A stretch of DNA of 64,000 nt, from positions 517,544 through 581,543 of the forward strand of contig PHBC01000002.1 in the NCBI GenBank assembly GCA_002840505.1, read 5' to 3'. The notes beneath the pieces were generated by a model. The model did not search any database. It had not been told where the DNA came from and was given only the letters and a program-made list of their open reading frames with translations. A program made the translations under genes and the position numbers. The stretch comes from Deltaproteobacteria bacterium HGW-Deltaproteobacteria-2 (lineage in GTDB: Bacteria > Desulfobacterota > Syntrophia > Syntrophales > Smithellaceae). Below, one piece after another: positions 1 through 64,000 of the stretch (position 1 is its first letter; the number at the start of each line of letters is the position of its first letter).

Positions 1-1244
1 TTGGCGCCGCTCCCGCTTAACGTGAGATTGTAGTAATTGTTGTTATGCACAGTTTGCGCCGCGCCGTTATAATTTACAGTGTTACCGTTTGCGGTTGCGG
101 TCAGCGTGGTGATGCCCGAAGTGCCACCGATATTGAGAATACCAGAGGTACCTTGAGTTACTCCGCCAGTTCCCGATAGGGCAGTACTTGCATTAATAGT
201 TCCGTTGTTAGTGAGTGTTGTACCGGTAACAGTAAGCAATGTTGCAGATGTCAATGTTCCGCTATTTGCATATGCCCCTGTGAATGTTGCTGTTGGAATT
301 ACAATAGCCGTTGTTCCACTTAAGGTTTTGTTTGTCCCACTAAAAGTATGTGTTCCGGTATTTGCCGTAAAAGTGGTTGCGTTGTTGGTCAGGCTCCCGG
401 CAAAGTTAATCGCCGCAGCGCCGGTTTCATTCCAGACACCACCGGAATTAATTGTTACATCTCCGGTAAAGGTCTTGGTGGCAGTATTGGCAAGGGTTAA
501 CGTGCCGGTAACTGAAGTTGCACCGGCAACAGAAAGCGTCCAGGTATTTGTAGAGCCGGTGGAAAAAGTTGCTCCGGAGTTCACAGTCAGATTGTTGTTG
601 ATAGTTAAAGCTCTGCTCATCGTCGTGGTATTACTGGCGATGATCAGGTTGTAAAATGAAGTGAATATCGTACTGGGGAGAGTATTGGTTCCGGTGAGTT
701 GAACCGTTCCGGTTCCGGGTGTCCAATTTAATGTCGCTCCTGATGTGTTAAGCGCAAGACCACTGGTGATAAGTGTTCCACCGTTACTCATGTTGAGGGT
801 GGCACTTGATATGATGCAACCCCGTCCAAGTGTTGTTGTACCAGTCACCGTAACTTGAGAACCGCTATTGAAACTCAGTGTTGTGGCGAAACACCACGCT
901 GCGTTTGGACCAACTGAAAGGGTGGAAGCATTATAAGTTCCATCTACGGTTATTGAATACGAGCCCACGATTTCAACAGTGTCAGCGGATGTTGGCACGT
1001 GTCCGCATGACCAGTTTCCAGCTGTACTCCAATTGCCGGTCGTATCCGATTGGCACGTCGCCGCGTAAACATTTTCACTCAACGTAAACAGCCAGATAAG
1101 CGACACGAAAAGCACGAATATGGAGAATCGTCTACTTATAACATTTCTGCTCTTTTCATGACTTAAGATTCCGCTCTCGACAGGGGATTGAAACAGTTGC
1201 CGTTCCTGTAAAGAACAATTTTCAGATTCGTGGTTTTTCGTCAT
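1..1244 (-). CDS. Secreted beta-helix / 'beta strand repeat' adhesin-like protein, N-terminal part (gene continues beyond the left edge)
   Basis: The minus-strand frame is open from ATG 1244-1242 (GGAG about 7 nt upstream) to the window edge. It is absent from the ORF track because it has no stop here. My translation gives a hydrophobic anchor/signal (FSIFVLFVSLIWLFTLSENVYA). It is followed by Thr/Gly/Asn/Ser-rich degenerate repeats (…GTLTLANTATKTFTGDVTINSGG…, …NYYNLTLSGSGA), typical of parallel beta-helix surface proteins. The Val-rich + ORF 205-654 is its antisense shadow. Confidence 0.6.
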   Translation of the reverse strand, partial: MTKNHESENCSLQERQLFQSPVESGILSHEKSRNVISRRFSIFVLFVSLIWLFTLSENVYAATCQSDTTGNWSTAGNWSCGHVPTSADTVEIVGSYSITVDGTYNASTLSVGPNAAWCFATTLSFNSGSQVTVTGTTTLGRGCIISSATLNMSNGGTLITSGLALNTSGATLNWTPGTGTVQLTGTNTLPSTIFTSFYNLIIASNTTTMSRALTINNNLTVNSGATFSTGSTNTWTLSVAGATSVTGTLTLANTATKTFTGDVTINSGGVWNETGAAAINFAGSLTNNATTFTANTGTHTFSGTNKTLSGTTAIVIPTATFTGAYANSGTLTSATLLTVTGTTLTNNGTINASTALSGTGGVTQGTSGILNIGGTSGITTLTATANGNTVNYNGAAQTVHNNNYYNLTLSGSGA

Positions 1245-1705
1245 TGGATCACTCCGATTTTGCATTTATCTGTTCCAGCCTCTTAAACTTTTATAATCAT
1301 TAATTAAATTGATAGTTTAGTGCATTTTTTATACCAAGGCAACTACTATATTTCCCTATTTAAATCTAATTTAAATTAGCAAGTAATATCATAGATATAC
1401 GTTTGTTAAACGCCTGCGTATCAATACCTCTGGCAATCAATAAAATCGCCAAATGGTTTTTTTACATCATAATATGTAGATTCATCTACAAATACTGTTA
1501 GTTGCGGTAAATCATTGAATTTATCGTAAAAGATTTGTTCGGTGGAATATGGGATAAATTAAAAGAAGGATATGGAAATATCTCTTTATTCCGGCACAGT
1601 CTCATCCGCCTGTGTTCTCTACAAGATACAAAAAAATCTTAATCGAAATGTTCAATCCAATTGAACGAAAATATGAAGAAGATTCATCTTCCTTTTGCAC
1701 GGTGC

Positions 1706-4471
1706 TTAATCAGCGTCGGGAAAAGTAAAAAGAACTGTTCTCTCTGCCTGTTTCTGCGCGGGAGCGTTTTGATCGGCACTGTTTTCCTGATATAAATCCT
1801 TCGGTATTACGGTTTTTATTCGCTTATCACCGTCGGTTTCTTTTTGAACACCTTTTTGTGATAGTGGCGTCTGAACAGAAGGTATTGAAATAGAGGTTTT
1901 TGAAACAACGCATTGAATTTCTCCCAGATCGGTAATAGTTTCTCCTGCCTCGGTAAATGTAACGGTAAACCCGCATTTGCCGCCCTCATAATCCACAGTG
2001 GCGCTATAGGTGCCCGGCAAGATTGTATTTCCACCTGATTTTCTTAGTTTCGCGATAGCGCTGCAACTCTGGTTATTCTGGCTATCGGCAGCATCTGCGT
2101 TCGTTTCTGCGGATAGGCTGTTTTCAATATAAAATTCCCCTCCTTTTCCAGTGGGGTACGACAAATTCTTTTCACCTGTTTTCATGGATATTTCTACAAA
2201 TTCCAGCGGTTCTTTTTTCCCTTCTTTTTGCACAACCAGTGTTCCTGTGAGCGCCCGAACCTGCCGTGCGTCGAAGTAAACGCAGGAACCGCTCCATAAC
2301 GAAGGCGAGATCGACTTGTTCACGTCGGATATACTGTAATCGATCGGAATATTTTTTGTATCGAGCGTGATCTTGTTTTGGCCGTAGGAAGCAAGTGTCG
2401 GCACAACCATTGTACCGGAAGAACTTGCTTTTCCAATCTCCTGACCATTATTGAGCACCGCGGCCCCAGGCACTTCTTTATTAAGCACCACGATGCTGAA
2501 ACTATCGCTGACCGGCCGCGAGAAACCAAAAAATCCTCCGGTATACACAAGCGATCCGGCGGCTGAAAAATTATACGATTCGGTAGTTGTACCGGCGGTG
2601 TTCTGCATGGTGGCATCAACAGAATAGATGCCGTATTTGGCATTATACTGAACATAGGGATTGAACGCGGTTGTTGTATTTGTCGCAGTTTCGGAACGAT
2701 TGAGGGAAGCACGATAGCCGACACCTTCCCCGACGGGTACGTCTTTTTGTATTTGCAGAGTTTCCGAATTAACGTCGCCGCTGCCGGCGCTTGCTTGTGC
2801 GGAACCCCGAATACCCTTACCCAGATCAAAGTTGAGACCGACATAACAACTGTAAGTTGTATTCTTCGTTGTATCGGTGGTTGTATGGGTAACCGAACCG
2901 GTCGCAAAGAGGCTGATTGATTTGTAGAGCGTTCGGGAATAGTTTAGAGAAATGACGCGCGTATCAACACCCTTGAACGTTGCGGACTCCGCGTAATTGA
3001 CAGAAAAACTCCCCAGAGGATTCAGCAGTAAACCCGCTCCCACGTTCATTTCCAGTTGATTGCTGTCAGCCGTTTGCAGGGGATTGCCGACGGTCGCGTA
3101 GTCCCGGGAATATCCACGCAACAGAGCATTCGTGTTGAAACTGCCGAGCTGATAGGAATGCTGGAGTGATACTGCTCCTCCCAAATCGTTGCCGCTTGCG
3201 GAACTTCCGGCAAGAGACATAGTCAACTGGCCCAACTGGGGAATGGCAAATGCCGCGTATAGTCCGCCGTTATAGACACCATCAGAATCTTCTGTCCGCA
3301 CTCCGATATTAAAGTTATTAGTTACGCCGTAGCGATGGAACGCGGAAAAGGCGGCGTTGCCATAATCATCGCTTGCGATTCCATAATTGTTCCGCATTAA
3401 ACCAACATGATAACTGTACTCGTGCAGACCCTGCCGCAGCATTTGAGCACTAAAATACGCCAGATAGGAAATTTTCTGCACATTGCCAAAGGGATCTTTA
3501 AGCAAGACTTCAACATTATGGGAACCGGAGGATGAGTAAATATTTTTTAAATCGAACGACCCGGGCGTAATGGTCTGTTTCCCTATCAGTATGCCGTCCA
3601 GATAGATTTCTGCCTGAGTAGGAAAAATGACCGATCCCCTTAGGTCCATAACCGGCTGGGTTATGAAATAGGGGTCAAGCCTGTAAACCTTCGAAAAACC
3701 GATGCCTCCCATGTTGACGGTACTGCCCAGATCTCCGGAGTTGGCATACTGATCTCCCATTACTAACCACTGGAGATCACCCCGGCGCTCGTAGGTGGCG
3801 CTGCTCTGAAGCCGCGCGAAATTATCGCCGGTTGGTGTTTTCGTATAGACGGAATCGGAAGTAAGAAAAACGTCCCCGGTCCTGAAGCCCACTTTGTTTG
3901 TAACCGCAAAGGACTTAAACCCGTCGGTGTTCGTATAAATATAGTTCAGCCCGTAATTGACAAAGGCGCTCGTCTCCTGCGGATAATAGATATTCTTGGC
4001 CGCCGCCCGAAGTGAAAAAAGATCGGCGGCAGTTTTTCCGGATTCCGTGGTTTTGCCGATGATCGCAACGGTTAGTTTGTTCTCATCGAAAGTGTAAGTA
4101 ACGTCGAGCAGAGCGCTCAGAGGAACGTACTGCTCGTCCCCGCGTATGATGTTGATCCGATCTTCGGCGTATTGCAGTTTCAGGGTTTTTAAATCTTCCA
4201 CCCGGATGAACAACTTTTGCTCATTGTCGAGTTCGACAAAGAAATCTCCCTTTGATTCCGTGTTAACAATGACATTCACAACTATCTGAGTTGTGTCTTT
4301 CTGTGAGGCAGGAACAGCCGCGCCATTTTTGGGCTTCTCCTTATCGGATGTGGCTGTTGTTGAAACAGTAGTTTGATCAACATTTTTTTCATCCGCCGGA
4401 AATGCGGAATTAGTAAAAAAGGAAATAAATAAGATTATCGCAAGGATAAAAAAAAATAAACCTTCGTTCAA
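1706..4471 (-). CDS. Outer-membrane fimbrial usher (PapC/FimD/CsuD-like) of the SCPU chaperone-usher system
   Basis: A large beta-rich ORF (982 aa in the track). The N-terminal segment VIVNTESKGDFFVELDNEQKLFIRVEDLKTLKL and the plug-like AEIYLDGILIGKQTITPGSFDLKNIY resemble usher domains. It lies directly downstream of a PapD-like chaperone and SCPU subunits. The first ~60 codons of the track ORF (to 4654) read through two GC-rich palindromes. An in-frame TTG at 4471 precedes a signal-like NEGLFFFILAIILFISFFTNSAFPA, so the start is placed there; the start remains uncertain. Confidence 0.8.
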   Translation of the reverse strand: MNEGLFFFILAIILFISFFTNSAFPADEKNVDQTTVSTTATSDKEKPKNGAAVPASQKDTTQIVVNVIVNTESKGDFFVELDNEQKLFIRVEDLKTLKLQYAEDRINIIRGDEQYVPLSALLDVTYTFDENKLTVAIIGKTTESGKTAADLFSLRAAAKNIYYPQETSAFVNYGLNYIYTNTDGFKSFAVTNKVGFRTGDVFLTSDSVYTKTPTGDNFARLQSSATYERRGDLQWLVMGDQYANSGDLGSTVNMGGIGFSKVYRLDPYFITQPVMDLRGSVIFPTQAEIYLDGILIGKQTITPGSFDLKNIYSSSGSHNVEVLLKDPFGNVQKISYLAYFSAQMLRQGLHEYSYHVGLMRNNYGIASDDYGNAAFSAFHRYGVTNNFNIGVRTEDSDGVYNGGLYAAFAIPQLGQLTMSLAGSSASGNDLGGAVSLQHSYQLGSFNTNALLRGYSRDYATVGNPLQTADSNQLEMNVGAGLLLNPLGSFSVNYAESATFKGVDTRVISLNYSRTLYKSISLFATGSVTHTTTDTTKNTTYSCYVGLNFDLGKGIRGSAQASAGSGDVNSETLQIQKDVPVGEGVGYRASLNRSETATNTTTAFNPYVQYNAKYGIYSVDATMQNTAGTTTESYNFSAAGSLVYTGGFFGFSRPVSDSFSIVVLNKEVPGAAVLNNGQEIGKASSSGTMVVPTLASYGQNKITLDTKNIPIDYSISDVNKSISPSLWSGSCVYFDARQVRALTGTLVVQKEGKKEPLEFVEISMKTGEKNLSYPTGKGGEFYIENSLSAETNADAADSQNNQSCSAIAKLRKSGGNTILPGTYSATVDYEGGKCGFTVTFTEAGETITDLGEIQCVVSKTSISIPSVQTPLSQKGVQKETDGDKRIKTVIPKDLYQENSADQNAPAQKQAERTVLFTFPDAD

Positions 4472-4486
4472 CGCATTCGAAGGAAG

Positions 4487-4547
4487 TGTCCCCCGCCGGC
4501 GGGGGATCAAGGAGTATGCGCTTTGCGTGTCCCCCGCTGGCGGGGAT
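4487..4547. repeat. Two direct copies of a ~21-bp GC-rich palindromic hairpin element between the chaperone and usher genes
   Basis: GTGTCCCCCGCCGGCGGGGGAT (4487-4508) and GTGTCCCCCGCTGGCGGGGAT (4527-4547). Each contains a near-perfect palindrome (CCCCCGCC/GGCGGGGG). They stand out sharply in AT-rich surroundings. Confidence 0.7.
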
Positions 4548-4657
4548 AGGGGGTGGACGTTAATGTCGCCGTAATTCTCACCCAATTTATGAGTGCAAAG
4601 TCCTTTATCCACCTTCGTCACTGCGCGACACCTCCGCCAGCGGAGGATACGCAAAGA

Positions 4658-5458
4658 TTATTGTGCGCACATGTTTTTCTGAACATTCAGTGTCCCGTTG
4701 ATATTGCTGCTTTCTGTTTGAGCGCTCACCTCGATCGTCGCCAGTTGTCCACATATCTCTTTCGGGACGGCCGCTTCGTACGGAATTGACAGGCCGTTGA
4801 GGATATACCAGCCGGCAACTTCCTTGGTGTACATTTCCTTTCCGGCAGCGGTTTTTCCGCCGAACTTAACGGTGCGCAATTTAATATGAACATTTCCTGT
4901 GTTTTTAACAATCGCCTTCACCGCGCCGTTGGACATTTCGATCTTTTCTAAGACATAGCTCTCCTGTGGCTGTAGAGGCTTAACGAATATCGGCATCGCG
5001 AACCGAAACGCTATCGTGAGCCCTGCCTTTATGTTCTTATTAGCCTCCACGTCAGTTGTCTTTTTCGATGTGGGAATCTCTTCAACGAAAAGGCGATAAG
5101 TCTTTTCCTTGGCGGAGGGTGGGGTCTTGAGGCCTATTCTGACTGCCCGCTGCGAGTTCGCTTCCACGCTCATGATCTTTGGGTGAAAAACTATTTCCTT
5201 CGTGTCCCCATACACATCCTTGCCTTTTTCGTCCTGATTCCACTCTTTAACCGATACTTGAAAATCAACTTTGTCGCCGCCGTTATTGATTACGGAGAAA
5301 ACGCCGCTCTTTACATTGCGGCCCAAGTCCATAGTCGTCGGCTGTACCTGAAAATTAGCGAAGGCAGGAGAAATGAATATGGCCACAAACAACAAACTGG
5401 CAACCAATCCTACGCATTTATTTATTGATGCCTTAAACCCGCGAAAAATGTTCTTCAT
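4658..5458 (-). CDS. Periplasmic fimbrial chaperone (PapD/CsuC-like)
   Basis: 266 aa with a signal peptide (…LLFVAIFISPAFA). It shows the PapD-like pattern FQVQPTTMDLGRNVKSGVFSVINNGGDKVDFQVSV and two beta-sandwich-sized halves. It sits between the pilin genes and the usher. Confidence 0.8.
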   Translation of the reverse strand: MKNIFRGFKASINKCVGLVASLLFVAIFISPAFANFQVQPTTMDLGRNVKSGVFSVINNGGDKVDFQVSVKEWNQDEKGKDVYGDTKEIVFHPKIMSVEANSQRAVRIGLKTPPSAKEKTYRLFVEEIPTSKKTTDVEANKNIKAGLTIAFRFAMPIFVKPLQPQESYVLEKIEMSNGAVKAIVKNTGNVHIKLRTVKFGGKTAAGKEMYTKEVAGWYILNGLSIPYEAAVPKEICGQLATIEVSAQTESSNINGTLNVQKNMCAQ

Positions 5459-5526
5459 GCCTTATCTCCATTTCTTAATTGAAATTTTTTATTCTTCACT
5501 ATTAAAGTTGTATACCAAAAAACCGC

Positions 5527-6552
5527 TTAATAGCTAATCGTTAATGTTATCGTGTCACTATACGTGCCCGCCGGCGCGTCGTTAAGGGCTCCGGCAGGAA
5601 TAGAAGGTGTCAGCGCTAAATTACCAGTTCCACTACCACCTATGCTAATCGTATCGCCCTTACCGGTAATGGGGGTCGTATAGATAATATTATAAGCGAT
5701 ATAATCGCTTGTGCCATGTAAAAGCCTGTACCCCGTACCCATATTTGTTCCGCCATTAGCACCGGCAGCTGTAACAGCATACGTGTTCCCGGCAGCAGTA
5801 CAATAAATGACCGGTTTGGTTGTTACAAGTGCTTCCGAGGCTGCAACTCCTCCGGCATTTGCAACTGCGTTAAGAGTGCCGAAATCTATCACTCCGTTAC
5901 CACCCGTATGGCATCCCCTTGCGGAATTGACCGTGAGACTGTAAGTGGCGGAGGCTTGCGATCCGTTGACATCCGTCACTGTAACCGTAAAACTAAAAGG
6001 TCCTGAAACCTGCGGTATTCCTGTAATCGTAATTGAGGTGCCCGAAGTGCTGCTCAGGTTAAGCCCGGGGGGAAGATTCGTGGCTGTCCAAGAGTACGGG
6101 GTCGTCCCTCTGTCCGCTGTCAAAACAGCAGATGTTGTATATGATTGATACTGAGTCGCATTAGTAGAGAATGTGCCGCTCGTGAGCGTAAGGCGAATGG
6201 CACGATTGATCACAAGGGTGTACGCGCAGGTCGGATCGATGCCGGCCTCGTAATGTCTTATCGAAAGGTTGTAAGTACCCTGTGAGTTTCCAGCCAGCGA
6301 ACCCGACAGATCAACTGAATTAATATAGTTATTATGTAAACTCAGGCCGTTCGGATACCAGCAAAACAAACAGTACCAACCTGGGGTTTGATTCCCGTTG
6401 GTACCAGTAAAGGTGTACAAATAGGGTCTCCCCACTGTACCTTGCGGGAGCGTTCCCGGGCACGTAATTGCAGCATAAGCAGTGCTGATCAGCCCTGTCA
6501 GCAATAATGAAATAATAATATATCCTGCTTTCAGATTCTTACGCTTCATCAA
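5527..6552 (-). CDS. SCPU-domain pilus subunit with two N-terminal Ig-like (He_PIG-type) domains; candidate adhesin
   Basis: 341 aa with a signal peptide. It contains two segments with the 'putative Ig' pattern: LPQGTVGRPYLYTFTGTNG… and TTPYSWTATNLPPGLNLSSTSGTSITITGIPQVSGPFSFTVTVTDVNGSQASATYSLTV. A pilin domain follows, ending GTYSDTITLTISY like the two SCPU subunits upstream. Confidence 0.75.
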   Translation of the reverse strand: MMKRKNLKAGYIIISLLLTGLISTAYAAITCPGTLPQGTVGRPYLYTFTGTNGNQTPGWYCLFCWYPNGLSLHNNYINSVDLSGSLAGNSQGTYNLSIRHYEAGIDPTCAYTLVINRAIRLTLTSGTFSTNATQYQSYTTSAVLTADRGTTPYSWTATNLPPGLNLSSTSGTSITITGIPQVSGPFSFTVTVTDVNGSQASATYSLTVNSARGCHTGGNGVIDFGTLNAVANAGGVAASEALVTTKPVIYCTAAGNTYAVTAAGANGGTNMGTGYRLLHGTSDYIAYNIIYTTPITGKGDTISIGGSGTGNLALTPSIPAGALNDAPAGTYSDTITLTISY

Positions 6553-6566
6553 ATGAATGCCTTAAT

Positions 6567-6616
6567 AAAAAACGCAGCCTTCTGCAATCATCCTTTTTCA
6601 GGCAAACAGGCTGCGT
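6567..6616 (-). terminator. Putative intra-operon attenuator/terminator hairpin after the second SCPU gene
   Basis: An 8-bp GC-rich stem ACGCAGCC (6572-6579) / GGCTGCGT (6609-6616). An A-run at 6567-6571 gives a U-run after the hairpin on the minus-strand transcript. The loop is large (29 nt). Confidence 0.4.
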
Positions 6617-6646
6617 CAACAAATTAAAGAGTTGCCGTTTTTCAAA

Positions 6647-7177
6647 CTAATACGAAAGAGTCAATGTAACCATGTCCGAATAGTCGGTATGGGCAATAGC
6701 GGCCTGTGCGTCTGCCGCCGGAACCTTTATGCTGATACCCATAGCCCGCGCGGTAGTGTATCCCGCACCCGTAAAATGGCCCGTGCCTCCGGTGTCGCCG
6801 GCGCACATAAAGGTGTACGCGATTGCGTCTGCCGGCCAACTTATGGATCTGAGCGCCATTCCGCTGACACCACCGGATGTGCAGGTCTGATTAACGGCGG
6901 TTCCGTTGGCGCTGGACACATTAACCGTAAAGACTACGCCGTTGGTGCACTTCACCAATTCATCGGCAGTCGGTGAAAAGTTCTGATCCGCCGCCGACTG
7001 TGAATCAATAGTTAGCGGATTCGGGAACGAGCCATGCTGGGCCTCCATGCACGATGCTCCTATCTGCGCACTCACCGTCACGGTCGTACTTGCAAATCCC
7101 GAAGGAGTTGCCGCAAACGCACCTGTTGTTATGCTAATGGCAGCAAATGCTGCCACTAGCCATAATATCTTCTTCAA
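6647..7177 (-). CDS. SCPU (spore coat protein U / Csu-type) pilus subunit
   Basis: 176 aa with a signal peptide (…ISITTGAFA). The N-terminal strand is TTVTVSAQIGASCME and the C-terminal strand DYSDMVTLTLSY. This is the same architecture as the neighbouring subunits. Confidence 0.8.
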   Translation of the reverse strand: MKKILWLVAAFAAISITTGAFAATPSGFASTTVTVSAQIGASCMEAQHGSFPNPLTIDSQSAADQNFSPTADELVKCTNGVVFTVNVSSANGTAVNQTCTSGGVSGMALRSISWPADAIAYTFMCAGDTGGTGHFTGAGYTTARAMGISIKVPAADAQAAIAHTDYSDMVTLTLSY

Positions 7178-7227
7178 GGACGATCACCACTCGTTTGATT
7201 AAATTCCCGTTAACAATTGGCCATAAA

Positions 7228-7710
7228 TTAATAGGAAAGCGTTAACACTAAAGTGTCTGAATAGTTTCCTGCTATAACGCCTTCAGCAGCTGAATGAGTA
7301 ACGGTGCCTGTAAGACTTAATAATCCGGTACCCTTGGCACCTATATTAGTACCAGCCGCTCCATCGCCTGTCAGCGGTGTATTATAGTCGATAGAGTACG
7401 GTAGTTTTGTTGTCGTGCCACCATCCATAAATAGATTTTTTCCTGACCCACCATTCAGCCCTCCATCGTTGGTAATCGCAACGCTGGTACCTTTAGTACA
7501 TTGAATCGAGATTCCTCCGGCAGCATCAACAGTTACGTCCACCCCGTCTGCATTGACCGTTCCGAACGGTAATGTCCCGCCATGAACATTACAAATCGAT
7601 GTAACAGTAGCTGTTGCGTTCACGCTAACAGTTGCTTGCGCCGCAAACGCTCCACTTACCATGGCAATAACCATCATCATCGCCGCCAATAGTACTAAAT
7701 ACTTTTTCAT
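7228..7710 (-). CDS. SCPU (spore coat protein U / CsuA/B-type) pilus subunit, probable major subunit
   Basis: 160 aa with an RBS AAGGAGA before the ATG and a signal peptide (…AMVSGAFA). It has ATVSVNATATVTSICNV … GNYSDTLVLTLSY. It is the first gene of the operon. Confidence 0.8.
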   Translation of the reverse strand: MKKYLVLLAAMMMVIAMVSGAFAAQATVSVNATATVTSICNVHGGTLPFGTVNADGVDVTVDAAGGISIQCTKGTSVAITNDGGLNGGSGKNLFMDGGTTTKLPYSIDYNTPLTGDGAAGTNIGAKGTGLLSLTGTVTHSAAEGVIAGNYSDTLVLTLSY

Positions 7711-7879
7711 AATTTTCTCCTTTTGTTTGAGTAAATATTATTTTTAATAAATCAAAGTTTTTACAATAATTTAGTCCTGCAGGGTAAACCAAGCACAGGG
7801 ATTTCCCGACAGGGTGGATGCTTTGAGCTTCATTCATCCTAAAACTTCATACTTTTTTGTTACAAATTTTGGCGTTCTG

Positions 7880-7913
7880 AGAACGTACCGGACTGCACAG
7901 AAAACGTACTGGA
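7880..7913. promoter_or_regulatory. Two 13-bp direct repeats upstream of the chaperone-usher operon (candidate regulator binding sites)
   Basis: AGAACGTACCGGA (7880-7892) and AAAACGTACTGGA (7901-7913) share 11/13 identity and their starts are 21 bp apart. The first overlaps the palindrome GTTCT-G-AGAAC (7875-7885). The sites lie ~170-200 bp upstream of the first SCPU gene. Confidence 0.3.
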
Positions 7914-8104
7914 TTAGACAATTGGCACTCGTGTAGTAAAAAAGATCAACTTTGTCAAGCAAAAAGAAGAAGTGTTCATGATGGTTTTTATCAATATTTT
8001 TAATTATTTATGTGAAATTAATTTCACTTTTATTATAGATACAATCAAAGGCTAAAAAATGGCATCAATTAAAGATGAAAATGTTCTCTTATTTAAAGCT
8101 GATA

Positions 8105-8593
8105 TTATGTCAGGTAGGTTTGAAGTGTTTTATAACTCTTAAAATCAGCATCAACGAAGGCGGCTCCGACATGAATGCCGTCTTCTTCATCAAACACTCT
8201 ATTGGACTCACAGGTCAACTTTATGGGCTTGTTCTCAACAGGCAAATTGAAAACAACCTCAAATCTTGAGTTTTGCTCATCAATACGGATATGTTGCTTG
8301 AAATCCTTGGGAATTAAAATTCTTACACCGCCAAGAGAAATATTTGTGATGGTTACTATTCCCATTTTTTCAAGCTCCGGTTGATTAATCACGGCTGAAA
8401 CAAAAAGATCCTTTCTCGGATAATGACGTTTTTCTTTTTCAACACTTGGAAATGCTTTCCTCTCTTTCAGGTAACTGTTCAGGACATTTTCAATCGTTGA
8501 AGATAATGACCGCCTGTCTTCTTTTGCAACTCGAGCCAGGGCTTTATGCAAAGCCTTGCTGGCACGAAAACATATGAGGCTTTCTTTTTTCAT
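8105..8593 (-). CDS. Ribbon-helix-helix (CopG/Arc-like) :: PilZ domain fusion protein; predicted c-di-GMP-responsive DNA-binding protein
   Basis: 162 aa. The N-terminus, SLICFRASKALHKALARVAKEDRRSLSSTIENVLNSYL, fits a beta-strand plus two helices of the RHH fold. The C-terminal half carries both PilZ c-di-GMP motifs: RxxxR (RHYPR) and D/NxSxxG (NISLGG). Confidence 0.8.
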   Translation of the reverse strand: MKKESLICFRASKALHKALARVAKEDRRSLSSTIENVLNSYLKERKAFPSVEKEKRHYPRKDLFVSAVINQPELEKMGIVTITNISLGGVRILIPKDFKQHIRIDEQNSRFEVVFNLPVENKPIKLTCESNRVFDEEDGIHVGAAFVDADFKSYKTLQTYLT

Positions 8594-8706
8594 GATTTAT
8601 TGCTTTCCTTATATAGCGCGTGCACGTTTATACCATACAAAATTACTATATTTAACACGAAGTCGAATTTGATTTGGGGCGGTTGTTGCCTTTTTGTATG
8701 TCACTA

Positions 8707-9831
8707 CTACTCCACAGGGTTTACGGAAATGGAAAGAGGCCACGCATAAGTTCCCGCCTGCGAAGACTCGTCAAAAACAAAACGATAGTTTAACGCTACT
8801 ACGGACGTGCCAACGATTTGACGAGTGATAATCCCGCCGTTGGGCCCGAGCGCAACTTCCCTGCCAAAACCATTCACTAGCGCTTCTTTAAAAGGCAATC
8901 CGTGAGTTTCGAAGGTCATATTAACTCCCGCCCTGCTGTTATTTTTGATTTCCAGAAGAGAACCAACATTTACATCGAGATATCCTCTTTTTATATCGGC
9001 ATCGGTTACAACGATTTCCGCCTGTTGTCTTAGCACATGCACGCTGGCCCGCGCCAGAACTCTCGCGGTCACCGATATCTGCGTACTCATCACCTGCTTA
9101 GATGACTGCGCGGCAATCGCTGCACTAATAGGCGCAAGAGACAGGGCCGCGATCAACGCCGCCGCAACAAGCTTTTCCTGTATCCTGAGGCCATGATCGA
9201 TATGGCGCTGTTTGGCATAGCCGGCTTCAACCAGCACTTCGCCGATTTTCTTTCCGCTTTCGCTTTCGTGCTGACGTTTCAGTCCGTCTTCAAGCTGTTC
9301 ATGTGTGATGTATCCGGCGGAAATAAGCAGTTCTCCCAGCATCAGACAGGAAGGAATCTTTCTTTCGCCCAGCCGGGATTGAAAGGACAAAGTGACATCT
9401 AGTTGACGCTTATCGAGGAAACCAAGGCGCACTAAAATCTCGCCCAGTTTTTCGCCTGATTTTTTCTGTTCATCAAGCGCAGTATCGAGCTGATTCTGCG
9501 TGATGCAGAAAGCCTTCAACAGCAGTTCACCCAACAAGTGACGAATGCCGGCGGCCGCCATAATCGCTTCTTTGACCGTCGAAAAATCACGCTGAATCCA
9601 CAGTACAGCATAAAGCTCAGCTTTATCCAACGCGCCAAGATCAACCAGGATATCACCCAAGAGCTTATTTGTGCGCATTTGCTCCGCAAGAGCGGCATCA
9701 AGAGCTTCAGGCTCTATAAACGCGCCATCCAGCAGAATACGTCCCAGCGGACGCTTGACAGGCAGAGAATAACGGATATTTTCCTGCAATTTCTGCTTTT
9801 CTACACCTTTGTACTTTTTTGTAACCACCAC
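8707..9831 (-). CDS. Membrane protein with three tandem MshEN-like (T2SSE_N) c-di-GMP-binding motif pairs, one TM helix and a periplasmic beta-rich domain
   Basis: 374 aa with a GTG start preceded by AAGGGGG. It has six ~24-aa LGxxLVxxGxxxxxxLxxxLxxQ motifs in three pairs. A TM helix (LVAAALIAALSLAPISAAIAA) and a ~135-aa beta-rich C-terminal domain follow. There is no ATPase domain. Confidence 0.65.
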   Translation of the reverse strand: MVVTKKYKGVEKQKLQENIRYSLPVKRPLGRILLDGAFIEPEALDAALAEQMRTNKLLGDILVDLGALDKAELYAVLWIQRDFSTVKEAIMAAAGIRHLLGELLLKAFCITQNQLDTALDEQKKSGEKLGEILVRLGFLDKRQLDVTLSFQSRLGERKIPSCLMLGELLISAGYITHEQLEDGLKRQHESESGKKIGEVLVEAGYAKQRHIDHGLRIQEKLVAAALIAALSLAPISAAIAAQSSKQVMSTQISVTARVLARASVHVLRQQAEIVVTDADIKRGYLDVNVGSLLEIKNNSRAGVNMTFETHGLPFKEALVNGFGREVALGPNGGIITRQIVGTSVVALNYRFVFDESSQAGTYAWPLSISVNPVE

Positions 9832-10407
9832 ATCGCCCCCTTTGGCTGCGATTAGTTCTGTATATCTTTACTTCTTTTTTCGATGCCATGATAAAACTAC
9901 ACTTTCAGTTTGTCAAGCATATTTTTTATAGTGTATCAATTTGTATAACAATTATCGTTTAATATCATGAATTACATAACATGTTGATTTACATTATGAA
10001 TACATTAAATTTCTAGAACTTAACATTAAGAGTAAAAAAGATATTTTTTTATAAATGAAGTAAACTGTATTACATTTCGATACAATATCGATAAAGAAAT
10101 CAATTACCATTAATCCATTTTGCTGCATCTTGAACCGAGTTTTGGTCAAACTTTACGCGGAAACGGACAAACGATCTTCAGACTGTAAAGTCCGCTTGGA
10201 AAAAGTCCTTATCATTACAACCAGTAAAATTGTAGCCAAGGATAATTTCTTAAAAGACGTGCAAATTAGACTTCCTTTTTTCATCCAAGAAGTGTATAAG
10301 TCTGAACGTTTGCACTATTTTTAGGGTACAGGACACTGTAATAAGAAGCCTGTAGCGCACAAATCAGAAGATTTAAATTACTTTCTTTGGGAAGAATAAA
10401 AGATTAC

Positions 10408-12201
10408 ATGTCGATTAACTATTTTATTGTATACAACCCCCTTACCTATAACTTGATGGATCTTTTGTCTGCCGATTCTATTACTCCCATTGATGTCATA
10501 TCCTATCTCACGGGTAAAAACGCGCATGAAATGACGTCTGAAAATTTTCTCGACTTTGTTGATTTTCAGCCGGAAAAACAGCGTGCGACCATGGTTGACG
10601 CTCTGGCTATTGAAATGTATGCCGGTGTATATATTCATAATCAATTGGCAAGGCTGGCTAAAGACCATCTAATTGTAATGGTGGATGACAAAAGGAGATA
10701 TTTTGCTCAGGTAATAAAAGAAAAAAATTGTTTACCGCGAGCCGTCTTTATTTCCGCCATGAGCTCCAGCTTTCCTGCCGCCGCCTCCATTGCTATCGCA
10801 CTGAATCACGCTAAAATACCGGTTGTTATAGGTGGAATACATGTGTCCACAATGCCAGAAGATGCGGATACATTTATTAGAAAATACTCGCCCCACCCGG
10901 AATTGATTTCAATTGTGAAAGGGGCCGGAGACTCAACCGTTATCACATCTATTCTAGATGATCTGAAAAATAATTCTCTAAAAAGCGAATACTCCGGATA
11001 CAATCTGATTGAAAACGGTGTCTGGGGAAATTTTCAGAATCTTGAGCCTTTAGAACCTCTAAAAATAAATCTCTTAAACAGGCTGCCGTTTATAAAACAC
11101 TCGCCATTGAAGGATTTTAGGATTAATCCTGTAGCTCCATCCACGGGATGTTTGTTTTCCTGTAAGTTTTGCTCAATTTCAACCCTGCCGGAAAAACAAA
11201 AAGCAGTTCAATTTCGTGATCCGGATGATTTCGTGGCAGAATTGCGTTACTATCAAAAAGAAACCGTTAATTTTAAAAACCGATATTATTTTTTTACACC
11301 GGACAATTTGTTTCCCAGCAGAAACAGTCTTATTCCTTTTTTAGAAAAAATCATAGAAAGTGATCTGCGCATCAATTATGCAGTCCAGATATCCATTGAA
11401 GTTGCGGATGATGAAGAGCTGCTTGATTTGATTCGGGCTTCCGGAGGTACTCATTTCTTTGTAGGGTTTGAATCTCTTGATATGCGCAACTTGAAGCATA
11501 TCAATAAGCACATCGTCGGAAATATAGAAAAAAGTGGAATGACAGTTTCAGAATACTATGAATCCAAAATAAAGAAGATTCATGCGCATGGCATCTCCAT
11601 ACACGCTTCTTTTATAGTGGGACTGCCCTATGACTATTATAAATCCAAAACCGATAATACCGCTGTAGATATAACAAAATTCTGTATAAAGAACAGGATT
11701 GGCGCTCAGCCAAGTACAATAGTAGATCTTCCTGGTTCTGTGTTTTTTAATGAAAGTCAGGAAAATAACCAGTTCATCTATGGAAAGAAAGGCACGATGG
11801 ATTATTTCCTGTCTTTATCCATTGCCGACCTTGCCGAAACGAACAAGATACCGCCCGACTCCCTCTACAACAGCCCCCTGGTCATCGCGTCAATGGTTTT
11901 TTATATATCAAGTAAAGTGGGCTCACCTCTAAGAGCAGTAATAAATTCTACAATAATTTTTATCAGGTCTTTTGTTCATCCTACGAAAAACGGAAAAGGA
12001 TTCCATATCTGGCAGCGTTTTATTGATTCCCTGTGCTCCGCAGTTTCCCAGACCGCTGTTGCCCTTTACAAAGAACAGGGTGATTCTTTAGTGCAATCAA
12101 AACATGGTGTCAGGGGAATCATGGAGAGGCTTTATGACGCGGAAAAAAATCCTGAAGTAAGAAAATTGTTTAAAGACTACATACACCAATTTACTGAATA
12201 A
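10408..12201 (+). CDS. B12-binding-domain radical SAM protein
   Basis: The CxxxCxxC cluster motif is CLFSCKFC. It is preceded by a Rossmann-like B12-binding-domain pattern (VFISAMSSSFPAAASIAIALNHAKIPVVIGGIHVS). The long C-terminal extension has hydrophobic helices. The track ORF starts at TTG 10387; the first ATG is at 10408. Confidence 0.8.
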   Translation: MSINYFIVYNPLTYNLMDLLSADSITPIDVISYLTGKNAHEMTSENFLDFVDFQPEKQRATMVDALAIEMYAGVYIHNQLARLAKDHLIVMVDDKRRYFAQVIKEKNCLPRAVFISAMSSSFPAAASIAIALNHAKIPVVIGGIHVSTMPEDADTFIRKYSPHPELISIVKGAGDSTVITSILDDLKNNSLKSEYSGYNLIENGVWGNFQNLEPLEPLKINLLNRLPFIKHSPLKDFRINPVAPSTGCLFSCKFCSISTLPEKQKAVQFRDPDDFVAELRYYQKETVNFKNRYYFFTPDNLFPSRNSLIPFLEKIIESDLRINYAVQISIEVADDEELLDLIRASGGTHFFVGFESLDMRNLKHINKHIVGNIEKSGMTVSEYYESKIKKIHAHGISIHASFIVGLPYDYYKSKTDNTAVDITKFCIKNRIGAQPSTIVDLPGSVFFNESQENNQFIYGKKGTMDYFLSLSIADLAETNKIPPDSLYNSPLVIASMVFYISSKVGSPLRAVINSTIIFIRSFVHPTKNGKGFHIWQRFIDSLCSAVSQTAVALYKEQGDSLVQSKHGVRGIMERLYDAEKNPEVRKLFKDYIHQFTE

Positions 12202-12414
12202 GAAAAAGACAAGATACACCGCATAGTCTCATCAAGAGAAATGTTCCCAGGCATTTTAAAAATGTATTAATTTCAACAACTTTATTAACTGAATGTTAAC
12301 CGTAATCTCTAAAAACCTGATAATTTCAATTTTCACTCTAAAAACAATCAATTCTCACTAATCAAAAAGCTATCGCAGTTGATCAATCATTGTTGATTTT
12401 TTTCATAATATCTC

Positions 12415-12443
12415 TTGACTTTAGTAGTTGTTTTACTTAAAAT
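12415..12443 (+). promoter_or_regulatory. Sigma70-type promoter for the riboswitch/minor-pilin transcript
   Basis: TTGACT (12415-12420), a 17-bp spacer, then TAAAAT (12438-12443). This places the transcription start just before the riboswitch aptamer. Confidence 0.55.
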
Positions 12444-12449
12444 ATAAGT

Positions 12450-12555
12450 GAAAGCTTGATAAAGGCAAACCGTTCTGAAAAGACGGGACGCAAAGTTACT
12501 GACCTAAGTCTTAATTGTAAGATAGGGTGGCAGAACAGCCGGGCGACTCTAATAA
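12450..12555 (+). promoter_or_regulatory. c-di-GMP-I (GEMM-I) riboswitch
   Basis: …AAAGGCAAACCGUUCUGAAAAGACGGGACGCAAAGUUACUGACCUAAGUC…GAUAGGGUGGCAGAACAGCCGGGCGACU. It matches the GEMM-I core seen in V. cholerae Vc2 (GGCAAACC-hairpin with GAAA tetraloop-GGGACGCAAAG). The second hairpin carries a tetraloop-receptor-like CCUAAG…AUAGG. The element lies ~135 nt upstream of the first minor pilin gene. Confidence 0.85.
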
Positions 12556-12688
12556 GTAGTCCTGCATATCTGCGGAATAAATCCCTAAACAATTAAAGAC
12601 AAAACGAAAAGTATTGAATGTAAACGTTTTGATATGTGTTGAAGGGAAACAGATATTTCCTTTACGCGCCTGCAAATGAGGGGACAGT

Positions 12689-13159
12689 ATGATAAGGACA
12701 AACATTCCAAAAGGTTATACGCTAGTTGAAGTCTGCATCGTAATCGCCTTGCTGGCCATCATATCGACTTTGGCTATTCCTGCCTGGCAGAACTATTCGT
12801 CCAACATCAATTTAAAAACAGCCGCAAGAGAAGTAATGTCTGATCTTCTCAACGCAAGGCAGCGGGCAATTGAAGAGAATCTCAGTACTTACCGTATCAC
12901 TTTTAATGTGGGTGAAAACAATTATACCCTTTCACGTACCGACACCGGAATTACATACTGGACAAAACCATTAACATCTTACGGAAGTGGCATTTCCATA
13001 CAGAGCGTCAACTTTAATAACGGTTCCGTAGTTAGTTTTCAAAGACGTGGAACAGTAACAATGGGAAACTTGGTCCTGACAAACCTAATAGGATCAAAGG
13101 CTACCATTACTGTCCAAATAACAGCGAGAACGTATGTACAGTATAATATGCAAAAATAA
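12689..13159 (+). CDS. Type IV minor pilin, GspH/FimT-like (prepilin N-terminal methylation domain)
   Basis: MIRTNIPKG/YTLVEVCIVIALLAIISTLAIPAW shows a class III signal peptide with Glu at +5 and a hydrophobic alpha1-N helix. An RBS GAGGGGA lies upstream. Confidence 0.75.
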   Translation: MIRTNIPKGYTLVEVCIVIALLAIISTLAIPAWQNYSSNINLKTAAREVMSDLLNARQRAIEENLSTYRITFNVGENNYTLSRTDTGITYWTKPLTSYGSGISIQSVNFNNGSVVSFQRRGTVTMGNLVLTNLIGSKATITVQITARTYVQYNMQK

Positions 13160-13574
13160 TAAGGGAATATCACTGGTTGAATCAATCATTTCCGTCCTGC
13201 TCGTTTCCATAGGACTGATTGCTTTCATGTCTCTGCAACCAACTTCTTGGAAAACCAGCGCTCGTACCGATTATCTCGGACGAGCAATTATGGTACTCAA
13301 TAATGAGATTATGACCCAGGAACTTTGGATCATGAACCCCTGCAATACCGTAACGACGGGAACGGTCGATAAAGTTTTATATTCCAGCGACCAGCAAACG
13401 GCTCAGTCGGGCGATGTAAGTTTTAATGTTCAAACGGTTACAAGTGCCGTTTCCGGCAGTGCAAATACATGGAAAGTTACAGTAACGGTAACTTGGCCGC
13501 CTTTGAGTACACGGGGCATTACAGATAATATGATAGTCACCAGACAGGAATCTTTTCGTTTTGGATGTATATGA
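13134..13574 (+). CDS. pilV: Type IV minor pilin, PilV-like
   Basis: …NNKG/ISLVESIISVLLVSIGLIAFMSLQ is a prepilin motif. Size and position after the FimT-like gene fit PilV. Confidence 0.65.
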   Translation: MYSIICKNNKGISLVESIISVLLVSIGLIAFMSLQPTSWKTSARTDYLGRAIMVLNNEIMTQELWIMNPCNTVTTGTVDKVLYSSDQQTAQSGDVSFNVQTVTSAVSGSANTWKVTVTVTWPPLSTRGITDNMIVTRQESFRFGCI

Positions 13575-14263
13575 AAAATCATAAAGGCTATACATTAGTG
13601 GAAGTTTTAATTGCGCTTGCTTTGGGTGTTATAATCCTCTCCGCCATTTATTCATTGGTAAACATGGGGCAGAAGTCTACCTACAATATTGAGAGAAGAG
13701 TGGCGGCTCATCAGGATGTCCGTACCGCTCTGGAAATGATGTCCATGGAAATTCAGATGGCCTCTTACAATCCAAGACCCGACTATGAAGGCAGTAACTT
13801 CTGGGTATCTTCCGGGAGCTGCACTGCTTCCACTAATCAGATATATAAAGGTATTCAGACAGCGACAGATTCTTCCATCACCATCGAGATGAATCTCGAC
13901 GGAAGCGCCAGTATAGGCGATTCTATCAATGAGGTAATCAACTATACTTACGATTCTAACAACCAATACATCAGCCGTTCGACGAATTGTACAGGAGGTA
14001 ATCAGCCTTTTTTAGGAGATGTACCGGGCAATCTCCGGGCGGTTCGCGTAATTAATACCAGTGCAGTCCCGGTTTTCCGTTACTTTAATGCACTGGGAGC
14101 CGAAATAGCAGCCTCGTCATTACCGGCAGGAATTCCGAACGTTGCCAGAATAGACATTACTCTATGGGTAGAGACGGAAAATGCCGATTTGAATACAGGA
14201 CAAAGAAAAAAGTCATTTTATTCTACAAGTATAATTCCGAGGAACCATGTTATCATTAAATAA
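13565..14263 (+). CDS. pilW: Type IV minor pilin, PilW-like
   Basis: MKNHKG/YTLVEVLIALALGVIILSAIYSLV is a prepilin motif. The ~230-aa size and gene order fit PilW. Confidence 0.65.
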   Translation: MYMKNHKGYTLVEVLIALALGVIILSAIYSLVNMGQKSTYNIERRVAAHQDVRTALEMMSMEIQMASYNPRPDYEGSNFWVSSGSCTASTNQIYKGIQTATDSSITIEMNLDGSASIGDSINEVINYTYDSNNQYISRSTNCTGGNQPFLGDVPGNLRAVRVINTSAVPVFRYFNALGAEIAASSLPAGIPNVARIDITLWVETENADLNTGQRKKSFYSTSIIPRNHVIIK

Positions 14264-14732
14264 AATAAAAGACGTTTTAAATACGAAACATCAAGGTGGT
14301 TTTTCTCTAGTTGTAGCACTTCTTGCTATCTTGATCCTTATGGGATTAGGTTTTCTGGCCATTTCCGTCACGACAAATGATCTTCAGATTACCACCAGAA
14401 TCGTCGGAGAAAAGAAGGCATTGATTGCGGCTGAAGCAGGCATTAACATGCTTTCACATAGTTTCGCACCGGATACTTCATCTAGTGTAAGCGGACATGT
14501 GGTTGATTCCTCCGACCCGGCGTCAATTTATTCGATCAGTAATGCGACTCGTCCGACTTCTGGCGCTGATACACTGCCATTAAAAGGCTACGCAATTGGA
14601 GGAGGCCAGCAATGGGGACAGATGCTTTTTAATGTCCGGGTAACTGGTGAAAACACCTATTATGGAAGCCAGGTACAAATAGATGTGGGAATGGGCTACG
14701 GCCCTGTTGAGATAACCACCATGTTTAGATAA
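14247..14732 (+). CDS. pilX: PilX-like minor pilin / pilus assembly protein
   Basis: …HQGG/FSLVVALLAILILMGLGFLAISVTTNDLQITTR resembles the PilX N-terminal domain pattern. The gene precedes pilY1. Confidence 0.6.
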   Translation: MLSLNKIKDVLNTKHQGGFSLVVALLAILILMGLGFLAISVTTNDLQITTRIVGEKKALIAAEAGINMLSHSFAPDTSSSVSGHVVDSSDPASIYSISNATRPTSGADTLPLKGYAIGGGQQWGQMLFNVRVTGENTYYGSQVQIDVGMGYGPVEITTMFR

Positions 14733-14743
14733 GGGGGGCTTTT

Positions 14744-17700
14744 ATGTTAATAAAGAAAATAATAACAATCTTATTTATTATTGTCCTTTGTCTTTATGTC
14801 AATATATCCCACGCAGATGACACAGATGAAATGGCTCTATTTACCAGTTCGCTGTCTCCGGACACTCTTTTAATTCTGGATTTGAGCGGAAGTATGGAAT
14901 GGAACCCTGAAGGAGGCACCAATATATGGGGGAATTCCTCCTGTAGCGGAACATTTTACTCTTCACCAACCACCGGATATACAACCAATTGCAGCCGTCT
15001 GGCCATAGCCAAGCGGGCTATCTTCGGCATTTTGGACGACAATGGCGACAACAGCCTCACCGCCGCTGATGAAACCAGCCTGGGCGTAAGAATAGGATAT
15101 ATGAGATTTTATAACGGCAATGACACTGCCGGAGATTATCTAACCGGATACAATAGGCTTTCCAAGGCAATAGGAGTCACCTACAGACGTATTTATTGCA
15201 ATAGTTCATCCAGTTGTTCTATCAACAGCGTATGCAGAACATGTTCCTGCGGATCAACCTGCGCAGAGTATTCTCCCTGCGTCAACAGCGAATGTGCCTA
15301 CGGCGGCACTCCTCTTGCCGCATCCCTCAACGAAGCAAAACTTTATCTCGACGTTCATAAAACCGCGGACGGCGCTTCCGGGGCCTGCCGTCAGAAGTTT
15401 GCCATTGTAATCACAGACGGGGCAGACACTTATGCCTGTAGCGGTAACGGTACAGAAACACAAGCCGACATGTATAAAAGACGTCGAGAATCCGTTGCCA
15501 AAGCCAAGGCGCTGGCCGATGCCGGGTACCGACTTTTTGTCATCGGGTTCGGCAAGTCTATGCCTGATTATCTGGAAAATACTTTACACTGGATGGCCTA
15601 TTTTGGCGGAACGGATAACCCCCTGATCGCAAACACGGGTAGCACATCAGCCTACGTTCCTTCCGCAGTCACCTCCTGCGGGGCTTCGGAAACAACCGGC
15701 ACCTGTGACGGCAGCAGTACAAACTGCTTTGCCAATTCCAATGATCCTGGAAATACTGCTCTTTCCGGATACGCCTTTATTGCCACCGACGGCGATCAGA
15801 TTGCCACCCAGCTTAAATTGGCTTTCAGTATTATTCGTGAAGCCAATTACTCTTTTTCGCAAGCCTCCGTACAGTTAAACAGAACCGTTGATGAAAATTA
15901 CATTTATGAGGGCACCATCCAACCCATTTCCAACGATCCCTTCTGGTATGGTCATTTGAGAAAATACACTATCAATACAGACGGCAGCAGGGGAAGCGAA
16001 TTATGGGACGCGGGAACGGTTTTAATGAACACAAGTGACTCCGTCCGTAATATGAAAACGTACAAAACGGTTTCCGGAGCCGGTACAATAATCGATTTTA
16101 CAACATCAAACCTGACCAACGCTGATCTTGCCGTTACAACGGACGATCTTCGCAGTAAGGTGGTCGGCTTCTTCCGTGGTGAAAGCGCCTATAATCTGGA
16201 AAGCTGGAAGCTGGGTGACATTTTCCGCTCCAAACCGATTACAGTGGGCACACCTTCTTCTTTCTTTGAAGACGTCAGGGACACAAATCACGCTTTTGCC
16301 ACGCACAGGACAAATCATAAACGTGCCACCAATGATCCTGTTCTGGGTTATACGGGAAGAGTAGTTCTCGTCGGAGCCAATGACGGACAATTACATTCCT
16401 TCAAAACCAGCGATGGAACCGAGGCCTGGAGTTTCATTCCTCCCAATCTTTTATCACGTTTGAAGATGATCGCGCACAACACTCACCCGACAACCTTGAC
16501 ACATCAAAGCTACGTTGACGGGCCGGTAAGTGTCGCTGACGCGTGGGTTCCTGAAACAGCGAACAGTGGAACAGCAAAAAGCGCTTCCGACTGGCAAACA
16601 ATCCTGTTATTCGGAGAAGGACAAGGAGCCGGAACAAACCTCTGGAGTACCTCCACGAATTGCGATGCGGGATTCAATCAGACATATTCGACTACTTATC
16701 CATACTATTGCGGTTATCATTGTCTCAATGTAACAAATCCATTGGTCCCTACCTACTGCGGACCAACAGGCTCAACCACCACCAAGTGGTTACGTTTAGG
16801 ATTATCATCTTCCCAGACATATATAGGAGCTCCTTGGAGTTCGCCGATGATCGGCCGGGTTATGGTTAACGGCAATGAAAAATGGGTAGCCTTTATCGGC
16901 GGAGGATTTTCCTCACCCGGCGCGGCAAACAGCGGCAAAGGAATTTTTGTTTTTGATCTCGTCAATGGAAATCTACTGTGGAGTTATACCAAAGCAGACA
17001 ATTCTGATCTGGATAATCCCATGCCGGCAACCCCCTCTATTGTTGACATAGATAACGACGGATTTATTGATACGGCCTATTTAGGCGATACCGGCGGCAA
17101 TATGTGGCGTTTCAAATTTTGCAGGGCAACGAGCGGCACTTCCTGCGGTACTTCCAACTGGACAGGTGGACGTTTTTTCCAGGCGAACAGTTCTTCGGGG
17201 ATTCGTCCGATTTTCACCACCGCTTCGGTGGCCAAGGACGGCGTGGGTAATATTTGGGTCTATTGGGGAACGGGGGACAAACTTGATCCCACCAGCCCAA
17301 ACGCCCAGGAAAAATTTTACGCTTTAAAGGATACGGACTTTACCAGCACCCGCACCATCAGCGATATGCAGAATATTACCGATGAGGGAGGAACATATTC
17401 AGGTAGCGCTTATGGTTATTACATTAATCTTACCGGACAGGGAGAGAAGATACTTGCCGAACCGACGGTATTTGGTGGCGTTGTCTACTTTACCTCCTAC
17501 GTGCCGGCTTCGAGTAATGATCCCTGCGCTCAGGGTGGAACAGCAAAATTGTGGGGAATCAATTACACGACCGGCGCGGGAGCGCTTAATATTATAGGAT
17601 CTACGCCTTCAACTACGTTGCCCCGTTCAATGACCATAGGAACAGGTATCGCTTCCGCTCCTGTTGTTTCGATGAGACCTGGAACTGACGCTACACCTGA

Positions 17701-17824
17701 TCTCTATGTAACTACCAGCGGCGGTGGCGGCATAGACGGTCAGACTCAACGTGCCAATATAACTCCCCAAAGCCTGGTGAATAGGACAAACGTTCTTTTC
17801 TGGAGAGACACACGTATAGAATAG
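14744..17824 (+). CDS. pilY1: PilY1-like type IV pilus tip adhesin with N-terminal von Willebrand A domain
   Basis: 1026 aa with a signal peptide. It has a vWA MIDAS motif LLILDLSGSM (DxSxS). The C-terminal beta-propeller-like region carries the PilY1-type Ca-binding loop DIDNDGFIDTAYLGDTGGNMWRF. It is the last gene of the minor-pilin operon. Confidence 0.85.
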   Translation: MLIKKIITILFIIVLCLYVNISHADDTDEMALFTSSLSPDTLLILDLSGSMEWNPEGGTNIWGNSSCSGTFYSSPTTGYTTNCSRLAIAKRAIFGILDDNGDNSLTAADETSLGVRIGYMRFYNGNDTAGDYLTGYNRLSKAIGVTYRRIYCNSSSSCSINSVCRTCSCGSTCAEYSPCVNSECAYGGTPLAASLNEAKLYLDVHKTADGASGACRQKFAIVITDGADTYACSGNGTETQADMYKRRRESVAKAKALADAGYRLFVIGFGKSMPDYLENTLHWMAYFGGTDNPLIANTGSTSAYVPSAVTSCGASETTGTCDGSSTNCFANSNDPGNTALSGYAFIATDGDQIATQLKLAFSIIREANYSFSQASVQLNRTVDENYIYEGTIQPISNDPFWYGHLRKYTINTDGSRGSELWDAGTVLMNTSDSVRNMKTYKTVSGAGTIIDFTTSNLTNADLAVTTDDLRSKVVGFFRGESAYNLESWKLGDIFRSKPITVGTPSSFFEDVRDTNHAFATHRTNHKRATNDPVLGYTGRVVLVGANDGQLHSFKTSDGTEAWSFIPPNLLSRLKMIAHNTHPTTLTHQSYVDGPVSVADAWVPETANSGTAKSASDWQTILLFGEGQGAGTNLWSTSTNCDAGFNQTYSTTYPYYCGYHCLNVTNPLVPTYCGPTGSTTTKWLRLGLSSSQTYIGAPWSSPMIGRVMVNGNEKWVAFIGGGFSSPGAANSGKGIFVFDLVNGNLLWSYTKADNSDLDNPMPATPSIVDIDNDGFIDTAYLGDTGGNMWRFKFCRATSGTSCGTSNWTGGRFFQANSSSGIRPIFTTASVAKDGVGNIWVYWGTGDKLDPTSPNAQEKFYALKDTDFTSTRTISDMQNITDEGGTYSGSAYGYYINLTGQGEKILAEPTVFGGVVYFTSYVPASSNDPCAQGGTAKLWGINYTTGAGALNIIGSTPSTTLPRSMTIGTGIASAPVVSMRPGTDATPDLYVTTSGGGGIDGQTQRANITPQSLVNRTNVLFWRDTRIE

Positions 17825-17835
17825 CTGGTAGATCT

Positions 17836-17874
17836 TGGCGTGATGGGTGGCAAATGTCCCCATCACGCCAAGCG
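17836..17874 (+). terminator. Long perfect hairpin downstream of pilY1 (terminator-like or REP-like)
   Basis: CTTGGCGTGATGGG - 11-nt loop - CCCATCACGCCAAG forms a 14-bp perfect stem 12 nt after the stop. No clear U-tract follows. Confidence 0.45.
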
Positions 17875-18197
17875 ACTACTATCGATGGATTAAATCATCT
17901 GTCAGATAAAAAATCACTGAAACATTTTTAGTTGTTACAATATAGTCTCTTGGATTTTCCTTGTCGGATAATACAAGAGGCCTTTTTGTCTTTAACATCG
18001 CCTGCTAAATTTCCATGTCTAAATTACTACCATAATAACTGGTGTAGGCAAGCATATCAAGAAACTTTGCCCCGAGTATTCGGATAATTAAATTTTGACA
18101 TATTATTCAATATAATTTATGGAACTAGCAGCTAATTTTTCATAATTTAGATTTTGTAAGATTAAAAAATACTCTCTAAAATAAAGGAGCGATTTTT

Positions 18198-19337
18198 ATG
18201 AAAACAAAAATTACTGATTTATTCGGAATTGAATATCCTATCATTCTGCCCGGTATGAGTTGGATCAGTGTACCGGAATTAGTCGCCGCGGTTTGCAACG
18301 CCGGAGGCATAGGTTATCTCGCCACCGGCCCTTTAAGTCCGGCCAAAACCAGAGAATCCATCAAACGAATTAAAAAGCTTACGAACAAACCTTTCGGAGT
18401 GGGTATCACCCTTTTGATGCCGGGAGCTCATGAAAACGCCATGGTCGCGATCGAAGAAAAAGTTCCCGTTCTCAACATATCCCTCGGCAAGGGTGAAGAT
18501 TTGATAAAAAAAATTCACGCTTACAACGGCAAAGTAATAGCCACGGTGACAACCGTTCAACACGCGCTTGCCGCTCAAAAATCAGGAGCGGATGCTTTGC
18601 AGGTAACCGGCTATGAAGCTGCGGCTCACGGCAGTCAGATTCCGACAATGGTTCTAGTCCCTGCTGTAGTAGATGCGGTTAAAATACCTGTGGTCGCGAT
18701 AGGCGGAATCGCTGACGGCCGGGGAATGGCTGCGGCTTTTGCCTTGGGTGCTGAAGGTGTTGGAATGGGCACGAGACTTTCCATCACGAAGGAAAGTCCT
18801 GTTCATGATTTCTGTAAGAAAAAGCAATTGGAAAGCACAATAGAAGACACAATATATTCCAATAGATTCGATGCTCTATTTTGCAGAGTTTTAAAAACCC
18901 CTTCCGCTGAAAAAGCGTTCAAACAAGGCCGCAATCTTCGCAAAGGTCTTAAGGCATCGTTCGCAATTGCTAAGGCAGTGGACATTCCATGGATGAAACT
19001 GGCAACGGCAGCTTCATCCGGCCCTAAAGGTGAAAAATCAGAGAGGCCTAAAGAATCCGGCGCAAATTCCGGTTCCGCATCAAAGCCAAAAGAAAAGAAA
19101 TCTTTAATGGACAAAATGCTTAAAGTCCCCAGAACGGGAATGAATCTCATGCATATGGCTCAAGCTTACGTCGATATCCAGCATGCGACGGAGACTGGCG
19201 ATCTGGATAAAGGATTTTATCTTTCAGGACAGGTCCAGGGCATAATCCATGATATACCGACAGTAGCAGAGGTGATTAATAGAACCGTGAAAGAATTTCT
19301 CAAAATTCAAGAAGAAGTTGCGGCAAAAACAAAATAG
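18198..19337 (+). CDS. NMO/FabK-family FMN oxidoreductase (nitronate monooxygenase / enoyl-ACP reductase II-like)
   Basis: LFGIEYPIILPGMSWISVPELVAAVCNAGGIGYLA and VVAIGGIADGRGMAAAFALGAEGVGMGTR match the 2-nitropropane-dioxygenase-like TIM-barrel family. An RBS AAAGGAG lies upstream. Confidence 0.8.
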   Translation: MKTKITDLFGIEYPIILPGMSWISVPELVAAVCNAGGIGYLATGPLSPAKTRESIKRIKKLTNKPFGVGITLLMPGAHENAMVAIEEKVPVLNISLGKGEDLIKKIHAYNGKVIATVTTVQHALAAQKSGADALQVTGYEAAAHGSQIPTMVLVPAVVDAVKIPVVAIGGIADGRGMAAAFALGAEGVGMGTRLSITKESPVHDFCKKKQLESTIEDTIYSNRFDALFCRVLKTPSAEKAFKQGRNLRKGLKASFAIAKAVDIPWMKLATAASSGPKGEKSERPKESGANSGSASKPKEKKSLMDKMLKVPRTGMNLMHMAQAYVDIQHATETGDLDKGFYLSGQVQGIIHDIPTVAEVINRTVKEFLKIQEEVAAKTK

Positions 19338-19340
19338 CAA

Positions 19341-20165
19341 TTATTTGACTGATTTTCTGCGCAACGCCCATTTGATGATTATATCAGATGAAAGTCGAAA
19401 CAGCGAAGGAGTCAGACGTTGGGTGAGCCAGAGCCATTTTGCCATGAAGCCGGGCACCATTATAAACTTCTTACGCGCAACGGCCAGCAGCATATGCGCG
19501 ACTACAGATTCTAGTTTTACCTGACCGGCCATATTTTTAAGTATGCGGCTTTCATAGGGCATGGTTTTCATTTCATCAAGCAGCATCGGCGTATCTATCT
19601 CAGGAGGACATACCAATGTTAGATAAATCCCCTTCTGCTTCAATTCTCCTCTCAAACACTCTGCTAAACCAACCAGCGCAAATTTTGAAGTGCCGTAAGC
19701 GGTATATCCACACATACCAACTAATCCGGCCATTGAGGAAATGATGACAATATGCGCTCCCTTTTTCATTGCGGGAAGAACTTCAGCAATCATATTACGA
19801 GTACCGTACAGGTTTATTTTCATGACAGCATCAAATGTGTCGTAAGAAATATTCCCCAAATAATCACAGCTGATAATTCCAGCACTATTAATTAGAATAT
19901 CAGGCGTTCCGAATTCTTTCACCGCCTGTGGGATTACATGGGACAGCTCGTCACTATTGGAAACGTCCACACTCAGACATCGGATAAACTGTGCGGAGGA
20001 TACTCTGAATTGCTCTATATTTCGGCGTGCATCTTCGAGCTTCGCGCTATTGCGTGCAATAATTGTAAGATTGGCATCATAGCTGAAAATTTTTCGCGCG
20101 AGTTCCAGGCCGATCCCGCTTGATCCTCCTGTAATGTAAACATGCTTGTTTTTATAATAGTTCAT
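19341..20165 (-). CDS. Short-chain dehydrogenase/reductase (3-ketodihydrosphingosine-reductase-like SDR)
   Basis: It has the TGxxxGxG motif (ITGGSSGIGLELA) and the catalytic YxxxK (YGTSK). The C-terminal segment is hydrophobic. Confidence 0.8.
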   Translation of the reverse strand: MNYYKNKHVYITGGSSGIGLELARKIFSYDANLTIIARNSAKLEDARRNIEQFRVSSAQFIRCLSVDVSNSDELSHVIPQAVKEFGTPDILINSAGIISCDYLGNISYDTFDAVMKINLYGTRNMIAEVLPAMKKGAHIVIISSMAGLVGMCGYTAYGTSKFALVGLAECLRGELKQKGIYLTLVCPPEIDTPMLLDEMKTMPYESRILKNMAGQVKLESVVAHMLLAVARKKFIMVPGFMAKWLWLTQRLTPSLFRLSSDIIIKWALRRKSVK

Positions 20166-20269
20166 GTTTATTCTCCTTTGGAATTATCATTTTCAGCGTA
20201 GCATTAAATGGAAATAATATGCGACGATATATCAATAAGAGTCTCTTTTAAATCAAGATAAGAAAAGTT

Positions 20270-23263
20270 TCATATTCCGTATTCCGCACGTTCGATAAGT
20301 TCAAGCTGCATATCACGATTTAGTGTTACAAAATAGGCGTTGTAACCCGATATCCGTACAAGAAGATTACGATAATTTTCCGGGTGCGCCATCGCATCTT
20401 TGAGCATATCTGATGTAACCACGTTTAGTTGTATCTGCATGCCGCCCAGTTCGAAATAAGTCTTAACGTAAGAGAACATATCATCCACTGTCTTTTCGCG
20501 TGAGTCGCCCGCTGAGGGTACCACCTTGACATTGAAGGCAATATTATTGTTCAGGTTTAGAGGATCAAGTTTAGCCACATCACGTATATTGTCGAGCAGG
20601 CTCTTTGATGCAAACGGCTGCGGTGTAAGGCCAGGTGTAAAGGGCTTGCCGGCAAGCCTTCCAGAAGGTAGAGCGCCCGTGAGCGTTCCAAAAGCCACGT
20701 GGGTGGACATTGACCAGAATCCGGTGGTGTATCTTCCGCCGCGGTAGTGCGGCAAACCACCATAATAATCATGCGCCCATTTTGCGATGCGATTGGCCAT
20801 AGCTACGGCTTCTTCACTTCCGGAACCAAACAGGGGTACTTTTTTTTGCACCAGCGCCAGCAGAGCCGGGTCGTTTTCAAAGTTGGTGTCTACGGCTCTT
20901 TTCAAGTCCATAAAAGGAATTTTCTCATCATCATAGACGAGTTTTTTGATTACCATAAGCGAGTCAGTAACATCCGCAAGACCGATTATAGCAGTGCCGG
21001 AACTGTTGTATTTCGCGCCGCCTTTGGTGACATCTAATCCTTTTCGAATAGAATCATCAATAAGTGACGAAAGAAGCGGTGTTGGTCGCAGATACTGGTG
21101 AGCCTCAGCCAGCATGTGGTTATATTCAATGGATTGGTCGATAATGAATTTGAATTGCTCCGTGAACGCGTCGAAAAAATCATCGAATGTTTTAAAATCA
21201 CCGCGTGCTACAACGCCGGTATCGGGACCCAATTTCCAGTCGGTAAGCGGGTGCCTGCCGTTATTCATGGCCATTTCCAGAGCGGCAACCATATTCATCA
21301 TCTGCATGTTGGTGTGGCCAATGTGTTTGCCGGATAAAGTAGGTTCAACACATCCCGTGGCCGACCAGTTACGGATATCCTGAATATCGTAGTTCATATT
21401 AGAAAGAGAAGAAATAATTGCGGCGTCGTTGTGCATGGAAGGCGTGGCCGCGGTAATAAGGTTAACCTCGCAAAGCCGTTTCAGGTAAGTATCACTATTT
21501 ACACCAGGCATAAAACGTGCGTTTACATTGGGGTCACGGATGGAGAGTATTTCGGTAACCTTAAGAAAAATATACGTCATATCATTTACGGCATCTTTGC
21601 CCTCGGGAGTGATACCACCTAAAGTTATGGCCTGATCTGAAGAACTGCCGCCGAAATAGAAATTGGCCAGGTCTGGTGTAAGCGGGAAATGGTCGGTACA
21701 ACGCATATAGAAGTGGCCAATAAGTTCCAACGCGTGATGTATATACGCTTCACGCGCGCTTTTCGATTTTATTTTTTCCATGTCCGCAACAAAATATGGT
21801 TGAAGCCACTGATCTAGTCTTCCCAGCGAAAGCCCCGCGTTCATGCTTTCCATATGGAGCCCCACCCATGTAATCCACATAGAATTAACTGCCTCTTCAA
21901 GAGTGCGGGCTGGGTTTTCCACTACGTGCTCGCATATTGATGCAAGGGTTTCGAGTTCTGCCCTGCGTCCCGGATCCTTTTCCGCCGCGGCATCTTTTAG
22001 AGCCTGACGCGAAAGGTTTTTGGAATAGGCCGTAAGTCCTTCCAGGCAAAGTACCATTGATTCAAGTGTCGCCTTTCTCTCCGGGTTTGTCTCTCTTTCT
22101 AATTCTGTTTTAATTTCCGCAATTATTCCCGAAGTGCCCAGGCGTAATATCTTGGGGAAATCAGGAATAGTGTGGGATATCGTTGCTACCTTCCAATTAA
22201 AATAAAGCGCAAATCGTTCATCAATTTGCTGGCACAAAGGGTTGTTATATTTTCCCCGCACCCACTCGCGAAAATTTCGTTTTATCCAGTAGGGGAATAT
22301 ATCATTATGAAGGAGCTCGCGAGTCTCTTCGGAAATGTCGAAGGGATTGTACGTACGGTACGGCATGGTGATGAGCTCATTCCATATGATAACTGCGCTC
22401 CCCTCAGGGTATAAGGGACATCCTATCTTTTTACTCGTGGTGGTCCCGGCAATAAGTGAATCATCGCCAATTATTGGCTTACGGTTTTCCATTAGATATT
22501 TGTATGCCAAAGCTTTGCGCATGACCGGAATATAAGGATGACCGTTATTGTCAATTTCAAAACCGTTTTTTCTGTGCCACTCTGTTACAAGTCGGGGAAT
22601 TTCCGGACACACCTCCGGTTTTACGGTGAGGTGAATGTCGAGAATTTTTTTGAGACGCGGAAAACTATCGAGGCTGTAGTCCGGAAGATAGGGATCCTCG
22701 AGATATTGTACGCCCGCATCTATTTTCACACATTTGAGTCGTAACTTTCTTCGCGAGGAAAGTTCATCGCTCAAATCTTTGCGGGCATCAGGAGCCTTTT
22801 TCAGCAAGCTTTTTTGGGCATTATTCCTCTCTTTTTCCATGAGCTTTATTTGTTTTTTGTTGATCAACAGGGAAAGAAGAAAAGCGAAGAGGTTAAGATA
22901 GGTAATGCTTCCATCAACCCGTGCCTCATTCTTGAGGATCATGTAAATCTGATCAGTGGATGTACCACCAAGTAGTTTCCTCACTGCGGTGTCGGTGCGA
23001 AATCTTATCACTGCATCGGCTCTGTTGGGCATGCCGCGTACAATGGACACTGCGCCTTCCCGAAAAACGATACCCGAGAATACCGAACCGCTTTCGGTAC
23101 GGATACCGATAGCGAAATTCAGCGGACCATCCGATGTTATAAGATATCTTTTCAGTGCGGACCGATAATTGAAGTTCGCGGCCATTACCTTCAGAAGCCC
23201 ATGCAGTATCAATCCTGTAGGAGACATTTTTGCTTTATCAGCAATTTCAGTATGAATTAGCAT
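20270..23263 (-). CDS. Glycyl radical enzyme (PFL2/glycerol-dehydratase-like class) with N-terminal SCP2-like extension
   Basis: 997 aa. The C-terminal glycyl radical motif is LVRISGYNAYF (RVxG[FWY]-type). The thiyl loop WSATGCVEPTLSG has Cys-x-Glu as in the dehydratase/lyase class. The first ~135 aa (…AVIRFRTDTAVRKLLGGTSTDQIYMILKNEARVDGSITYLNLFAFLL) resemble an SCP2 sterol-carrier fold. Confidence 0.85.
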   Translation of the reverse strand: MLIHTEIADKAKMSPTGLILHGLLKVMAANFNYRSALKRYLITSDGPLNFAIGIRTESGSVFSGIVFREGAVSIVRGMPNRADAVIRFRTDTAVRKLLGGTSTDQIYMILKNEARVDGSITYLNLFAFLLSLLINKKQIKLMEKERNNAQKSLLKKAPDARKDLSDELSSRRKLRLKCVKIDAGVQYLEDPYLPDYSLDSFPRLKKILDIHLTVKPEVCPEIPRLVTEWHRKNGFEIDNNGHPYIPVMRKALAYKYLMENRKPIIGDDSLIAGTTTSKKIGCPLYPEGSAVIIWNELITMPYRTYNPFDISEETRELLHNDIFPYWIKRNFREWVRGKYNNPLCQQIDERFALYFNWKVATISHTIPDFPKILRLGTSGIIAEIKTELERETNPERKATLESMVLCLEGLTAYSKNLSRQALKDAAAEKDPGRRAELETLASICEHVVENPARTLEEAVNSMWITWVGLHMESMNAGLSLGRLDQWLQPYFVADMEKIKSKSAREAYIHHALELIGHFYMRCTDHFPLTPDLANFYFGGSSSDQAITLGGITPEGKDAVNDMTYIFLKVTEILSIRDPNVNARFMPGVNSDTYLKRLCEVNLITAATPSMHNDAAIISSLSNMNYDIQDIRNWSATGCVEPTLSGKHIGHTNMQMMNMVAALEMAMNNGRHPLTDWKLGPDTGVVARGDFKTFDDFFDAFTEQFKFIIDQSIEYNHMLAEAHQYLRPTPLLSSLIDDSIRKGLDVTKGGAKYNSSGTAIIGLADVTDSLMVIKKLVYDDEKIPFMDLKRAVDTNFENDPALLALVQKKVPLFGSGSEEAVAMANRIAKWAHDYYGGLPHYRGGRYTTGFWSMSTHVAFGTLTGALPSGRLAGKPFTPGLTPQPFASKSLLDNIRDVAKLDPLNLNNNIAFNVKVVPSAGDSREKTVDDMFSYVKTYFELGGMQIQLNVVTSDMLKDAMAHPENYRNLLVRISGYNAYFVTLNRDMQLELIERAEYGI

Positions 23264-23392
23264 GACAGGACATCCCTTTACTGCAATATTTCTAAGAAAA
23301 CGACACCTTTGTGTTAATCCAAAGTTAGTAGTGAGGGTTTCCGTTCGAACTAGCCAAAGAATATATACTAATCGGTGTTAACGGAGATACGA

Positions 23393-23830
23393 CTATTTCA
23401 ATTGGACAGTCACTACCTTGTTCAGAACAGCCTGAGCCTTGATAAGCTTTCTATACTTTGTATCGATCTTATTGAGATTCTTGGACAGAAGAGCCTTGAG
23501 CAAGTCCCCCTCTACCTCGGCAACACCCAGCCGTTCGTAATAATCAAGCATTTCCTTCATATGCGCCAGAACAATCATACCTGTAAGGATGGGATGATTG
23601 TTCGTCACGTTCGCGTCATCGAACATTGTACCGTGCTCAAGTTCCACTTCCAATCCCATACGAAATTCTTCGAGAGGAATGGGCATCTTTTTAACATTGA
23701 CAATTTTGAGGATGACACCGGCTTCTTTTGCTGTTACTTTCGGCTCTTTAATTTTAGTCCAATCCCTCAAACCCAATTCTTTACAAACCCTTTTCACCTC
23801 GCTGACGGTTACATACTGCGGAATCTTCAT
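23393..23830 (-). CDS. Hypothetical protein (conserved-looking ELEHG … HMKEMLDYYERL motifs)
   Basis: A 145-aa ORF with plausible coding character, co-directional between an SDR and the glycyl radical enzyme. I cannot assign a family with confidence. Confidence 0.5.
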   Translation of the reverse strand: MKIPQYVTVSEVKRVCKELGLRDWTKIKEPKVTAKEAGVILKIVNVKKMPIPLEEFRMGLEVELEHGTMFDDANVTNNHPILTGMIVLAHMKEMLDYYERLGVAEVEGDLLKALLSKNLNKIDTKYRKLIKAQAVLNKVVTVQLK

Positions 23831-23870
23831 AACTATAGCTCCTATAATTCATTTACAATTAATTTAGATT

Positions 23871-24656
23871 TTACTGAGCCGACAATCCGCCATCCACGTG
23901 GAAAATACTACCAGTGATGTAGTCCGAGGCTTTGGATGCCAAAAAGACGGTCAGGCCTTTGATCTCGTCCTCATCGCCGTACATTTTGAGTGGAATAGCA
24001 GCCACGGTAAGGTCAAGAATCTGTTTATTCTCCGGCTTGAAGATATAGGACATCATATCGGTCTTAAAAAATCCCGGAGCAACGCAATTAACATAAATTT
24101 TGTAACGGGCTAATTTTATAGCCAGCGTCTTAGTTAAACCCTCTACTGCAAACTTGGAAGGATTATAGGCTATAGCCGGATGTTCTTCTTCATTAGAACC
24201 TCGTGAGCCATAGATTGATGAAATATTAATCATCTTGCCTCCACCCTTTTCTTTCATGATTCGAGCCACCTGCTGGGACAGGATCCACACGCCCTTGACA
24301 TTCACGTCGAATATTTTTTCCCATTTATCCAATGGGAAATCCAGAGTTGGTGCTCCCCAGGTGAGTCCGGCGTTATTGACCAATATATCAATGGTACCGA
24401 ATTTATCCATTGTGGTTTTGACCAGGTTGTCAATATCTTCCTTTTGGGCCATATCACATTTAACAGCAAGAGACTTAACTCCCAGTTTTTCCAATTCCTT
24501 TGTTTCTTTTTCGCAGTTTTCCAGCTTGCGCGAGGCAATCACCACATTCGATCCCGCCTCAGCCAACCCCGTAGCCATGAATTTGCCAATACCTCTACCA
24601 CCACCGGTAACTAAGGAAACCTTACCTTTTAAATCAAACAAATCTTTTACATTCAT
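23871..24656 (-). CDS. Short-chain dehydrogenase/reductase (FabG / gluconate-5-dehydrogenase-like)
   Basis: VSLVTGGGRGIGKFMA (TGxxxGxG), NNAG, and the catalytic YNPSK. Confidence 0.85.
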   Translation of the reverse strand: MNVKDLFDLKGKVSLVTGGGRGIGKFMATGLAEAGSNVVIASRKLENCEKETKELEKLGVKSLAVKCDMAQKEDIDNLVKTTMDKFGTIDILVNNAGLTWGAPTLDFPLDKWEKIFDVNVKGVWILSQQVARIMKEKGGGKMINISSIYGSRGSNEEEHPAIAYNPSKFAVEGLTKTLAIKLARYKIYVNCVAPGFFKTDMMSYIFKPENKQILDLTVAAIPLKMYGDEDEIKGLTVFLASKASDYITGSIFHVDGGLSAQ

Positions 24657-24797
24657 TACAAGCTCCTTAAGTAATGTAGTTATTTACGTTGAAAGTATAT
24701 GAAGAATGATCTTTTGTGTCAATAAAATATAGATGATTAAAAATCTCAAAAATAAAGAAAATGGATTACAGCATGCACCATAACCCCTTGAAATAAA

Positions 24798-24872
24798 TGG
24801 TAGGCGGTACTGGATTTGAACCAGTGACTTCTACCGTGTGAAGGTAGCACTCTCCCGCTGAGTTAACCGCCC
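24798..24872 (-). tRNA. tRNA-Val (anticodon CAC)
   Basis: The reverse complement reads GGGCGGTTAACTCAGCGGGAGAGTGCTACCTTCACACGGTAGAAGTCACTGGTTCAAATCCAGTACCGCCTACCA. It has a 7-bp acceptor stem, a D-arm, an anticodon stem CTACC/GGTAG with loop TTCACAC, a T-arm GGTTCAAATCC and an encoded CCA. Confidence 0.9.
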
Positions 24873-25042
24873 AAGTGAAGTTTGCTATAACTTAAAGCAT
24901 CCCTTATTTCAAGAAAAAAAGTTTTTTTACATCAAGCACAAAATACCTAAGAATCAGTCTTAAGCAAATCCGGATAATGCTCAGGTGTGCGATCGTTAAA
25001 GATTTTGATTTTATTTTTTATTAAAAACTTTTAAGGCCAACC

Positions 25043-25076
25043 CCTCCGCTATCCTCTATGATGAGGATAGCGGAGG
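25043..25076 (-). terminator. Hairpin downstream of the thiolase gene
   Basis: A 14-bp perfect stem CCTCCGCTATCCTC / GAGGATAGCGGAGG with a 6-nt loop, 47 nt after the stop. The U-tract is not immediately adjacent. Confidence 0.45.
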
Positions 25077-25122
25077 AATTGTATAGAGTTACAGCTTGAA
25101 GCTAGAAGGGACAATTTGTTTG

Positions 25123-26316
25123 TTAAAGCATTTCAAATATAGCGGCAGCTCCCATTCCACCACCGATACACATGGAGACAATGCCGCGTTTTGCTTTTCG
25201 GCGTTGTAGTTCATGGAGCAACTGAGCAGTCAGTTTGGCACCCGTGCAGCCCAGTGGATGACCCAGGGCAATAGCGCCACCGTTAGGGTTAATGTCACCT
25301 GCATTCAGACGGTCTTCAATTCCGATCTTGCGGATACAGTAAAGCGCCTGTGATGCAAAGGCCTCGTTGATTTCAAACACATCAATATCCTTCGTTGTCA
25401 AACCAGCCATTTTTAGAACCTTCGGAATAGCATATGCCGGACCGACACCCATTTCTTCAGGTTTGCAACCGGCTACAGCGTAATACGCCAACTTGGCAAT
25501 CGGCTTCACACCTATAGCCTTGGCCTTTTCTGCCGTCATGACTAGAGTAAATGCGGCACCATCAGTCATCTGAGAAGAATTGGCCGCAGTGCAGTTTCCG
25601 CCCTGTTTGAATGGTGATTTCAATTTAGCCATATCCGCGATGCTGACCGGCCATCTTACACCATCATCAGTATCAAATACGAATTCCGTACGGACGCGTT
25701 TTCCATCCTTATCTTTCTTATATTTGAAGGCTTTGATGGGAATAATCTCATCCTTAAATTTACCGGCCTGGATGGCTTCATAAGCTTTACGGTTACTTTC
25801 CACACCGAACTTATCCAGATCTTCGCGGGAAACATTGTAATTCATCGCAACATTTTCCGCGGTGTTTCCCATGTTCATGTATACATTGGGCATAGTGGCG
25901 TAATCCCAGTCAGGATTGGGGCGGAAGATACCGCCGCCCATAGGGATATGGGTCATGGACTCGCAACCACCGGCGATAATTACTTCTGACCAGCCGGCGC
26001 GAATCTTCGCCGTAGCGTCAGCAATTGACTGAACACCTGATGAGCAGAAACGGTTAAGGGTCATACCGGATACCGGCTCGGGCAAACCGGCGCCGACAGC
26101 CAATACTTTACCGAAATTCATTCCTGCTTCCGCTTCAGGAAACGCACAACCGACAATTAGATCATCAATATCATTGGGATCAAGCTGGGGAACTTTCGCC
26201 AGCAAACCTTTAATAACCTGAACACCATAGACGTCGGCACGGGTATCGGCCAAACCGCCTCTTTTATATCTTCCACCGGCACTCCTTACGGATGCGACAA
26301 TGACAGCTTCACTCAT
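25123..26316 (-). CDS. Acetyl-CoA C-acyltransferase (3-ketoacyl-CoA thiolase)
   Basis: The active-site Cys context is NRFCSSGVQSI. The C-terminal motifs are GHPLGCTGAKL and CIGGGMGAAAIFE. Confidence 0.9.
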   Translation of the reverse strand: MSEAVIVASVRSAGGRYKRGGLADTRADVYGVQVIKGLLAKVPQLDPNDIDDLIVGCAFPEAEAGMNFGKVLAVGAGLPEPVSGMTLNRFCSSGVQSIADATAKIRAGWSEVIIAGGCESMTHIPMGGGIFRPNPDWDYATMPNVYMNMGNTAENVAMNYNVSREDLDKFGVESNRKAYEAIQAGKFKDEIIPIKAFKYKKDKDGKRVRTEFVFDTDDGVRWPVSIADMAKLKSPFKQGGNCTAANSSQMTDGAAFTLVMTAEKAKAIGVKPIAKLAYYAVAGCKPEEMGVGPAYAIPKVLKMAGLTTKDIDVFEINEAFASQALYCIRKIGIEDRLNAGDINPNGGAIALGHPLGCTGAKLTAQLLHELQRRKAKRGIVSMCIGGGMGAAAIFEML

Positions 26317-26403
26317 AATATATTTCCTCCTTACAGGCTTTTGTTATGTTAAATGCCGGAGGCCTGAGGCTTCAACCACAAGTCGGCCGGCATATCCTTT
26401 ATT

Positions 26404-28830
26404 TTAGTTGCGCAGGGGTTTGCCAGTTGATAAAATGGCACTTATTCTATCTTGCGTCTTCTGTTCACCGCAGAGGCTCATGAAAGCTTCTCTTTCCAGA
26501 TCCAGAATCTCCTGTTCCGTCACAAAAGTTCCTTCCGCGCAGGTTCCTCCACCTAGTACATGAGCAATCTTCATAGCAATGTGAGCATCATATTCAGAGG
26601 CGTATTTACCGGCCTTCATGTTACTGATGATAGCTCCAGCCACGCCCCGCAGATTTTCTCCCATGACGGGAATAAGAGCTGGTTTCGGCGGTTTATAGAA
26701 CTTGGACATACCCAGAACAATCTGTTTGGCTTCGAAAATCTGCATGTCTCGGCTCATGTTAATCATGCAGGTCTTACGGATAAAACCTAAATCCTGAGCT
26801 TCCTGAGCGCTTGTGGCAACCTTGGCAGTGGCGATATTTTCAAAAATCTTGCCAAAATGATACTGCATATTCAATCCGGACTCTACAACACCAGCCGGAA
26901 TTCCTTCCGTCATACGTAAGGCCATTTCCTTACAACCGCCGCCGGCTGGAATAACTCCAACACCGACTTCGACAAGACCCATGTATGTTTCACCGTTAGC
27001 TAGACAATAGTCGCCATGCATAGCGATTTCACAACCACCGCCTAGAGCCATGCCTGCTGGAGCCGTAACAACGGGCTTGGGCAGATATTTCATCTTCATA
27101 TTGGCATTCTGCAATCCTGCAACCATTTTCTCCAATTCAACCCATTGTTTTTCAGTAATGGCACACAATACAGCAAAGATGTCGGCACCGGCAGAGAACA
27201 TACGCTGATCATGGTTGGCAACGACCATACCAAGGAAATCTTTATTCACGATATCGCAACTCTCCGATATCATCTGAATCATATCGGCATTAACAGAATT
27301 CATCTTGGTATGGAATTCCAGACAGGCGACACCGTCACCAATGTCCACAAGTGTTGCAGCCGCATTTTCTTTAACGGTTTTCTTTCTTTCCTTGAGACCG
27401 GACAGTACGATGATTTTAGGATTCTCAGCCATCTTCACATAGCCCTTCTTCTTGAAATCATAGTAGGACTTGACGCCTTTACTATCGACCTTGTAGAAAG
27501 ATGTGCATTTCTTCTTCAGCATTTCTTCGATCTTGGCGGGAACTTTTTTGCCGAGTTTCTTCATTACTTCAACGGCTTCTTTAACGCCTACAGCATCCCA
27601 TGATTCAAAAGGACCAAGCTGTTGATTGTAGCCCCACTTCATAGCATTGTCTATCTCAACGATTGTATCGCATATTTCGGGAATGCGGTTGGTAGCGTAA
27701 ATGAAGTTGTTGCACATATATTCGCGCAGATAATCGCCGGCGGCATCCTGTCCGTTGAAAGCTACTTTCATACTAACTGCAACACCGGAATCGGCCCACT
27801 TCTTTGCTTCGGAAATAGACGCGAATTTTGGTTTCTGGGCTACGGCATATTCCATGGTCTTCCAGTTAATGGCGTATTTAACGTTCTTGCCGTTTTCGTC
27901 CTTTACTTTCTTGTAATAACCACCTTTGGTTTTGTTACCAAGCCACTTGTTGGCTATCATTTTTTTCGCAAATTCCGTGGGGGCAAAGGTATCACGGCAT
28001 TCATCGTCGGGAACAGCGTCATAGAGGTTCTGCGCAACATGAGTACCGATATCGAGACCGACCAGATCTATTGTTCCGAAGATTGCTGTGCCGGGACGGC
28101 CGACTGCCTTACCGACAATGGCGTCAACTTCTTCAATACTCATACCTTTTTCCATCATGACCTTACCGGCATTACACAGATCATAGACACCGACACGGTT
28201 GCCGACGAAATTGGGAACATCCTTGCATATAACAACGCCTTTACCGAGGACTTCCTCGCTGAATTTTACCATATAATCGACGACTGCCTTATCCGTATCC
28301 GCACCGGGAATGATCTCCATTAACTTCATGTACCGGGGCGGATTAAAGAAATGGGTTCCCAAAAAATGCTTCTTCAGGTTAGCGCTGAATTTAGCGGAAA
28401 TGTCTTTGATGGGAAGACCGGAGGTATTTGTGGAAACTATACATGTCGGTTTAACAACTTTTTCCACCTTGGCAAAAAGTTCCTGTTTGATTTTTAGGTT
28501 TTCGACAACAACTTCACAAACCCAGTCACAGTCGGCCAGCAATTTTAAATCGTCTTCAAAATTACCTATTGTAACCATTGAAGCATTGCTTTTCGCATAA
28601 AAACTAGCCGGTTTCGACTTGGTGACCCCAGCCAATCCGTTTGCAGCAAACCGGTTGCGCCACGCCGGGCTTTTCTCTGTTAATCCTTTCTTCTTATCGT
28701 CCTCGGTAAGTTCAAAAGGAATGATATCCAGCAAATAGCACTCAATGCCGGCATTCGTTAAATGGGCTGCGATACTCGCACCCATAACTCCCGCGCCTAA
28801 AACGGCAGCTTTCTTGATCTCCAATGACAT
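26404..28830 (-). CDS. Bifunctional 3-hydroxyacyl-CoA dehydrogenase / enoyl-CoA hydratase (FadN-type domain order)
   Basis: 808 aa. The N-terminal NAD-binding motif is AAVLGAGVMGASIAAH. The C-terminal crotonase fold shows FSAGADI and ALGGGCEIAMH. Confidence 0.9.
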   Translation of the reverse strand: MSLEIKKAAVLGAGVMGASIAAHLTNAGIECYLLDIIPFELTEDDKKKGLTEKSPAWRNRFAANGLAGVTKSKPASFYAKSNASMVTIGNFEDDLKLLADCDWVCEVVVENLKIKQELFAKVEKVVKPTCIVSTNTSGLPIKDISAKFSANLKKHFLGTHFFNPPRYMKLMEIIPGADTDKAVVDYMVKFSEEVLGKGVVICKDVPNFVGNRVGVYDLCNAGKVMMEKGMSIEEVDAIVGKAVGRPGTAIFGTIDLVGLDIGTHVAQNLYDAVPDDECRDTFAPTEFAKKMIANKWLGNKTKGGYYKKVKDENGKNVKYAINWKTMEYAVAQKPKFASISEAKKWADSGVAVSMKVAFNGQDAAGDYLREYMCNNFIYATNRIPEICDTIVEIDNAMKWGYNQQLGPFESWDAVGVKEAVEVMKKLGKKVPAKIEEMLKKKCTSFYKVDSKGVKSYYDFKKKGYVKMAENPKIIVLSGLKERKKTVKENAAATLVDIGDGVACLEFHTKMNSVNADMIQMISESCDIVNKDFLGMVVANHDQRMFSAGADIFAVLCAITEKQWVELEKMVAGLQNANMKMKYLPKPVVTAPAGMALGGGCEIAMHGDYCLANGETYMGLVEVGVGVIPAGGGCKEMALRMTEGIPAGVVESGLNMQYHFGKIFENIATAKVATSAQEAQDLGFIRKTCMINMSRDMQIFEAKQIVLGMSKFYKPPKPALIPVMGENLRGVAGAIISNMKAGKYASEYDAHIAMKIAHVLGGGTCAEGTFVTEQEILDLEREAFMSLCGEQKTQDRISAILSTGKPLRN

Positions 28831-28886
28831 GACTTTCCTCCTTTGCCTTTTCTTACTTCAATCTTTTGGATTATCTTAAATATTCA

Positions 28887-29516
28887 TCACGCTTTTTTTA
28901 AGCCCTTGATAAATATCTCCAATGCTAATTTAATTGTGGAATGAATTCTTTCTCTTCGTTTTTCCTGCGCCCCCGAAAAAATATACAGGGAGATAATTCC
29001 ATTAAGCAAACCCCAGATCGCATTTCGATTTTGCTTTAAATTAATATCTGCGGAAAATTCTTTTGACGCTGCTTCCTGAAATATTTTTCCAATAACATCT
29101 ATTGACCTGGCATTTGCGTTAATAATTTGAGAGTTAAGCTCCTCTGTTAAATTTATTTTAGCTGGTTGCAGCATGTAGGTCATAAGTATCCTGAATAATT
29201 CTGGCTCATTGAGGAAAAAATCAACATAGATACAGGAGAATTCAAACAGCAAGTCATCCACCGATTTTTTCTCATCAAATAAAACAGAAACATGCTGAGT
29301 AAAGTTATCAATATCATTCAGTAGAATTTGTGCGTAAATTTCTTCTTTACTATTAAAGTAAAGATAAATTGATCCTTTACCTAATTCGGAGGATTTGGCA
29401 ATTTCATCTACGGTAACATTATTAAAACCTTTTTTAAAGAACAGAGTTCGCGCTGATTTGAGAATTAGTTTCTTACGGTTATCTTTCTCTTTTCCTCTAC
29501 GTTCCTGAAGTCCCAA
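28887..29516 (-). CDS. TetR/AcrR-family transcriptional regulator
   Basis: The HTH region is ILKSARTLFFKKGFNNVTVDEIAKSSELGKGSIYLYFNSKEEIY. The track ORF extends to a GTG at 29588 through a palindromic operator-like site. An in-frame TTG at 29516 with the RBS-like AGGAAGAAGG upstream is preferred. Confidence 0.8.
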   Translation of the reverse strand: MGLQERRGKEKDNRKKLILKSARTLFFKKGFNNVTVDEIAKSSELGKGSIYLYFNSKEEIYAQILLNDIDNFTQHVSVLFDEKKSVDDLLFEFSCIYVDFFLNEPELFRILMTYMLQPAKINLTEELNSQIINANARSIDVIGKIFQEAASKEFSADINLKQNRNAIWGLLNGIISLYIFSGAQEKRRERIHSTIKLALEIFIKGLKKA

Positions 29517-29560
29517 AGCAACCTTCTTCCTGCCTGAAATACGCGCATATTTAAAACAAC

Positions 29561-29585
29561 GGTCAATATCTGACCAGCGGTCAGA
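29561..29585. promoter_or_regulatory. Candidate TetR operator (alternating GGTCA/TGACC half-sites)
   Basis: GGTCAatatcTGACCagcGGTCAGA includes the perfect inverted repeat TCTGACC-AGC-GGTCAGA (29569-29585). It lies immediately upstream of the preferred TetR start. Confidence 0.4.
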
Positions 29586-29993
29586 CACAAGTAAAACAAT
29601 AAACCCTAAAAGTCAAGAAAAATAAAATAATTTTTAAGATAAAAATAGTGAAATTTTTTTCTATAATTATAAGGTTAATTTTACAAGTATTTGTATTTAT
29701 GAAACAAAACATAATATTAACGGATAAACGATCGCGCCCAATGGCCGAATCAGATTTATCTTTATGCTAAAATAATTGGTGTTTATATTTCTCAACTATT
29801 ACGAACATCTTGGCATTATTATTCATTGCATATTCATAAATCCCCCCATGTTGTAATACCTATATTTCATTGACATACAAAACGCTTCTTTATATATTCC
29901 CTCTCTAAAAAGAAATTTATTATCAAATTCTTATGTCGGTTCAATAAATTTGCTTTTTCAAACTGCCTCATTCAGAAAGGTACGTGCCGAAAG

Positions 29994-31664
29994 ATGCCAA
30001 TTAATAAAGTCAGCAGATTAAACTTTCTTATCCAGATACTTCTGGGTATGACAATTTTATTCTTGTTAGTTACGTTAATTATACTAAGCATGCTGCCACC
30101 CATCGCTACCGACGCACTGATTCACCACTTAGCCATTCCCAAACTCTGGCTATTAAACGGCGGATTCTATGAAATCAAATGGTCAGTATTCTCTTATTAT
30201 CCCATGAATGTTGACCTGCTTTATCTCATACCACTTTATTTCCATAATGATATAGTTCCCAATTTTATTCATATGGGTTTTGGTATCGGAACGTCATGGC
30301 TGATTTTTCGTTATCTCAGCGATAAATTTAATCGCGTTACGGGATTATTGGGAATTCTTGTTTTTATCAGCACTCCTATAGTGATGCGGATGTCAACTGT
30401 TGCCTATGTTGATCTCGGTCTTACATTTTTTACGACAACCAGCATTCTCGCCTATCTTCATTGGCGCAATAACGGATACAATGAAAACAAATGGCTTTTT
30501 ATTTCATCTATCGCCATGGGTCTGGCCTTGGGAACAAAATATAACGCCCTGATTGCCTGGTTTGTACTATTAATGGCAATTATTTTTTTCTACTCCCGCG
30601 ATGAAAAAACACAGTGGCCGGCGGTAAAGTATGGTGCCATCTTCTTTATCATTTCTCTTCTTATATTTTCTCCCTGGCTTATAAAAAATCTGATCCTGAC
30701 AGGTAATCCTCTATTTCCTTTATTTACAGGATTTTTTAACACAAACGTTAACGGCATTGCCAATGACGGAAATACTTATAGCGTGGTTTCCGGTAACAGC
30801 TACATGGGCATGTTTAAATACCGGGCAATGCTCTATGGTGAAAGCTTCTGGGAGACATTGATGATCCCCCTGCGATTTTTTTTCCAGGGACAGGATTTTT
30901 CAGATCGTTATTTTGACGGCGTCTTAAATCCAATACTGATTATTATGATTCCTTTCGCCTTCATGAACAGATCCTTTCAAAAGGACAAATTCTTTTTTGT
31001 CCTTTTTGCCTTTTTTTTCATCCTTATGGCCTTTTTACTCGATCAACTGCGGATCCGCTATATACTTCCGGCCATACCCATCCTCGCCATTCTTACGGTA
31101 ATGGGTATAATGAATGTCTTAACCTGGTCTGCAGAAAAAGCTGCTCCAATAAAATACTTCTATACAGGAATCATTTTATTATTTCTGGTAATGTTCGGGG
31201 CTAAAAACATCATGTACTTAAGCAATTACTTTCAGAATCTTCAACCCCTCAAATATATTTGCAACATGGAAACGAGAGATGAGTACATTAACCGCCACAT
31301 GAAAAGCTATGCTGCCATGTCTTATATTAACAAACAAACACCCCCAAATTCCAGAATCAGGCTTATCTTTCTGGCTGGACGGGGATACTATCTGGATCGC
31401 CTGTACGATGACGATTCCTCTTTCGGAATGAATGTTATTCAAAATCTTGTCGCAAAATCCAACGACGATAAATTTTTTCAAAAGTATCTCCATTCGCTCG
31501 GATGCACGCATTTGCTTGTGCGAACTGATTTGTATTGGAAATATCTGCAAGATAATTATTCTCTGGAAAAAATAAACAGATTATCACGGCAAATGAAAAG
31601 GTCCACAGAAACGATTTATGAAGCCAATGGATACGTGGTATACAGGTTAATATCCCCGAACTAA
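29994..31664 (+). CDS. Polytopic membrane protein, GT-C-fold glycosyltransferase-like (ArnT/PMT_2 family-like)
   Basis: 556 aa with ~11-13 hydrophobic helices over the first ~400 aa and an acidic residue in the first loop (ATDALIHH). A soluble C-terminal domain follows. This architecture is typical of lipid-carrier-dependent glycosyltransferases. The family call is by architecture only. Confidence 0.5.
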   Translation: MPINKVSRLNFLIQILLGMTILFLLVTLIILSMLPPIATDALIHHLAIPKLWLLNGGFYEIKWSVFSYYPMNVDLLYLIPLYFHNDIVPNFIHMGFGIGTSWLIFRYLSDKFNRVTGLLGILVFISTPIVMRMSTVAYVDLGLTFFTTTSILAYLHWRNNGYNENKWLFISSIAMGLALGTKYNALIAWFVLLMAIIFFYSRDEKTQWPAVKYGAIFFIISLLIFSPWLIKNLILTGNPLFPLFTGFFNTNVNGIANDGNTYSVVSGNSYMGMFKYRAMLYGESFWETLMIPLRFFFQGQDFSDRYFDGVLNPILIIMIPFAFMNRSFQKDKFFFVLFAFFFILMAFLLDQLRIRYILPAIPILAILTVMGIMNVLTWSAEKAAPIKYFYTGIILLFLVMFGAKNIMYLSNYFQNLQPLKYICNMETRDEYINRHMKSYAAMSYINKQTPPNSRIRLIFLAGRGYYLDRLYDDDSSFGMNVIQNLVAKSNDDKFFQKYLHSLGCTHLLVRTDLYWKYLQDNYSLEKINRLSRQMKRSTETIYEANGYVVYRLISPN

Positions 31665-31878
31665 TCCGTTGGAAATAGAAAATTCAAAGAATGTTATTCG
31701 ATTAAAATAAGTTAAAAGGAATGTAATTATAGTATGCCCGTCCGGCTATTTTTCTTTGCGCATAATAATTGCATTTTACAAATTCTTCCGATTTTCCTTG
31801 TAGTACAGACTAAATATCTAAAGACTTCTCCAGACAAAAGCTTGTTTAACGATATAGCCCGTAATTGGATAAACTATA

Positions 31879-32322
31879 TTACATGTGTCTTTTTTTAAAA
31901 CTCGGAAGAAAACGAAAAACCCCAAAAATTGTAAATACAGAACCCAGAACAAGCATAAAAAAAGCCGAAACAAGCGAAGGACTACCTCCATACATGGGGA
32001 TATTACGATCGGGATTTGAGGGGTTGTATCTTATTTCCAAATTATCATTAACCTGCAGAGCATCCCACTGTTGCTTGGCGATAATACTGCTGGCGTTTAT
32101 TTTATTGCCGGTGGAAGACATAAACCAATAATCCATATAATAATTGCCGCTGCCGTCAGTAGCCGTCCGATAATGTTTTTTAGTTATATGGCCACCGGCC
32201 CGCCCGCTATACTCCTTTATACGGGTATGTTCTAAATAGATGCCCCAGCTGCCAGCCAGGAAAAAACATCCTATCCCTAGACAGATAAGTCCACCTAAAA
32301 TGCCGGAAAAAGAAACCTTCAA
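31879..32322 (-). CDS. DUF3592-like membrane protein (TM - beta domain - TM)
   Basis: 147 aa with a TTG start preceded by GGAGGT. It has an N-terminal TM, a central beta-rich region and a C-terminal TM (LVSAFFMLVLGSVFTIFGVF). Confidence 0.55.
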   Translation of the reverse strand: MKVSFSGILGGLICLGIGCFFLAGSWGIYLEHTRIKEYSGRAGGHITKKHYRTATDGSGNYYMDYWFMSSTGNKINASSIIAKQQWDALQVNDNLEIRYNPSNPDRNIPMYGGSPSLVSAFFMLVLGSVFTIFGVFRFLPSFKKRHM

Positions 32323-32429
32323 CCTTTACCTCCTGCACCAATTATGTTTTTTTATATGAGAATTGTTTGACTCATTTTAGTAGAAAACACAATAAATTAT
32401 TTTGCAAAAACAAAGTTAAGAATATTATT

Positions 32430-32472
32430 CAGACAAAAAAAGGAGCGTTATAAAACGCCCCTTTTTTGTCTG
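32430..32472 (-). terminator. Bidirectional intrinsic terminator after the major pilin gene
   Basis: CAGACAAAAAAAGGAGCGTT-ATAA-AACGCCCCTTTTTTGTCTG. A GC stem is flanked by A- and T-runs that extend the pairing. It begins 18 nt after the pilin stop. Confidence 0.65.
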
Positions 32473-32489
32473 TTATGAGTTGAATAATT

Positions 32490-32891
32490 CTATTTTGCTG
32501 CCGGGGTTACCACCAACGTACCATTGGTAACAGTATAGACTGCATTAGGTGTACCCAAACCCCAGTTTGCGGAACCGGCACATGTAATAACGAAATTACT
32601 CTCGTTAGTCCAACTACCAACTGTAGTTGATACATCGGAAGACTGAGAATATCCGCCAACTGTTAAATCTGTGGTTCCTACTGTTACACCGCTATGATCA
32701 GCACTATAGGCGATAGCGGCAGTGTAAGCATTTTTACAATCACTATTGATGGTGGCAACATAGCCTCTTTTTCTATACTGTATGAACTGCGGAATAGCGA
32801 TAGCCGCCAGAATACCGATAATCGCGATAACGATCATCAACTCAATCAACGTGAAACCTTTCTGTCCTTCTTTACGGAAAATTTTTAACAT
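32490..32891 (-). CDS. pilA: Type IV major pilin (PilA-like)
   Basis: MLKIFRKEGQKG/FTLIELMIVIAIIGILAAIAIPQFIQYRKRGY is a canonical prepilin leader and alpha1 helix. It is 133 aa with two Cys in the C-terminal half. A strong RBS AAAGGAGG lies upstream. Confidence 0.85.
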   Translation of the reverse strand: MLKIFRKEGQKGFTLIELMIVIAIIGILAAIAIPQFIQYRKRGYVATINSDCKNAYTAAIAYSADHSGVTVGTTDLTVGGYSQSSDVSTTVGSWTNESNFVITCAGSANWGLGTPNAVYTVTNGTLVVTPAAK

Positions 32892-33241
32892 AATAGACCT
32901 CCTTTTATAATAGTATTTTAATTTTTGTTGCTTGCCATGTTACTAATTAACTTTATTTTCCCTATCATACTTTATTTCTCCGACATCTTAAGTTACAGCA
33001 ACATATATGCCAAACACAGCAGACATATCGAATCCATCAATAAAAATATAATTTATTGTGTAAAATCAAAGACAAATATTTAATATGCATCTGGATGAAA
33101 GTAACTATAGATAAAGCCGCCTGCCAAAAAAGTGGTTATTTTCACCAAAACTACCGTGATTTCCACCTTCCACTAATTAATTATTCCCCCTCGTCATAAA
33201 ATATGATATTAATTACCAGTTTAAAATTAAAGAAGGTGGAA

Positions 33242-33613
33242 ATGTACGAAGTTACAATTATAAAATCGTTTTCTTCAGCACATCTTCTGTCCCAAATCGG
33301 CGGAAAATGCGAGGAACTGCATGGCCACAATTTCAAAGTGGAAGTGACTGTTTGGGCAATGGATTTAAAAGAATCGGGATTGCTGATCGACTTTCGGATA
33401 GTTAAAAAATGGCTGGATGAGATTCTGGATCAAATGGACCATAAACACTTAAATGAGCTTCCCTTTTTTTCCGGAATCAATCCATCAGCGGAAAATATAG
33501 CTAAATATATATGCGAAGAAATGGCACTAAAAGTTAAAATATCCGGGGTCAAAGTGGCGCGTATAAAAATCTGGGAATCGGAAAATGCAGCTGTTACTTA
33601 TATACCCCAATAA
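33242..33613 (+). CDS. queD: 6-carboxy-5,6,7,8-tetrahydropterin synthase
   Basis: The size (~123 aa from the ATG at 33242, RBS AAGGTGGA) and the motifs FSSAHLL … CEELHGHNFKVEV fit the PTPS/QueD family. Confidence 0.85.
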   Translation: MYEVTIIKSFSSAHLLSQIGGKCEELHGHNFKVEVTVWAMDLKESGLLIDFRIVKKWLDEILDQMDHKHLNELPFFSGINPSAENIAKYICEEMALKVKISGVKVARIKIWESENAAVTYIPQ

Positions 33614-33646
33614 CGTTAAAACATCTTTTTAAATAATTGCTTTATT

Positions 33647-34414
33647 ATGATTGACATTCAAAACCAGAAAGATTTTCGCAATATAGATATTAAAAAAGTC
33701 GGCGTGAAAAATATAAAATACCCGATTATCGTCCTTGACCGGGTTAAAGGAACACAGATTGTCAACGCAACGATAAATATGTACGTCAATTTGCCTCATC
33801 ATTTCAAAGGCACACACATGAGCCGTTTTATAGAGGCGCTCAATGAATTTAAAGGCCAAATCAGCATTAAAACTTTTCAGTCAATTTTGGAGAAGACAAG
33901 ACAAAAGCTGCATGCGCATTCCGCTCATATGGAAATTGAATTCGCTTATTTTCTGGAAAAAACGGCCCCCGTTTCCAAAGCGAAAAGTCTCATGGAGTAC
34001 CACTGTATATTTTGCGGAGAAAGTAACGCAGAAAAGTCCGATTTCCAGGTGGGAGTCATGGTTCCCGTTACAACCGTCTGCCCCTGCTCACGCGAAATAA
34101 GCCAGTTTGGAGCTCATAATCAGCGCAGCATCGTAACAACAAAGGTCCGTTTCAGAAAATTTTTCTGGATAGAAGATTTGATAAAAATTGTGGAAGATTC
34201 CGCCAGTGGTGAGGTATACTCCCTTTTAAAAAGAGTGGATGAAAAATACGTAACGGAAAAGGCCTATGAAAACCCCAAATTTGTTGAAGACGTCGTTCGC
34301 AGCGTTGCAGTGAAACTAAATAAAGACGATAATTTTACCTGGTATTGCATTGAAGCGGAAAATTTTGAAAGCATTCACAATCACAGCGCTTACGCTTATG
34401 TAGAGAAAGGATAA
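33647..34414 (+). CDS. folE2: GTP cyclohydrolase I type 2 (FolE2/MptA family)
   Basis: [15 protein letters not shown]…, [12 protein letters not shown] and [11 protein letters not shown] are characteristic of GTP cyclohydrolase IB. Confidence 0.85.
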
Positions 34415-34418
34415 ATTC

Positions 34419-36488
34419 ATGCCGGCAAGAAAAAAGAATGAGTTCTTTAATTTGTATAATCATGGTTTTATTCGCACCGCTGTTTGCATTCCGGAACTGA
34501 AGGTTGCCGATACCGTTTTCAACACGCAAAGAACTATTGAACTGGCTCGGGAAGCATCTTCTCATAAGGCAATTCTGACCATTTTTCCGGAGTTGGGATT
34601 ATCCGCTTATTCCAATGAAGATCTGTTTCATCAGGACGCTCTACTGCGGGGCGTTCGTGAAGCTATTACCGAAATTAAAAAAGCGTCTGAAAAGATCAAT
34701 ACCATTATCGTAACCGGCGCACCACTGCAAGTTGATTGCCGTCTTTTCAATTGCGCTGTTGTCTTTTACCACGGGCAAATACTAGGTGTGGCCGTAAAAT
34801 CATACCTGCCTAATTATCGTGAGTTTTATGAAGCCAGACAATTCACTCCCGCCGTCAATGCATTTTCTTACCAGATAGAATTAGCCGGGCAGAAAAATAT
34901 TCCTTTTGGTGCTGATATTATATTTAAAGCTGCCAATATTAATAATTTCATTTTTTTTCTCGAACTTTGCGAAGATTTATGGGTTCCTATCCCGCCATCA
35001 AGTTTTGCGGCAATGACCGGAGCTACCGTTATCGGCAATTTATCAGCGTCCAACATCACCATCGGCAAATCCGAATACCGCCATCAGCTTGCCTCTAATC
35101 AATCAGCTCGCTTAGTCGCCGCTTATCTTTACGCTGCCGCCGGCCCCGGCGAATCCACGACCGATCTGGCCTGGGACGGCCATGCCATGATTTACGAAAA
35201 CGGCAATATCCTTGCCGAATCCGCCCGCTTCGCGCAAAAGGCTCAAATAATTTACAGCGATCTGGATCTTGACCGTCTGGCGCAGGACAGGATGCGCTTA
35301 ACTTCCTTCAGTCAGAACGCCGCCGCTCATAAAGAAAAAGTTTTATCCTTCCGTAGAACGGAATTTAATGTAAGCGTTCCCAATGGAAAGATTCTGTTAA
35401 ATAGAGAATATCCCCGTTTTCCTTACATTCCGGCCGATCCTTCCAAACGCGACCAGCGCTGTTATGAAGCTTACAACATACAGGTTCAGGGCTTATCAAA
35501 ACGTTTGAAGTCGTCAGGCATATCTAGTATTGTTATTGGTGTTTCCGGAGGCCTTGATTCCACTCACGCTCTTATTGTAGCCGCAAAAACAATGGATTCT
35601 CTGAACTTACCCAGATCGAATGTTAAGGCCTACACCATGCCTGGCTTTGCAACGTCCGCGAAAACCTACAACAATGCTTTAAAACTGATGAAAGCACTTG
35701 GCGTGGAAACAAATGAAATCGACATCAAACCAGCCTGTCTGCAAATGTTAAAAGATATTAAACATCCATACGCTAAGGGTAAAAAAACCTTCGATATTAC
35801 TTTTGAAAACGTTCAGGCCGGACAACGTACGGCGCATCTTTTCCGCCTCGCCAACATGCGTAACGCTCTGGTAGTAGGCACGGGAGATTTAAGCGAACTG
35901 GCTTTAGGCTGGAGTACTTACGGAATTGGCGATCATATGTCGCATTATAACGTCAATGCCAGCGTTCCCAAAACTCTTATCCAACATTTAATTCGCTGGG
36001 TCGTAAATACCAATCAATTTTCACGGGAAGTTTCTAAAATTCTCATTGATGTTCTGGAAACGGAAATATCTCCTGAATTGATTCCCGGCAAAACGGGCAG
36101 CCAACCCAATCAAAAATCAGAAAACACTGTTGGCCCTTATGAGCTTCAGGATTTTAATAATTTTTATATAACCCGTTTCGGCTATCTGCCTTCAAAAGTA
36201 GCGTTCTTGGCTTATCATGCCTGGAGGGATAAAACAAAAGGTCTCTGGCCGGACATTGCCACAGATAAAAGAAACGCCTACAGTTTGAAAGAAATTAAAA
36301 AATGGCTTTATGTTTATTTGTACAGATTTTTTAAAACTTCTCAGTATAAACGCTCGTGCGTACCCAATGGACCTAAAGTAGGTTCCGGCGGATCGCTTTC
36401 ACCGCGCGGCGACTACCGCGCTCCCAGTGACAGCGAAGCCGAAATCTGGCTGAAAAATTGGGGAAATATTCCTGATTCCGGAGGGTGA
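34419..36488 (+). CDS. nadE: Glutamine-dependent NAD+ synthetase (long form, CN-hydrolase + synthetase domains)
   Basis: 689 aa with an N-terminal nitrilase-like domain, the PP-loop [12 protein letters not shown] and the C-terminal synthetase region. Confidence 0.9.
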
Positions 36489-36491
36489 CAA

Positions 36492-36695
36492 TTGAAAATG
36501 AGGGAAACCTACAAAGATTTTGATGCCACAGAATTGTTCTGTCCTCGATACAAAAGAGCTGTTGCCGTAAGAAAAAGATTGTTGCTGATTCTCCAGGAAG
36601 GAGAAAAGTATGATTATTGTTGCGTCTATTGCGGAACTTCCGTGGGTGATAAACTGGTCAAAGCAAATATGAATTCAAAACTTATACTTTGCTGA
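36492..36695 (+). CDS. Small Cys-rich (zinc-ribbon-like) hypothetical protein
   Basis: A 67-aa ORF starting 4 nt after the nadE stop. It has the Cys pairs FCPRY … CCVYCG. There is no family assignment, so coding status is uncertain. Confidence 0.35.
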   Translation: MKMRETYKDFDATELFCPRYKRAVAVRKRLLLILQEGEKYDYCCVYCGTSVGDKLVKANMNSKLILC

Positions 36696-36697
36696 TA

Positions 36698-37168
36698 TTA
36701 TTTCTCCGGTTTATTTTTTTGTAGAGCTTTTTTCAATTTTTCGGCAAGCATTCCTGAACCGACAGAAACTTGCGAATCATCATACACCAGACTTACCTCT
36801 TTACTATGCGCATCACCCCCGAGGTATTCCGCCAAGACTCCCCGGCTATGAACATCTTCATGGCAATAGGCGCAAAGATTTTCCCAGTTGCTTCCATCAG
36901 CAGGATTATTGCTGTGATTGCCGTCTTTATGATGAACGGTCAAAAGTTTCCTTTTCGATCCGGGAAACTCCCGGCCGCAACGGGCGCAAACAAGACCATT
37001 AATTGCCAATGATTTTTCCCGGTAATCCTCTCCTGCCGTAGTTTTTTGAGAATCTTTCATTTCCCGAACTAAGTCTTCCGCTGATTTTACCGTTTCCACA
37101 ACAGGCAAGACCGATTTTTTTTGAACTTTAACGCTGCCCCATTTACTGGAGAATGTTACTTTTGCCAT
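36698..37168 (-). CDS. yajD: HNH nuclease family protein (YajD-like)
   Basis: CARCGREF … HHKDGNHSNNPADGSNWENLCAYCHEDVH forms an HNH/zinc-finger core. Confidence 0.7.
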   Translation of the reverse strand: MAKVTFSSKWGSVKVQKKSVLPVVETVKSAEDLVREMKDSQKTTAGEDYREKSLAINGLVCARCGREFPGSKRKLLTVHHKDGNHSNNPADGSNWENLCAYCHEDVHSRGVLAEYLGGDAHSKEVSLVYDDSQVSVGSGMLAEKLKKALQKNKPEK

Positions 37169-37183
37169 TATAATTTCCCCGTA

Positions 37184-37579
37184 TTAAGCTTTTTGTTTTT
37201 TTACAAGAACATCTATAAAAACGCTTATTCCTTTTATAATTGCAATAATATTTTTAAAGGAACTAAAAACAGGCAATTTCATGGCCAGAGGTGCAAAGTA
37301 TTGTATATTGTCAATAACATCATTTATAACCGATCCGGAACGGTTTGTGGTATCAGAAAAATTCTGAATTTTTTTGTTAATCACCGATGTGGAGTTATTA
37401 ACATTTGCGGTAATCTCTTCCATGTTTTTCAATATGGTGGGCAAACTTTTATTCATAGTTTGCAACGTGATTGTCAAATCTTTCGATACACGCCATATCT
37501 GTAAAAGAACGGGAATACAAAATATTATCAGCAGAATAAGAATAACAACTAAAATTAATAAGCCTATTTCTAAATCCAT
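37184..37579 (-). CDS. DUF948-like membrane-anchored coiled-coil protein
   Basis: An N-terminal TM (LLILVVILILLIIFCIPVLL) is followed by a helical region. It is paired with a YtxH-like gene. Confidence 0.55.
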   Translation of the reverse strand: MDLEIGLLILVVILILLIIFCIPVLLQIWRVSKDLTITLQTMNKSLPTILKNMEEITANVNNSTSVINKKIQNFSDTTNRSGSVINDVIDNIQYFAPLAMKLPVFSSFKNIIAIIKGISVFIDVLVKKQKA

Positions 37580-37642
37580 TGATTTTCTCCTTAATTATTT
37601 ATTCTATTTTTATAATTTATTTTTAACTGCTGTAATTAATAA

Positions 37643-38026
37643 TCAATTTGTTTTTTTGATACTTTCTTCTTTGTAAGCTTCTAATCCCGCATCGACCGCT
37701 TTTCTCAACCTAATTTTATTATCCTCGATAACTTCGGAGCCTTGTTGAGCAAATTCATTTATCCGCCCTTCCACTTCCTCCATTTTTTCTTTTGCCGATA
37801 TTTCCAAATCCTTCAAATGCTTAACAGTTGTTTCACAAATCGCTTTACCTTTTTCTATGGCATTTTCATACCCTTCTTTGGCATGCTCTAAGAATTCATC
37901 TGTTTTGCGGATGATATCCTCTCGTGTCTCCTTGCCGCTTTTGGGCGCAAACAATATTCCCAGAGCAACTCCAATCAATCCGCCAATAAATAAACCTTTT
38001 AATAAATCACCGCTTTTTTCGGACAT
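37643..38026 (-). CDS. YtxH-domain protein
   Basis: GLFIGGLIGVALGILFAPKSGKETREDI is the typical YtxH N-terminus. The rest is a charged helical region. Confidence 0.7.
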   Translation of the reverse strand: MSEKSGDLLKGLFIGGLIGVALGILFAPKSGKETREDIIRKTDEFLEHAKEGYENAIEKGKAICETTVKHLKDLEISAKEKMEEVEGRINEFAQQGSEVIEDNKIRLRKAVDAGLEAYKEESIKKTN

Positions 38027-38194
38027 AAAACACCTCCAAAGTTATTCATATTCAATTTCTTTTGCATGTAACATTTTTTATAAGAAAGGAAAAAACTTCC
38101 AGCAAGATATTTCAATGCCATCTTACCCGGAATTACAAATAATTTAATTTTTTTGCATTATAACACAATAAAATAATTTAAGCCTTATATAGAA

Positions 38195-38232
38195 TAAAAA
38201 ATCGGACATTCACAAAAATGTAAATGTCCGAT
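38195..38232 (-). terminator. Intrinsic terminator after the small lipoprotein gene
   Basis: The stem ATCGGACATT / AATGTCCGAT has a 12-nt loop. An A-run at 38195-38200 gives a U-tract on the minus transcript. Confidence 0.6.
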
Positions 38233-38263
38233 TAATTTGTCCTGCGACTTTATTTTAAAGCAA

Positions 38264-38452
38264 TTATTTTGCAGGTGCCGGTGCGGCTTCAGGAGCAGGT
38301 ACTGCAGTAGCTGCAGGTGCAGGAGCAACAGGTACTTCGACTTTAGGAGCCTCTGCTGGTGCCGGCTCTTCAGCTTTTTTACAGCCTACGACTGCAAAAG
38401 ATAAAGAAGCAACAAAAAGCATAGCGACAAAAATAGCAAATATTTTTTTCAT
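38264..38452 (-). CDS. Small Ala/Pro-rich lipoprotein
   Basis: It has a signal peptide with a lipobox (SFAVVGC), followed by AEEPAPAEAPKVEVPVAPAPA… An RBS AAAGGAGG lies upstream. Confidence 0.55.
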   Translation of the reverse strand: MKKIFAIFVAMLFVASLSFAVVGCKKAEEPAPAEAPKVEVPVAPAPAATAVPAPEAAPAPAK

Positions 38453-38665
38453 TAACGCCTAACCTCCTTTCAAAGATTTCGTAATGCCCGGCTTAAACAA
38501 GCCAAGTCTTTGTATTGAAGGGGAAGAATACGCTTTTTTTTCACCTTGTCAAGAACAAATTTAACAATTCTTTAAGGTGTATGCATGTATTGTAAGTAAG
38601 TTTTATATATGCTATTTAACTCATAATTAAGAAACCTTTGCGAAAATTTTATAATTTAATTGTAT

Positions 38666-39466
38666 ATGAAAAAACATACTCATAAGTATTTAGAAAAAAT
38701 GGAAGAATTGAAGCAATTAATCAAAAAACTCCGTGCGCCAGACGGCTGTCCCTGGGATCAACAACAAAAGAAGGAGGATATAAGGAAATATATCTTGGAA
38801 GAGGCTTATGAAGTAGTTGATTCTATTGACAAGGGAAGTCCTCAAGCTATAAAAGAAGAATTGGGCGATTTACTCTTTCAAATATTATTTCTGACTGAAA
38901 TATGCTCCGAATCAAACCTTTTTTCTCTGAGTGATGTTCTGGACGGAATTATAACAAAAATGATCCGGCGGCACCCGCATGTTTTTGGCAGTAAAAAAGT
39001 AAACTCCGTGCAGGAAGTGAAGGAAAACTGGCAGCAAATAAAGAAATTAGAACGAAAAAATAAAAATGTTGAAGAAGATTTGTTTTCCGGCGTTCCTCTT
39101 TCATTTCCGGCTTTGAAAAGAGCTCAAAAAATAACAGCCATTGCTTCTGCTTACGGTTTCGATTGGTCCAAAACGCAGGATGTAATAAATAAATTGAAAG
39201 AAGAAATTAAAGAGCTAAGAACTGCCGTAAAAAACAGCAATGAAGATGAGATTGAAGAAGAATTAGGCGATATCTTATTTACCCTGGTCAATGTAAGCCG
39301 TTTCTTGTCTGTTGACGCGGAAAACGCCTTATCAAAAACAACAGAAAAGTTTTTACGCCGATTTTCTTATCTGACTGAACAATTATCCGCTAGAGGCATA
39401 CCCATTAAAGATGCAACTTTAGCCCAAATGGATGCGCTCTGGAATGAAGCAAAATCAAGGGTATGA
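38666..39466 (+). CDS. mazG: Nucleoside triphosphate pyrophosphohydrolase MazG
   Basis: It has two MazG repeats with EEAYEVVDSI…ELGDLLFQI and EELGDILFTLVNVSRF. The N-terminus reads LRAPDGCPWD. Confidence 0.85.
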   Translation: MKKHTHKYLEKMEELKQLIKKLRAPDGCPWDQQQKKEDIRKYILEEAYEVVDSIDKGSPQAIKEELGDLLFQILFLTEICSESNLFSLSDVLDGIITKMIRRHPHVFGSKKVNSVQEVKENWQQIKKLERKNKNVEEDLFSGVPLSFPALKRAQKITAIASAYGFDWSKTQDVINKLKEEIKELRTAVKNSNEDEIEEELGDILFTLVNVSRFLSVDAENALSKTTEKFLRRFSYLTEQLSARGIPIKDATLAQMDALWNEAKSRV

Positions 39467-39479
39467 ATCCCTCAGCTTT

Positions 39480-39496
39480 GTCCCGATTCATCGGGG
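39480..39496. repeat. Short dispersed hairpin GTCCCGATTCATCGGGG (copy 1)
   Basis: A 16-nt core, GTCCCGATTCATCGGG, is identical at 46390-46405. The stem is CCCGA/TCGGG and the location is intergenic. Confidence 0.6.
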
Positions 39497-39598
39497 TTCA
39501 ACTTACCGGCTCCGATACGCCCATAGCGACCCCGTGGTGCCCTTCAGTGTATTTAGGTTATTCGCTGAAACTGGAGTTTCACAAACAAAGGATTGAAT

Positions 39599-39790
39599 AT
39601 GAAATATTTTCTCTGCGTAGTGGGCATGGTTTTTATCATTGAAGGTTTGCCTTACTTTCTCTTCCCGGAAAAATTGAAAATCTATTTGCTTAAAATAACA
39701 ACTATCGATGACTCCGCTTTACGATTTTTAGGAATATCCGCAATGATTTTCGGGCTGATTCTGCTGTATTTCGGACGAAACCGAGAGTAA
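39599..39790 (+). CDS. DUF2065-like small membrane protein
   Basis: A two-TM small protein (MKYFLCVVGMVFIIEGLPYFLFPEKL…). The ATG at 39599 has AAGGA upstream. Confidence 0.55.
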   Translation: MKYFLCVVGMVFIIEGLPYFLFPEKLKIYLLKITTIDDSALRFLGISAMIFGLILLYFGRNRE

Positions 39791-39857
39791 TTATATTGAC
39801 ATCCACATCGTAATCTGATTATTTGCCAAAACTTTTTCATTTTGCACAAAGAGATAT

Positions 39858-40895
39858 ATGGAATTAAAAGATTTTTCATATTTTTTACCCGATGAACTCA
39901 TCGCTCAGCACCCCTGCCAAAAGCGGGACCAATCACACTTGCTTGTTCTGGACAAGAAGAAAGAAAAAATGGCGGATTTCTCTTTTTTTCAACTACCTGA
40001 TTTCTTACAAAGCGGTGATGTTCTCGTCATTAACGATTCTCGTGTTATTCCCGCAAGACTTTTTGGTAAAAAGCCGACCGGAGGCATTCTGGAAATATTG
40101 CTTTTAACCAGGAAAGCAAATGAAAAAGATTCTCAAACATGGGAAGTGCTGCTAAGATCTGCCAAGAAACTGCAGGAGAATGATGTTATAGACCTCGGCA
40201 ATAAATGCGAGGCAAAGGTTTTAGCCCGCATATCTGATAAAAAATGGTTGCTGGAATTTTTTTCACTATATGGTTTTGAAGCTTATTTGAATACTTACGG
40301 CCGCGTCCCCCTGCCCCCTTACATTAAGCGTAAAAAAAATGCTGAATCGAATATTACCGACCGCGAACGTTACCAGACTATTTACGCGAAAAATCCGGGC
40401 TCAGTTGCTGCCCCAACCGCAGGACTGCATTTTTCTGCTGATGTTTTGCAAACATTGCAAAAGAAAGGTATTCAAATAGCTCCGATAACTCTACACGTTG
40501 GATATGGAACTTTTATGCCTATCGAAGTAAATGAAGTGGAAAAACATGTTATGGAATCAGAGTATTATGAGATAAATGCGGAGTCCAGCCAAATAATTAA
40601 CAATTCAAAGCGGGTAATTGCGGTGGGAACGACCGCTACCCGCACATTAGAGAGTGTTGCCGATGATGATGGATATATCCCCGCAAAGTCCGGCACTACC
40701 AATTGTTTTATTTATCCCGGTTATAAATTTAAAAGAGTTAAGGGACTTTTAACCAATTTTCATTTGCCGCAATCATCATTATTTTTACTTGTCTGCGCTT
40801 TCGCCGGGACAGACTTAATTAAGAAAGCTTATCAACACGCCGTAGAAAGCCGTTATCTTTTTTATAGTTACGGCGACTGCATGCTTATTATTTAG
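39858..40895 (+). CDS. queA: S-adenosylmethionine:tRNA ribosyltransferase-isomerase
   Basis: F.Y.LP.ELIAQHP at the N-terminus, VPLPPYIKR, and TAGLHFS with VGTTATRTLES. Confidence 0.9.
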   Translation: MELKDFSYFLPDELIAQHPCQKRDQSHLLVLDKKKEKMADFSFFQLPDFLQSGDVLVINDSRVIPARLFGKKPTGGILEILLLTRKANEKDSQTWEVLLRSAKKLQENDVIDLGNKCEAKVLARISDKKWLLEFFSLYGFEAYLNTYGRVPLPPYIKRKKNAESNITDRERYQTIYAKNPGSVAAPTAGLHFSADVLQTLQKKGIQIAPITLHVGYGTFMPIEVNEVEKHVMESEYYEINAESSQIINNSKRVIAVGTTATRTLESVADDDGYIPAKSGTTNCFIYPGYKFKRVKGLLTNFHLPQSSLFLLVCAFAGTDLIKKAYQHAVESRYLFYSYGDCMLII

Positions 40896-40907
40896 GACAA
40901 ATGAAAG

Positions 40908-42020
40908 ATGCCTTTTCAATTTGATTTGATCAAACAAGATTCTGCCACTTCCGCCCGTTTAGGAAAGATGACCACCCCTCACGGTATAGTGAATACACCC
41001 ACGTTTATGCCAGTGGGCACTCAGGGAACAGTTAAATCAATGCTGCCCGAAGAAATCAAAAATTGCGGCGCTGAAATTATTTTAGGCAATACTTATCATT
41101 TATACTTGCGTCCAGGCCATGAAACTATCAAAAAACTGGGCGGTCTGCATCGGTTCATGAATTGGCCGGACCCGATTCTGACCGACAGCGGCGGTTTTCA
41201 GGTATATAGTTTAGGTGCTCTACGTAAAATTACGCCCGAAGGCGTCATATTTCGTTCTCATATTGACGGCTCCAAACATTTCTTAAGTCCTCAGAAAGCT
41301 ATTGAAATCCAGGAAGCGCTCGGTTCGGATATTATGATGTGCCTTGACGAGTGTACACCCTACCCTGCTACATTCTCTCAAACCGAAGAATCTCTGAAAC
41401 TGACTGTAAAATGGGCCGATTTGTGTAAAACGGCGCAAACAAACAATGAGCAGGCGCTTTTTGGCATTATTCAAGGGGGAACTTATCTGGATTTACGTAA
41501 ACAAGCAGTGGAACAATTGATACCTCTTGATTTTGATGGTTACGCTTTAGGCGGAGTCAGCGTAGGCGAACCTAAAGAAATAAAGTATAAAATCACTGAT
41601 TCAATCACTCCTTTATTGCCCGCTAATAAACCGCGTTACCTTATGGGTGTAGGAACTCCGGAAGATATAGTTTTTGCGGTATCATGCGGAATAGATATGT
41701 TTGACTGTGTTATTCCCACCAGATGTGCTCGTCATGGATTATTGTTTACAAATGAGAAAAATGTTGTTATAAAAAACGCCCGTTGGCGGGAAGATAATAA
41801 TCCTATTGAACAAACGTGCGATTGTTATACTTGCCGGAATTATTCCCGGGCATATTTACGTCATCTTTATGTCGCCGGTGAAATATTGGCGATGGTACTG
41901 AATACCATTCACAATGTCCGTTATTATATGCGATTAATGGAGCAAATCAGAACGGCATTAAAAGAAGGTCGTTTTTTAGAATTTAAGAATGATTTTTTAT
42001 TAAAGAAAACAAATTTATAA
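40908..42020 (+). CDS. tgt: tRNA-guanine transglycosylase
   Basis: TPTFMPVGTQGTVK, LTDSGGFQV, and the zinc site CDCYTC…. Confidence 0.9.
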   Translation: MPFQFDLIKQDSATSARLGKMTTPHGIVNTPTFMPVGTQGTVKSMLPEEIKNCGAEIILGNTYHLYLRPGHETIKKLGGLHRFMNWPDPILTDSGGFQVYSLGALRKITPEGVIFRSHIDGSKHFLSPQKAIEIQEALGSDIMMCLDECTPYPATFSQTEESLKLTVKWADLCKTAQTNNEQALFGIIQGGTYLDLRKQAVEQLIPLDFDGYALGGVSVGEPKEIKYKITDSITPLLPANKPRYLMGVGTPEDIVFAVSCGIDMFDCVIPTRCARHGLLFTNEKNVVIKNARWREDNNPIEQTCDCYTCRNYSRAYLRHLYVAGEILAMVLNTIHNVRYYMRLMEQIRTALKEGRFLEFKNDFLLKKTNL

Positions 42021-42201
42021 GAAATCCTGATAAAGATTAAATTTAATACCATTTCTAAATCAAAAATGATATTGAAGCGGCAAGAAAGAAGAGGCAAGAC
42101 AAATTATACAAATATTCCTGAAGTTAATATTCCCGCAAAGATGGGACAGGTCCTGCCAAAAATATTTTTTTTAGCATTACAATAAGGAGGAAGTTAAATT
42201 G

Positions 42202-42549
42202 ATGACTTTAGCATACGCAATGGGCGGTGCTCCGGGTGGAACGGCAACCGGTGGCGGCGATTGGGGTTTTCTCATAACCATGGCAGTAATTTTCGTGATT
42301 TTTTATTTTTTACTGATTCGCCCTCAACAAAAAAAACAAAAAGAACTCAAGGCCATGTTAGATAATCTTGCCTATGGTGACGCAGTAATGACAACCGGAG
42401 GTATTCACGGCAAAATAACAGGTTTAGCCGATTCAGTTATAACCTTAGAAATTGCCGACAAGGTTAGAATAAAAGTCGCACGAAGCGCTATTGGAGCTAT
42501 TATTCAGAAATCCGGTGCAGCGACTCCGACACCTCCAACAAAGTCATAA
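42202..42549 (+). CDS. yajC: Preprotein translocase subunit YajC
   Basis: A single TM followed by LLIRPQQKKQKE and the GGIHGKI motif. It lies upstream of secDF and has the RBS AAGGAGGA. Confidence 0.85.
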   Translation: MTLAYAMGGAPGGTATGGGDWGFLITMAVIFVIFYFLLIRPQQKKQKELKAMLDNLAYGDAVMTTGGIHGKITGLADSVITLEIADKVRIKVARSAIGAIIQKSGAATPTPPTKS

Positions 42550-42567
42550 TATAGAAAGGGGCATTGC

Positions 42568-44169
42568 ATGTTCAAATCTTTAAAGCTCAGAGTAGCGATA
42601 ACTTTAATTGTTTGTCTTGGCGCTTTATATTTCCTAATACCTACATTTTTCCCAAATATTCCATCGTCCTGGAATAAATATCTGGCCAAAGAAAAAATTC
42701 ATTTAGGTCTGGATTTACAGGGCGGTATGCACCTTGTTCTGGAAATTGACACGGATAAAGCTCTGGAGGCGATGATGGAGCGAACTTCCAATGAGTTAAA
42801 AGAATCATTGATGGACAGCAAGGTTCGTTTCCGCAATTTGGAAAAAGCCAAAGGCGCTACAATTTCCATGGAATTAACAGATTCTGATGGTAAAACCGTT
42901 TTGGAAAAAGTGTTACTCGACAAATATCCTGATCTGGAAATCGATACAACCAGTCATCACGATAAAGGACAACTTGTTACTTTAAAAATAAACGATAAAA
43001 GAGCCGCTGACCTGAAAAAGCTAACCGTTGAACACTCTTTGGAAACAATCAGAAACAGAGTCGATCAATTCGGAATAGCGGAGCCGGAGATTATACCGGA
43101 AGGCGATAATCGTATTCTTATTCAACTCCCTGGTATTAAAGACCCGGAGAGGGCCAAAAATCTCATCGGTAAAACAGCTCTTTTGGAATTTAAAATTGTT
43201 GACGACGAAAATTCACTGGAAGAAGCTCTCCGGGGCAATCTCCCGGAAGGAGATATTGTTGCTTACGGATTGCGTGCTGATAAATCAACAGGAGAGAGAG
43301 GCTCATCTCCGTATTTGCTAAAAGACAAATCATTGTTGACCGGTGCTTCACTGGAAACCGCCAAGGTTCAGATTGCTGACCGTTTCGGTGATGTTACTGT
43401 TAGTTTGACATTCAACTCTCAGGGATCGGTTGATTTTGAAAGAATAACGGGAGAAAATGTTCGCAAAAGATTGGCAATTGTTTTGGACGGCGTCGTTCAC
43501 TCCGCTCCCGTCATTCAGGAACGTATCTCGGGTGGTCAAGCTCAGATTACCGGCAACTTCACTATGGAGGAAGCACGCGACTTGGCTATTGTTTTACGCG
43601 CCGGAGCTCTGCCCGCACCTGTTAATATTCTGGAAGAAAGAACCGTCGGTCCATCACTGGGCAGTGACTCCATTAGGCAGGGCATTCTTGCAACCATTAT
43701 CGGTTCGCTTTTGGTTATTTTATTCATGATTGTTTATTACCGCCTTTCCGGCGCTGTTGCCGATATTGCGCTCATCGTTAATATATTGTTGATTATGGCG
43801 GTACTCGCAGCCTTCCGGGCAACCCTGACTCTGCCGGGGATTGCCGGTATGCTTCTCACGGTCGGCGTTGCCGTGGACGCGAATATTCTGATATTTGAAA
43901 GAATACGGGAGGAATTACGGACGGGGAAAACCGTTCGCCTGGCTCTTGATACAGGCTATGACAGGGCATTCATTACTATCATTGACACGCATATCACAGG
44001 TATTGTCGCTGCCGTTGTTCTGATCTTTTTCGGGACAGGCCCGATCAAAGGATTCGCGGTAACAACAATCATTGGCCTTCTGGCCAGTCTTTTTACCTCC
44101 ATTTTTATCACGCGGGTAATCTTCGATTATGTTATGGGGAACTACAATATTAAAAAATTGAGCATTTAA
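42568..44169 (+). CDS. secD: Protein translocase subunit SecD
   Basis: LGLDLQGGMHLVLE, a large periplasmic domain, and C-terminal TM bundle motifs (VDANILIFERIREE). Confidence 0.9.
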   Translation: MFKSLKLRVAITLIVCLGALYFLIPTFFPNIPSSWNKYLAKEKIHLGLDLQGGMHLVLEIDTDKALEAMMERTSNELKESLMDSKVRFRNLEKAKGATISMELTDSDGKTVLEKVLLDKYPDLEIDTTSHHDKGQLVTLKINDKRAADLKKLTVEHSLETIRNRVDQFGIAEPEIIPEGDNRILIQLPGIKDPERAKNLIGKTALLEFKIVDDENSLEEALRGNLPEGDIVAYGLRADKSTGERGSSPYLLKDKSLLTGASLETAKVQIADRFGDVTVSLTFNSQGSVDFERITGENVRKRLAIVLDGVVHSAPVIQERISGGQAQITGNFTMEEARDLAIVLRAGALPAPVNILEERTVGPSLGSDSIRQGILATIIGSLLVILFMIVYYRLSGAVADIALIVNILLIMAVLAAFRATLTLPGIAGMLLTVGVAVDANILIFERIREELRTGKTVRLALDTGYDRAFITIIDTHITGIVAAVVLIFFGTGPIKGFAVTTIIGLLASLFTSIFITRVIFDYVMGNYNIKKLSI

Positions 44170-44196
44170 AATTAAAGCGCAGGCAGGAGATATAAA

Positions 44197-45111
44197 ATGA
44201 GCATGGAGTTGATAAAACCAGGTGTTAACATAGATTTTGTCGGAAAAATGAATTACGCGATTGCTTTTTCAGCCATCCTGATTCTCATCGGCATCGGATC
44301 GATTATCTATCATGGAGGGTTTAATCTGGGTATTGATTTCGCCGGCGGATCAATCATTCAGGTAAAATTTTCAAAAAATATTTCCGCCGATCAAATTCGT
44401 ACTGCTTTAAAGTCAACAAAGCTGGAAAACAGCACTATTCAACAGTTCGGCGCCAATGAATTTTTGATCCGCACATCGGAATCTTTCTCAGATCAAAAGA
44501 TACTGGCCGCCAATGTGGAACAACCGCTCTCTGCGGCTTTCAACAAGGATTACGAAATCCGGCGCGTGGAAGTTGTCGGTTCTAAAGTCAGTGCTGATTT
44601 TACCAGAAAAGCTATTATTGCTGTTATTTTTTCCTGGCTGGCTATCTTGATTTATGTAACCTGGCGCTTCGAGTTCCGCTACGCCGCAGGAGGAATTCTT
44701 GCTCTGGTTCACGATACGTTGATTGTAACCGGAGCTGTCGCCGTTATGAACATGGAATTCACCATAAACATTCTCGCGGTACTCATATTTGTTATCGGTT
44801 TTTCTATTAATGACACCATTGTTACGTTGGATCGAATTCGGGAAATTGTAAAACGGAACCCCAAACAGAAGTTAGGCGATATCATCAATTTGGCAATTAA
44901 TGAAACCCTCAGCAGAACCATCTTGACGTCTCTGACTGTTTTCTTTACTGTTTTAGCCCTGTACATTTTTGGCGGAGCGGTTATCCGCGATTTTGCTTTT
45001 GCCATGCTGATCGGCACCGTTATTGGAACCTATTCCACTATTTATATTGCCTGCACCAGTGTGCTGCTTTTTGAAAATCTGCAGCTTTCAAAAATGAAGA
45101 GGAAAAATTAA
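44197..45111 (+). CDS. secF: Protein translocase subunit SecF
   Basis: GIDFAGGSIIQV, a C-terminal TM bundle, and INDTIVTLDRIRE. Confidence 0.9.
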   Translation: MSMELIKPGVNIDFVGKMNYAIAFSAILILIGIGSIIYHGGFNLGIDFAGGSIIQVKFSKNISADQIRTALKSTKLENSTIQQFGANEFLIRTSESFSDQKILAANVEQPLSAAFNKDYEIRRVEVVGSKVSADFTRKAIIAVIFSWLAILIYVTWRFEFRYAAGGILALVHDTLIVTGAVAVMNMEFTINILAVLIFVIGFSINDTIVTLDRIREIVKRNPKQKLGDIINLAINETLSRTILTSLTVFFTVLALYIFGGAVIRDFAFAMLIGTVIGTYSTIYIACTSVLLFENLQLSKMKRKN

Positions 45112-45112
45112 G

Positions 45113-45625
45113 TTGTCTTTTTTCGCAGCAGCAGGATTTACGGTTTTTATTTTAATATTATTCGCGGGTATTTTCCTGAATTTGTTTGGATTACCCGGAA
45201 CTGTAGTTGTTTTTTTTGATGTTTTGTTTTATGCAATTTTTACCGGCTTTGATCACATTGGGTTAAAAATTATCCTGTTTCTGCTCATTTTCACTATAAT
45301 TGCCGAAACAATCGACTTATTTTTTGTTATAGGCGGGGCATTTCAACCGGTTGCTTCAAAAAAATCTTTTGGAGCGGCGGCATTAGGAGCTTTGGGGGGA
45401 ATATTTTTGCTTACGCCATTTTGTGGAGGACCAGGAATATGGATAGGATTTTTTTTAGGAGGCCTTGCCGGAACATTGATAATAGAATTTATCCATCAAT
45501 CAAAATTAAAGGCTCCTTTCCGAATGCCTGGTCGCGTTATTTTTACTATGATAGGAGGAAAGATATTTAAAGGAATAATTGCCCTTTCTATGATCGCCTT
45601 TTCTCTATCCAATATTTACTCTTAG
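45113..45625 (+). CDS. DUF456-like integral membrane protein
   Basis: A 170-aa, Gly-rich, 4-TM protein translationally coupled to secF. The start is TTG. Confidence 0.5.
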   Translation: MSFFAAAGFTVFILILFAGIFLNLFGLPGTVVVFFDVLFYAIFTGFDHIGLKIILFLLIFTIIAETIDLFFVIGGAFQPVASKKSFGAAALGALGGIFLLTPFCGGPGIWIGFFLGGLAGTLIIEFIHQSKLKAPFRMPGRVIFTMIGGKIFKGIIALSMIAFSLSNIYS

Positions 45626-45640
45626 GGGTTTCTAGTTAAT

Positions 45641-46273
45641 ATGGCTGAAAATAATAAAACAAAAGAAAAAAGAAAATCGAAAGTTAAAGAATACGTTGAA
45701 TCAATCATCATAGCGATTTTGATCGCTCTTTTTATCCGCACATTTATAATCTGTGCATACAAGATACCTTCCCGCTCCATGGTACCGACTCTGTTGGTTG
45801 GAGATCATATTTTAGTCAGTAAATTTATTTATGGCATTAAAATTCCTCTTTTAAGAAAAACTATTGTCCCTATTAGCAACCCGCAAAGAGGTGATATTGT
45901 AGTTTTCATTTACCCCAACGACCGGTCGAAAGATTTCATCAAGAGGGTGATCGGCATGGCCGGTGACAAAATTGAAATAAAAAATAAAAAAATATTCATC
46001 AATGATAAAGAATATAAAGATTCTTATGGTATATACAGCGATAGCGTAATTTATCCGGCTTCTATCCAGAACCGCGATAATTTCGGACCGGTTACAGTTC
46101 CTGAAAAATCTATTTTTGTCATGGGTGATAACCGCGACGAAAGTCTGGACAGCCGTTTCTGGGGATTTGTCAATTTAAAAGATGTTGAAGGAAAAGCTTT
46201 TATAATATACTGGTCGTGGAACCGCGAAGATCATAATCTCCGTTGGCAAAGGCTGGGCAATTTGTTACATTAA
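45641..46273 (+). CDS. lepB: Signal peptidase I
   Basis: The Ser nucleophile box is PSRSMVPTL. Other motifs are KRVIGMAGD and GDNRDESLDSRFWG. Confidence 0.85.
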   Translation: MAENNKTKEKRKSKVKEYVESIIIAILIALFIRTFIICAYKIPSRSMVPTLLVGDHILVSKFIYGIKIPLLRKTIVPISNPQRGDIVVFIYPNDRSKDFIKRVIGMAGDKIEIKNKKIFINDKEYKDSYGIYSDSVIYPASIQNRDNFGPVTVPEKSIFVMGDNRDESLDSRFWGFVNLKDVEGKAFIIYWSWNREDHNLRWQRLGNLLH

Positions 46274-46389
46274 TACCAATTCTAAAGGAAATTTTCGCCC
46301 TGTTGGCGAAAATTCTCGGTAATGTAAGATTCTATTTATTACGCACGCCTTGCGGAAATGCGCTCCCGATCAAGGCGCTATTTTTGTTG

Positions 46390-46406
46390 GTCCCGATTCA
46401 TCGGGA
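46390..46406. repeat. Short dispersed hairpin GTCCCGATTCATCGGGA (copy 2)
   Basis: It has the same 16-nt core as 39480-39495. It is intergenic, between the convergent lepB and NRAMP genes. Confidence 0.6.
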
Positions 46407-46502
46407 TTGTCAGCTTCCTCAACGTATATAAAATACGCCTCGTCGTCTTTGCCCATCCGCCTTAATATCATCTCTGATTTAGAAATGGTAATCAGTAGAT
46501 AT

Positions 46503-47765
46503 TTAGTCAAAGAATGCCGATATTACCATAGCCACGGAAAGACAATTCAGAATAACAACTGTTGCCCAGGAAACAATATTCATCAACCGGCCATTTACAT
46601 AATTACCCATAATTCGTTTATCATTGATCAAAAGAAGCATAAAAATCAGAATAAAGGGAAGCAGCATTCCGTTAATAACCTGCGAATAATACATGATGCC
46701 GATCAAAGGCACATTGGGCAGAAGAATAAACCCTGCACCCAGAAAAATCATTAACGAATACATGCCGTAAAACTGCGGCGCTTCGGCGAATTTGCTGTTT
46801 AAGCTTGATTCCCATCCAAACGCCTCACAAATTGTATAAGCTGTGGAAAGCGGCAGAATGGAAGCGGCAAAAAGAGAGGCATTAAGCAAACCGAAGGCGA
46901 ATAAAGAAGCAGCGTATGACCCTGCCAGAGGAACCAGCGCCAAAGCCGCATCCTTGGCTGTTTCAATTTTAAACCCGTGTTGAAACAACGTAACAGCACA
47001 AAGCATTATAATAAAAAACGCCACCACATTAACGGTTATCGAACCGAAGATAACATCCATTCGCGAATATTTATAACTCTCTGCTTTTAAACCCTTGTCT
47101 ACGATGGATGATTGAAGGTAAAACTGCATCCATGGTGCGATCGTTGTTCCAACGATACCTATGGCCATAGTAAGCATTCCGGTATCGAAGTTCATGGTTG
47201 GTGTAAAGGCAGCTTTACTGATTGCCGACCAGTCGGGATGCACAATAAATCCGGAAATAATATAGGAAAGATAAAAAACACAGGCGATTAGAAAAACCTT
47301 TTCCACTGATTTATAATTTCCTTTTACCACCATCCACCACACAAGAATAGCGCCAACCGGAACCGAGATATGTTTACTAACACCGAATATTTCCATACTG
47401 GCGGCAATTCCGGCAAACTCGGATAATGTATTTCCTAAATTAGCCAGGAAAAGAACAATCATCAAATAGAAAGTGATTTTTGCCCCGAAACGTTCGCGAA
47501 TTAAATCCGAAAGACCCTTGCCGGAAACAACGCCCATGCGGGCGCACATTTCCTGAATAATTATTAAGGCAACGGTTACGGGGATAAGTATCCAAATTAA
47601 TTTCAAGCCATAATGAGCACCGGCCAAAGAATAAGTGGTAATACCGCCGGCATCGTTGTCCACATTGGACGTGATTATTCCCGGGCCAATCAATGCAAAA
47701 AAAAGACCGATTTTCCAGAAGCCTTTTTGTAATATTTTTTCCCAAAGCTGTTTTATTTTATTCAT
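46503..47765 (-). CDS. NRAMP-family transporter with non-canonical metal site (NRAMP-related Mg2+ transporter-like)
   Basis: 420 aa with ~11 TM helices. The TM1 motif GPGIITSNVDNDAGG replaces the canonical …DPGN. The TM6 motif VGTTIAPW replaces the canonical GA(T)xMPH. Confidence 0.8.
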   Translation of the reverse strand: MNKIKQLWEKILQKGFWKIGLFFALIGPGIITSNVDNDAGGITTYSLAGAHYGLKLIWILIPVTVALIIIQEMCARMGVVSGKGLSDLIRERFGAKITFYLMIVLFLANLGNTLSEFAGIAASMEIFGVSKHISVPVGAILVWWMVVKGNYKSVEKVFLIACVFYLSYIISGFIVHPDWSAISKAAFTPTMNFDTGMLTMAIGIVGTTIAPWMQFYLQSSIVDKGLKAESYKYSRMDVIFGSITVNVVAFFIIMLCAVTLFQHGFKIETAKDAALALVPLAGSYAASLFAFGLLNASLFAASILPLSTAYTICEAFGWESSLNSKFAEAPQFYGMYSLMIFLGAGFILLPNVPLIGIMYYSQVINGMLLPFILIFMLLLINDKRIMGNYVNGRLMNIVSWATVVILNCLSVAMVISAFFD

Positions 47766-47794
47766 AGTTCTTCTTGCAAATTCAGCTTAAGTTG

Positions 47795-49057
47795 TTATTT
47801 TTCCAACTGAGGAGCGACAACTTCCAAAAGATTCTTAAATATAATGGTCCCATGCATCCGGTCATTTTCATCAACAACAGGAATAGCTGTTACTCCGTAT
47901 TTAGCAAAATGTTCGGCAATCGTATCATCATTATCATCAAGTTTTACCGAAATGACACGCTCATCCATCAGCTCTTCGAGTTTTTTGTCCTGATCGGCCA
48001 GAATTAAATCACGTAAAGTTACTACCCCCAAAAGATGTTCTTCGTCGTCAGTAACGTACACATAATAAACCATTTCAATATCCGCCGCTTCCTGGCGAAA
48101 TCTTTCCAGTGTTTCTTGTACAGTCATTGATGGACGGAAACTTAAGTAAGACGTTGTCATCATACCACCGGCTTCTCTTTCCGGATGGGTTAAGAGCTCC
48201 TTGACATCATCGGCAATATCCTTTTCCATTTCGTTTAAAATTCCCTCGGCCTTGGCTTTGGGCAAATCAGCAATAAGGTCGGCGGCTTCAGATAAAGACA
48301 TTTCTTCGATAATATCTGAGGCTTTTTCCGAGTTAAGATCATTAATCAGACTGACCTGAACCTTGGGATCAGTTTCTTCAAGAGTTTCCGCCGCAGTCTC
48401 GACATCAAGAGCCTGAAATACAGCAGCACGCTGCTTAATGTCCATTTCTTCGAGAATATCCGCCAAGTCAGCCGGATGAATTTTACCGAGCCTGTTCTGA
48501 GTTATATTCAAGCGCAGCAAATCCGGCGAATGCACCGGCTGTACGAATTTCCACGAAATAAACTGATTGGGTAATTTGTAGTCGAATAGCCCCTGAAAAA
48601 TTATATCAAAAGGTTTTATCAAACCCATGCGGCGGATCACACCACGAAAACCTACATCAACGTGGACGAGATGCATCCCCTGGCTTGTTTTTAAAAACTG
48701 AAGATCATTAACCCTTCTGATCTTGGCTCCATCAGTATCCACAACCTGCTTATCCAATAAGGCGTCCTTGAGTAGCAGTTCCCCCTGCCGCAAATTAAGA
48801 GTAAGCAACTCACTTGTTGAATGTATGGAAACGGATACATCTCCATTAAAATCAACTACGTTTCCCCAAGGAAGAAAAACGGGATTTTCTTTTTGCGCGG
48901 AACTGAATATTATTCCGGTAACTATAGGAAAAGGATCAATAAACTCCGCGGCTAAATCATAAACTTTGCCCAGGGTTTCGCCTCCGGCTCCGATAATTTT
49001 TTTCCCCAGAATTCTGCTTAAAAATAAAAAAATTTCGGGATCCTGATTTATATCCAT
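47795..49057 (-). CDS. Soluble MgtE-like regulatory protein: PRC-barrel(s) + MgtE N-domain + CBS pair, no transmembrane domain
   Basis: 420 aa. PRC-barrel-like segments are LGKKIIGAGGETLGKVYDLAAEF… and LLDKQVVDTDGAKIRRVNDL. The acidic MgtE_N-type helices are HPADLADILEEMDIKQRAAVFQALDVETAAETLEE. A CBS pair follows (…VYVTDDEEHLLGVVTLRDL…, …IPVVDENDRMHGTIIFKNLL). No hydrophobic helices are present. The NRAMP gene starts 29 nt downstream of its stop. Confidence 0.75.
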   Translation of the reverse strand: MDINQDPEIFLFLSRILGKKIIGAGGETLGKVYDLAAEFIDPFPIVTGIIFSSAQKENPVFLPWGNVVDFNGDVSVSIHSTSELLTLNLRQGELLLKDALLDKQVVDTDGAKIRRVNDLQFLKTSQGMHLVHVDVGFRGVIRRMGLIKPFDIIFQGLFDYKLPNQFISWKFVQPVHSPDLLRLNITQNRLGKIHPADLADILEEMDIKQRAAVFQALDVETAAETLEETDPKVQVSLINDLNSEKASDIIEEMSLSEAADLIADLPKAKAEGILNEMEKDIADDVKELLTHPEREAGGMMTTSYLSFRPSMTVQETLERFRQEAADIEMVYYVYVTDDEEHLLGVVTLRDLILADQDKKLEELMDERVISVKLDDNDDTIAEHFAKYGVTAIPVVDENDRMHGTIIFKNLLEVVAPQLEK

Positions 49058-49129
49058 TTTCCCCTCCGAATTTTCATTTATATCAGTTATTCTTTTTTAA
49101 CAAAAGTTTTTTTGAATTATTTTTTCATC

Positions 49130-49158
49130 TTGACATTTTAACACCTTAGTTGTATTAA
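49130..49158 (+). promoter_or_regulatory. Sigma70-type promoter of the pyr operon
   Basis: TTGACA (49130-49135), a 17-bp spacer, then TATTAA (49153-49158). Confidence 0.6.
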
Positions 49159-49170
49159 AAATCAGATTTT

Positions 49171-49271
49171 ACCCTTTTAATTTAATCCGGTGAGATTGAA
49201 AAAGGAAAACATAATGAAATGTTTATCAAGATATTATCAAGCCTTTCTCCTTTCGGGGGAAGGCTTTTTTT
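49171..49271 (+). promoter_or_regulatory. PyrR-type transcription attenuator (PyrR binding loop + intrinsic terminator)
   Basis: CUUUUAAUUUAAUCCGGUGAGAUUGAAAAAGG resembles the PyrR binding-loop consensus (…UCCAGAGAGGCU…). The terminator AAGCCTTTCTCC-TTTCG-GGGGAAGGCTT plus TTTTTTT follows at 49239-49271, just upstream of pyrR. Confidence 0.55.
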
Positions 49272-49296
49272 ATAACATTACCCGAGGTTGACACGT

Positions 49297-49845
49297 ATGT
49301 CGAACAATAAAAACATCAAAACAGTAATGGATAAGGACGGGATTGAAAGATGCCTCACCCGAATCGCTTATGAAATTCTGGAAAAAAATAAAGGCATGGA
49401 AAACCTTGTACTCGTCGGCATAAGAACCGGTGGAGTTTATCTGGCCCAAAGACTACAGAAGAAAATGTCCGATATCGAACACGGAAAGATTCCTCTGGGA
49501 ATACTTGATATAACTCTCTATCGTGATGATATTTCCGCGTCCAACAAGAAACCTCGCCTCGGGGAAACAAAAATAAATTTCTCTCTTGATGATAAAATAG
49601 TCATACTCGTTGATGATGTCCTCTTTACCGGTCGAACCATCCGAGCGGCAATGGACGCACTGATTGATTTCGGACGCCCCAGGATGATTCAGCTTGCCGT
49701 TTTAATCGACCGCGGCCATCGCGAACTCCCGATAAGAGCCGATTTTGTCGGCAAAAATCTCCCCTCTTCTCTTTGGGAAGCCGTCCGTGTCGACCTGGTG
49801 GAAAAAAACGGTGTGGATGAGGTTGTCATAGAAGAAGGACCATAA
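49297..49845 (+). CDS. pyrR: Bifunctional pyrimidine operon regulator / uracil phosphoribosyltransferase PyrR
   Basis: The PRPP-binding motif is VILVDDVLFTGRTIRAAMDAL. The ~180-aa size fits. The ATG at 49297 lies inside the track ORF, which starts at TTG 49288. Confidence 0.9.
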   Translation: MSNNKNIKTVMDKDGIERCLTRIAYEILEKNKGMENLVLVGIRTGGVYLAQRLQKKMSDIEHGKIPLGILDITLYRDDISASNKKPRLGETKINFSLDDKIVILVDDVLFTGRTIRAAMDALIDFGRPRMIQLAVLIDRGHRELPIRADFVGKNLPSSLWEAVRVDLVEKNGVDEVVIEEGP

Positions 49846-49869
49846 ATTAAAAACTTTTTAAGGCTTGTT

Positions 49870-50796
49870 ATGAAATTTGAAAGAAAAGATATTCTGGGAA
49901 TAAAAGACTTATCCGTTGATGAGATAAATTTCATTCTGGAGACAGCGGAATCTTTTTTGGAAGTATCCACCCGTAAAATAAAGAAAGTGCCCACACTGCG
50001 CGGTAAAACAATCATCAATCTTTTTTATGAAGCAAGTACGCGCACCAGAACATCTTTCGAAATCGCCGGCAAACGATTAAGCGCCGACACTATCAACATT
50101 TCAGCTTCAACCAGTTCCGTGGTCAAGGGAGAAACTCTTATTGACACCGCCCGCAATCTGGAAGCCATGAATCCCGACGTCATTGTCATCCGCCACAGCG
50201 CTTCCGGAGCTCCGCAAATGCTGGCCTCACTGGTTAAACAATCTATCATCAATGCCGGCGATGGCGCGCATGAACACCCAACGCAGGCTCTGCTGGATAT
50301 GATGACTATTAAAGAACACAAAAGTAAAATCGCCGGATTGAAGGTGGCGATAATCGGCGATATCGAACACAGCCGTGTCGCCCGTTCCAATATTTACGGC
50401 CTGTCCAAAATGGGCGCTGATGTTGTCCTGGCCGGTCCGGCGACCATGCTGCCGCGCGATATCGAACAAATGGGTGTAAAAGTTTTTAACAAGATGGAAG
50501 AAGCTATTGAAGGCGCGGACGTAGTAATGATGCTGCGCATTCAGTTGGAAAGGCAAAAACAAAGCATCTTCCCGTCACTGCGCGAATATTCCCAGCATTA
50601 CTGCCTTAACCGCAACAACATTAAACTAGCCCAAAAAGATGTCATCGTTATGCATCCGGGACCGATTAACCGTGGCGTGGAAATATCGCCCGACATTGCC
50701 GACGATTCTTCTTATTCTGTAATTCTTGATCAGGTGAACAAAGGCGTGGCCGTAAGAATGGCACTGCTTTACCTGCTCACCGGAGGTAGTGAATGA
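49870..50796 (+). CDS. pyrB: Aspartate carbamoyltransferase catalytic subunit
   Basis: [23 protein letters not shown], and the HPGPINRG motif. Confidence 0.9.
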
Positions 50797-52091
50797 AACT
50801 ATTATTAACCGGCGCGAGAATAATAGATCCCGCGCAAAACATAGACTCCCGAATGGATATTTTTCTGGAAGACGGTAAAATTGCCAAGATTGGCGCAAAT
50901 CTTTCCAAGTCATTAAAATCAAAAGATTCAGAAAAAACATCGAAGATTATTGATTTGGCCGGAATGATTATCGTTCCCGGGCTGATTGATATGCACACAC
51001 ATCTGCGCGAACCTGGTTTTGAATACAAAGAAACAATAGCATCAGGAGCCGCTGCCGCAATTGCCGGTGGATTTACCTCTATTGCCTGCATGCCCAACAC
51101 CAATCCGATTAACGATAATCGTTCCATTACAGAATTTATCAAAAGAAAAGCAGCGGAGGCCGCGCTGGTTAATGTTTATCCGATTGGCGCCATCAGCATG
51201 GATTCAGCAGGTTCAAAGCTTACAGAATTCTGGGACCTCAAAGAAGCGGGCATTGTCGCGCTTTCCGACGACGGCAATCCGGTAATGAACGCCGCCCTGA
51301 TGCGCAGGGCTATGGAATATGCCTTCTCCCTGCAATTACCGGTTATTTCGCACTGCGAAGACACAAACCTCTCTGCGGATGGGTTGATGAACGAAGGTTA
51401 TTATTCAACCATCCTGGGACTGCGCGGTATCCCCGGCATCGCGGAAGAAGCAATGATTGCCCGTGATATTCTAATTGCCGAATTTACCAAGACTTGTGTT
51501 CACATAGCGCATGTCAGCACGGCCGGTTCCGTTCGCCTGATTCGCGATGCCAAAAAAAGAGGTCTGAAAGTAACGGCGGAGACCGCACCCCACTATTTCA
51601 CTCTGACCGAAGAATCACTTCAGGGCTATGATACCAACTTCAAAATCAATCCCCCGTTAAGAAGTGAAAAGGACATCGCGGCAATTAAAGAAGGTCTTGC
51701 CGACGGAACGATTGATGTCATTGCCTGCGACCATGCTCCCCACGGACGTACAGATAAAGAAGTGGAATTCGAATACGCTGCCAACGGAATCAGCGGTTTG
51801 GAAACATCGCTGGGATTAAGCTTAAATCTAATCAACAGCAAAATTCTTAATTGGCCGGAATTAATTGCCAAGATGAGCTTAAATCCGGCGCGCATCTTGA
51901 ATTTGCCGAAAGGAACGCTGGAGACAGGCGCGGATGCCGATATCACCGTAATCGATCCCCAACTCAAATGGACTGTTGATGTGCAGGCGTTTCGCTCGCG
52001 CGGGAAAAACTCTCCGTTTCATGGACGCCAGATGCAGGGCAAAGCTATCCTTACGATCGTAGGCGGTGAAATAAAATTTGATGGTCGCTAG
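50793..52091 (+). CDS. pyrC: Dihydroorotase
   Basis: [14 protein letters not shown], with the amidohydrolase metal ligands (HVS…, CDHAPH). It overlaps the pyrB stop by 4 nt. Confidence 0.9.
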
Positions 52092-52854
52092 AGAACAAAT
52101 AAAAACCACCGGATTCGTTCTGCGTACGTTAAACTACAGTGAATCGGATTTAATCGTAACATTCTACAGCTCTGATTTCGGCAAGCTCAAGGGAATTGCC
52201 AAAGGCGCCAAGAGAAGCAAGAAAAGATTTGCCAACGTTTTTGAACCTTTTTCTCTGACCAACATCATCTTTACCCGTAAAAGCCGTGACATGCTGGCTT
52301 TCATCGAATCCTGCGATATCATCGACCATCATCACGCCATTCGTCAGGATATGGAAAAAACATTGATGGCGTCTTATTTTATCGACCTCACAGATCACTT
52401 CAGCCCGGAAGGAAAAAAGAATGAGTGTGTATTTCAGCTATTGCATGATTTTCTACTGTTGCTGGGTAGAGAAAAAGCATCCGATGCGGTCGTGCGCTTT
52501 TTCGAAATGCGTTTGCTGAAATTAGCGGGATTCGAACCGACCATTGATCGTTGCATCGTCTGCAAAACACCGGTGACCAACGGCAACTCTTATTATTTTC
52601 ATGCTCATGAGGGTGGAATCAAATGCAGTGCCTGCGCCAAGCCTCAAAGATTTGAACAGCCGATTTCCGCCGGCACAGTGCGCACCCTGCTTCTGGGCAA
52701 AGATGTGGATATTGATAAAATTAAACTAATCTCGTTTACTAATTCTCTAGCCATGGAATCGCGCAGTCTTCTCATTGATTTTATTGCTCATGTGCTGGGA
52801 CGAGAAGTCAAATCGCTGAAGGTCATGGAACAGGTCAGGAAGCTCTGCACATAA
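52081..52854 (+). CDS. recO: DNA repair protein RecO
   Basis: An N-terminal OB-fold pattern (GFVLRTLNYSESDLIVTFYS.DFGKLKGIAKGAKRSKKRF) and the zinc motif CIVC…CSAC. Confidence 0.85.
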   Translation: MVAREQIKTTGFVLRTLNYSESDLIVTFYSSDFGKLKGIAKGAKRSKKRFANVFEPFSLTNIIFTRKSRDMLAFIESCDIIDHHHAIRQDMEKTLMASYFIDLTDHFSPEGKKNECVFQLLHDFLLLLGREKASDAVVRFFEMRLLKLAGFEPTIDRCIVCKTPVTNGNSYYFHAHEGGIKCSACAKPQRFEQPISAGTVRTLLLGKDVDIDKIKLISFTNSLAMESRSLLIDFIAHVLGREVKSLKVMEQVRKLCT

Positions 52855-53027
52855 TACTTTCACAAAGTCTCAGTAGTGGGCAGTTTTCAGAATTTAAGAT
52901 TACCGGTTGAATTTCGGTATTCGATTTTATATGTTTATTTCAATATATAAATATATATTTATGTAAAAAATGTTAACAATGTATTTGAATAAGTTATTCA
53001 TAACATATTATAAAATAACAGGATGCA

Positions 53028-53057
53028 GACCTTTATTTGTGTAAGGTCAATTTTTTT
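53028..53057 (+). terminator. Weak hairpin + T-run in the recO-U32 spacer
   Basis: GACCTT - 9-nt loop - AAGGTC, followed after 2 nt by TTTTTTT. The stem is only 6 bp. Confidence 0.3.
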
Positions 53058-53097
53058 GTTAATATATTTTAACGAAAATATTTTGATGAGGTTTTAA

Positions 53098-54321
53098 ATG
53101 CGCAAACCGGAGTTACTGATTCCCGCAGGTAATCTGGAAAAATTACGAACCGCCCTGCTCTATGGAGCTGACGCTGTATACGTTGGCGTGGAAGGTTTGA
53201 GCTTGAGGGCAAGTTCGTCTGAAATATCTATGGCCGATTTAGCCTCAGGCGTGAATGAAGCACACGCCAAAGGCGTAAAGGTTTACGCGGCAGCCAATAC
53301 GTTCGCCCGCAATACTGATTTGGAACAGGCAAAGAAAATTATTCCCGAACTTACGGCAATTGGAGTTGACGCTCTGATTATCAGCGAACCGGGAATGCTG
53401 AGGCTGATTAAAAGTTTAGCGCCGCAGTTGCCGATTCACTTGAGCACGCAGGCTAACACCACAAATATCGAAGCTGTCCGTTTCTGGCAAGACCAGGGAG
53501 TGCGGAGAATTATTCTGGCTCGGGAACTTAATTTAAATGAAGTCAGAGAAATTGCCGCGGCTGTTCCCGAAATGGAGTTGGAGATTTTTATCCACGGCGC
53601 GATGTGCATGGCCTATTCCGGACGATGTTATTTATCGGCATTCCGCAACCGCAGGAGCGCCAATGAAGGCGATTGCAGTCAACCATGCCGATGGGAATAT
53701 TTACTTTACGAATCAACAAGACCATCCGATCCGTTTATTATTGAAGAGGACGAACGCTACAGTTATCTTCTTAGTTCCAAAGATCTATGCCTCATCGAAT
53801 ATCTGTCCGAAGTACTGGCATCCGGCGTTACCAGTCTTAAAATCGAGGGCCGGATGAAATCGGCTTATTATGTGGCGGTAGTTACCCGGACATACCGGCA
53901 GGCACTTAACACGTTAATGCGCCAAACAAAAAAATACAAATGTCGACACGAATGGATTGACGAGCTTACAAAAATATCCAACCGCGGCTATACCACCGGC
54001 TTCGCGTTCACTGAAGAAAAAATAAACGAAACCAATCCGGAGATTAAATATATTCAAACTTATGAACCGGCGGGGAAAGTGCTAAATTATGACAGAGAGA
54101 ATAAAAGAATTTTGTTTAGCGTTAGAAATCGCATAAAAATAGGTGACTGTCTGGAAATTCTACTGCCCGCAGATATTGTTACCATAAAAATCATTTCCAT
54201 AACTGACAGGAACGGGAATAATTTTTCAGAGGCACACAGCGGTTCCGAAATATATGTTCCATTCGAACACGAAATACAGATGGGAGTTTTTGCCCGTCAG
54301 CAAATCACGAATCATTCATAA
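53098..54321 (+). CDS. Peptidase U32 family protein
   Basis: The U32 signature is EIFIHGAMCMAYSGRCYLS. The typical N-terminus PELLIPAGNLEKL is also present. Confidence 0.8.
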   Translation: MRKPELLIPAGNLEKLRTALLYGADAVYVGVEGLSLRASSSEISMADLASGVNEAHAKGVKVYAAANTFARNTDLEQAKKIIPELTAIGVDALIISEPGMLRLIKSLAPQLPIHLSTQANTTNIEAVRFWQDQGVRRIILARELNLNEVREIAAAVPEMELEIFIHGAMCMAYSGRCYLSAFRNRRSANEGDCSQPCRWEYLLYESTRPSDPFIIEEDERYSYLLSSKDLCLIEYLSEVLASGVTSLKIEGRMKSAYYVAVVTRTYRQALNTLMRQTKKYKCRHEWIDELTKISNRGYTTGFAFTEEKINETNPEIKYIQTYEPAGKVLNYDRENKRILFSVRNRIKIGDCLEILLPADIVTIKIISITDRNGNNFSEAHSGSEIYVPFEHEIQMGVFARQQITNHS

Positions 54322-54402
54322 CAATTTAAAATAATTGTCATATATACCAGATACGATTCTTTGAAGCTGCTTTAGCAATATGTTATTGCATTGTATTGAG
54401 AG

Positions 54403-54457
54403 CTTTGCATAACTCCATTTGCGTCATTCCAGTTAAAACCGGAATCCAGGAAATACT
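54403..54457. repeat. REP-like palindromic repeat unit (CTTTGCATAACT … GTCATTCC-hairpin-GGAATCCAGGAAATACTT)
   Basis: It shares the CTTTGCATAACT box and the GTCATYCC…GGAAT hairpin organisation with 58829-58887. It produces the spurious ORFs 54383-54565(-) and 54396-54677(+). Confidence 0.6.
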
Positions 54458-54673
54458 TGAAAATACTGGATATACCCTAAAGGGCAACATGGCCGACCTA
54501 CGCCGGGAAGACAAAAGTGATGGATTTCTCTGGCTCCGCAGCGTGCCTTTAAAATCTAACAACATAAATCAGGCACGAATAAAATCCCTTGACATTAGCT
54601 TGGAAATAGTTTATTGGTTGAACCACTGGACCAATCAATCACAAGAAAAGAATGGTTTAGAAGGAGATGTACC

Positions 54674-55390
54674 ATGACAGCCAAGAAAGTCTTTTCCCAG
54701 CCGCTTACACGTTCACGTCTTCATGAGGAGATTGTGACAATTATCCAGAAGCAGATTATGAATGGCACGATTACTCCGGGAAGCAAATTGCCTCCCGAGC
54801 GGGAAATGGCGGAAACGTTCAGTGTCAACCGTGCTACGGTGCGTGAGGCATTACGTAAACTGGAGAATCTCGACCTTGTTGAAATCAGACATGGTGACGG
54901 ATTATATGTCAAAAATTATCTGGAAAGCGGTAATTTTGATCTTATCAAAGCCGCTTTAAATTTGGATAAGGGAACGGAAATAATCTTAAATATACTGGAG
55001 GCTCGCAGCTATGTAGTGCCGCAGATGGCTTACATGGCGGCGCAAAGGCGCACTTCCACTGATCTTGAAGACCTTCAGCAGGTCATCTCTAACGAAGACT
55101 TGAGCATGCTGGAACGGGATATCAAGATACATCAGTTAATCGCTCGTTCCACCCATAACTTGCTCTACACTATTTTTCTCAACTTCTTCAATCAGATTTT
55201 CCGCGACTACGGTTATCTTTATTTTGACAACAAAAAAAACGTTGAACGTTCACGTAAGTTTCATCAGGAAATTTATGAAGCCATCAAAAAAAAACAGGCT
55301 GGAGCGGCCAGACGGATTATGCAGGAAGTACTTCTTTATGCAGAGGAGGCCGTTAAAAAATCACTGACCGGCAAACAGAGAAAGGAGTAA
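54674..55390 (+). CDS. GntR/FadR-family transcriptional regulator (wHTH + FCD domain)
   Basis: LPPEREMAETFSVNRATVREALRKLENLDLVEIRHGDGLYV, followed by a helical FCD-like C-terminal domain. The ATG at 54674 has AAGGAGA upstream. The track ORF start (54614) runs into the repeat region. Confidence 0.8.
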   Translation: MTAKKVFSQPLTRSRLHEEIVTIIQKQIMNGTITPGSKLPPEREMAETFSVNRATVREALRKLENLDLVEIRHGDGLYVKNYLESGNFDLIKAALNLDKGTEIILNILEARSYVVPQMAYMAAQRRTSTDLEDLQQVISNEDLSMLERDIKIHQLIARSTHNLLYTIFLNFFNQIFRDYGYLYFDNKKNVERSRKFHQEIYEAIKKKQAGAARRIMQEVLLYAEEAVKKSLTGKQRKE

Positions 55391-55395
55391 ATGCC

Positions 55396-57039
55396 ATGCA
55401 GCGGTTTATTGAAAACCATACAGATGAACATTTTGATGTCATTGTTATCGGCGGAGGCATCAGCGGGGCTTCGGTGGCTTATGAGGCAGCCACGCGGGGG
55501 TTGAAAGTGGCCCTTCTGGAAAAAAATGATTTTTCCTGGGCCACATCGGCGGCCACGTCCAAGATGATTCACGGAGGCTTGCGATATTTGGTCAACGGCG
55601 AGATTATGTTGGTACGTGAGTCGCTGCGCGAGCGCCGGGTGCTGGAAAATATAGCTCCTAACTTCGTTTATCCCTGGCCAATGATGATGACCCATTACAA
55701 AACACCGCTTAAAAATAATAAATGGATCGTCAAAATAGGCATGCTGGTATATGATGCACTTTCCTACGATAAGAATTTTACCTGGGATGCCTGCAAGAAG
55801 ATTCCTTCGCATAGAACCATTTCCAAAAAGGAAGTTATGCAAAACGAGCCGCATGTTCGTTCTGAAGGACTCACCGGAGCGTCAATTTTCTGCGACTGTG
55901 TCAGTATCTTTCCCGAAAGGTTAACGCTGGCTTTCATCAAATCCGCCGCAGCATATGGCGCTAAAGTATCCAACTATACCCGGGTTGAAGGATTCATGAT
56001 GGGTTCCGAAAATAATGTAACCGGAGTAAAAGTAAGGGACCTTTTAAATAACAAAACATATGAAGTATCCGGCACAATTACAATTAACTGCGGCGGACCG
56101 TGGGCGGACATTGTTTTGGGTCTGGCTAAATCGAAAGGCGACGGCAGTTCAACATTGCGCAGGTCTGAAGGTATTCACATTATCACTTCGAAGCATCTGC
56201 TTTCCGGTAATTACACTGTTGCATCCATGACTCCATCCGGCCGTCATTTCTTCCTTATACCCTGGCGCAATCACACTCTCATAGGTACCACAGACAAACC
56301 TTTTACCGGAAATCCTGATGATTATCATGTCACTAGGGAAAGCATTATGGAACTGATAGACGATATCAATTCCTCTTTTAGTGACGGCAAACTAAGCTAC
56401 GCAGATGTAAAGCACACCTACGGAGGCCTGCGTCCTTTGGTAGAAGAAGATACGTCGGAAACTTATTCATCTTCCCGTAAGTACGAAATATACGACAACA
56501 AAAAAGATGGATTAAACGGTCTGATCACCGTTGAAGGCGGCAAATATACGACGAGCCGGAAACTGGCGGAAAACTGCCTCAATATTGTAGCATCCAAGAT
56601 GGAACAATCTCTGGGTCAAAGCGTTACCGACAAACAGTTTCTGACCGGATGTGAAATAAAAAATCTAGATGCCTTCTTATCCGATATTCAAAAAGAAAAT
56701 AGCGATTTCGGCAAGCCTACCATGAATTATCTCGGGCGTAACTATGGTACCGAATACGCTGAAATCATCAAGTTGGCGCGAGCGGACAAGACTTTATCTG
56801 AGACATTAAACGAAGATGGCGAAATTCTGGCACAGGTAGTTTATGCCGTGCGTGCAGAAATGGCGCGCACTTTAACCGATATAGTAATGCGCCGGACCGG
56901 TATCGGCACTCTCGGTAATCCCGGTGAGAATATATTGCGCAAAGTTGCCAACGTTGCCGCTAAGGAATTAAATTGGGATGCGAATAAAGTTGAGCAGGAA
57001 ATCTCAAACACTGTTAAATTGCTTACGCTGCCCAAGTGA
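55396..57039 (+). CDS. FAD-dependent glycerol-3-phosphate dehydrogenase-like oxidoreductase (GlpD/GlpA family)
   Basis: FDVIVIGGGISGASVAYEAATRGLKVALLEKNDFSWATSAATSKMIHGGLRYL is the canonical GlpD N-terminus. The protein is 547 aa. Confidence 0.85.
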   Translation: MQRFIENHTDEHFDVIVIGGGISGASVAYEAATRGLKVALLEKNDFSWATSAATSKMIHGGLRYLVNGEIMLVRESLRERRVLENIAPNFVYPWPMMMTHYKTPLKNNKWIVKIGMLVYDALSYDKNFTWDACKKIPSHRTISKKEVMQNEPHVRSEGLTGASIFCDCVSIFPERLTLAFIKSAAAYGAKVSNYTRVEGFMMGSENNVTGVKVRDLLNNKTYEVSGTITINCGGPWADIVLGLAKSKGDGSSTLRRSEGIHIITSKHLLSGNYTVASMTPSGRHFFLIPWRNHTLIGTTDKPFTGNPDDYHVTRESIMELIDDINSSFSDGKLSYADVKHTYGGLRPLVEEDTSETYSSSRKYEIYDNKKDGLNGLITVEGGKYTTSRKLAENCLNIVASKMEQSLGQSVTDKQFLTGCEIKNLDAFLSDIQKENSDFGKPTMNYLGRNYGTEYAEIIKLARADKTLSETLNEDGEILAQVVYAVRAEMARTLTDIVMRRTGIGTLGNPGENILRKVANVAAKELNWDANKVEQEISNTVKLLTLPK

Positions 57040-57108
57040 TTACCAAAAATATAAACATAAAAGCACCAGCGACGTACTGACAAATCGTGAGCCAAGGTAT
57101 AGGAGGAC

Positions 57109-58800
57109 ATGCTGATGAAATCAAAAATATTCCGGCCGGATTGGACGGAAAAATCGCCTGCGCCCGGTACATACAGATCCATTTTTAAATATGGTGATCC
57201 TCAACATTTCAAACATCCCAGTGATGCCTGGTACAGGATGATCAAACAGGATTTTCACTTAAGTGACACCGATTTTACCAGTAAAGTTAAAGAAGGACTT
57301 GAACAAGTTACTCTAAACCGTCCTGTAGATCTGAAACAGCAGCAGATGGAGGCCATACAAGCCATCGTAGGAAAAGAAAATGTTTCTCTGGATGATTACA
57401 GCCGTGTCAAATACGCTTCGGGGAAAACAACGGAAGAAATGTTGGAGCTTCGTCAGGGAATTATTCATGAAGTAGCAGACGTCGTAGTGCACCCGCGAGA
57501 CAAGCATGATGTTCAAAAAATTGTCGCTTACTGTGATAAAGAGGGAATCCCCGTTACGGTATTCAGCGCCGGTTCTTCCGTGAATTTCGGTTGCCGTCCG
57601 GTCACAGGAGGTATTTCTCTGGTAGTCAGCACTCATATGAACAAGGTTCTGGAAGTCAACGAACTCAATCAGACCGCCCGGGTGCAGCCGGGTATTTTCG
57701 GACCGGCTTATGAGGATGCTTTAAACAAAGCACCCGAACTTTTTGGCTCTAAACTGCGTTATACCTGCGGCCATTTCCCGCAGTCTTTCGAATATTCAAC
57801 AGTGGGAGGCTGGATTGTTACATTAGGTTCCGGACAGGCATCGACTTATTACGGCGACGCTTACGACATTGTGTTCAGTCAGGAATACGTGACTCCGGCA
57901 GGAACCTTTAAAACTCTGGACTATCCGGCTACCGCCACCGGTCCCAAAATAAACGATATAATGAAGGGTTCAGAGGGTGCCTTCGGCATTCTGGTTGAGG
58001 TAACAATGAAAATATTTCGTTACATGCCCGAAAATCGCGCGCGTTTCAGCTTTATGTATCCTACCTGGGACGCCGCTGTAAACGCCAGCCGCGAAATTAT
58101 GCAGTCCGAATTCGGCAAGCCTGCCATTTATCGTATTTCCGATCCCGAAGAAACAGACAGGGGGTTAAAGCTCTATGGCATGCCGGGCATTGTTGATAAA
58201 TTTTTGGTGCTGCGAGGATTTAAACCGATGCAGCGTTGTTTGAGTCTGGGCAATGTGGAAGGCGACAGAGATTACACGCGATTGGTAGCGCGCAAAATAA
58301 AGGCTATTGCCCGCCGCCACGGGGCAATGTCCCTGGGCAGTTATGCCGCACGCAAATGGGAAAAGACCCGCTACACTGAACCATATATGCGCGAGGATTT
58401 AGGTGACTATGGAATTTTGATTGATACGCTGGAAGCCGCTGTAACCTGGGATAATCTTCACCATCTGCATGAAGGTGTTCGCGCTTATATGAAAAGCCGG
58501 CCGGACACGATGTGTATGACGCATGCCTCGCACTTCTATCCGCAGGGCACAAATCTTTATTTTATTTTCATTGCTCACATGAACGATCCTGAGGAATACC
58601 GGAGATTTCAGCACGGCATCATCGACAGCATTCAAAAACACGGCGGATCATTGAGTCACCATCATGGAGTGGGACGCATGATCGGCCCCTGGATGGAAAC
58701 CCATCTGGGGAAAGAACAAATGGATGTTTTGCGCGTGTTGAAACGGCATTTCGATCCGCACAATATAATGAACCCCGGAGGTCAGCTGGGATTGGATTAA
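57109..58800 (+). CDS. FAD-linked oxidase, alkyldihydroxyacetonephosphate synthase (AGPS)-like
   Basis: The FAD-binding PCMH-type region is ADVVVHPRDKHDVQKIVAYCDKEGIPVTVFSAGSSV. The C-terminal SLSHHHGVGR matches the HHHGVG motif I associate with AGPS, rather than the GEHGIG of GlcD/D-lactate dehydrogenases. Confidence 0.7.
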   Translation: MLMKSKIFRPDWTEKSPAPGTYRSIFKYGDPQHFKHPSDAWYRMIKQDFHLSDTDFTSKVKEGLEQVTLNRPVDLKQQQMEAIQAIVGKENVSLDDYSRVKYASGKTTEEMLELRQGIIHEVADVVVHPRDKHDVQKIVAYCDKEGIPVTVFSAGSSVNFGCRPVTGGISLVVSTHMNKVLEVNELNQTARVQPGIFGPAYEDALNKAPELFGSKLRYTCGHFPQSFEYSTVGGWIVTLGSGQASTYYGDAYDIVFSQEYVTPAGTFKTLDYPATATGPKINDIMKGSEGAFGILVEVTMKIFRYMPENRARFSFMYPTWDAAVNASREIMQSEFGKPAIYRISDPEETDRGLKLYGMPGIVDKFLVLRGFKPMQRCLSLGNVEGDRDYTRLVARKIKAIARRHGAMSLGSYAARKWEKTRYTEPYMREDLGDYGILIDTLEAAVTWDNLHHLHEGVRAYMKSRPDTMCMTHASHFYPQGTNLYFIFIAHMNDPEEYRRFQHGIIDSIQKHGGSLSHHHGVGRMIGPWMETHLGKEQMDVLRVLKRHFDPHNIMNPGGQLGLD

Positions 58801-58828
58801 TAACTGTTAATCGGAGATAAGGTGAGAA

Positions 58829-58939
58829 CTTTGCATAACTACTTGTTTTGTCATCCCGAATCCCGACGAGTCGGGATGAGGAATCTTAAAGTAAAAAATT
58901 AGTTCAAAAAAAAGATTTCTCGCTTCGCTTCGAAATGAC
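58829..58939. repeat. Composite REP/MITE-like palindromic element (two inverted units)
   Basis: CTTTGCATAACT box (58829-58840); unit GTCATCCCGAATCCCGACGAGTCGGGATGAGGAATCTT (58850-58887); inverted unit AAGATTTCTCGCTTCGCTTCGAAATGAC (58912-58939). The outer ends GTCATYYCGA / TCGAAATGAC are inverted repeats. Confidence 0.65.
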
Positions 58940-58998
58940 ATTATACAAAGATCTCAAGGTATAAAAAATATGTTCAAGAAAACAAGTGAGGTAAAAAT

Positions 58999-60570
58999 AT
59001 GCCACAAGAAAATATTAAATCAAAAGAAATAATCCTGTCGATAGACGCAGGCACTCAGTCTATAAGGGCCGCCCTTATAGATACGGACGGAAACATACTG
59101 CATATCGTTAAAACACCAATTCAGCCTTACTATTCGGAACATCCCGGCTGGGCGGAACAACAACCGGATTACTATTGGGAGATGCTCTGTAAAACAACTG
59201 GCCAGCTCTTGCAAAAGCAGGAACATCTCAAGGCAAATATAGCAGGCGTTACGCTTACCACACAACGTGCCACAATGATTAATGTGGACAAAGACGGAAA
59301 AGCTCTTCGCCCGGCAATTACCTGGCTTGACCAGAGGAAGGCTGATTCATGTAAGATACTGCCTGGTGCTCTTCGTCCCGTGCTTAAGACCGTAAAACTG
59401 CTGGATACTGTGGAAAGTGCAATACAGGATTGCGAGGCGAACTGGATATGTCAGCAACAACCCGATATTTGGGAAAAGACACACAAGTTTTTGCATCTGT
59501 CCGGATTCTTCACTCACCGACTCACCGGTGAGTTCATTGATTCCGTGGGCAACAACATCGGCTATCTGCCGTTTAACAACAAGACATATCAATGGGCCGG
59601 AAAATACGATTTCAAATGGTGGCTATTTAAAATTGAGCAGGAAAAACTTCCTGCAATGATTAAGCCCTCAGAAATTTTGGGACAGATCACAAAAAAGGCG
59701 TCTTTGGAAACCGGTATACCGGCAGGATTGCCTGTCTTCGCGGCGGGATCGGACAAGGGCTGCGAAATACTCGGTTCGGGATGTCTCACGCCCGAAACCG
59801 GATGTCTAAGCTTCGGAACAATAGCAACTTTTGATGTGGCTACTCCCAAGTATGTCGAACTGCGTCCTATGATACCGCCATATCCTGCTTCAGTGCCGGA
59901 CACATACTACACGGAAGTTTCGATATTCCGCGGTTTCTGGATGGTCAGCTGGTTCAAGGAGGAATTCGGGCTTCAGGAGTGTATACTCGCCGAAAAAAAT
60001 AATGACGTGCCGGAAAAACTTTTTGATTCGTTGATTCAAAATGTGCCGGCCGGGTCCATGGGATTAATGCTCCAGCCTTACTGGACTCCGGGAATAGGTG
60101 CCGACTCTTACGCGAAAGGATCCATAATCGGTTTCGGTGATGTGCACAATCGCGCGTATCTCTATCGCGCCTTACTTGAAGGATTGATCTATGGACTGAG
60201 AGAAGGCGGAGAATTGACACAACGCAAAACAAAAGTGCCGGTAACAAAACTTAAAGTCTCCGGAGGAGGATCGCAAAGTGAAGCCGCAATGCAAATCACA
60301 GCGGATATATTTGGTATGGCTGCGGAGCGGCCGCACACTTTTGAAACATCCGCGCTGGGCGCGGCAATTGATGCCGCTGTGGGACTCAAACTTTATTCCG
60401 ACTTTCCATCAGCGGTCAGAAGCATGACCAGAACAGGAAAAGTATTTGAGCCGTCATTGAAAAATCATCAACTCTACGATAACCTCTATAAAAGAGTTTA
60501 CCTTAAAATGTACGGACAACTAAAACCGCTGTTTAAGGAAATCAAAGACATTACCGGTTATCCGAAGTAA
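58999..60570 (+). CDS. FGGY-family carbohydrate/polyol kinase
   Basis: The N-terminal motif is ILSIDAGTQSIRAALID. The C-terminal motif is VSGGGSQSEAAMQITADIFG. The protein is 523 aa. Confidence 0.85.
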   Translation: MPQENIKSKEIILSIDAGTQSIRAALIDTDGNILHIVKTPIQPYYSEHPGWAEQQPDYYWEMLCKTTGQLLQKQEHLKANIAGVTLTTQRATMINVDKDGKALRPAITWLDQRKADSCKILPGALRPVLKTVKLLDTVESAIQDCEANWICQQQPDIWEKTHKFLHLSGFFTHRLTGEFIDSVGNNIGYLPFNNKTYQWAGKYDFKWWLFKIEQEKLPAMIKPSEILGQITKKASLETGIPAGLPVFAAGSDKGCEILGSGCLTPETGCLSFGTIATFDVATPKYVELRPMIPPYPASVPDTYYTEVSIFRGFWMVSWFKEEFGLQECILAEKNNDVPEKLFDSLIQNVPAGSMGLMLQPYWTPGIGADSYAKGSIIGFGDVHNRAYLYRALLEGLIYGLREGGELTQRKTKVPVTKLKVSGGGSQSEAAMQITADIFGMAAERPHTFETSALGAAIDAAVGLKLYSDFPSAVRSMTRTGKVFEPSLKNHQLYDNLYKRVYLKMYGQLKPLFKEIKDITGYPK

Positions 60571-60640
60571 CAGGAAACTTGTCTTTTGTATTCGGACATA
60601 TATTTTTCTGACAGTAAAAATTCAATGACTGCCGTATTGA

Positions 60641-61867
60641 TTAGTTGCCCGACGTAATCTCGTAGATTGACAGCTTGTTGTCGCAGGCCGCGGCCAGCCG
60701 CCTGCCGTCCGGACTGACGGCCAGGCTTATGGGACCGGGATTGTTCTTGATCTCCTGAACCATCATTCCCGCTTCTATATCCCACACCGCTAACGTTAAA
60801 TGGGTATGAATCTGGCTCTTGGCGCCGAATAGATATTTCCCATCCCGGCTGAAGGCCAATGACCACACACGGGATTGCACCGGCAGTTCCTTAACCAATT
60901 TTCCGGTATCCACATTCCAAATGCGCACAGGATCATTGTTCCCTTGTGGGTATAAAATTGTGTCAGTGCTGCCGGTTGTTGTGCCGGTAGCCACCCACTT
61001 GCCGTTGGGGCTGATGGCTAAGGCTGTCGGATTATCAGTATGGATGTTGTCGATGCTGCGCAGGTACTTGCCGGACTTTGCATCCAAGAATAGTATCTTG
61101 GGCCGAAATCTATAACCGGACCCCGAAGCGACCAATTCTCCTTCGCCCAGAATCACGAATTTGCCATCGGGTGTGAATACCAGCGGCGTTGTGAAACGTG
61201 TTATCTCTTTCGGTTCATAGGACCAGGCAATTTGCCAGTTTTCTGTGCGATAGGCAATCACGATTCTCTTCTTACCGCCATGAACAACGACCAGCATCTT
61301 GCCATCCGGGCTAAAGCGCAGGGAGACAATGTCTACTTCTTGAGGTATGCCGGGCGTTATATGCGGAGCAATTAAAGTCGCCTGCGTGGTTCCATCAGCG
61401 ATTTTCCAGACATTGATAATTTTGAGGCCTGAGACCAAATATTGACCATCCGAACTGAAGGTTATGTTATCTAAGCCAAGGCCTCTGGCGCCTTGATTCA
61501 ACTGCTTTCGGATAGAAAGAGATGCTGCATCCCATATAACCACATCCGTTGGTAGACCCCCGGCTGTGGCAATTGACTTGCCATCTGGGCTCCAGGCCAC
61601 TGCCGTAATGTTATCGTATGTGTTCTCAGAGATCAGCCGAAGAATGTGATTCTTGGTCATGGCATGCCATCCTTTCATAAAGATGTTTTCGTCATCCGCA
61701 ACGGCATTGGTTGTAATAATTACAATTATTGCAACCAATATTAAAGGCAGTGTTCTACTTTTTTTAATTATTTTAGTTAGGAAAAGTTTTTTGCCATTCA
61801 GGCTAGTTTGATTTATCAAGAATAATTCTTTGACAGATGTCTTCTTACGATCAAAAGGGAAATACAT
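60641..61867 (-). CDS. Exported WD40/beta-propeller repeat protein
   Basis: Repeated …SPDGK…A(T/S)G… blades (WSPDGKSIATAG, FSSDGQYLVSG, FSPDGKMLVVV, ISPNGKWVATG, FSRDGKYLFGA, VSPDGRRLAAA) follow a signal/anchor (LPLILVAIIVIITTNAVA). The ATG at 61867 is preferred over the longer track ORF (to 62002). Confidence 0.7.
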   Translation of the reverse strand: MYFPFDRKKTSVKELFLINQTSLNGKKLFLTKIIKKSRTLPLILVAIIVIITTNAVADDENIFMKGWHAMTKNHILRLISENTYDNITAVAWSPDGKSIATAGGLPTDVVIWDAASLSIRKQLNQGARGLGLDNITFSSDGQYLVSGLKIINVWKIADGTTQATLIAPHITPGIPQEVDIVSLRFSPDGKMLVVVHGGKKRIVIAYRTENWQIAWSYEPKEITRFTTPLVFTPDGKFVILGEGELVASGSGYRFRPKILFLDAKSGKYLRSIDNIHTDNPTALAISPNGKWVATGTTTGSTDTILYPQGNNDPVRIWNVDTGKLVKELPVQSRVWSLAFSRDGKYLFGAKSQIHTHLTLAVWDIEAGMMVQEIKNNPGPISLAVSPDGRRLAAACDNKLSIYEITSGN

Positions 61868-62149
61868 GTTTTTTCTCCACGTTGAATTGTTTTTTATAAA
61901 AGCATTGATATTTTTTAATCTAAAAAACCCGTGAAACTTGTTCTGTGAAAACTTTTTGAAACAATTTTTTGAATTTATAATAGTATTCAATAAACAAATC
62001 AATATTTCATGTCAACTTAAATTCATTGAATATCGTTGTGCAAAATCACTTCTTTTTAACATTGACTTCGGATGTCCATTGCGCTAATAGAATCCACTCT
62101 TTTGCTTTTATAATCTCGTTGGGAATTTACCAGCGATACAGGAGGTCAT

Positions 62150-63217
62150 ATGGGTTCAAAAAAATCTTATAAAATCGCCGTAGTCCCGGGTGACGGAACA
62201 GGGCCGGAAGTTATTGCGGAAGGTCTCAAAGTGCTCAAAGCCGTAGCCGCTTCTCAATCAATCAAGTATGAGCTTGTCCATTATGATCTGGGAGGAGAGC
62301 GCTATAAAAAAACCGGGGAAATCCTTCCTGATTCCGTTTTGGAAGAATTTAAAAAATTCGATGCCATTTATCTGGGAGCTATCGGCCATCCGGATGTAAA
62401 ACCGGGAATTCTGGAAAAAGGAATCCTCCTGCGAATGCGTTTTGAACTTGACCAATACATTAATCTGCGGCCGGTAAAACTCTATCCTAATGTTCCCTGC
62501 CCTCTCAAAGACAAAGGGCCAAAGGAAATTGATTTTGTCGTCGTCAGGGAAAACACGGAAGGGCTGTACACGGGAGGTGGAGGATTTTTAAAAAAAGGCA
62601 CTCCTGATGAAGTGGCTATTCAGGAATCCATTAATACCAGAAAAGGTGTCGAACGCTGCCTGCGTTACGCTTACGAGTACACCGCCAAAAGAAAAAAGGA
62701 CAACAAGCTTACTCTCTGCGGCAAGACGAATGTTCTAACTTACGCTTTCGATCTATGGGAAAGAACATTTAAGGAACTGGCCAAAGAATATCCGAAAATA
62801 AAAACCGATTATGTCAATGTGGATGCAACCTGTATGTGGATGGTGAAAAATCCCGAATGGTTCGATGTTATCGTAACAGACAATATGTTCGGCGACATTA
62901 TAACGGATCTGGGCGCCATGATTCAGGGCGGAATGGGCATAGCGGCAGGAGGAAATATCAACCCCAAGGGAGTTTCTATGTTTGAACCCATTGGCGGTTC
63001 CGCCCCGAAATACACAGGGAAGAATGTTATTAATCCGCTCGCAGCTATCTGTGCCGGAGGCATGATGCTGGAAACTCTGGGAGAAGACAAAGCCGGCAAG
63101 CGTATTGAGGCCGCTGTTATTAAACTCCTGGAAAGCGGAAAACTAAAAAGCCTTGATGCCGGCAGAATGGGAATGTCTACCAGTGAAATAGGAGACTGGC
63201 TGGCAAAGAATATTTAA
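62150..63217 (+). CDS. Isopropylmalate/isocitrate/tartrate dehydrogenase-family enzyme (LeuB-like)
   Basis: [24 protein letters not shown] and [12 protein letters not shown] are present. An RBS AGGAGG lies upstream. No other leu genes are nearby, so substrate specificity is open. Confidence 0.8.
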
Positions 63218-63255
63218 TTCAAATTACGCAATAGACGTTTAAGAAAATCAAAGCT

Positions 63256-63444
63256 GTCATTTCGAGAAGTCCCGACTATAGGGACGACGAGAAATCTTTA
63301 TCGTTTTTGTTTAAAGATTTCTCCCTTCGGTCGAAATGACATTTTTCAATAAATGTATTCTGTAAATTAATTGTCATATCGACAATCAATTTATCAAGAT
63401 TTCTCGCGGAGTATAATCCCGCGTATGCGGGACTCGAAATAACA
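63256..63444. repeat. Cluster of three REP/MITE-like palindromic units
   Basis: Unit A: GTCATTTCGAGAAGTCCCGACTATAGGGACGACGAGAAATCTT (63256-63298). Unit B, inverted: AAGATTTCTCCCTTCGGTCGAAATGAC (63314-63340). Unit C, inverted: AAGATTTCTCGCGGAGTATAATCCCGCGTATGCGGGACTCGAAATAAC (63397-63444). They belong to the same family as 58850-58939. Confidence 0.65.
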
Positions 63445-63471
63445 ATCCTTTAATGAATTTAGATGTAGGAT

Positions 63472-63503
63472 AAAAAAAGCCCCTTCAAAATAATGAAGGG
63501 GCT
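63472..63503 (-). terminator. Intrinsic terminator of the rRNA operon
   Basis: The stem AGCCCCTTCA / TGAAGGGGCT has a 6-nt loop. The A-run at 63472-63478 gives a U-tract on the minus transcript. It lies 13 nt downstream of the 5S rRNA. Confidence 0.7.
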
Positions 63504-63515
63504 TCATGTTTTAAA

Positions 63516-63630
<115 letters not shown>

Positions 63631-63729
63631 AATTCCTTATATAATTGCGTGACAATGCATATCGCACCTACTGCTTAGTTGAAAGCAAAGCGCTATAGTA
63701 AATATGAGACCATATATATAAATAATTAT

Positions 63730-64000
<271 letters not shown>

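Follow-up and report, generated by a model that had tools for sequence, protein, structure and literature searches.

Within 4.5 kb of a Smithellaceae genome, three predicted c-di-GMP receptors of different kinds lie between two pilus systems, which raises the question of whether they form one device governing both fibres or belong to separate systems. The window, as we call the whole stretch of DNA analysed, comprises 64,000 nucleotides of contig PHBC01000002.1 from Deltaproteobacteria bacterium HGW-Deltaproteobacteria-2. Profile searches recovered all three receptors proposed in a first-pass annotation, namely a GEMM-I riboswitch, a PilZ-domain protein and a triple-MshEN protein (MshENx3), and likewise bore out their position between an SCPU/PapD/usher operon on one side and a fimU-pilVWXY1-like operon on the other. 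The annotation was also right in seeing no c-di-GMP enzyme in the window: GGDEF, EAL and HD-GYP domains gave no Pfam match in the 46 larger ORFs across it (seven ORFs shorter than 185 aa lay outside the scan), and the GG[DE]EF motif is absent from every ORF of at least 100 aa. The reading that we favor, with a probability of roughly 0.55, is that of two independent c-di-GMP read-out modules, a chaperone-usher (CU) pilus with MshENx3 and a probable ribbon-helix-helix (RHH)-PilZ protein, and riboswitch-controlled minor pilins of a type IV pilus (T4P). These are neighbours only within one narrow Smithella-related clade. The notable part of the locus is the uncharacterised MshENx3 membrane protein, which is found beside or inside archaic CU operons in several phyla.

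The first module would occupy the minus strand from 1706 to 9916 and unite an archaic (SCPU-type) CU pilus operon with two receptors. The minus-strand features, including an ORF beyond the usher, are:

3..1265 (-): partial ORF running off the window start, putative secreted protein (six-frame translation)
1706..4654 (-): outer-membrane usher, archaic SCPU-type (PF00577 Usher, 78.5 bits)
4658..5458 (-): PapD-like periplasmic chaperone (PF00345 PapD_N, 58.3 bits)
5527..6552 (-): two-domain SCPU subunit with He_PIG/PKD-like Ig domains (PF05345, 38 bits; PF05229, 36.1 bits; PF22352, 28.6 bits)
6647..7177 (-): divergent SCPU-like pilin subunit (weak SCPU match, E = 0.22)
7228..7710 (-): SCPU pilin subunit, first structural gene of the CU operon (PF05229 SCPU, 59.3 bits)
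7879..7958 (-): candidate SCPU promoter/operator (repeat search and conservation; function inferred)
8105..8593 (-): probable RHH-PilZ protein, 162 aa (PF07238, motifs, fold match)
8707..9831 (-): MshENx3 inner-membrane protein, 374 aa (NF053729, PilF/MshE matches, AlphaFold2, CU linkage)
9888..9916 (-): sigma-70-like promoter of the MshENx3 gene, TTGACA-17-TATCAT (consensus match only, 11/12)

The two-domain subunit is a candidate tip or adhesin subunit. Orthologs of the divergent subunit are kept in four related loci (L001, L003, L005 and L014; phmmer about 1e-71 to 1e-75), and its C-terminus, TLTLSY, is common to the other subunits. The repeat-rich, Thr/Gly/Asn-rich ORF downstream of the usher, initially labelled a beta-helix protein, gave no Pfam match at E <= 1e-4 and has no counterpart at the corresponding position in L001 or L071.

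The MshENx3 protein has a predicted cytoplasmic N-terminus with three MshE-type four-helix c-di-GMP modules of 53 residues each (aa 28-80, 99-151 and 164-218), a single transmembrane (TM) helix at about aa 221-241 and a predicted periplasmic beta-sandwich (aa 262-372). The NCBIfam model NF053729 ("cyclic di-GMP-binding domain, MshE-related", 53 positions) matches it in three stretches with 150.6 bits against a cut-off of 38, and phmmer searches of the PDB recover T. thermophilus PilF (2.4e-13) and V. cholerae MshE-N (5HTL, 5e-6). In the AlphaFold2 model (mean pLDDT 84.3) a continuous helix, 208-240, leads from the third module into the membrane. The 24-residue motifs, six in all, begin at aa 28, 57, 99, 128, 164 and 195; the spacer within the successive pairs is 5, 5 and 7 residues long. 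The periplasmic domain is matched by no Pfam or NCBIfam model and shows no similarity to the SCPU profile (hhalign probability 2%); Foldseek matches of its fold are weak and non-specific (E >= 0.012), with pilin domains and FlhE at TM scores of 0.41-0.47. It defines a family of 713 representative clusters in which it is always C-terminal and coupled to 0, 1, 2 or 3 MshEN modules, a distribution that fits a CU accessory core onto which a c-di-GMP input was added. Among the closest family representatives, about 60% lack MshEN modules, suggesting a core function independent of c-di-GMP.

MshENx3 is a probable inside-out c-di-GMP receptor of CU pili. Binding of c-di-GMP in the cytoplasm would shift the TM helix and periplasmic domain to another conformation or oligomeric state; the periplasmic domain would then contact the CU machinery, either chaperone-subunit complexes or the periplasmic domains of the usher, such that high c-di-GMP would license fibre assembly. 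The alternative that survives best, albeit an unlikely one, is that the protein is a structural or assembly accessory of the CU system whose MshEN repeats are degenerate relics or protein-interaction modules with no sensory role. Consistent with this, all six motifs lack the canonical Arg, Phe replaces the conserved turn Gly in motif 3, the full Pfam MshEN/T2SSE_N model finds no match in the protein, whose modules have no C-terminal subdomain of the ATPase-type MshEN domain, and most family members have no MshEN module at all. Moreover, one of PilF's three GSPII domains, GSPII-A, is inactive in c-di-GMP binding (PMC11731258), and the non-canonical motif 3 together with the 7-residue third spacer suggests that one or more MshENx3 modules may be inactive too. 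Against it, the curated c-di-GMP-motif model matches all three stretches, and homologs of 45-87% identity conserve the ligand-contact positions (LG, hydrophobic pairs, terminal Q), with Q51, Q151, Q187, Q218, G30, G59, G101, G130, G166 and G197 invariant or nearly so. Nor do the non-Arg first residues exclude binding, because PilF GSPII-B, whose residues there are K and L, has a KD of 6 nM for c-di-GMP, and the MshEN consensus has been widened to (R/K/L)LG (PMC11731258).

The second predicted receptor at the CU operon contains a PilZ domain (PF07238, 36.8 bits; cut-off 22.5) with both motifs intact, RxxxR as R56-x3-R60 and NxSxxG as N84-x-S86-x2-G89; R56, R60, S86 and G89 are invariant among 28 homologs. 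Its AlphaFold2 model matches MotI, MapZ, Alg44, BcsA and MrkH, with a best E of 6e-7. The N-terminus forms two helices (13-25 and 30-44), for which only four PDB profile matches were obtained, all of them RHH proteins (AmrZ, CopG and a CopG-family protein) at non-significant E of 0.16-1.6. Hence, of the PilZ-domain DNA-binding fusion originally proposed, the PilZ part holds and the RHH part is probable only, which makes the protein a candidate c-di-GMP-responsive transcription factor. Upstream of the SCPU operon, a TTGACA at 7953-7958 (-) precedes a tandem pair of 21-nt repeats (7879-7899 and 7900-7920) with the minus-strand core CCRGTACGTTYTC, and both the TTGACA and the repeat cores are kept in L001. 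RHH-PilZ would probably bind these repeats, which lie just downstream of the SCPU promoter's conserved -35 element, and thereby make transcription of the operon c-di-GMP-dependent. The repeat motif was not found near RHH-PilZ orthologs in other contexts; these orthologs, 64-88% identical, occur in unrelated surroundings and adjoin cellulose-synthase-like, PEP-CTERM or housekeeping genes. Between MshENx3 and the pilin genes, the regulator slot is taken by RHH-PilZ in three loci (window, L071 and L001); L072, L073 and L005 have a sigma54 enhancer-binding protein there together with Fur, and in L003 the slot is empty. RHH-PilZ appears to be a clade-specific regulator of the CU locus.

The second module would lie on the plus strand from 10387 to 17824, and comprise a B12-radical-SAM gene and a fimU-pilVWXY1-like operon with its own promoter and GEMM-I riboswitch:

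10387..12201 (+): B12-binding radical SAM enzyme (PF04055, 41.9 bits; PF02310, 26 bits)
12415..12443 (+): sigma-70-like promoter of the riboswitch/minor pilin transcript, TTGACT-17-TAAAAT (consensus match)
12454..12543 (+): GEMM-I (c-di-GMP-I) riboswitch aptamer (RF01051, 64.5 bits)
12544..12688 (+): riboswitch expression platform (alignment, alifold, RNAfold)
12689-13159 (+): FimT/GspH-like minor pilin (N_methyl/GspH and NCBIfam prepilin matches, as for the four-gene block)
13134-13574 (+): PilV-like minor pilin (block-level matches)
13565-14263 (+): PilW-like minor pilin (block-level matches)
14247-14732 (+): PilX-like minor pilin (PilX_N weak, E = 0.016)
14744..17824 (+): PilY1-like protein, 1026 aa (PF05567 T4P_PilY1, 59.6 bits)

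The aptamer match covers the full RF01051 model and far exceeds its gathering score of 35. The equivalent of Vc2 G20 is G12464, the nucleotide 5' of the aptamer's first paired G-C, and the conserved CC at 12539-12540 includes the C92 equivalent. In cGAMP-sensing GEMM-Ib riboswitches the G20 position is A (PMC6140456), and the G found here therefore predicts c-di-GMP, not cGAMP, as the ligand. In the expression platform, which also carries the Shine-Dalgarno sequence GAGGGG, the block UAAGUAGUCCUGCA is invariant and the anti-aptamer segment ACAAUUAAAGAC is complementary to aptamer bases 12510-12520; no intrinsic terminator is recognisable in the 12544..12688 leader. Whether ON or OFF, the riboswitch would set expression of the T4P priming complex. 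In all seven relatives with enough upstream sequence, riboswitch (62.6-64.8 bits) and promoter are kept ahead of the first minor pilin gene, a conservation of little weight because these relatives are all close (first minor pilin 78-93% identical). The -35 hexamer of the promoter is invariant, and the -10 is TAAAAT in six of eight relatives and TAATAT in L064 and L065. The radical SAM protein, which has only distant NCBIfam matches (PhpK and BchE), is encoded directly upstream of the riboswitch in L001, L065, L068, L070 and L071, so that this gene co-travels with the riboswitch and the minor pilin block, whose four pilin genes span 12689..14732 (+). By eye, the N-terminus of the translated PilY1-like protein contains a DxSxS motif (DLSGS), putatively vWA/MIDAS-like.

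Comparison of gene order separates these two sets of genes. The full order T4P-radical SAM-MshENx3-PilZ-SCPU-chaperone-usher occurs only in the window, in L071 and in Smithella sp. SDB (L001/L002), where MshENx3 is 86% and 81% identical to that of the window, respectively; it is retained only at MshENx3 identities of at least 81%. At 75% (L003/L004/L011) and at 74, 69 and 63% (L072, L073 and L005-7) the T4P operon, radical SAM gene and PilZ gene are all absent, and MshENx3 and the CU operon are kept. The converse loss is seen in L065 (first minor pilin 89% identical), in which the radical SAM-riboswitch-pilin block is intact and the CU/PilZ/MshEN cluster is reduced to a 128-codon usher remnant beside a DinB gene and a transposase fragment. 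MshENx3 and PilZ accordingly belong with the CU pilus, and the riboswitch with the T4P minor pilins. These breaks, at MshENx3 identities of 75% or less and in L065, largely correspond to the loss of synteny in close relatives that the first-pass annotation had named as evidence against its own reading. Of the c-di-GMP switch that it envisaged, a read-out at the RNA, transcriptional and protein levels remains plausible; a single selected unit coupling both fibres is not supported.

We therefore regard as decidedly doubtful the view that the region is an integrated island, in which three sensors and two pili are coordinated or reciprocally switched and co-localisation amounts to functional coupling. 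In its favor are the identical order in three clade genomes (window, L071 and L001/L002), the apparent integrity of all three sensors and the divergent orientation of the MshENx3 and radical SAM genes across a 555-bp intergenic region. However, besides the breaks in synteny, the MshENx3 family tracks CU genes across phyla without nearby T4P genes, the RHH-PilZ orthologs have the unrelated neighbours listed above, and a diffusible messenger can be shared without adjacency.

The reading as two independent modules is further consistent with the linkage of the MshENx3 family to CU genes. In exact-protein look-ups of metagenome loci, SCPU/PapD/usher genes adjoin the MshENx3 homolog in seven of eight cases: P0003 (86% identity), P0007 (81%), P0015 (75%), P0010 (74%), P0026 (69%), P0044 (63%) and P0080 (49%), the last flanked by an SCPU gene on one side and the chaperone on the other. 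Such neighbours are missing only at P0097 (47%). Among GTDB species genomes, a chaperone or usher lies within 5 kb of the homolog in 27 of 48 loci, where at least eight of the negative loci have less than 2.2 kb of flank on one side. The linked loci include Syntrophorhabdaceae, Nitrospirota, Thermoanaerobaculia and, among Betaproteobacteria, Paraburkholderia, Pandoraea, Casimicrobiaceae and Ramlibacter, in which the gene is convergent to the CU operon and not inside it. In at least nine loci (L008, L015, L017, L018, L022, L026, L030 and L059 among them) SCPU and chaperone genes flank it on the same strand, with the chaperone under 550 bp away. MshENx3 is thus a conserved companion of CU operons, instead of the free-standing post-translational sensor between pili that had been suggested. 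That this adjacency is incidental, a product of surface-structure gene islands, and that the protein acts elsewhere, for example in exopolysaccharide (EPS) or T4P function, is improbable: many full-length homologs in Thermodesulfovibrionia are orphans in housekeeping surroundings without CU genes, the betaproteobacterial arrangement is non-operonic, and MshEN domains are otherwise known from T4P/T2SS ATPases and glycosyltransferases, but the embedded arrangement, the recurrence of the linkage from Smithella/Syntrophales to the other lineages named, and the lack of any recurrent T4P or EPS genes beside the family in the species-genome loci all argue against it.

Among known systems, the closest to RHH-PilZ is MrkH of Klebsiella pneumoniae, likewise a PilZ-domain protein encoded beside a CU operon (mrkABCDF, type 3 fimbriae), and the fold search with the PilZ domain described above recovered the MrkH structures 5kgo, 5ejl and 5kec. 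Like MrkH, RHH-PilZ presumably makes CU transcription c-di-GMP-dependent. In MrkH the PilZ domain is preceded by a YcgR-N/PilZ-like domain, and the targets are gamma-clade type 3 fimbriae, whereas here the partner is a short probable RHH, the target is an archaic SCPU-type system, and family members in other loci show no tie to CU operons. The pilus itself resembles the archaic (sigma-clade, SCPU) Csu of Acinetobacter and CupE of P. aeruginosa in its SCPU subunits, PapD-like chaperone, usher and larger two-domain subunit, possibly the tip adhesin. The Csu and CupE clusters are controlled by two-component systems and, to our knowledge, contain no inner-membrane component, unlike the present cluster with its TM protein bearing c-di-GMP modules within or beside it.

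On the T4P side, gene families associated with GEMM include pilM, pilO, pilQ, papC and papD (PMC1950547, Weinberg et al. 2007). The Geobacter pilM element, a transcriptional ON switch (PMC9262584), is likewise a GEMM-I aptamer in a T4P operon leader of a deltaproteobacterial lineage; here the riboswitch heads the minor pilin/PilY1 (priming complex) operon and not pilMNOPQ, and the leader has no recognisable intrinsic terminator.

The modules of MshENx3 share the 24+5+24-residue c-di-GMP motif of MshE and PilF, and PilF also has three consecutive modules with non-Arg first residues, a triple arrangement previously reported only for Deinococcus-Thermus PilF (PMC11731258). In MshE and PilF they are N-terminal domains of cytoplasmic T4P/T2SS extension ATPases, whereas in MshENx3 they are bare 53-residue bundles with neither C-terminal subdomain nor ATPase, linked via a TM helix to a periplasmic domain and partnered in the genome with a CU system. 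NfrB of E. coli (see PMC8669469) and other glycosyltransferases fused to MshEN likewise use this module as a c-di-GMP input that acts locally on a membrane-associated machine for surface polymers. Among NCBIfam models, those of NfrB and a related glycosyltransferase rank next for MshENx3, via the same module; NfrB has one module and an enzymatic output, as against three modules and no enzymatic domain.

In LapD-LapG of Pseudomonas fluorescens, a cytoplasmic c-di-GMP receptor acts through the membrane on a periplasmic output that controls a surface adhesin. No degenerate GGDEF-EAL, HAMP or LapG-like protease gene is seen at our locus, MshENx3 has one TM helix where LapD has two, and the periplasmic folds are unrelated. 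As an analogy of working alone, the logic proposed for MshENx3 would nevertheless be of the same inside-out kind.

The predicted c-di-GMP sensors and the two pilus systems beside them are arranged as listed below, in a window with a G+C content of 43% whose nearest named relatives are Smithella spp.

Layout of the predicted sensors and pilus operons (window coordinates)
3-1265: partial repeat-rich ORF, beyond the usher end of the minus-strand run
9916 down to 1706, minus strand: run of promoter-like site, MshENx3 gene, PilZ gene and SCPU/chaperone/usher genes
9916, minus strand: start of the run, with promoter-like site TTGACA-17-TATCAT
8707-9831, minus strand: MshENx3 protein, 374 aa (three MshE-type modules, a TM helix and a beta-sandwich)
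8105-8593, minus strand: PilZ protein, 162 aa
PilZ-SCPU intergenic region, minus strand: 394 bp
1706-7710, minus strand: three SCPU-type pilin genes, PapD-like chaperone and usher
10387-12201, plus strand: B12-binding radical SAM (rSAM) gene
12415-12443, plus strand: promoter-like site before the aptamer
12454-12543, plus strand: GEMM-I aptamer
12689-17824, plus strand: four minor pilin genes and the PilY1 gene

The inventory of the first-pass annotation, namely a GEMM-I riboswitch, a PilZ-domain protein and a triple-MshEN membrane protein between two pilus operons, is borne out, and its remark that c-di-GMP enzymes are missing also holds, with no GGDEF, EAL or HD-GYP domain among the 46 larger ORFs of the window. 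The minus-strand operon encodes an archaic (SCPU, sigma-clade) chaperone-usher (CU) system: two genes exceed the PF05229 cut-off, and PF00345 and PF00577 are matched in the same operon. The plus-strand operon is a type IV pilus (T4P) minor pilin/PilY1 operon of the fimU-pilVWXY1 type: N_methyl or TIGR02532 is recognized in three of the four small ORFs, the first of which carries a GspH domain, and PilY1 matches at 59.6 bits, while the assignments to PilV (27 bits, cut-off 52) and PilX_N (E = 0.016) both fall short of it. The PilY1 homolog (14744-17824, plus strand) displays a DLSGS (DxSxS, MIDAS-like) motif close to its N-terminus, which suggests a vWA domain like that of mechanosensing PilY1 proteins. 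The rSAM protein has distant matches only (PhpK, BchE and HpnJ types), and it might conceivably act in pilin modification.

Several other features of the window deserve mention. Another gene of prepilin type, at 32493-32939 on the minus strand (N_methyl 39 bits), is found near a PMT_2-family glycosyltransferase gene (29874-31661) and an unassigned 148-aa ORF; the segment 29874-32939 may contain a major pilin plus a glycosylation gene. A PyrR-binding RNA element (RF00515, 49169-49273, plus strand, 58.2 bits) is followed immediately 3' by phosphoribosyltransferase (pyrR-like), aspartate carbamoyltransferase and dihydroorotase-like genes. A tRNA lies at 24801-24872 (minus strand), and the right edge of the window (63515-64000, minus strand) holds a 5S rRNA along with the 3' end of a 23S rRNA. 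The beta-helix label that the first-pass annotation gave to the repeat-rich ORF at 3-1265 is putative, this ORF having yielded no Pfam match. A plasmid origin was rejected, as a blastn search of 8105-9831 against PLSDB returned zero matches.

The proposal that the three sensors and two pilus systems form a single integrated adhesion switch is not supported, as a conserved unit, by the comparison with relatives. The full gene arrangement is retained in L071 (86% identity between MshENx3 homologs) and in L001/L002 (Smithella sp. SDB, 81%), and is limited to relatives of at least 81% identity. The loci at 75% (L003, L004, L011), 74% (L072), 69% (L073) and 63% (L005-7, L014, L028) lack the T4P genes, rSAM and PilZ, but throughout this range the MshENx3 gene is still the first gene of the SCPU-chaperone-usher operon. 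In a more distant locus (L008, 49%) the gene is situated between an SCPU gene and the chaperone. The reciprocal case is provided by the close relative L065, in which the rSAM-riboswitch-pilin block is intact and just the last 128 codons of the usher are left, with DinB and part of a transposase as neighbors; the CU cluster is otherwise absent from this locus (1-3600), as are PilZ and MshENx3. Genes for a glycyl-radical (PFL-like) enzyme and a short-chain dehydrogenase also occur close to the MshENx3 locus in the window (20270-23263, minus strand) as well as in L003 (5824-8799). Their orientation differs between the window and this 75% relative, which indicates that the T4P block sits in a rearranged neighborhood. 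The region is thus best read as two modules, both predicted to respond to c-di-GMP, and the dense co-localization of sensors that had been taken as the sign of a switch is a clade-specific juxtaposition of these modules, a methodological lesson for genome scans.

Within the T4P module, the riboswitch match to RF01051 scores 64.5 bits against a gathering threshold of 35 and covers model positions 1-87 of 87. The ligand-contact nucleotides are kept: the equivalent of G20 (Vc2 numbering) is G12464, unpaired and directly 5' of the paired G12465-C12466, and a conserved GCC at 12538-12540 aligns with the consensus gCC at the C92-equivalent position. G20 and C92 contact the ligand, and cGAMP-sensing GEMM-Ib RNAs carry A at the G20 position (PMC6140456); the G found here therefore makes c-di-GMP the predicted ligand of this aptamer. 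The promoter-like site (12415-12443) and the ORF start at 12689 are on the same strand as the aptamer, and no intrinsic terminator was found in the 145-nt leader that follows the aptamer (12544-12688). Downstream lies a conserved segment, ACAAUUAAAGAC (~12601-12612), with complementarity to the second stem-loop of the aptamer, GUCUUAAUUGU (12510-12520), and an invariant leader block UAAGUAGUCCUGCA is able to pair with the 3' strand of P1; given this pairing potential, competing folds exist. Shine-Dalgarno (SD) accessibility with the aptamer enforced or not is inconsistent among the window and the relatives L001, L068 and L070, and the minimum free energy structure of the isolated aptamer is the canonical fold for L001 only. 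As the effect of the competing folds on the SD or on transcription is likewise inconsistent across relatives, we assign neither ON nor OFF behavior. Relatives always have the rSAM gene immediately upstream of the riboswitch/minor pilin block, and wherever the sequence of a relative extends far enough, riboswitch, promoter and rSAM are all found with the minor pilin operon, these relatives all being close (a metagenome search for minor pilin relatives gave only eight close loci). GEMM elements ahead of pilus genes are already known (PMC1950547), including one upstream of Geobacter pilM (PMC9262584), and the riboswitch on the minor pilin/PilY1 operon is in this sense an ordinary finding.

The 162-aa protein has full (100%) identity to a PilZ protein annotated in "Deltaproteobacteria bacterium HGW-Deltaproteobacteria-2". 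Its PilZ domain is recognized by PF07238 (36.8 bits against a cut-off of 22.5), and Foldseek matches of its model include MotI, MapZ, Alg44, BcsA, YcgR and MrkH (E 6e-7 to 1e-3). Both binding motifs are present, R56-HYP-R60 (RxxxR) and N84-I-S86-LG-G89 ((D/N)xSxxG), with R56, R60, S86 and G89 invariant across 28 homologs. The first 45 residues probably constitute a ribbon-helix-helix (RHH) DNA-binding domain: the AlphaFold2 model has a short segment followed by helices 13-25 and 30-44, with the strand unformed in the monomer, and a PDB profile search gave only four matches, weak ones (E = 0.16-1.6) and all to RHH proteins (AmrZ, two CopG entries and a CopG-family protein), alongside a weak Pfam match to HicB (E = 0.16). 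This RHH-PilZ family is tightly conserved (162 aa, 64-88% identity). Its ortholog in L060 neighbors cellulose-synthase-like, He_PIG/LVIVD, GGDEF and HD-domain (HD_5) genes, that in L061 lies among PEP-CTERM proteins and that in L062 among housekeeping genes. These unrelated contexts argue for RHH-PilZ as a general candidate c-di-GMP transcription factor, one that seems from the sequence comparisons to have been recruited to the CU cluster in the window's clade only.

The position it occupies between the MshENx3 and pilin genes varies in content: RHH-PilZ fills this slot in the window's clade, the slot is empty in L003, and in L005-L007, L072 and L073 (63-74%) it holds a sigma54 enhancer-binding protein, with an unassigned N-terminal domain of ~200 aa, and a Fur-family regulator. 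It appears to be an exchangeable regulator slot. A c-di-GMP sensor within the sigma54 activator of the 63-74% relatives was considered and rejected, a PilZ N-terminus being absent even at E <= 1. Within the PilZ-SCPU intergenic region, a TTGACA at 7953-7958 (minus strand), part of the SCPU promoter region, has two 21-nt tandem direct repeats (7879-7920; GAGAACGTACCGGACTGCACA / GAAAACGTACTGGATTAGACA) just downstream of it, all conserved between the window and L001. It is tempting to speculate that these repeats might be an RHH-PilZ operator just downstream of the SCPU promoter; a search for the CCGGTACGTTTTC-type repeat near the orthologs in L060-L062 and in PilZ-less CU promoters gave zero matches with up to two mismatches allowed.

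The valuable lead of the region is the CU-associated MshENx3 membrane protein. Its N-terminal part matches NF053729 (the NCBIfam "cyclic di-GMP-binding domain, MshE-related", 53 positions) in three stretches at 150.6 bits, and PDB matches to PilF and MshE were obtained. Six 24-residue motifs are organized as three pairs, with 5-residue spacers in pairs 28/57 and 99/128 and a 7-residue spacer in pair 164/195, giving the two-motif, 53-residue module of the MshEN domain. The canonical RLG start of the strict consensus of Wang et al. 2016 has no strict match among the six motifs, which begin in turn with P, L, L, K, M and K, none of them with the canonical Arg. The MshEN consensus has since been widened to (R/K/L)LG, and GSPII-B of PilF, with K and L at the first positions, binds c-di-GMP at 6 nM (PMC11731258). 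By eye, motifs 2 (LLG) and 4 (KLG) fit this extended consensus fully, motif 3 (LLG) misses it through an F where the turn Gly belongs, and motif 6 reads KIG; the published relaxed pattern fits three of the six. Across homologs as distant as 43-45% identity, little or no variation is seen at the G, hydrophobic and Q positions of the motif. Each module is a 53-residue bundle, joined to the next by a linker of 12-18 residues and lacking the C-terminal subdomain of ATPase-type MshEN; a full GSPII/T2SSE_N domain on a secretion ATPase was not found, with neither a PF05157 (Pfam MshEN) match nor an ATPase domain in the protein. The Pfam labels DUF4388/PatA_N (27 bits) and FumaraseC_C are side-effects of the helical repeats and are superseded by the NCBIfam model.

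In the AlphaFold2 model (mean pLDDT 84.3) the three helical bundles lead, through a continuous helix (208-240) that connects the last motif to the hydrophobic segment at ~221-241, to a low-confidence linker and then a confident beta-sandwich (262-372). The lack of an N-terminal signal peptide and the position of R216 and K220 ahead of the TM helix predict a cytoplasmic N-terminus and a periplasmic beta-sandwich. This C-terminal domain (aa 243-374; window 8710-9105, minus strand) is matched by no model of Pfam or NCBIfam. An SCPU-like domain was suspected because the C-terminus GTYAWPLSISV resembles the pilin ends GTYSDTITLTISY, and was rejected at the sequence level (hhalign probability 2.4% between 51 C-terminal domains and 46 SCPU subunits). 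Foldseek recovered only weak matches for the domain (all E >= 0.012), among them PapG/Fim pilin domains (TM 0.41-0.47) and FlhE (0.44). The family of this domain comprises 713 representative clusters, with the domain C-terminal in all of them; among the best 150 of the 713, 92 are short proteins without a MshEN motif and the others have one to three modules. Most family members are such short proteins, composed of a signal or anchor segment and the domain. The simplest reading is that a CU-associated periplasmic or membrane-anchored core was extended with cytoplasmic c-di-GMP modules in several lineages.

The linkage to CU genes extends well beyond the window's clade. With one genome per GTDB species, 49 loci contain a MshENx3 relative, and a chaperone or usher gene lies within 5 kb in 27 of the 48 that have a callable ORF; several of the CU-negative loci have almost zero flanking sequence. 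The search pattern was built from 19 sequences, a 31-sequence alignment being too diverse to yield one. CU-linked loci cover Syntrophorhabdaceae, Nitrospirota, Betaproteobacteria and Thermoanaerobaculia, and other CU-negative loci, mostly Thermodesulfovibrionia, are true orphans in housekeeping contexts. A conserved alternative partner for these orphan copies was sought and discarded, only housekeeping synteny (UvrB, a B12-rSAM gene) being seen. Downstream of CU-less Thermodesulfovibrionia/Nitrospirota copies in L023, L034 and L046, a small secreted family (~120-135 aa, with signal peptide) is encoded on the opposite strand.

In the textbook view the CU pathway depends on no cytoplasmic energy or signals, and to our knowledge it is taken to lack both an inner-membrane component and, once Sec export is complete, any cytoplasmic input; the c-di-GMP control of CU pili that we know of is described mainly at the level of transcription, as by MrkH. 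A conserved membrane protein joining c-di-GMP modules to a periplasmic domain in CU operons would add a direct, local layer of control and would stand for a new family of CU accessory proteins in several bacterial phyla, Burkholderiales included. The CU-associated MshENx3 membrane protein is probably a new variant of c-di-GMP receptor, and it is possibly the first post-translational c-di-GMP input to CU assembly. We put at about three in ten the chance that proteins of this architecture (MshENx3, TM helix and beta-sandwich) are a new family of inside-out c-di-GMP receptors that gate archaic CU pilus assembly from the cytoplasm. If true, the CU pathway would be under direct post-translational control by a second messenger, and the periplasmic domain with its 713 clusters would be a previously unrecognized CU accessory component, fitted with zero to three c-di-GMP modules according to lineage.

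Our literature search found neither a link of MshEN to chaperone-usher or SCPU systems nor a MshEN protein that combines a TM helix with a periplasmic domain and is tied to CU pili, and a triple MshEN arrangement was previously reported only for Deinococcus-Thermus PilF (PMC11731258). The presence of a candidate PilZ-domain regulator next to a CU operon is reminiscent of MrkH, itself one of its fold matches. LapD-type receptors combine a degenerate GGDEF-EAL module and HAMP with a LapG-binding periplasmic domain, whereas MshENx3 has no GGDEF, EAL or HAMP domain; with GGDEF and EAL absent from the whole window, the likeness to LapD is a functional analogy only. Unlike the MshEN modules known from ATPases and glycosyltransferases, those described here are joined to a TM helix and a predicted periplasmic domain.

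What the first reader, a model, noticed from the sequence alone, without database searches (positions are those of the whole stretch)
8105..8593. Ribbon-helix-helix::PilZ fusion directly upstream of the chaperone-usher operon (a MrkH-like logic with a different DNA-binding module)
**Seen in sequence**
- The 162-aa protein starts with an RHH-like beta-alpha-alpha segment (SLICFRASKALHKALARVAKEDRRSLSSTIENVLNSYL).
- It ends in a PilZ domain with both canonical c-di-GMP motifs intact: RHYPR (RxxxR) and NISLGG (D/NxSxxG).
- It lies between the MshEN-motif protein and the SCPU operon on the same strand.

**Established knowledge**
- PilZ domains bind c-di-GMP through these two motifs.
- Klebsiella MrkH is a PilZ-domain, c-di-GMP-dependent transcriptional activator of the mrk chaperone-usher fimbrial operon.

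**Inference**
- This RHH-PilZ protein is a c-di-GMP-gated repressor or activator of the adjacent SCPU pilus genes. It would be an independent evolutionary solution to the same regulatory problem.
- The tandem 13-bp repeats at 7880-7913 are candidate operators. RHH dimers typically bind tandem or inverted repeats.
Basis: partly seen in the sequence, partly recalled or inferred. Interest (0 to 1): 0.65.

Follow-up and report, generated by a model that had tools for sequence, protein, structure and literature searches.

The report
RHH–PilZ c-di-GMP regulator beside pili
This small gene really does fuse an Arc-like DNA-binding domain to a c-di-GMP-sensing PilZ domain, a combination found in none of the papers searched; most close relatives (about 55-76% identical) sit in the PEP-CTERM surface-protein regulon, and only a derived side branch, including this copy, sits in front of a chaperone-usher pilus operon.

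Summary
The 162-aa ORF at 8105-8593 (-) has an N-terminal Arc/Mnt-type ribbon-helix-helix (residues 1-45), a short linker carrying RxxxR (R56-R60), and a canonical PilZ barrel (54-161) with NxSxxG (N84-G89). Both motifs are invariant across homologues.

It belongs to an unannotated family: 210 clusters at 50% identity with E<=1e-10, every named member from Syntrophales.

The MrkH-like interpretation is only partly supported. In most close relatives the gene is not next to pili. It lies in a ~1.1-kb cassette of the PEP-CTERM/exosortase regulon: PEP-CTERM box, sigma-54 promoter, RHH-PilZ, boxes, sigma-54 promoter, PEP-CTERM gene. Genomes carry 2-6 copies.

The window copy belongs to a derived sub-lineage (window, L041/L113, L051, L015). 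There the gene is captured behind a triple-MshEN membrane protein and in front of an SCPU/PapD/usher operon, and boxes and sigma-54 promoters are lost.

The 13-bp repeats are conserved in all SCPU-linked leaders, just downstream of an invariant CTTGACA, but their spacing varies (21, 28, 82 bp).

Most likely it is a c-di-GMP-gated transcription factor for neighbouring surface-structure promoters. Target, sign and operator are unproven.

The parts
8105..8593 (-). RHH-PilZ gene (162 aa)
   Evidence: ORF. Pfam PilZ and RHH-clan hits. 269 homologues.
8459..8593 (-). Arc/Mnt-type ribbon-helix-helix domain (residues 1-45). The beta-strand is SLICFRA; the helices are 13-25 and 30-44.
   Evidence: AlphaFold2 secondary structure. 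RHH-clan Pfam hits in 20/32 members. PDB profile hits to AvtR, ORF56, Mnt, CopG and Arc.
8414..8428 (-). RxxxR c-di-GMP motif (R56-H-Y-P-R60) in the flexible inter-domain linker
   Evidence: R56, P59 and R60 are invariant. R56 and R60 are invariant at 27-54% identity. The linker has pLDDT <50.
8327..8344 (-). D/NxSxxG c-di-GMP motif (N84-I-S-L-G-G89)
   Evidence: S86 and G89 are invariant. G89 is invariant and S86 nearly so in distant members.
8111..8434 (-). PilZ beta-barrel plus C-terminal helix (residues 54-161)
   Evidence: Pfam PF07238 at E=5.4e-9. Foldseek matches to PilZ structures.
8707..9831 (-). Upstream gene of the probable two-gene operon: a 374-aa protein with three MshE-type c-di-GMP-binding domains plus a C-terminal region
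   Evidence: NF053729 at 150.6 bits in 3 stretches. The gap to RHH-PilZ is 113 bp here and 7-9 bp in L041 and L015. No terminator was found on this strand.
9888..9916 (-). Sigma-70-type promoter TTGACA-17-TATCAT, probably driving the MshEN-like/RHH-PilZ operon
   Evidence: 11 of 12 consensus matches. Conserved in L041.
9941..9951 (-). Palindromic TTGTTATACAA about 25 bp upstream of the -35 element; a candidate autoregulatory site
   Evidence: It contains one of three TGTWWWACA matches in the whole window, and a second lies close by in the same intergenic region. The same element sits at the same place in L041, L051 and L015. The motif is enriched about 25-fold in family cassettes.
7711..8104 (-). 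Intergenic promoter/leader region of the SCPU operon
   Evidence: The proximal ~200 bp (7711-7913) is about 87.5% identical to L041, against 71-79% for the SCPU genes. The distal part cannot be aligned.
7950..7959 (-). Invariant CTTGACA(AAG), a -35-like element 40-45 bp upstream of the repeats
   Evidence: Invariant in five SCPU-linked leaders. The -10 region is weak and variable (sequence reading).
7879..7920 (-). Two tandem 21-nt units, each starting CC[AG]GTACGTT[CT]TC; candidate operator or promoter-proximal element
   Evidence: GTACGTTT is invariant across SCPU-linked loci. Spacing is 21, 28 or 82 bp.
7855..7866 (-). TTTGTAACAAAA. It is positionally equivalent to the palindrome TTGTAATTACAA in L015, so it may be a decayed half of the TTGTA..TACAA element.
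   Evidence: TTGTA is invariant in alignment A5. L015 has two perfect TTGTAATTACAA copies.
8012..8027 (-). Perfect palindrome GTGAAAT-TA-ATTTCAC; probably a site for a different regulator
   Evidence: Present in L015 and L047, absent from L041, L051 and L113.
1706..7710 (-). SCPU chaperone-usher operon: SCPU proteins at 7228-7710, 6647-7177 and 5527-6552; PapD chaperone at 4658-5458; usher at 1706-4654
   Evidence: Pfam SCPU, He_PIG, PapD_N and Usher. Synteny with L015 and L041.

Best explanation
**What the protein is.** The gene encodes a homodimeric Arc/Mnt-type ribbon-helix-helix DNA-binding protein. Each chain carries a C-terminal PilZ c-di-GMP receptor. The RxxxR half of the binding site lies in the ~12-residue linker immediately after RHH helix 2.

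**Proposed mechanism.**
- In this genome it is probably made from a sigma-70 promoter as the second gene of an operon with a triple-MshEN membrane protein.
- I propose that it binds promoter or leader DNA next to itself. Candidate sites are the leader of the SCPU chaperone-usher operon (the CC[AG]GTACGTT pair and/or the TTGTA element just downstream of CTTGACA) and the TTGTTATACAA site upstream of its own operon.
- I propose that c-di-GMP docks the PilZ barrels against the linker and so changes DNA affinity or oligomeric state. Pilus expression would then follow the c-di-GMP level.
- The candidate sites in the SCPU leader lie at or downstream of the likely start site, and classic RHH proteins are repressors. 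I therefore lean, about 55:45, towards a repressor that c-di-GMP releases rather than a MrkH-like activator.

**Evolution.** The copy is a re-deployed member of a family whose usual home is the PrsR/sigma-54 PEP-CTERM regulon.

**Shown:**
- the domain architecture;
- conservation of the motifs;
- the synteny;
- the conserved cis-elements;
- the family context.

**Inferred:**
- DNA binding;
- c-di-GMP binding;
- the target;
- the sign of regulation.
For: **Architecture**
- PilZ scores above the Pfam threshold and the PilZ fold is recovered.
- RHH is supported by clan-wide Pfam hits and by PDB profile hits.
- Both c-di-GMP motifs are invariant.

**Selection**
- The gene is the most conserved in its neighbourhood: 87.6% DNA identity to L041.

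**Co-oriented upstream position in front of exported surface-protein genes**
- SCPU pili follow the gene in the window, L041-44, L051, L113 and L015.
- PEP-CTERM proteins follow it in about 14 of 27 PEP-box loci.

**Constraint on the leader**
- The proximal 200 bp is as conserved as the regulator gene and more conserved than the pilin genes.
- CTTGACA, GTACGTTT and TTGTA are invariant in five diverged leaders.
- The leader shows no significant RNA folding (z=-0.26) and matches no Rfam family. This favours protein-binding DNA over a riboswitch.

**TGTWWWACA/TTGTA..TACAA elements**
- There are 25 copies in 16 of 18 non-redundant cassettes, against 1.0 +/- 1.05 in shuffles.
- They are absent from three PEP-CTERM promoters that lack an adjacent RHH-PilZ gene.
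- Similar elements (TTGTAGTTTACAA, TTTGTAATG) lie downstream of a distant clade in an unrelated context.

**Neighbourhood**
- The locus is saturated with c-di-GMP sensors: MshEN x3 and a c-di-GMP-I riboswitch.

**Established knowledge, not tested here**
- PilZ binds c-di-GMP through RxxxR and D/NxSxxG.
- RHH proteins such as Arc, Mnt, CopG, MetJ and NikR are DNA-binding dimers, some controlled by ligands acting on or next to the RHH.
- MrkH shows that a PilZ protein can be a transcription factor for chaperone-usher fimbriae.
Against: - There is no direct evidence for DNA or ligand binding.
- The structure model is a monomer, and the N-terminal strand is unstructured in it.
- Identical or nearly identical paralogues precede different cargo genes in one genome. 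Specificity for the adjacent gene therefore cannot come from the protein alone.
- In PEP-box cassettes the dominant conserved cis-elements are the PEP-CTERM box, attributed to PrsR (PMC1569441), and sigma-54 promoters. Adjacency there could simply reflect membership of that regulon.
- TGTWWWACA is absent from the window's SCPU leader and from the downstream regions of distant clades.
- The 13-bp repeats vary in spacing (21/28/82 bp) and are not found outside SCPU-linked loci.
- The RHH beta-strand is nearly invariant across sub-families. One would therefore expect a shared operator.
- A different palindrome (8012-8027) suggests that another regulator acts on the SCPU promoter.
- Distant family members sit in non-surface contexts.
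Confidence: 0.5

Rival explanations
1. It is a c-di-GMP-gated RHH transcription factor, but the adjacent SCPU operon is not its main target. It would autoregulate its own (MshEN-like/RHH-PilZ) operon, or act on a dispersed regulon inherited from the PEP-CTERM system. The SCPU promoter would be controlled by other factors, for example whatever binds the GTGAAAT-TA-ATTTCAC palindrome.
For: - The best family-wide candidate operator (TGTWWWACA) occurs in this window only upstream of the operon's own promoter, at 9941-9951 and 10066-10074, and not in the SCPU leader.
- Multi-copy identical paralogues imply shared, non-local specificity.
- In PEP-box loci the gene itself has a PEP-CTERM box and a sigma-54 promoter, so it behaves as a regulon member.
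- A separate palindrome lies upstream of the SCPU promoter.
Against: - The RHH-PilZ to SCPU order and orientation are conserved in at least four diverged lineages.
- L041, L051 and L113 do carry TTGTTATACAA-type sites between RHH-PilZ and SCPU.
- TTGTA is invariant in the SCPU leaders.
Confidence: 0.22
2. It is not a transcription factor. The RHH serves only as a dimerisation module. The PilZ domains would act as a c-di-GMP-dependent protein adaptor, for example towards the co-transcribed MshEN membrane protein, the pilus assembly machinery or, in PEP-box loci, PrsR/sigma-54.
For: - Most characterised PilZ proteins act through protein-protein contacts: YcgR, MotI, MapZ, Alg44 and BcsA are the top structural matches.
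- The gene is tightly coupled to the MshEN-like gene, with a 7-9 bp gap in L041 and L015.
- No operator could be defined unambiguously.
Against: - The residues that align with Arc's DNA-reading strand include an Arg at position 10 that is invariant among close homologues and kept in most distant ones. The N-cap of helix 2 (R-S-L-S-S), which contacts the DNA backbone in RHH proteins, is strongly conserved.
- That pattern is what DNA binding predicts; dimerisation alone does not require it.
- The MshEN-like partner is absent from PEP-box loci.
Confidence: 0.13
3. It is a nucleoid-associated or low-specificity DNA-binding protein whose DNA binding is antagonised by c-di-GMP, like Myxococcus CdbA. 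It would have no dedicated promoter target.
For: [quoted passage not shown]
- Only one clearly base-reading residue (R10) is conserved on the strand.
- Genomes carry several gene copies, which is consistent with a need for dosage.
Against: - In PEP-box loci the gene is under tight sigma-54 control, which is unlike a housekeeping NAP.
- It has strong positional linkage to particular promoters.
- CdbA has no PilZ domain.
Confidence: 0.06

Closest known systems
MrkH (Klebsiella pneumoniae), the PilZ-domain c-di-GMP-dependent activator of the mrk type 3 (chaperone-usher) fimbrial operon
   Same: - It has a C-terminal canonical PilZ domain with RxxxR at the inter-domain linker.
- Structural matches to MrkH are 5kec at 7.5e-4 and 5kgo at 1.6e-3.
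- Its gene lies next to a chaperone-usher pilus operon.
- The proposed logic is the same: c-di-GMP, then a PilZ transcription factor, then pili.
   Different: - MrkH has no classical DNA-binding domain. Its N-terminal half is a degenerate PilZ-like barrel (PilZN2; bioRxiv 10.1101/814665).
- Here the N-terminus is an Arc-type RHH.
- There is no sequence relationship outside the PilZ domain.
- The pili are SCPU-type, not Mrk.
- The sign of regulation is unknown. The family is mainly associated with PEP-CTERM genes, not pili.
CdbA (Myxococcus xanthus), an RHH protein that binds c-di-GMP
   Same: An RHH DNA-binding protein whose activity is linked to c-di-GMP. It comes from the former Deltaproteobacteria (PMC7156744).
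   Different: - CdbA binds c-di-GMP without a PilZ domain and acts as an essential nucleoid-associated protein.
- The PilZ protein CdbS is a separate polypeptide (PMC10313047).
- Here the RHH and PilZ domains are fused in one chain and the gene is linked to surface-structure loci.
Ligand-controlled RHH repressors (NikR, MetJ) and plain Arc/Mnt/CopG repressors
   Same: - The N-terminal beta-alpha-alpha module aligns with Arc and Mnt: VAEENGRSVNSEI in Arc against VAKEDRRSLSSTI here. Profile hits are Mnt 2.7e-3, CopG 0.02 and Arc 0.19.
- The architecture, an RHH followed by a C-terminal ligand-binding domain, is that of NikR (my own knowledge).
   Different: The sensor domain is PilZ and the ligand is a second messenger, not a metal or metabolite. 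Neither oligomeric state nor operator has been determined.
PrsR/PrsK/PrsT PEP-CTERM regulatory system and its PEP-CTERM box (Haft et al. 2006, PMC1569441)
   Same: - Most close family members (about 55-76% identity) carry the 17-nt box ending in TTTACA, plus a sigma-54 promoter, both upstream of the RHH-PilZ gene and between it and a PEP-CTERM gene.
- PrsR (TIGR02915, 642 bits) and PrsT (TIGR02917, 413 bits) are neighbours.
   Different: - RHH-PilZ was not part of the described system.
- The spacing from box to promoter (~116-130 nt) is longer than the published 63 +/- 11 nt.
- The window copy has lost both the box and the sigma-54 promoter.

Membership tests
PilZ domain (PF07238), canonical c-di-GMP-binding type | Sequence match above the curated Pfam threshold | tested here: met
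   36.8 bits against a cutoff of 22.5, residues 54-161, E=5.4e-9. All 32 members tested match.
PilZ domain (PF07238), canonical c-di-GMP-binding type | RxxxR motif in the N-terminal loop | tested here: met
   R56-H-Y-P-R60. R56 and R60 are invariant in A1 and A3.
PilZ domain (PF07238), canonical c-di-GMP-binding type | D/NxSxxG motif on the barrel | tested here: met
   N84-I-S-L-G-G89. S86 and G89 are invariant in A1, and G89 is invariant in A3.
PilZ domain (PF07238), canonical c-di-GMP-binding type | Six-stranded beta-barrel plus a C-terminal helix | tested here: met
   AlphaFold2 strands span 61-146 and a helix spans 151-161. Foldseek gives probability 1.00 to MotI, MapZ, Alg44, BcsA, YcgR and MrkH.
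PilZ domain (PF07238), canonical c-di-GMP-binding type | Actual binding of c-di-GMP | not testable with these tools
   Needs ITC, DRaCALA or MST with the purified protein and an R56A/R60A control.
Ribbon-helix-helix (MetJ/Arc) superfamily | Sequence-profile similarity to RHH families | tested here: met
   - Family members hit Arc (20/32), HicB (16), RHH_5 (14, best 1.3e-5), RHH_1, RHH_7 and CcdA.
- The N-terminal profile hits AvtR at 3.7e-6, ORF56 at 3.6e-4 and Mnt at 2.7e-3.
- The window protein on its own is sub-threshold.
Ribbon-helix-helix (MetJ/Arc) superfamily | Beta-strand, helix, helix topology of ~45 residues | tested here: inconclusive
   The two helices (13-25 and 30-44) are predicted with pLDDT 81-89. 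The N-terminal strand (residues 5-11) is not formed in the monomer model, which is expected because the RHH sheet is intermolecular.
Ribbon-helix-helix (MetJ/Arc) superfamily | Obligate dimer that inserts an antiparallel sheet into the major groove; sequence-specific DNA binding | not testable with these tools
   No multimer prediction was available. Needs SEC-MALS, EMSA or footprinting.
MrkH-type PilZ transcription factors | [quoted passage not shown] | tested here: not met
   The N-terminus is a 45-residue RHH, not a barrel. The protein is not a member; the analogy is functional only.
MrkH-type PilZ transcription factors | c-di-GMP-dependent activation of an adjacent chaperone-usher fimbrial promoter | not testable with these tools
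   Only adjacency and conserved leader elements were shown.
PEP-CTERM-box (PrsR/sigma-54) regulon member | A 17-nt box ending in TTTACA, followed by a GG-N10-GC sigma-54 promoter, upstream of the gene | tested here: not met
   - **Window copy:** the best box PWM score is 9.9 bits, against 28-33 in L001. No sigma-54 promoter lies in either intergenic region; TGGTATAAACGTGCA has GG-N9-GC.
- **Related loci:** the feature is met in 21 (box) and 24 (promoter) of about 26 PEP-box loci.
CdbA-type c-di-GMP-binding RHH nucleoid protein | Stand-alone RHH that binds c-di-GMP directly, without a PilZ domain | tested here: not met
   The protein has a complete PilZ domain. It was not compared with the CdbA sequence itself.

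The most novel reading that the evidence does not exclude
- RHH-PilZ would be the first PilZ receptor wired directly to a classical DNA-binding domain.
- It would form a minimal, one-polypeptide c-di-GMP switch that acts as a checkpoint inside the PrsR/sigma-54 PEP-CTERM (exosortase) regulon of syntrophic Syntrophales.
- The regulator and its target promoter would travel together as a ~1.1-kb cassette that has been copied in front of different surface-protein genes.
- In the window's lineage the cassette was re-wired, with a promoter-class switch from sigma-54 to sigma-70, to control SCPU chaperone-usher pili together with a triple-MshEN membrane receptor.
Probability: 0.35. Interest if true: 0.72.

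Novelty: new variant of a known kind. Interest (0 to 1): 0.6.

Why it matters
**A new output type for PilZ.** Very few PilZ proteins are known to control transcription (MrkH, possibly PlzA). None uses a standard DNA-binding fold. A 162-residue RHH-PilZ protein would be the simplest c-di-GMP-responsive transcription factor yet. It should be easy to test in vitro and to crystallise, and could serve as a compact biosensor part.

**A link between two systems.** The family context connects c-di-GMP signalling to the PEP-CTERM/exosortase system for the first time. The signals that control that system have been unclear since 2006.

**Relevance to syntrophy.** It points to how Smithella and Syntrophus, key syntrophs in methanogenic consortia, may decide when to make pili and matrix proteins for aggregation.

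**A case of regulatory evolution.** The locus also shows a regulator-plus-promoter cassette being duplicated and then moved from sigma-54 to sigma-70 control.

Tried and rejected
1. **Riboswitch or structured 5' UTR in 7711-7925.** Rejected as the main explanation.
   - There is no Rfam hit even at E<=5.
   - The folding z-score is -0.26.
   - The GGATG..CATCC hairpin is broken without compensation in L113.
2. **The 17-bp box GTCGGAATTCTTTACAA as the RHH-PilZ operator.** Rejected.
   - It is the published PEP-CTERM box, attributed to PrsR.
   - It occurs at PEP-CTERM genes that have no RHH-PilZ neighbour.
   - It is absent from the window.
3. **The 13-bp repeats as a sigma-54 promoter.** The first unit plus TGCA resembles a -24/-12 element, but the gap is 12 nt rather than 10. 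In L041 and L113 it is longer still. Rejected as a functional sigma-54 promoter. It may be a relic of one.
4. **A k-mer search for an element shared by SCPU-type and PEP-type intergenic regions.**
   - It gave only TTGTAA-type words: 71 shared 9-mers against 8-46 in shuffles.
   - The result is suggestive, but it is confounded by AT-richness and by the reverse complement of the box.
5. **Phylogenetic covariation between the RHH strand and DNA motifs.** Not possible, because the strand is almost invariant.
6. **A second homology search with a diverse profile.** It returned essentially the same Syntrophales proteins and no new taxonomy.
7. **A metagenome scan with the most diverse alignment.** It failed for lack of a conserved stretch and was repeated with a narrower alignment.
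8. **Toxin-antitoxin reading of the RHH.** No toxin-like partner gene was seen in any of the contexts inspected; PADLOC and PHROGs were not searched.
Full report
**1. The observation**

The ORF at 8105-8593 on the minus strand encodes 162 residues.

PilZ evidence:
- Pfam places a PilZ domain at residues 54-161 (E=5.4e-9, 36.8 bits, cutoff 22.5).
- In 32 homologues, R56, P59, R60, S86 and G89 are invariant. In members only 27-54% identical, R56, R60 and G89 are still invariant and S86 is nearly so.
- An AlphaFold2 model (pLDDT 76.9) has two helices (13-25, 30-44), a low-confidence linker (50-57), then a beta-barrel and a C-terminal helix.
- Foldseek returns only PilZ structures among its top-scoring matches. 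MotI, MapZ, Alg44, BcsA and YcgR lead, and MrkH scores 7.5e-4.

RHH evidence:
- The N-terminal assignment is weak for the window protein alone but solid at family level.
- Of 32 members, 20 hit Arc, 16 HicB, 14 RHH_5 (best 1.3e-5), and others hit RHH_1, RHH_7 and CcdA.
- A profile of the first 50 residues finds mainly RHH proteins in PDB, including all hits below E=0.5: AvtR 3.7e-6, ORF56 3.6e-4, a designed RHH, Mnt 2.7e-3, CopG, MazE7 and Arc.
- By eye the segment aligns residue for residue with Arc. This puts L6, C8 and R10 on the DNA-reading face. The conserved R-S-L-S-S then falls at the N-cap of helix 2.

Position and repeats:
- The gene sits between a 374-aa protein with three MshE-type c-di-GMP domains (NF053729, 150.6 bits) and three SCPU genes, a PapD chaperone and an usher. 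All are on the same strand.
- The 13-bp repeats are real: 7879-7891 and 7900-7912, forming 21-nt tandem units.

**2. The family and its usual home**

Size and taxonomy:
- The protein has 269 detectable homologues in the 90%-clustered collection. Nearly all are 160-164 aa, and the 120 best are 64-88% identical. Those with names come from Smithella, Syntrophus, other Syntrophales and Desulfobacterium N47.
- An exhaustive profile search of 50%-identity representatives finds 443 clusters at E<=1e-3 and 210 at E<=1e-10. Most cover both domains.
- No NCBIfam model matches the protein.
- Searches of the held literature found no paper describing an RHH-PilZ fusion, including the main PilZ review.

Context in species-representative genomes (40 loci):
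- Only L015 (Smithella sp. SDB_sulfate1) shares the SCPU/chaperone/usher, MshEN-like and radical-SAM neighbours of the window.
- Several genomes hold 2-3 copies. One fragmented MAG has at least six contig ends inside the gene.
- Copies within one genome share a ~0.7-1.1-kb DNA unit at 90-100% identity. It runs from about -195 to about +930 relative to the start codon.

The cassette elements:
- The unit starts at a 17-bp box, GTCGGAATTCTTTACAA. The box is found at -192 +/- 5 in 21 loci and again, in the same orientation, 2-3 times at ~100-bp intervals after the stop codon.
- GG-N10-GC sigma-54 promoters lie ~60 bp upstream of the RHH-PilZ start in 24 loci, and again in front of the downstream gene.
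- The box is the 'motif 1' of Haft et al. 2006: 17 nt ending in TTTACA, followed by a sigma-54 promoter. They predicted it to be the site of the enhancer-binding response regulator PrsR (PMC1569441).

Consistent with this:
- The first downstream gene ends in a PEP-CTERM sorting signal in about 14 of 27 loci (TIGR02595 above cutoff).
- PrsT (413 bits) and PrsR (642 bits) are neighbours in L001 and L002.

The usual setting among the closer relatives (about 55-76% identical to the window protein) is therefore a cassette: box, sigma-54 promoter, RHH-PilZ, boxes, sigma-54 promoter, PEP-CTERM gene.

In a metagenome sample of 80 further loci:
- about 20 are of the PEP-box type;
- 2 are SCPU-linked;
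- the rest, 34-58% identical to the window protein, have other contexts. One clade has a conserved ~132-aa downstream partner.

**3. The window's sub-lineage**

Synteny:
- The closest relatives share the window's synteny: P0003 at 83% (loci L041-44), L113 at 87%, L051 at 78%, and the more distant L015 at 66%.
- The shared order is: minor pilins/PilY1 in the opposite orientation; radical SAM in the opposite orientation; MshEN-like; RHH-PilZ; SCPU x3; chaperone; usher.
- In a neighbour-joining tree these four form one long-branched clade nested inside the PEP-box group. There is no bootstrap, and long-branch attraction is possible.

Lost elements:
- The SCPU-linked loci examined have neither a PEP-CTERM box nor a sigma-54 promoter in either intergenic region.

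Relics of the cassette remain:
- The 15-nt TATAAGGAAAGCAAT just before the window's start codon matches the PEP-box cassettes' 5' region.
- The region upstream of the MshEN-like gene (9941-10087) is homologous to the 'terminal unit' upstream of PEP-CTERM genes. It contains a degenerate box at 10065-10081 and TTGTTATACAA at 9941-9951.
- That region ends in a strong sigma-70 promoter (TTGACA-17-TATCAT, 9888-9916) where PEP-box loci have TGGTACG-N4-TTGCT.

Operon structure:
- The gap between the MshEN-like gene and RHH-PilZ is 113 bp here but only 7-9 bp in L041 and L015.
- No terminator was found on that strand. A two-gene operon is likely.

**4. The SCPU leader**

Conservation between the window and L041:
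- The proximal ~200 bp of the 394-bp intergenic region is 87.5% identical. This equals the RHH-PilZ gene (87.6%).
- It is higher than the MshEN-like gene (81%) and the SCPU, chaperone and usher genes (71-79%).
- The distal part, and the first pilin gene beyond its signal peptide, cannot be aligned.

Across five diverged leaders the invariant blocks are (L113):
- CTTGACA;
- 40-45 bp further on, T-C-C-[AGC]-GTACGTTT;
- a second CCGG[TC]A;
- TTGTA.

Other properties:
- The spacing of the two GTACG units is 21 bp in the window, L047 and L051. It is 28 bp in L041 and L113, and 82 bp in L015.
- The leader has no Rfam match and no excess folding energy (z=-0.26). One hairpin is broken without compensation in L113. 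I therefore read it as protein-binding DNA, not a riboswitch.
- A perfect palindrome, GTGAAAT-TA-ATTTCAC (8012-8027), is shared only with L015 and L047.
- In L047 the whole ~260-bp module is tandemly duplicated.

**5. Looking for the operator**

The RHH strand is almost invariant, so the operator should be shared across sub-families.

The best candidate is TGTWWWACA, which appears as TTGTAATACA(A/T)TG or TTGTTATACAA:
- 25 copies occur in 16 of 18 non-redundant PEP-box cassettes, against 1.0 +/- 1.05 in dinucleotide shuffles.
- 43 of 61 copies in 598 kb of loci lie within -700 to +1300 of an RHH-PilZ start.
- In PEP-box cassettes the motif typically abuts the -24 element of the downstream sigma-54 promoter.
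- It is missing from three PEP-CTERM promoters that have no adjacent RHH-PilZ gene.

In SCPU-linked loci:
- It lies ~25 bp upstream of the -35 element of the MshEN-like/RHH-PilZ promoter in the window, L041, L051 and L015.
- It also lies between RHH-PilZ and SCPU in L041, L051 and L113.
- L015 instead has two perfect TTGTAATTACAA palindromes in the leader.
- The window leader has only TTTGTAACAAAA at the homologous position (7855-7866).

A distant clade in an unrelated context shows TTGTAGTTTACAA or TTTGTAATG between RHH-PilZ and its partner gene.

This pattern is suggestive but not decisive:
- The sequences are related by descent.
- The motif is AT-rich.
- It is absent from the downstream regions of most distant clades.

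**6. Mechanism**

What is shown:
- a conserved two-domain protein with all the sequence hallmarks of a DNA-binding RHH and a ligand-competent PilZ;
- strong purifying selection;
- a fixed, co-oriented position in front of exported surface-protein genes in two sub-families;
- conserved non-coding elements around it.

What I infer:
- The RHH dimer binds promoter-proximal DNA.
- c-di-GMP binding alters that binding. The RxxxR arm is the linker that emerges directly from RHH helix 2. Ligand binding must therefore re-position the two barrels relative to the DNA-binding sheet, as the C-terminal domains of NikR do.
- In the window the likely targets are the SCPU leader and/or the operon's own promoter.
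- The sign of regulation is open. I lean slightly towards a repressor that c-di-GMP relieves. Two things point that way: the candidate sites lie at or after the -35 and start region, and the RHH precedent.
- In PEP-box loci this would create an AND gate between the PrsK/PrsR signal and c-di-GMP.

The main rivals:
- It is a transcription factor whose real target is its own operon or a dispersed regulon.
- It is a non-DNA-binding adaptor.
- It is a CdbA-like nucleoid protein.

**7. Comparison and novelty**

- It works like MrkH only in outline and is not a member of that family. The defining PilZN2 domain is absent.
- It resembles CdbA in being an RHH linked to c-di-GMP, but CdbA lacks a PilZ domain.
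- Both domains are ordinary. The fusion, the family, its embedding in the PEP-CTERM regulon and its re-deployment to SCPU pili are not described in the papers searched.
- I rate it a new variant of a known kind, with interest about 0.6. A c-di-GMP specialist would want to test it. Nothing here overturns current ideas, and the function remains inferred.

Noticed in passing
window 12454-12543 (+): A c-di-GMP-I riboswitch (RF01051, 64.5 bits, E=5e-10) lies immediately upstream of type IV minor-pilin-like genes (12689-14732) and a PilY1 homologue (14744-17824). L015 has the same arrangement. Together with the MshEN x3 protein and RHH-PilZ, three different c-di-GMP sensor types lie within ~5 kb, between two pilus systems.
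   Followed up: partly
window 8707-9831 (-): A 374-aa protein carries six copies of the MshEN 24-residue motif, making three MshE-type domains (NF053729, 150.6 bits). These are followed by a hydrophobic segment and a C-terminal domain of unknown function. It is found only in the SCPU-linked loci and is probably co-transcribed with RHH-PilZ.
   Followed up: partly
window 8012-8027: A perfect 16-bp palindrome, GTGAAAT-TA-ATTTCAC, lies ~55 bp upstream of the CTTGACA element of the SCPU leader. It is conserved in L015 and L047. L041, L051 and L113 have TTGTTATACAA-type elements in its place. It may be the site of another (CRP/FNR-like?) regulator.
   Followed up: no
window 9888-10087 (-): The promoter region of the MshEN-like gene is homologous to the region upstream of PEP-CTERM genes, with a degenerate PEP-CTERM box at 10065-10081 and TTGTTATACAA at 9941-9951. 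It carries a sigma-70 promoter where relatives carry a sigma-54 promoter, an apparent switch of promoter class.
   Followed up: partly
L001/L002, L005/L006/L007, L012/L013, L003/L004; JBEKRZ contigs L011, L032, L033, L037, L038, L040: The [box, sigma-54 promoter, RHH-PilZ, boxes, sigma-54 promoter] cassette is present in 2-6 nearly identical copies per genome. Examples are 98% identity over 1128 bp and 100% over 1061 bp. It breaks short-read assemblies inside the gene. The left repeat boundary coincides with the upstream box; the right boundary reaches the downstream sigma-54 promoter in the longest pair (L001/L002).
   Followed up: partly
L047 3490-4146 (same protein as the window, GCA_017973855.1): The ~260-bp SCPU promoter/leader module (palindrome, CTTGACA, GTACG repeats, hairpin) is tandemly duplicated across an N-gap. 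This may be strain-level variation in copy number or a scaffolding artefact.
   Followed up: no
window 7228-7640 vs L041 7250-7679: The first SCPU subunit cannot be aligned at the DNA level with its L041 counterpart beyond the signal peptide, although the leader just upstream is 87.5% identical. It looks like a hypervariable major pilin.
   Followed up: no
L041 6790-6920; L051 2040-2150 and 3090-3200; L024 and L028 intergenic regions: A ~110-bp MITE-like element (…GTCATTCCCGCGAAGGCGGGAATCCAG…CTGGATACCGGCCTTCGCCGGTATGACG…) recurs in intergenic regions of several Smithella-type genomes, including inside the RHH-PilZ/SCPU spacer.
   Followed up: no
L056-L063, L068, L071, L073, L077, L083 (metagenome loci): A distant RHH-PilZ clade (52-58% identity) has a conserved 129-137-aa partner gene of unknown function ~120 bp downstream (MKRKKS…ENVVDLKGIMDQKK…). 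In the loci inspected (L056, L063, L073), methylmalonyl-CoA-mutase-like, B12-binding or MeaB-like genes lie upstream. There is no PEP-CTERM box.
   Followed up: no
window 63515-64000 (-) and 49169-49273 (+): The 5S rRNA and the 3' end of the 23S rRNA lie at the window edge. There is also a PyrR binding-site match (58.2 bits).
   Followed up: no

Follow-up and report, generated by a model that had tools for sequence, protein, structure and literature searches.

The gene at positions 8707..9831 of the window (the whole stretch of DNA that was analysed, 64,000 nucleotides; all features given below lie on its minus strand) encodes a 374-aa protein (ORF list and translation) in which three MshEN_N modules are followed by a signal-peptide-like segment and then by an SCPU-like domain. 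Judging from its sequence and its relatives, we tentatively favour the reading that this protein is an accessory subunit, responsive to c-di-GMP, of the archaic (SCPU-type) chaperone-usher pilus encoded next to it. Since the gene lies inside archaic chaperone-usher operons in several phyla, c-di-GMP probably controls pilus assembly post-translationally via such MshEN-pilin-like proteins, which form a large, previously undescribed family (more than 247 close homologues of the 374-aa protein were found, all named 'hypothetical').

To our knowledge, chaperone-usher pili have so far been tied to c-di-GMP through transcription (e.g., MrkH). As chaperone-usher assembly takes place outside the cytoplasm and without ATP, a post-translational link is hard to picture; the MshEN-pilin-like family offers a concrete candidate for it, conserved across phyla. 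Archaic pili (Csu, CupE) matter medically as drivers of biofilm formation by important pathogens, and two cultured carriers of the family (Pandoraea terrae LMG 30175 and Paraburkholderia elongata 5N) make the idea of pilus control directly testable.

Genomic context

The preliminary description gave no strand for 8707-9831; the ORF list gives minus. The stop codon occupies 8707-8709, the 374-aa ORF starts with a GTG that has GGGGG immediately 5' of it, and a consensus scan (11/12) placed a candidate promoter (TTGACA-17-TATCAT, 9888..9916; pattern match only) 57 nt upstream of the GTG. Besides the NCBIfam NF053729 modules discussed below, the Pfam and NCBIfam profile searches recovered no further domain in the protein and no catalytic one, bearing out the earlier remark that it has neither an ATPase nor any other output domain.

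Directly downstream lies a gene for a PilZ-domain protein (8105..8593), followed by the pilus genes: an SCPU pilin that is probably the major subunit (7228..7710, 160 aa; Pfam SCPU E=6.7e-16), a second SCPU-type pilin (6647..7177, 176 aa; Pfam SCPU E=0.22, with a match to the SCPU profile from the loci), and, as the probable tip adhesin, a two-domain subunit in which an Ig-like He_PIG/PKD domain precedes a C-terminal SCPU one (5527..6552, 341 aa; Pfam He_PIG 2.3e-9, SCPU 1e-8). A PapD-like periplasmic chaperone (4658..5458, 266 aa; Pfam PapD_N E=9.8e-16) and an outer-membrane usher (1706..4654, ORF of 982 aa whose true start may be further in; Pfam Usher E=6.7e-22) complete the set.

The preliminary description had named three refuting checks (MshEN profile, fold of the C-terminal domain, genomic association); each was carried out and none of them overturned its proposal, which they support in part. 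The proximity to pilus genes recurs beyond the window, and the genomic association with chaperone-usher genes that the preliminary description proposed was upheld: an SCPU chaperone-usher operon adjoined or enclosed the gene in 29 of the 36 well-flanked loci and in none of the 23 MshEN-only control loci (Fisher p=1.7e-10). The linkage holds in Syntrophia, Nitrospirota, Deferrimicrobium and Betaproteobacteria, and in three different gene arrangements. Seven of the 36 well-flanked loci, mostly annotated as Nitrospirota or Thermodesulfovibrionia, had no chaperone-usher genes within 10 kb. At 33 loci the gene was found immediately upstream of the chaperone gene, on the same strand; in the gene maps, at least one SCPU pilin gene usually came before it. 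In the pap operon, papH sits between the gene for the major pilin and those for assembly, and this is the slot that the MshEN-pilin-like gene takes in many loci. The coupling had been put forward as undescribed, and the library that we searched likewise held no paper connecting MshEN with chaperone-usher pili.

A pilin-like domain, probably diverged from SCPU pilins

The C-terminal part of the protein is a beta domain of ~125 aa, predicted to be a periplasmic beta sandwich (aa 262-374, 8710..9048, ending in ...GTYAWPLSISVNPVE; delimited by AlphaFold2, fold search and strand register). AlphaFold2 modelled the whole protein at a pLDDT of 82.6 and the domain at 84.7, with aa 262-372 at ~85-94. 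A donor-strand-like extension (TQISVTARVLA, aa 250-260, 9052..9084), recognised from the family consensus, precedes the sandwich; it is of low confidence and carries no assigned strand in both AlphaFold2 models.

The domain had no Pfam, NCBIfam or PDB sequence match, and its family, with 1287 representative relatives (clusters), is covered by no Pfam or NCBIfam model. Among the best 150 of these 1287 representatives, 85 were stand-alone proteins of ~168 aa, and most relatives of the domain are stand-alone secreted proteins.

The terminal strands of the domain had been said to echo those of the adjacent SCPU pilins, and at the level of the families the echo proved real. The family N-strand consensus, x-[LIV]-T-V-S-A-T-V-x-A, falls in register with the SCPU donor strand (columns 23-35), the reciprocal best offset being column 23 of 153, with a score of 6.7 against a maximum of 1.9 in 829 control windows. 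For the C-strand the best offset was column 137 of 153 (score 9.5, maximum 3.5 in 821 control windows), and both families have Gly at -13 and Tyr at -11, in the pattern D-A-x-(P/A)-G-x-Y. A paired terminal-strand scan of 3273 ORFs, devised after the family consensus had been viewed, returned SCPU proteins as all of the top 36 and as 48 of the top 50. Furthermore, reciprocal sub-threshold HMM matches between the domain family and SCPU were ~10-fold enriched, and the top non-SCPU match of the SCPU profile was a stand-alone member of the family (E=0.0011, database of 9488 ORFs).

The claim of a pilin-like fold fared less evenly: the beta sandwich and weak matches to donor-strand pilins stood, whereas SCPU membership failed by profile, cysteines and last residue. 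Pfam SCPU (PF05229) matched neither the domain nor 50 stand-alone relatives at E<=10, and hhalign of the domain against SCPU gave a probability of <1% (P=0.058-0.069). There is no Cys in aa 220-374, hence no SCPU disulfide pair, and Ala sits where 99% of SCPU sequences have Cys; the SCPU disulfide has been described (PMC10104325). The last column of SCPU is aromatic (Y70/F25/W5), that of the domain family is Pro in 100%, and the 374-aa protein ends in ...NPVE, with no aromatic last residue. The C-terminal aromatic of SCPU pilins probably anchors them to the chaperone. In the fold search (Foldseek) the top match was CfaB (E=3.9e-3, TM 0.42), accompanied by the PapG pilin domain (TMt 0.42), CanA and an archaeal bundling pilin, every match having E>1e-3 and TM ~0.4, with generic jelly-roll and CBM folds scoring alike.

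Compared with SCPU pilins such as CsuA/B of Acinetobacter baumannii and CupE1 of Pseudomonas aeruginosa, the domain thus has in common the consensus of the 13-residue donor strand, the register of the C-strand, a similar length and a place in the same operons; it differs by the missing Pfam match and Cys pair, by a last residue that is not aromatic (Pro or other) and by an extra strand-turn-helix segment (aa 262-283) after the donor-like strand. The best reading of these sequences is that of a diverged SCPU pilin which would have kept the donor-like N-extension and the G-x-Y strand. The family is found in archaic pilus operons and has features expected of a non-extendable subunit.

Tethered or released: the hydrophobic segment

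The sole hydrophobic segment after the modules (220-243, Kyte-Doolittle) is placed at aa 221-241 (9109..9171) and consists of LVAAALIAALSLA, Pro234 and ISAAIAA. The preliminary description took it for a single TM helix; that there is one hydrophobic segment was confirmed, and its anatomy looks like that of a signal peptide, with a candidate n-region (RIQEK), an h-region of 13 apolar residues, a Pro and a candidate AxA site at A238-I-A240. From sequence it could act as a signal anchor or, alternatively, as a cleavable signal peptide within the chain. The relatives point to the same anatomy (113 sequences): median lengths are 13 residues for the apolar run and 16 for the uncharged span (15-16 in 54 sequences), position +14 is P/S/A in 89, positions +18, +20 and +21 are mainly Ala, and AxA occurs in 76, as against 39 expected from shuffles. 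Listed examples of stand-alone relatives carry Sec signal peptides at the position of the segment, and in these the donor-like strand starts a few residues past the cleavage site. The uncharged span of the 374-aa protein itself measures 24 residues, a length that suits a stable TM helix, so that cleavage is less certain here than in most relatives.

As an accessory subunit, the protein would have its three MshEN_N modules in the cytoplasm and its SCPU-like domain in the periplasm. Occupancy of the array by c-di-GMP, that of module 3 above all, would set how the hydrophobic segment is seated in the membrane or translocon, and on this seating would depend if the pilin-like domain remains anchored in the inner membrane or is released by signal peptidase I, to behave like the stand-alone secreted members of the family. 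With its donor strand the domain would fill the groove of a basal pilin of the fibre, or complement a chaperone-pilin complex, and, not being extendable itself, would bring fibre growth to an end or cap it, in the manner of PapH in P pili. In net effect c-di-GMP would govern the supply, tethered or released, of a non-polymerising cap subunit, and the direction of control could go either way (high c-di-GMP leading to more pili, or to fewer). For this reading it speaks that module 3 is coupled to the membrane segment by an invariant Q-x-x-apolar spacing (2 residues from Q218 to the first apolar residue in every sequence examined, i.e. 28 sequences and a 29-sequence alignment) and by a continuous helix (the last helix of module 3 and the hydrophobic segment form one helix over 208-243 in the AlphaFold2 model).

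The parallel with PapH extends to a pilin-like domain with a donor strand that is expected to be non-extendable (capping is here what we infer), whereas PapH belongs to classical pili, depends on the chaperone and has neither a cytoplasmic extension nor a link with c-di-GMP. A bolder version, which we consider rather improbable, would make the domain family the missing terminator of archaic (Csu/CupE-type) pili, with c-di-GMP gating export or cleavage of its fused members. If true, c-di-GMP acting on an N-terminal extension of a signal peptide would set pilus length or number post-translationally, a new kind of nucleotide control of secretion. The existence of a PapH-like terminator in archaic pili has been stated as open (PMC10104325).

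The main alternative, which we hold to be possible and somewhat less probable than the accessory subunit with a releasable domain, is the stable inside-out relay first proposed for this protein: a permanent single-pass TM helix with a tethered periplasmic domain, in which c-di-GMP would shift the oligomeric state or the helix position so that the domain binds or frees the chaperone, the usher or the pilins close to the inner membrane. Such a relay would resemble LapD holding LapG, or Alg44 (PilZ-TM-periplasmic domain) activating alginate polymerisation. The likeness to LapD and Alg44, a cytoplasmic c-di-GMP receptor linked across the inner membrane to a periplasmic part that acts on a process outside the cytoplasm, is one of logic and not of ancestry: no degenerate GGDEF/EAL, HAMP or periplasmic LapG-binding domain was detected in the 374-aa protein (Pfam/NCBIfam), which has one short hydrophobic segment with a signal-peptidase-type site and no LapG-type partner.

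The 24-residue span and the unbroken helix suit the relay, and the MshEN modules, the operon linkage and the pilin-like domain fit it as well as they fit the accessory subunit. It also draws on the fusion of MshEN x3 and a hydrophobic segment to other periplasmic domains, namely a beta-helix (locus L038), unknown domains (L040, L043) and, in Geobacter pelophilus, FN3/Big, which suggests a general cassette for signalling from cytoplasm to periplasm and hints at a wider class of c-di-GMP effectors across the inner membrane. However, a LapD-like relay through a TM helix is doubtful, because the segment is short (13 apolar residues) and is then followed by a conserved Pro...AxA. In most relatives the apolar core has only 13 residues and a Glu stands 15-16 residues in, which is short for a stable TM helix, and the Pro...AxA is conserved amid variable surrounding sequence. 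Moreover, the relay would have to work with no HAMP or other relay module and over a tether of merely ~8-10 residues between the membrane and the donor-like strand, and the majority of family members do without a tether. Regulated release of the domain is therefore no less likely than a stable relay across the membrane. A precedent is the anti-sigma factor RsiV, which crosses the membrane once, has its N-terminal domain in the cytoplasm and sheds its extracytoplasmic part on regulated signal-peptidase cleavage (PMC4183432), which occurs only with lysozyme bound; the RsiV trigger (lysozyme) comes from outside, whereas here it would be cytoplasmic, and the sequences are unrelated.

The MshEN_N array

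Under the preferred reading, the accessory subunit owes its response to the N-terminal array, for which the preliminary description had read six half-motifs arranged as three pairs. These were recovered where it had put them: module 1 at aa 28-80 (9592..9750; NF053729 stretch, PilF alignment, AlphaFold2 and residue conservation), module 2 at aa 99-151 (9379..9537; NF053729, alignment with MshE 5htl, AlphaFold2 and conservation) and module 3 at aa 164-218 (9178..9342; NF053729, PilF alignment and conservation). It had proposed a T2SSE_N/MshEN profile search, and this gave a strong MshE-related match: NCBIfam NF053729 ('cyclic di-GMP-binding domain, MshE-related') covers three stretches at E=7.3e-45 and 150.6 bits (curated cut-off 38), a match that on this score is far above chance, with module 2 scoring highest (stretch 100-151 against model positions 2-53 of 53). 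The best PDB sequence match (phmmer) was Thermus PilF (6f8l, three GSPII/MshEN domains; E=2.4e-13 across aa 28-220), and V. cholerae MshE (5htl) matched at E=5e-6.

AlphaFold2 gives each module four helices (29-35, 41-54, 58-64 and 70-83 in module 1, which comprises two 24-residue half-motifs and a spacer of 5 residues), and leaves gaps between modules that are too short to hold an MshEN_C subdomain. The spacer of ~5 residues that had been noted for all pairs applies to pairs 1 and 2 (5 and 5) and not to pair 3, where it is 7 in the 374-aa protein; in the 113 relatives it is 5 throughout in modules 1 and 2, and 5 in module 3 of 103.

The protein thus resembles MshE and PilF in its tandem 24-residue half-motifs with 5-residue spacers and a putative four-helix c-di-GMP site, and PilF of Thermus thermophilus also in having three GSPII units in a row. 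It differs from both in consisting of the 53-residue MshEN_N only, with no MshEN_C and no ATPase after it, in the replacement of some Arg1 and Gly10, and in that the array is joined to an exported domain instead of a cytoplasmic motor. Known MshEN fusions include REC, HD-GYP and CheA (PMC5013675). NfrB, a c-di-GMP-activated glycosyltransferase with a C-terminal MshEN, is similar in that an MshEN module provides the regulatory input to a system that builds part of the envelope; partial matches to the MshEN_N modules also came from the NCBIfam NfrB models, and the UniRef name of a Pandoraea homologue derives from NfrB. Here, in contrast, there is no glycosyltransferase, the output would be a non-enzymatic periplasmic domain, and the target a protein fibre and not a polysaccharide.

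From the conserved residues we infer that the array is a candidate c-di-GMP binder. All six c-di-GMP-contacting Gln are conserved in the 113 relatives and kept in the 374-aa protein. Across the six half-motifs of the relatives, L2, G3, L6, L17, L21 and Q24 are ~90% or more conserved, except that L17 falls to ~75% in motif II of module 2 and is mostly Ile/Val in motif II of module 3; the 374-aa protein has Leu2, Gly3, Leu17, Leu21 and Gln24 in all half-motifs save module 3 motif II, where Ile takes the Leu2 and Leu17 positions. In modules 1 and 2, half-motif I has other residues in place of the canonical Arg1 and Gly10. Across the six half-motifs in order, the first residue is Pro, Leu, Leu, Lys, Met and Lys, and the tenth is Ala, Gly, Phe, Gly, Gly and Gly. 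The relaxed MshEN motif (PMC5013675) accepts [RKPN] as the first residue and [GAS] as the tenth, so several half-motif positions fall outside it. The lack of Arg1/Gly10 in half-motif I of modules 1 and 2, and the 7-residue spacer of module 3, count against the accessory-subunit reading.

These departures would also suit a different account, unlikely in our view, in which the MshEN-like repeats bind no ligand: the N-terminal 220 residues would be structural (e.g., delaying or localising export) and the protein a constitutive accessory subunit. Arg1 is counted as missing in three of the six half-motifs and Gly10 in two, module 3 has its long spacer, and the Pfam MshEN model (PF05157) found no match at E<=0.1, the short-motif NCBIfam model alone matching. 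A good sequence match is also no guarantee, as PilF GSPII-A illustrates: there, small deviations abolish binding and similarity alone is insufficient. This non-binding domain has, on the other hand, lost both Gln (PMC12002112), and the six terminal Gln and the ligand-contacting Leu clusters of the present family, conserved across phyla, are hard to explain otherwise than by binding. Half-motif II keeps Gly10 in every module and Lys/Arg at position 1 in two, and the motif is retained while the number of modules varies among relatives (1, 2 or 3). Other c-di-GMP elements lie nearby, namely the adjacent PilZ gene and a c-di-GMP-I riboswitch 2.6 kb from the gene. A single 53-residue MshEN_N is sufficient to bind c-di-GMP with a KD of 0.35 uM (PMC5013675). 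A further point against the accessory-subunit reading is that MshEN-type domains differ little in structure between the apo and bound states (PMC11731258), so that a large ligand-driven movement is not assured.

The adjacent PilZ protein

The PilZ-domain protein encoded next to the gene (162 aa; Pfam PilZ E=5.4e-9) carries, as read from its translation, the motifs RxxxR (RHYPR) and NxSxxG (NISLGG). Its N-terminus is, by sequence, a probable ribbon-helix-helix, and one homologue carries Pfam PF07878, which we take to be a ribbon-helix-helix family. The same gene order, with PilZ next downstream, is present in Smithella SDB (locus L005).

This neighbour could be a partner in outside-in sensing, a reading that we regard as very improbable, in which the periplasmic domain would report the state of assembly (free pilins, chaperone load) while the MshEN array would act as the output, either soaking up c-di-GMP or bringing in a partner, for example the PilZ protein. 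The absence of an enzymatic output domain on either side is compatible with it, as are the PilZ gene adjacent here and in L005, a weak PilZ match adjoining the gene in locus L001 and the sensor-type jelly rolls that the fold search touches (e.g., the RetS sensor domain, probability 0.80). Yet the known role of MshEN domains is solely that of an input module that binds a ligand, the periplasmic domain must be functional by itself, given that most family members lack a cytoplasmic part, and PilZ adjacency was limited, among the scanned loci, to this window and its closest relative L005. Least credible of all, and already disfavoured by synteny, is an incidental link to the pilus, with the C-terminal domain a generic carbohydrate-binding or cell-envelope beta sandwich of unrelated role: CBM32, CBM35, esterase-associated beta sandwiches and FlhE do score about like pilins in the fold search, and the seven loci without chaperone-usher genes would fit, but the linkage across four groups and three arrangements (with none in the controls) and the terminal strands specific for SCPU speak against it.

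MrkH is a PilZ-domain activator of transcription of the Klebsiella mrk type 3 fimbrial operon. The protein of 8105-8593 resembles it in being a PilZ protein encoded beside a chaperone-usher operon, a position that by analogy may suggest c-di-GMP control at the level of transcription; its probable ribbon-helix-helix N-terminus sets it apart from MrkH, to which its architecture is unrelated.

Architecture of the putative sensor protein

The sensor gene (minus strand, 8707-9831) is an ORF of 374 aa whose GTG start is closely preceded by GGGGG; a pattern scan also recovered a near-consensus promoter-like site (TTGACA-17-TATCAT, minus strand, 9916..9888). Its product carries six 24-residue half-motifs paired into three MshEN modules of 53-55 residues each (aa 28-80, 99-151 and 164-218), located where the preliminary description had read them, and the NCBIfam model NF053729 ('cyclic di-GMP-binding domain, MshE-related') matched three times (150.6 bits, cut-off 38, E=7.3e-45). 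Pfam's longer MshEN model gave no match on this protein, for which Pfam returned only a weak match to DUF4388, and neither Pfam nor NCBIfam detected a domain beyond the modules, in agreement with the earlier statement that the protein has no ATPase or other output domain; the initial observation on this ORF is confirmed. The best relative in a PDB sequence search was Thermus PilF, which likewise has three such domains (E=2.4e-13, aa 28-220), and Vibrio cholerae MshE was matched at E=5e-6. The AlphaFold2 model (29 relatives, pLDDT 82.6) shows four helices per module, a helix (aa 208-243) that runs continuously from module 3 through the hydrophobic segment, a disordered stretch (aa 245-257) and a beta domain (aa 262-372). 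Little was gained from a fold search with the full-length model, which did not recover MshEN structures.

The hydrophobic segment

Across 113 full-length relatives, the strictly apolar run of the segment has a median of 13 residues and the uncharged span a median of 16 (15-16 in 54/113), often with Glu next. Pro, Ser or Ala usually occupies position +14 of the segment, Ala predominates at +18, +20 and +21 and Gln at +22. A strict AxA within 14 residues occurs in 76 of these proteins, against 39 expected from shuffles. This signal-peptide-like pattern is retained despite variable surrounding residues, and the same pattern (...GIEPALA|EG...) is present in the Pandoraea and Paraburkholderia proteins. 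Judged from sequence, the anatomy of the segment in the family resembles that of a cleavable Sec signal peptide more than that of a stable transmembrane (TM) helix. This bears on the main rival explanation, the stable relay of the preliminary description, in which the pilin-like domain stays tethered through a single TM helix: one hydrophobic segment is indeed present, and its uncharged span in the window's protein is 24 residues long (aa 221-244, with AxA at 238-240), so that here signal peptide and TM helix are possible readings alike, and release of the domain is at least as likely as the relay. The distance from Gln218 (a ligand contact in MshE) on to the first apolar residue is two residues, invariant and free of indels in all sequences examined, which would place module 3 directly on the membrane or translocon.

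Predicted capacity of the modules to bind c-di-GMP

Module conservation was assessed in the same 113 full-length relatives. Leu2, Gly3, Leu6, Leu17, Leu21 and Gln24 (counted per half-motif) are conserved at about 90% or more across the six half-motifs, except for Leu17, which falls to about 75% in motif II of module 2 and is mostly Ile/Val in motif II of module 3. Modules 1 and 2 have a spacer of exactly 5 residues between their paired half-motifs; that of module 3 measures 5 residues in 103/113 and 7 in the subclade of the window's protein. The canonical motif is departed from at two positions: at position 1, Arg gives way to Pro/Leu/Met in three half-motifs and to Lys in two, and Gly10 is present in each half-motif II but modules 1 and 2 lack it in half-motif I.

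A single 53-residue MshEN_N binds c-di-GMP with a KD of 0.35 µM (PMC5013675), whereas PilF GSPII-A, in which both terminal Gln are lost, shows no binding, and restoring the consensus gave no rescue (PMC12002112). All six terminal Gln are present in the window's protein, and at least some of its modules are therefore likely to bind c-di-GMP. The departures at position 1 and Gly10 could be read in favour of modules that no longer bind the ligand, a weaker rival given the six retained Gln. Folding upon binding is an unlikely switch, because PilF GSPII-B is rigid in both its apo and bound states (PMC11731258).

The C-terminal domain as a probable diverged pilin domain

For the C-terminal domain, neither Pfam (searched up to E<=10) nor NCBIfam gave a match, and a sequence-profile search found no relative in the PDB. 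A profile search of 1.84 billion representatives recovered 1287 relatives at E<=1e-3 (888 at E<=1e-10); among the best 150 of the 1287, 85 were stand-alone (median 168 aa) and the others had one (23), two (17) or three (25) MshEN modules. In many stand-alone members the domain follows an ordinary Sec signal peptide with an AxA site, the mature N-terminus falling a few residues before an M-x-V-S-A-x-V strand, which places the domain, as predicted from these signals, outside the cytoplasm.

Modelled alone, the domain gave a confident AlphaFold2 prediction (pLDDT 84.7, pTM 0.71). No PDB structure was matched by Foldseek at E<=1e-3; the best match was the pilin CfaB (E=3.9e-3, TM 0.42), closely followed by an archaeal bundling pilin, CanA, the PapG pilin domain and FlhE. 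The fold comparison with pilins that had been proposed earlier thus puts a pilin first, but above this threshold and with generic jelly-roll and CBM folds scoring like pilins.

The preliminary description had also noted that the terminal strands echo those of the SCPU pilins (SCPU being the pilin domain of archaic chaperone-usher pili). Profile alignment did not recover the likeness (hhalign of the domain against SCPU: not significant, probability <1%, P=0.058-0.069; global mode produced a meaningless alignment), but the column consensus corresponds clearly at both ends, in register. The N-terminal strand reads A-x-[LIV]-T-V-S-A-T-V-x-A-x-A in the sensor family and A-T-V-T-V-S-A-T-V-A-A-T-C, directly past the signal peptide, in SCPU; the C-terminal strand reads D-A-x-P-G-T-Y-x-W-P-L-x-L-S-V-x-P (the final P being the last conserved column) and D-A-x-A-G-x-Y-S-D-T-V-T-L-T-I-T-Y (the final Y being the protein end), respectively, with Gly at -13 and Tyr at -11 in common.

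In ungapped scans, designed like the other terminal-strand tests after the consensus had been inspected, the best offset of the N-terminal segment was the SCPU donor-strand position (score 6.7; second best 2.2; control maximum 1.9 over 829 chaperone and usher windows) and that of the C-terminal segment was the exact SCPU C-terminus (9.5; second best -4.3; control maximum 3.5), both matches being reciprocal best. When the two segments were required to lie 95-150 residues apart in 3273 ORFs outside the sensor family (161 of them SCPU), SCPU pilins filled the first 36 ranks and accounted for 48 of the best 50 ORFs and 84 of the best 100. The C-terminal match ended exactly at the protein end in 131/161 SCPU ORFs versus 83/3112 others, and the window's own pilins came at ranks 105 and 118, past the 99th percentile for other ORFs. 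Between the two families, HMM matches below threshold were reciprocally enriched about ten-fold, and the best non-SCPU match of the SCPU profile was a stand-alone family member (E=0.0011).

In archaic pilins the donor strand is the N-terminal 13-residue strand, followed by a conserved Cys pair (PMC10104325). The C-terminal domain keeps a donor-like strand, unpaired in both AlphaFold2 models, has Ala for the first SCPU Cys, lacks any Cys and ends in a non-aromatic residue. Direct coupling analysis of 388 sequences (Meff 259), aimed at the strand that pairs with the C-terminal one, gave a signal dominated by gap artefacts and was set aside. The usual criteria do not place the domain in the SCPU family; from its terminal strands we regard it as a probable diverged pilin domain of SCPU type.

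Linkage to chaperone-usher operons

Downstream of the sensor gene, likewise on the minus strand, lie a PilZ gene (8105-8593), two SCPU pilins (7228-7710 and 6647-7177), a two-domain subunit with an Ig-like He_PIG/PKD domain and a C-terminal SCPU domain (5527-6552, a probable tip subunit), a PapD-like chaperone (4658-5458) and an usher (1706-4654). The receptor-binding domain of CsuE, the Csu tip adhesin, differs from the He_PIG/PKD type. The PilZ protein (162 aa) combines a probable ribbon-helix-helix N-terminus with a canonical PilZ domain (RHYPR, NISLGG), belongs to a family highly conserved in Syntrophales (64-100% identity) and may act on the pilus operon as a c-di-GMP-dependent transcription factor.

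Relatives were gathered from one genome per species, from metagenomes and by exact look-up, and the ORFs of their loci were labelled by profiles from the window's own pilus genes. The expected genomic association was found: SCPU, chaperone or usher ORFs occurred in 29/36 loci where a fused member was flanked by 4.5 kb or more on each side, versus 0/23 control loci sharing only the MshEN modules (PilB-like ATPases; Fisher p=1.7e-10, the loci being phylogenetically non-independent). Three arrangements recur: the sensor gene immediately ahead of the chaperone gene and in the same orientation, as a rule with at least one SCPU pilin gene before it (33 loci); the sensor gene convergent, 7-26 bp past the last pilus gene (25 loci, mostly Betaproteobacteria); and, in the Smithella clade that includes the window, the sensor gene 0.7-2.4 kb upstream of the pilins. 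Carriers include Smithella, Syntrophorhabdaceae, Nitrospirota, Deferrimicrobium, Casimicrobiaceae, Ramlibacter, Pandoraea terrae and Paraburkholderia elongata. For stand-alone members, mostly on short contigs, linkage is less documented (chaperone-usher genes adjacent in 5/16). Secreted stand-alone copies lie in or beside SCPU operons at the loci L021 (11321-11887), L057 (3618-4157) and L084/L086 (1675-2127); at L021 the copy stands directly between the fused copy and the chaperone gene, and one operon can therefore hold both forms.

An incidental linkage, a weaker rival in view of the controls, would accord with the seven well-flanked loci (mostly annotated Nitrospirota/Thermodesulfovibrionia) that have no pilus genes within 10 kb. 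Full-length members without chaperone-usher genes in that range, likewise mostly annotated Nitrospirota or Thermodesulfovibrionia, comprise L001/L030, L013, L019, L027, L035 and L051, and the metagenome loci L101, L117 and L144-L160; no neighbour common to all of them was found, one subclade has a HEAT-repeat gene as neighbour, and at L001 a small ORF directly downstream has a weak PilZ match (E=6e-4). The donor-like strand is most clearly degenerate in L001, L035 and L051, and also in L023, which is adjacent to chaperone-usher genes; its decay is not confined to loci without them, 3/7 of which keep the strand (Mann-Whitney p=0.32, not significant).

A possible c-di-GMP-dependent cap

The mechanism we propose builds on the module array and its direct junction with the hydrophobic segment, on the operon linkage and on a pilin-like domain that is predicted to be exported and to have its donor-like strand free. 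Occupancy by c-di-GMP would alter the presentation of the hydrophobic segment, the pilin-like domain would then either remain tethered or be released by signal peptidase I, and it could donate its strand to a pilin groove; presumably not extendable itself, it would cap growth in the manner of PapH. In many loci the likeness to PapH extends to gene order, papH lying after the major pilin gene and before the assembly genes. Outside-in signalling is a weaker rival. Regulated signal-peptidase cleavage of the proposed kind has a precedent in RsiV (PMC4183432), and the existence of a PapH-like terminator in archaic pili is stated to be unknown (PMC10104325).

The literature searched contained nothing linking MshEN or a similar c-di-GMP receptor to chaperone-usher assembly, in line with the earlier remark that no receptor of this architecture coupled to an archaic chaperone-usher system was known; in public databases homologues appear as 'hypothetical protein' or under a name taken over from NfrB. 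Both constituents, the MshEN_N module and the SCPU-type fold, are of known kinds; what appears new is that they are fused, that the domain family forms part of the operon, and the post-translational control that this would imply.

Other observations

Three-module MshEN arrays with a hydrophobic segment are also fused to other exported domains, namely a right-handed beta-helix (pectate-lyase/NosD-like), a beta-rich domain without assignment, and FN3/Big, at the loci L038 (9989-11815), L040 (9866-11203) and L043 (9779-11164) and in P0296 of Geobacter pelophilus, which suggests a wider class of MshEN proteins acting across the inner membrane.

A type IV pilus minor-pilin/PilY1 operon (ORFs 12689-17824, plus strand: GspH-like, three N_methyl proteins and PilY1) is preceded by a c-di-GMP-I riboswitch (Rfam RF01051, 12454-12543, plus strand, 64.5 bits, E=2.4e-10). 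Control by c-di-GMP therefore seems to apply to a second pilus system as well, at a distance of 2.6 kb. A B12-binding radical SAM gene (10387-12201, plus strand) is divergent from the sensor gene and another lies just upstream of the L001 relative, probably by coincidence. The window further holds a 5S rRNA and the 3' end of a 23S rRNA at its end (63515-64000, minus strand), one tRNA (24801-24872, minus strand) and a PyrR-binding site (49169-49273, plus strand).
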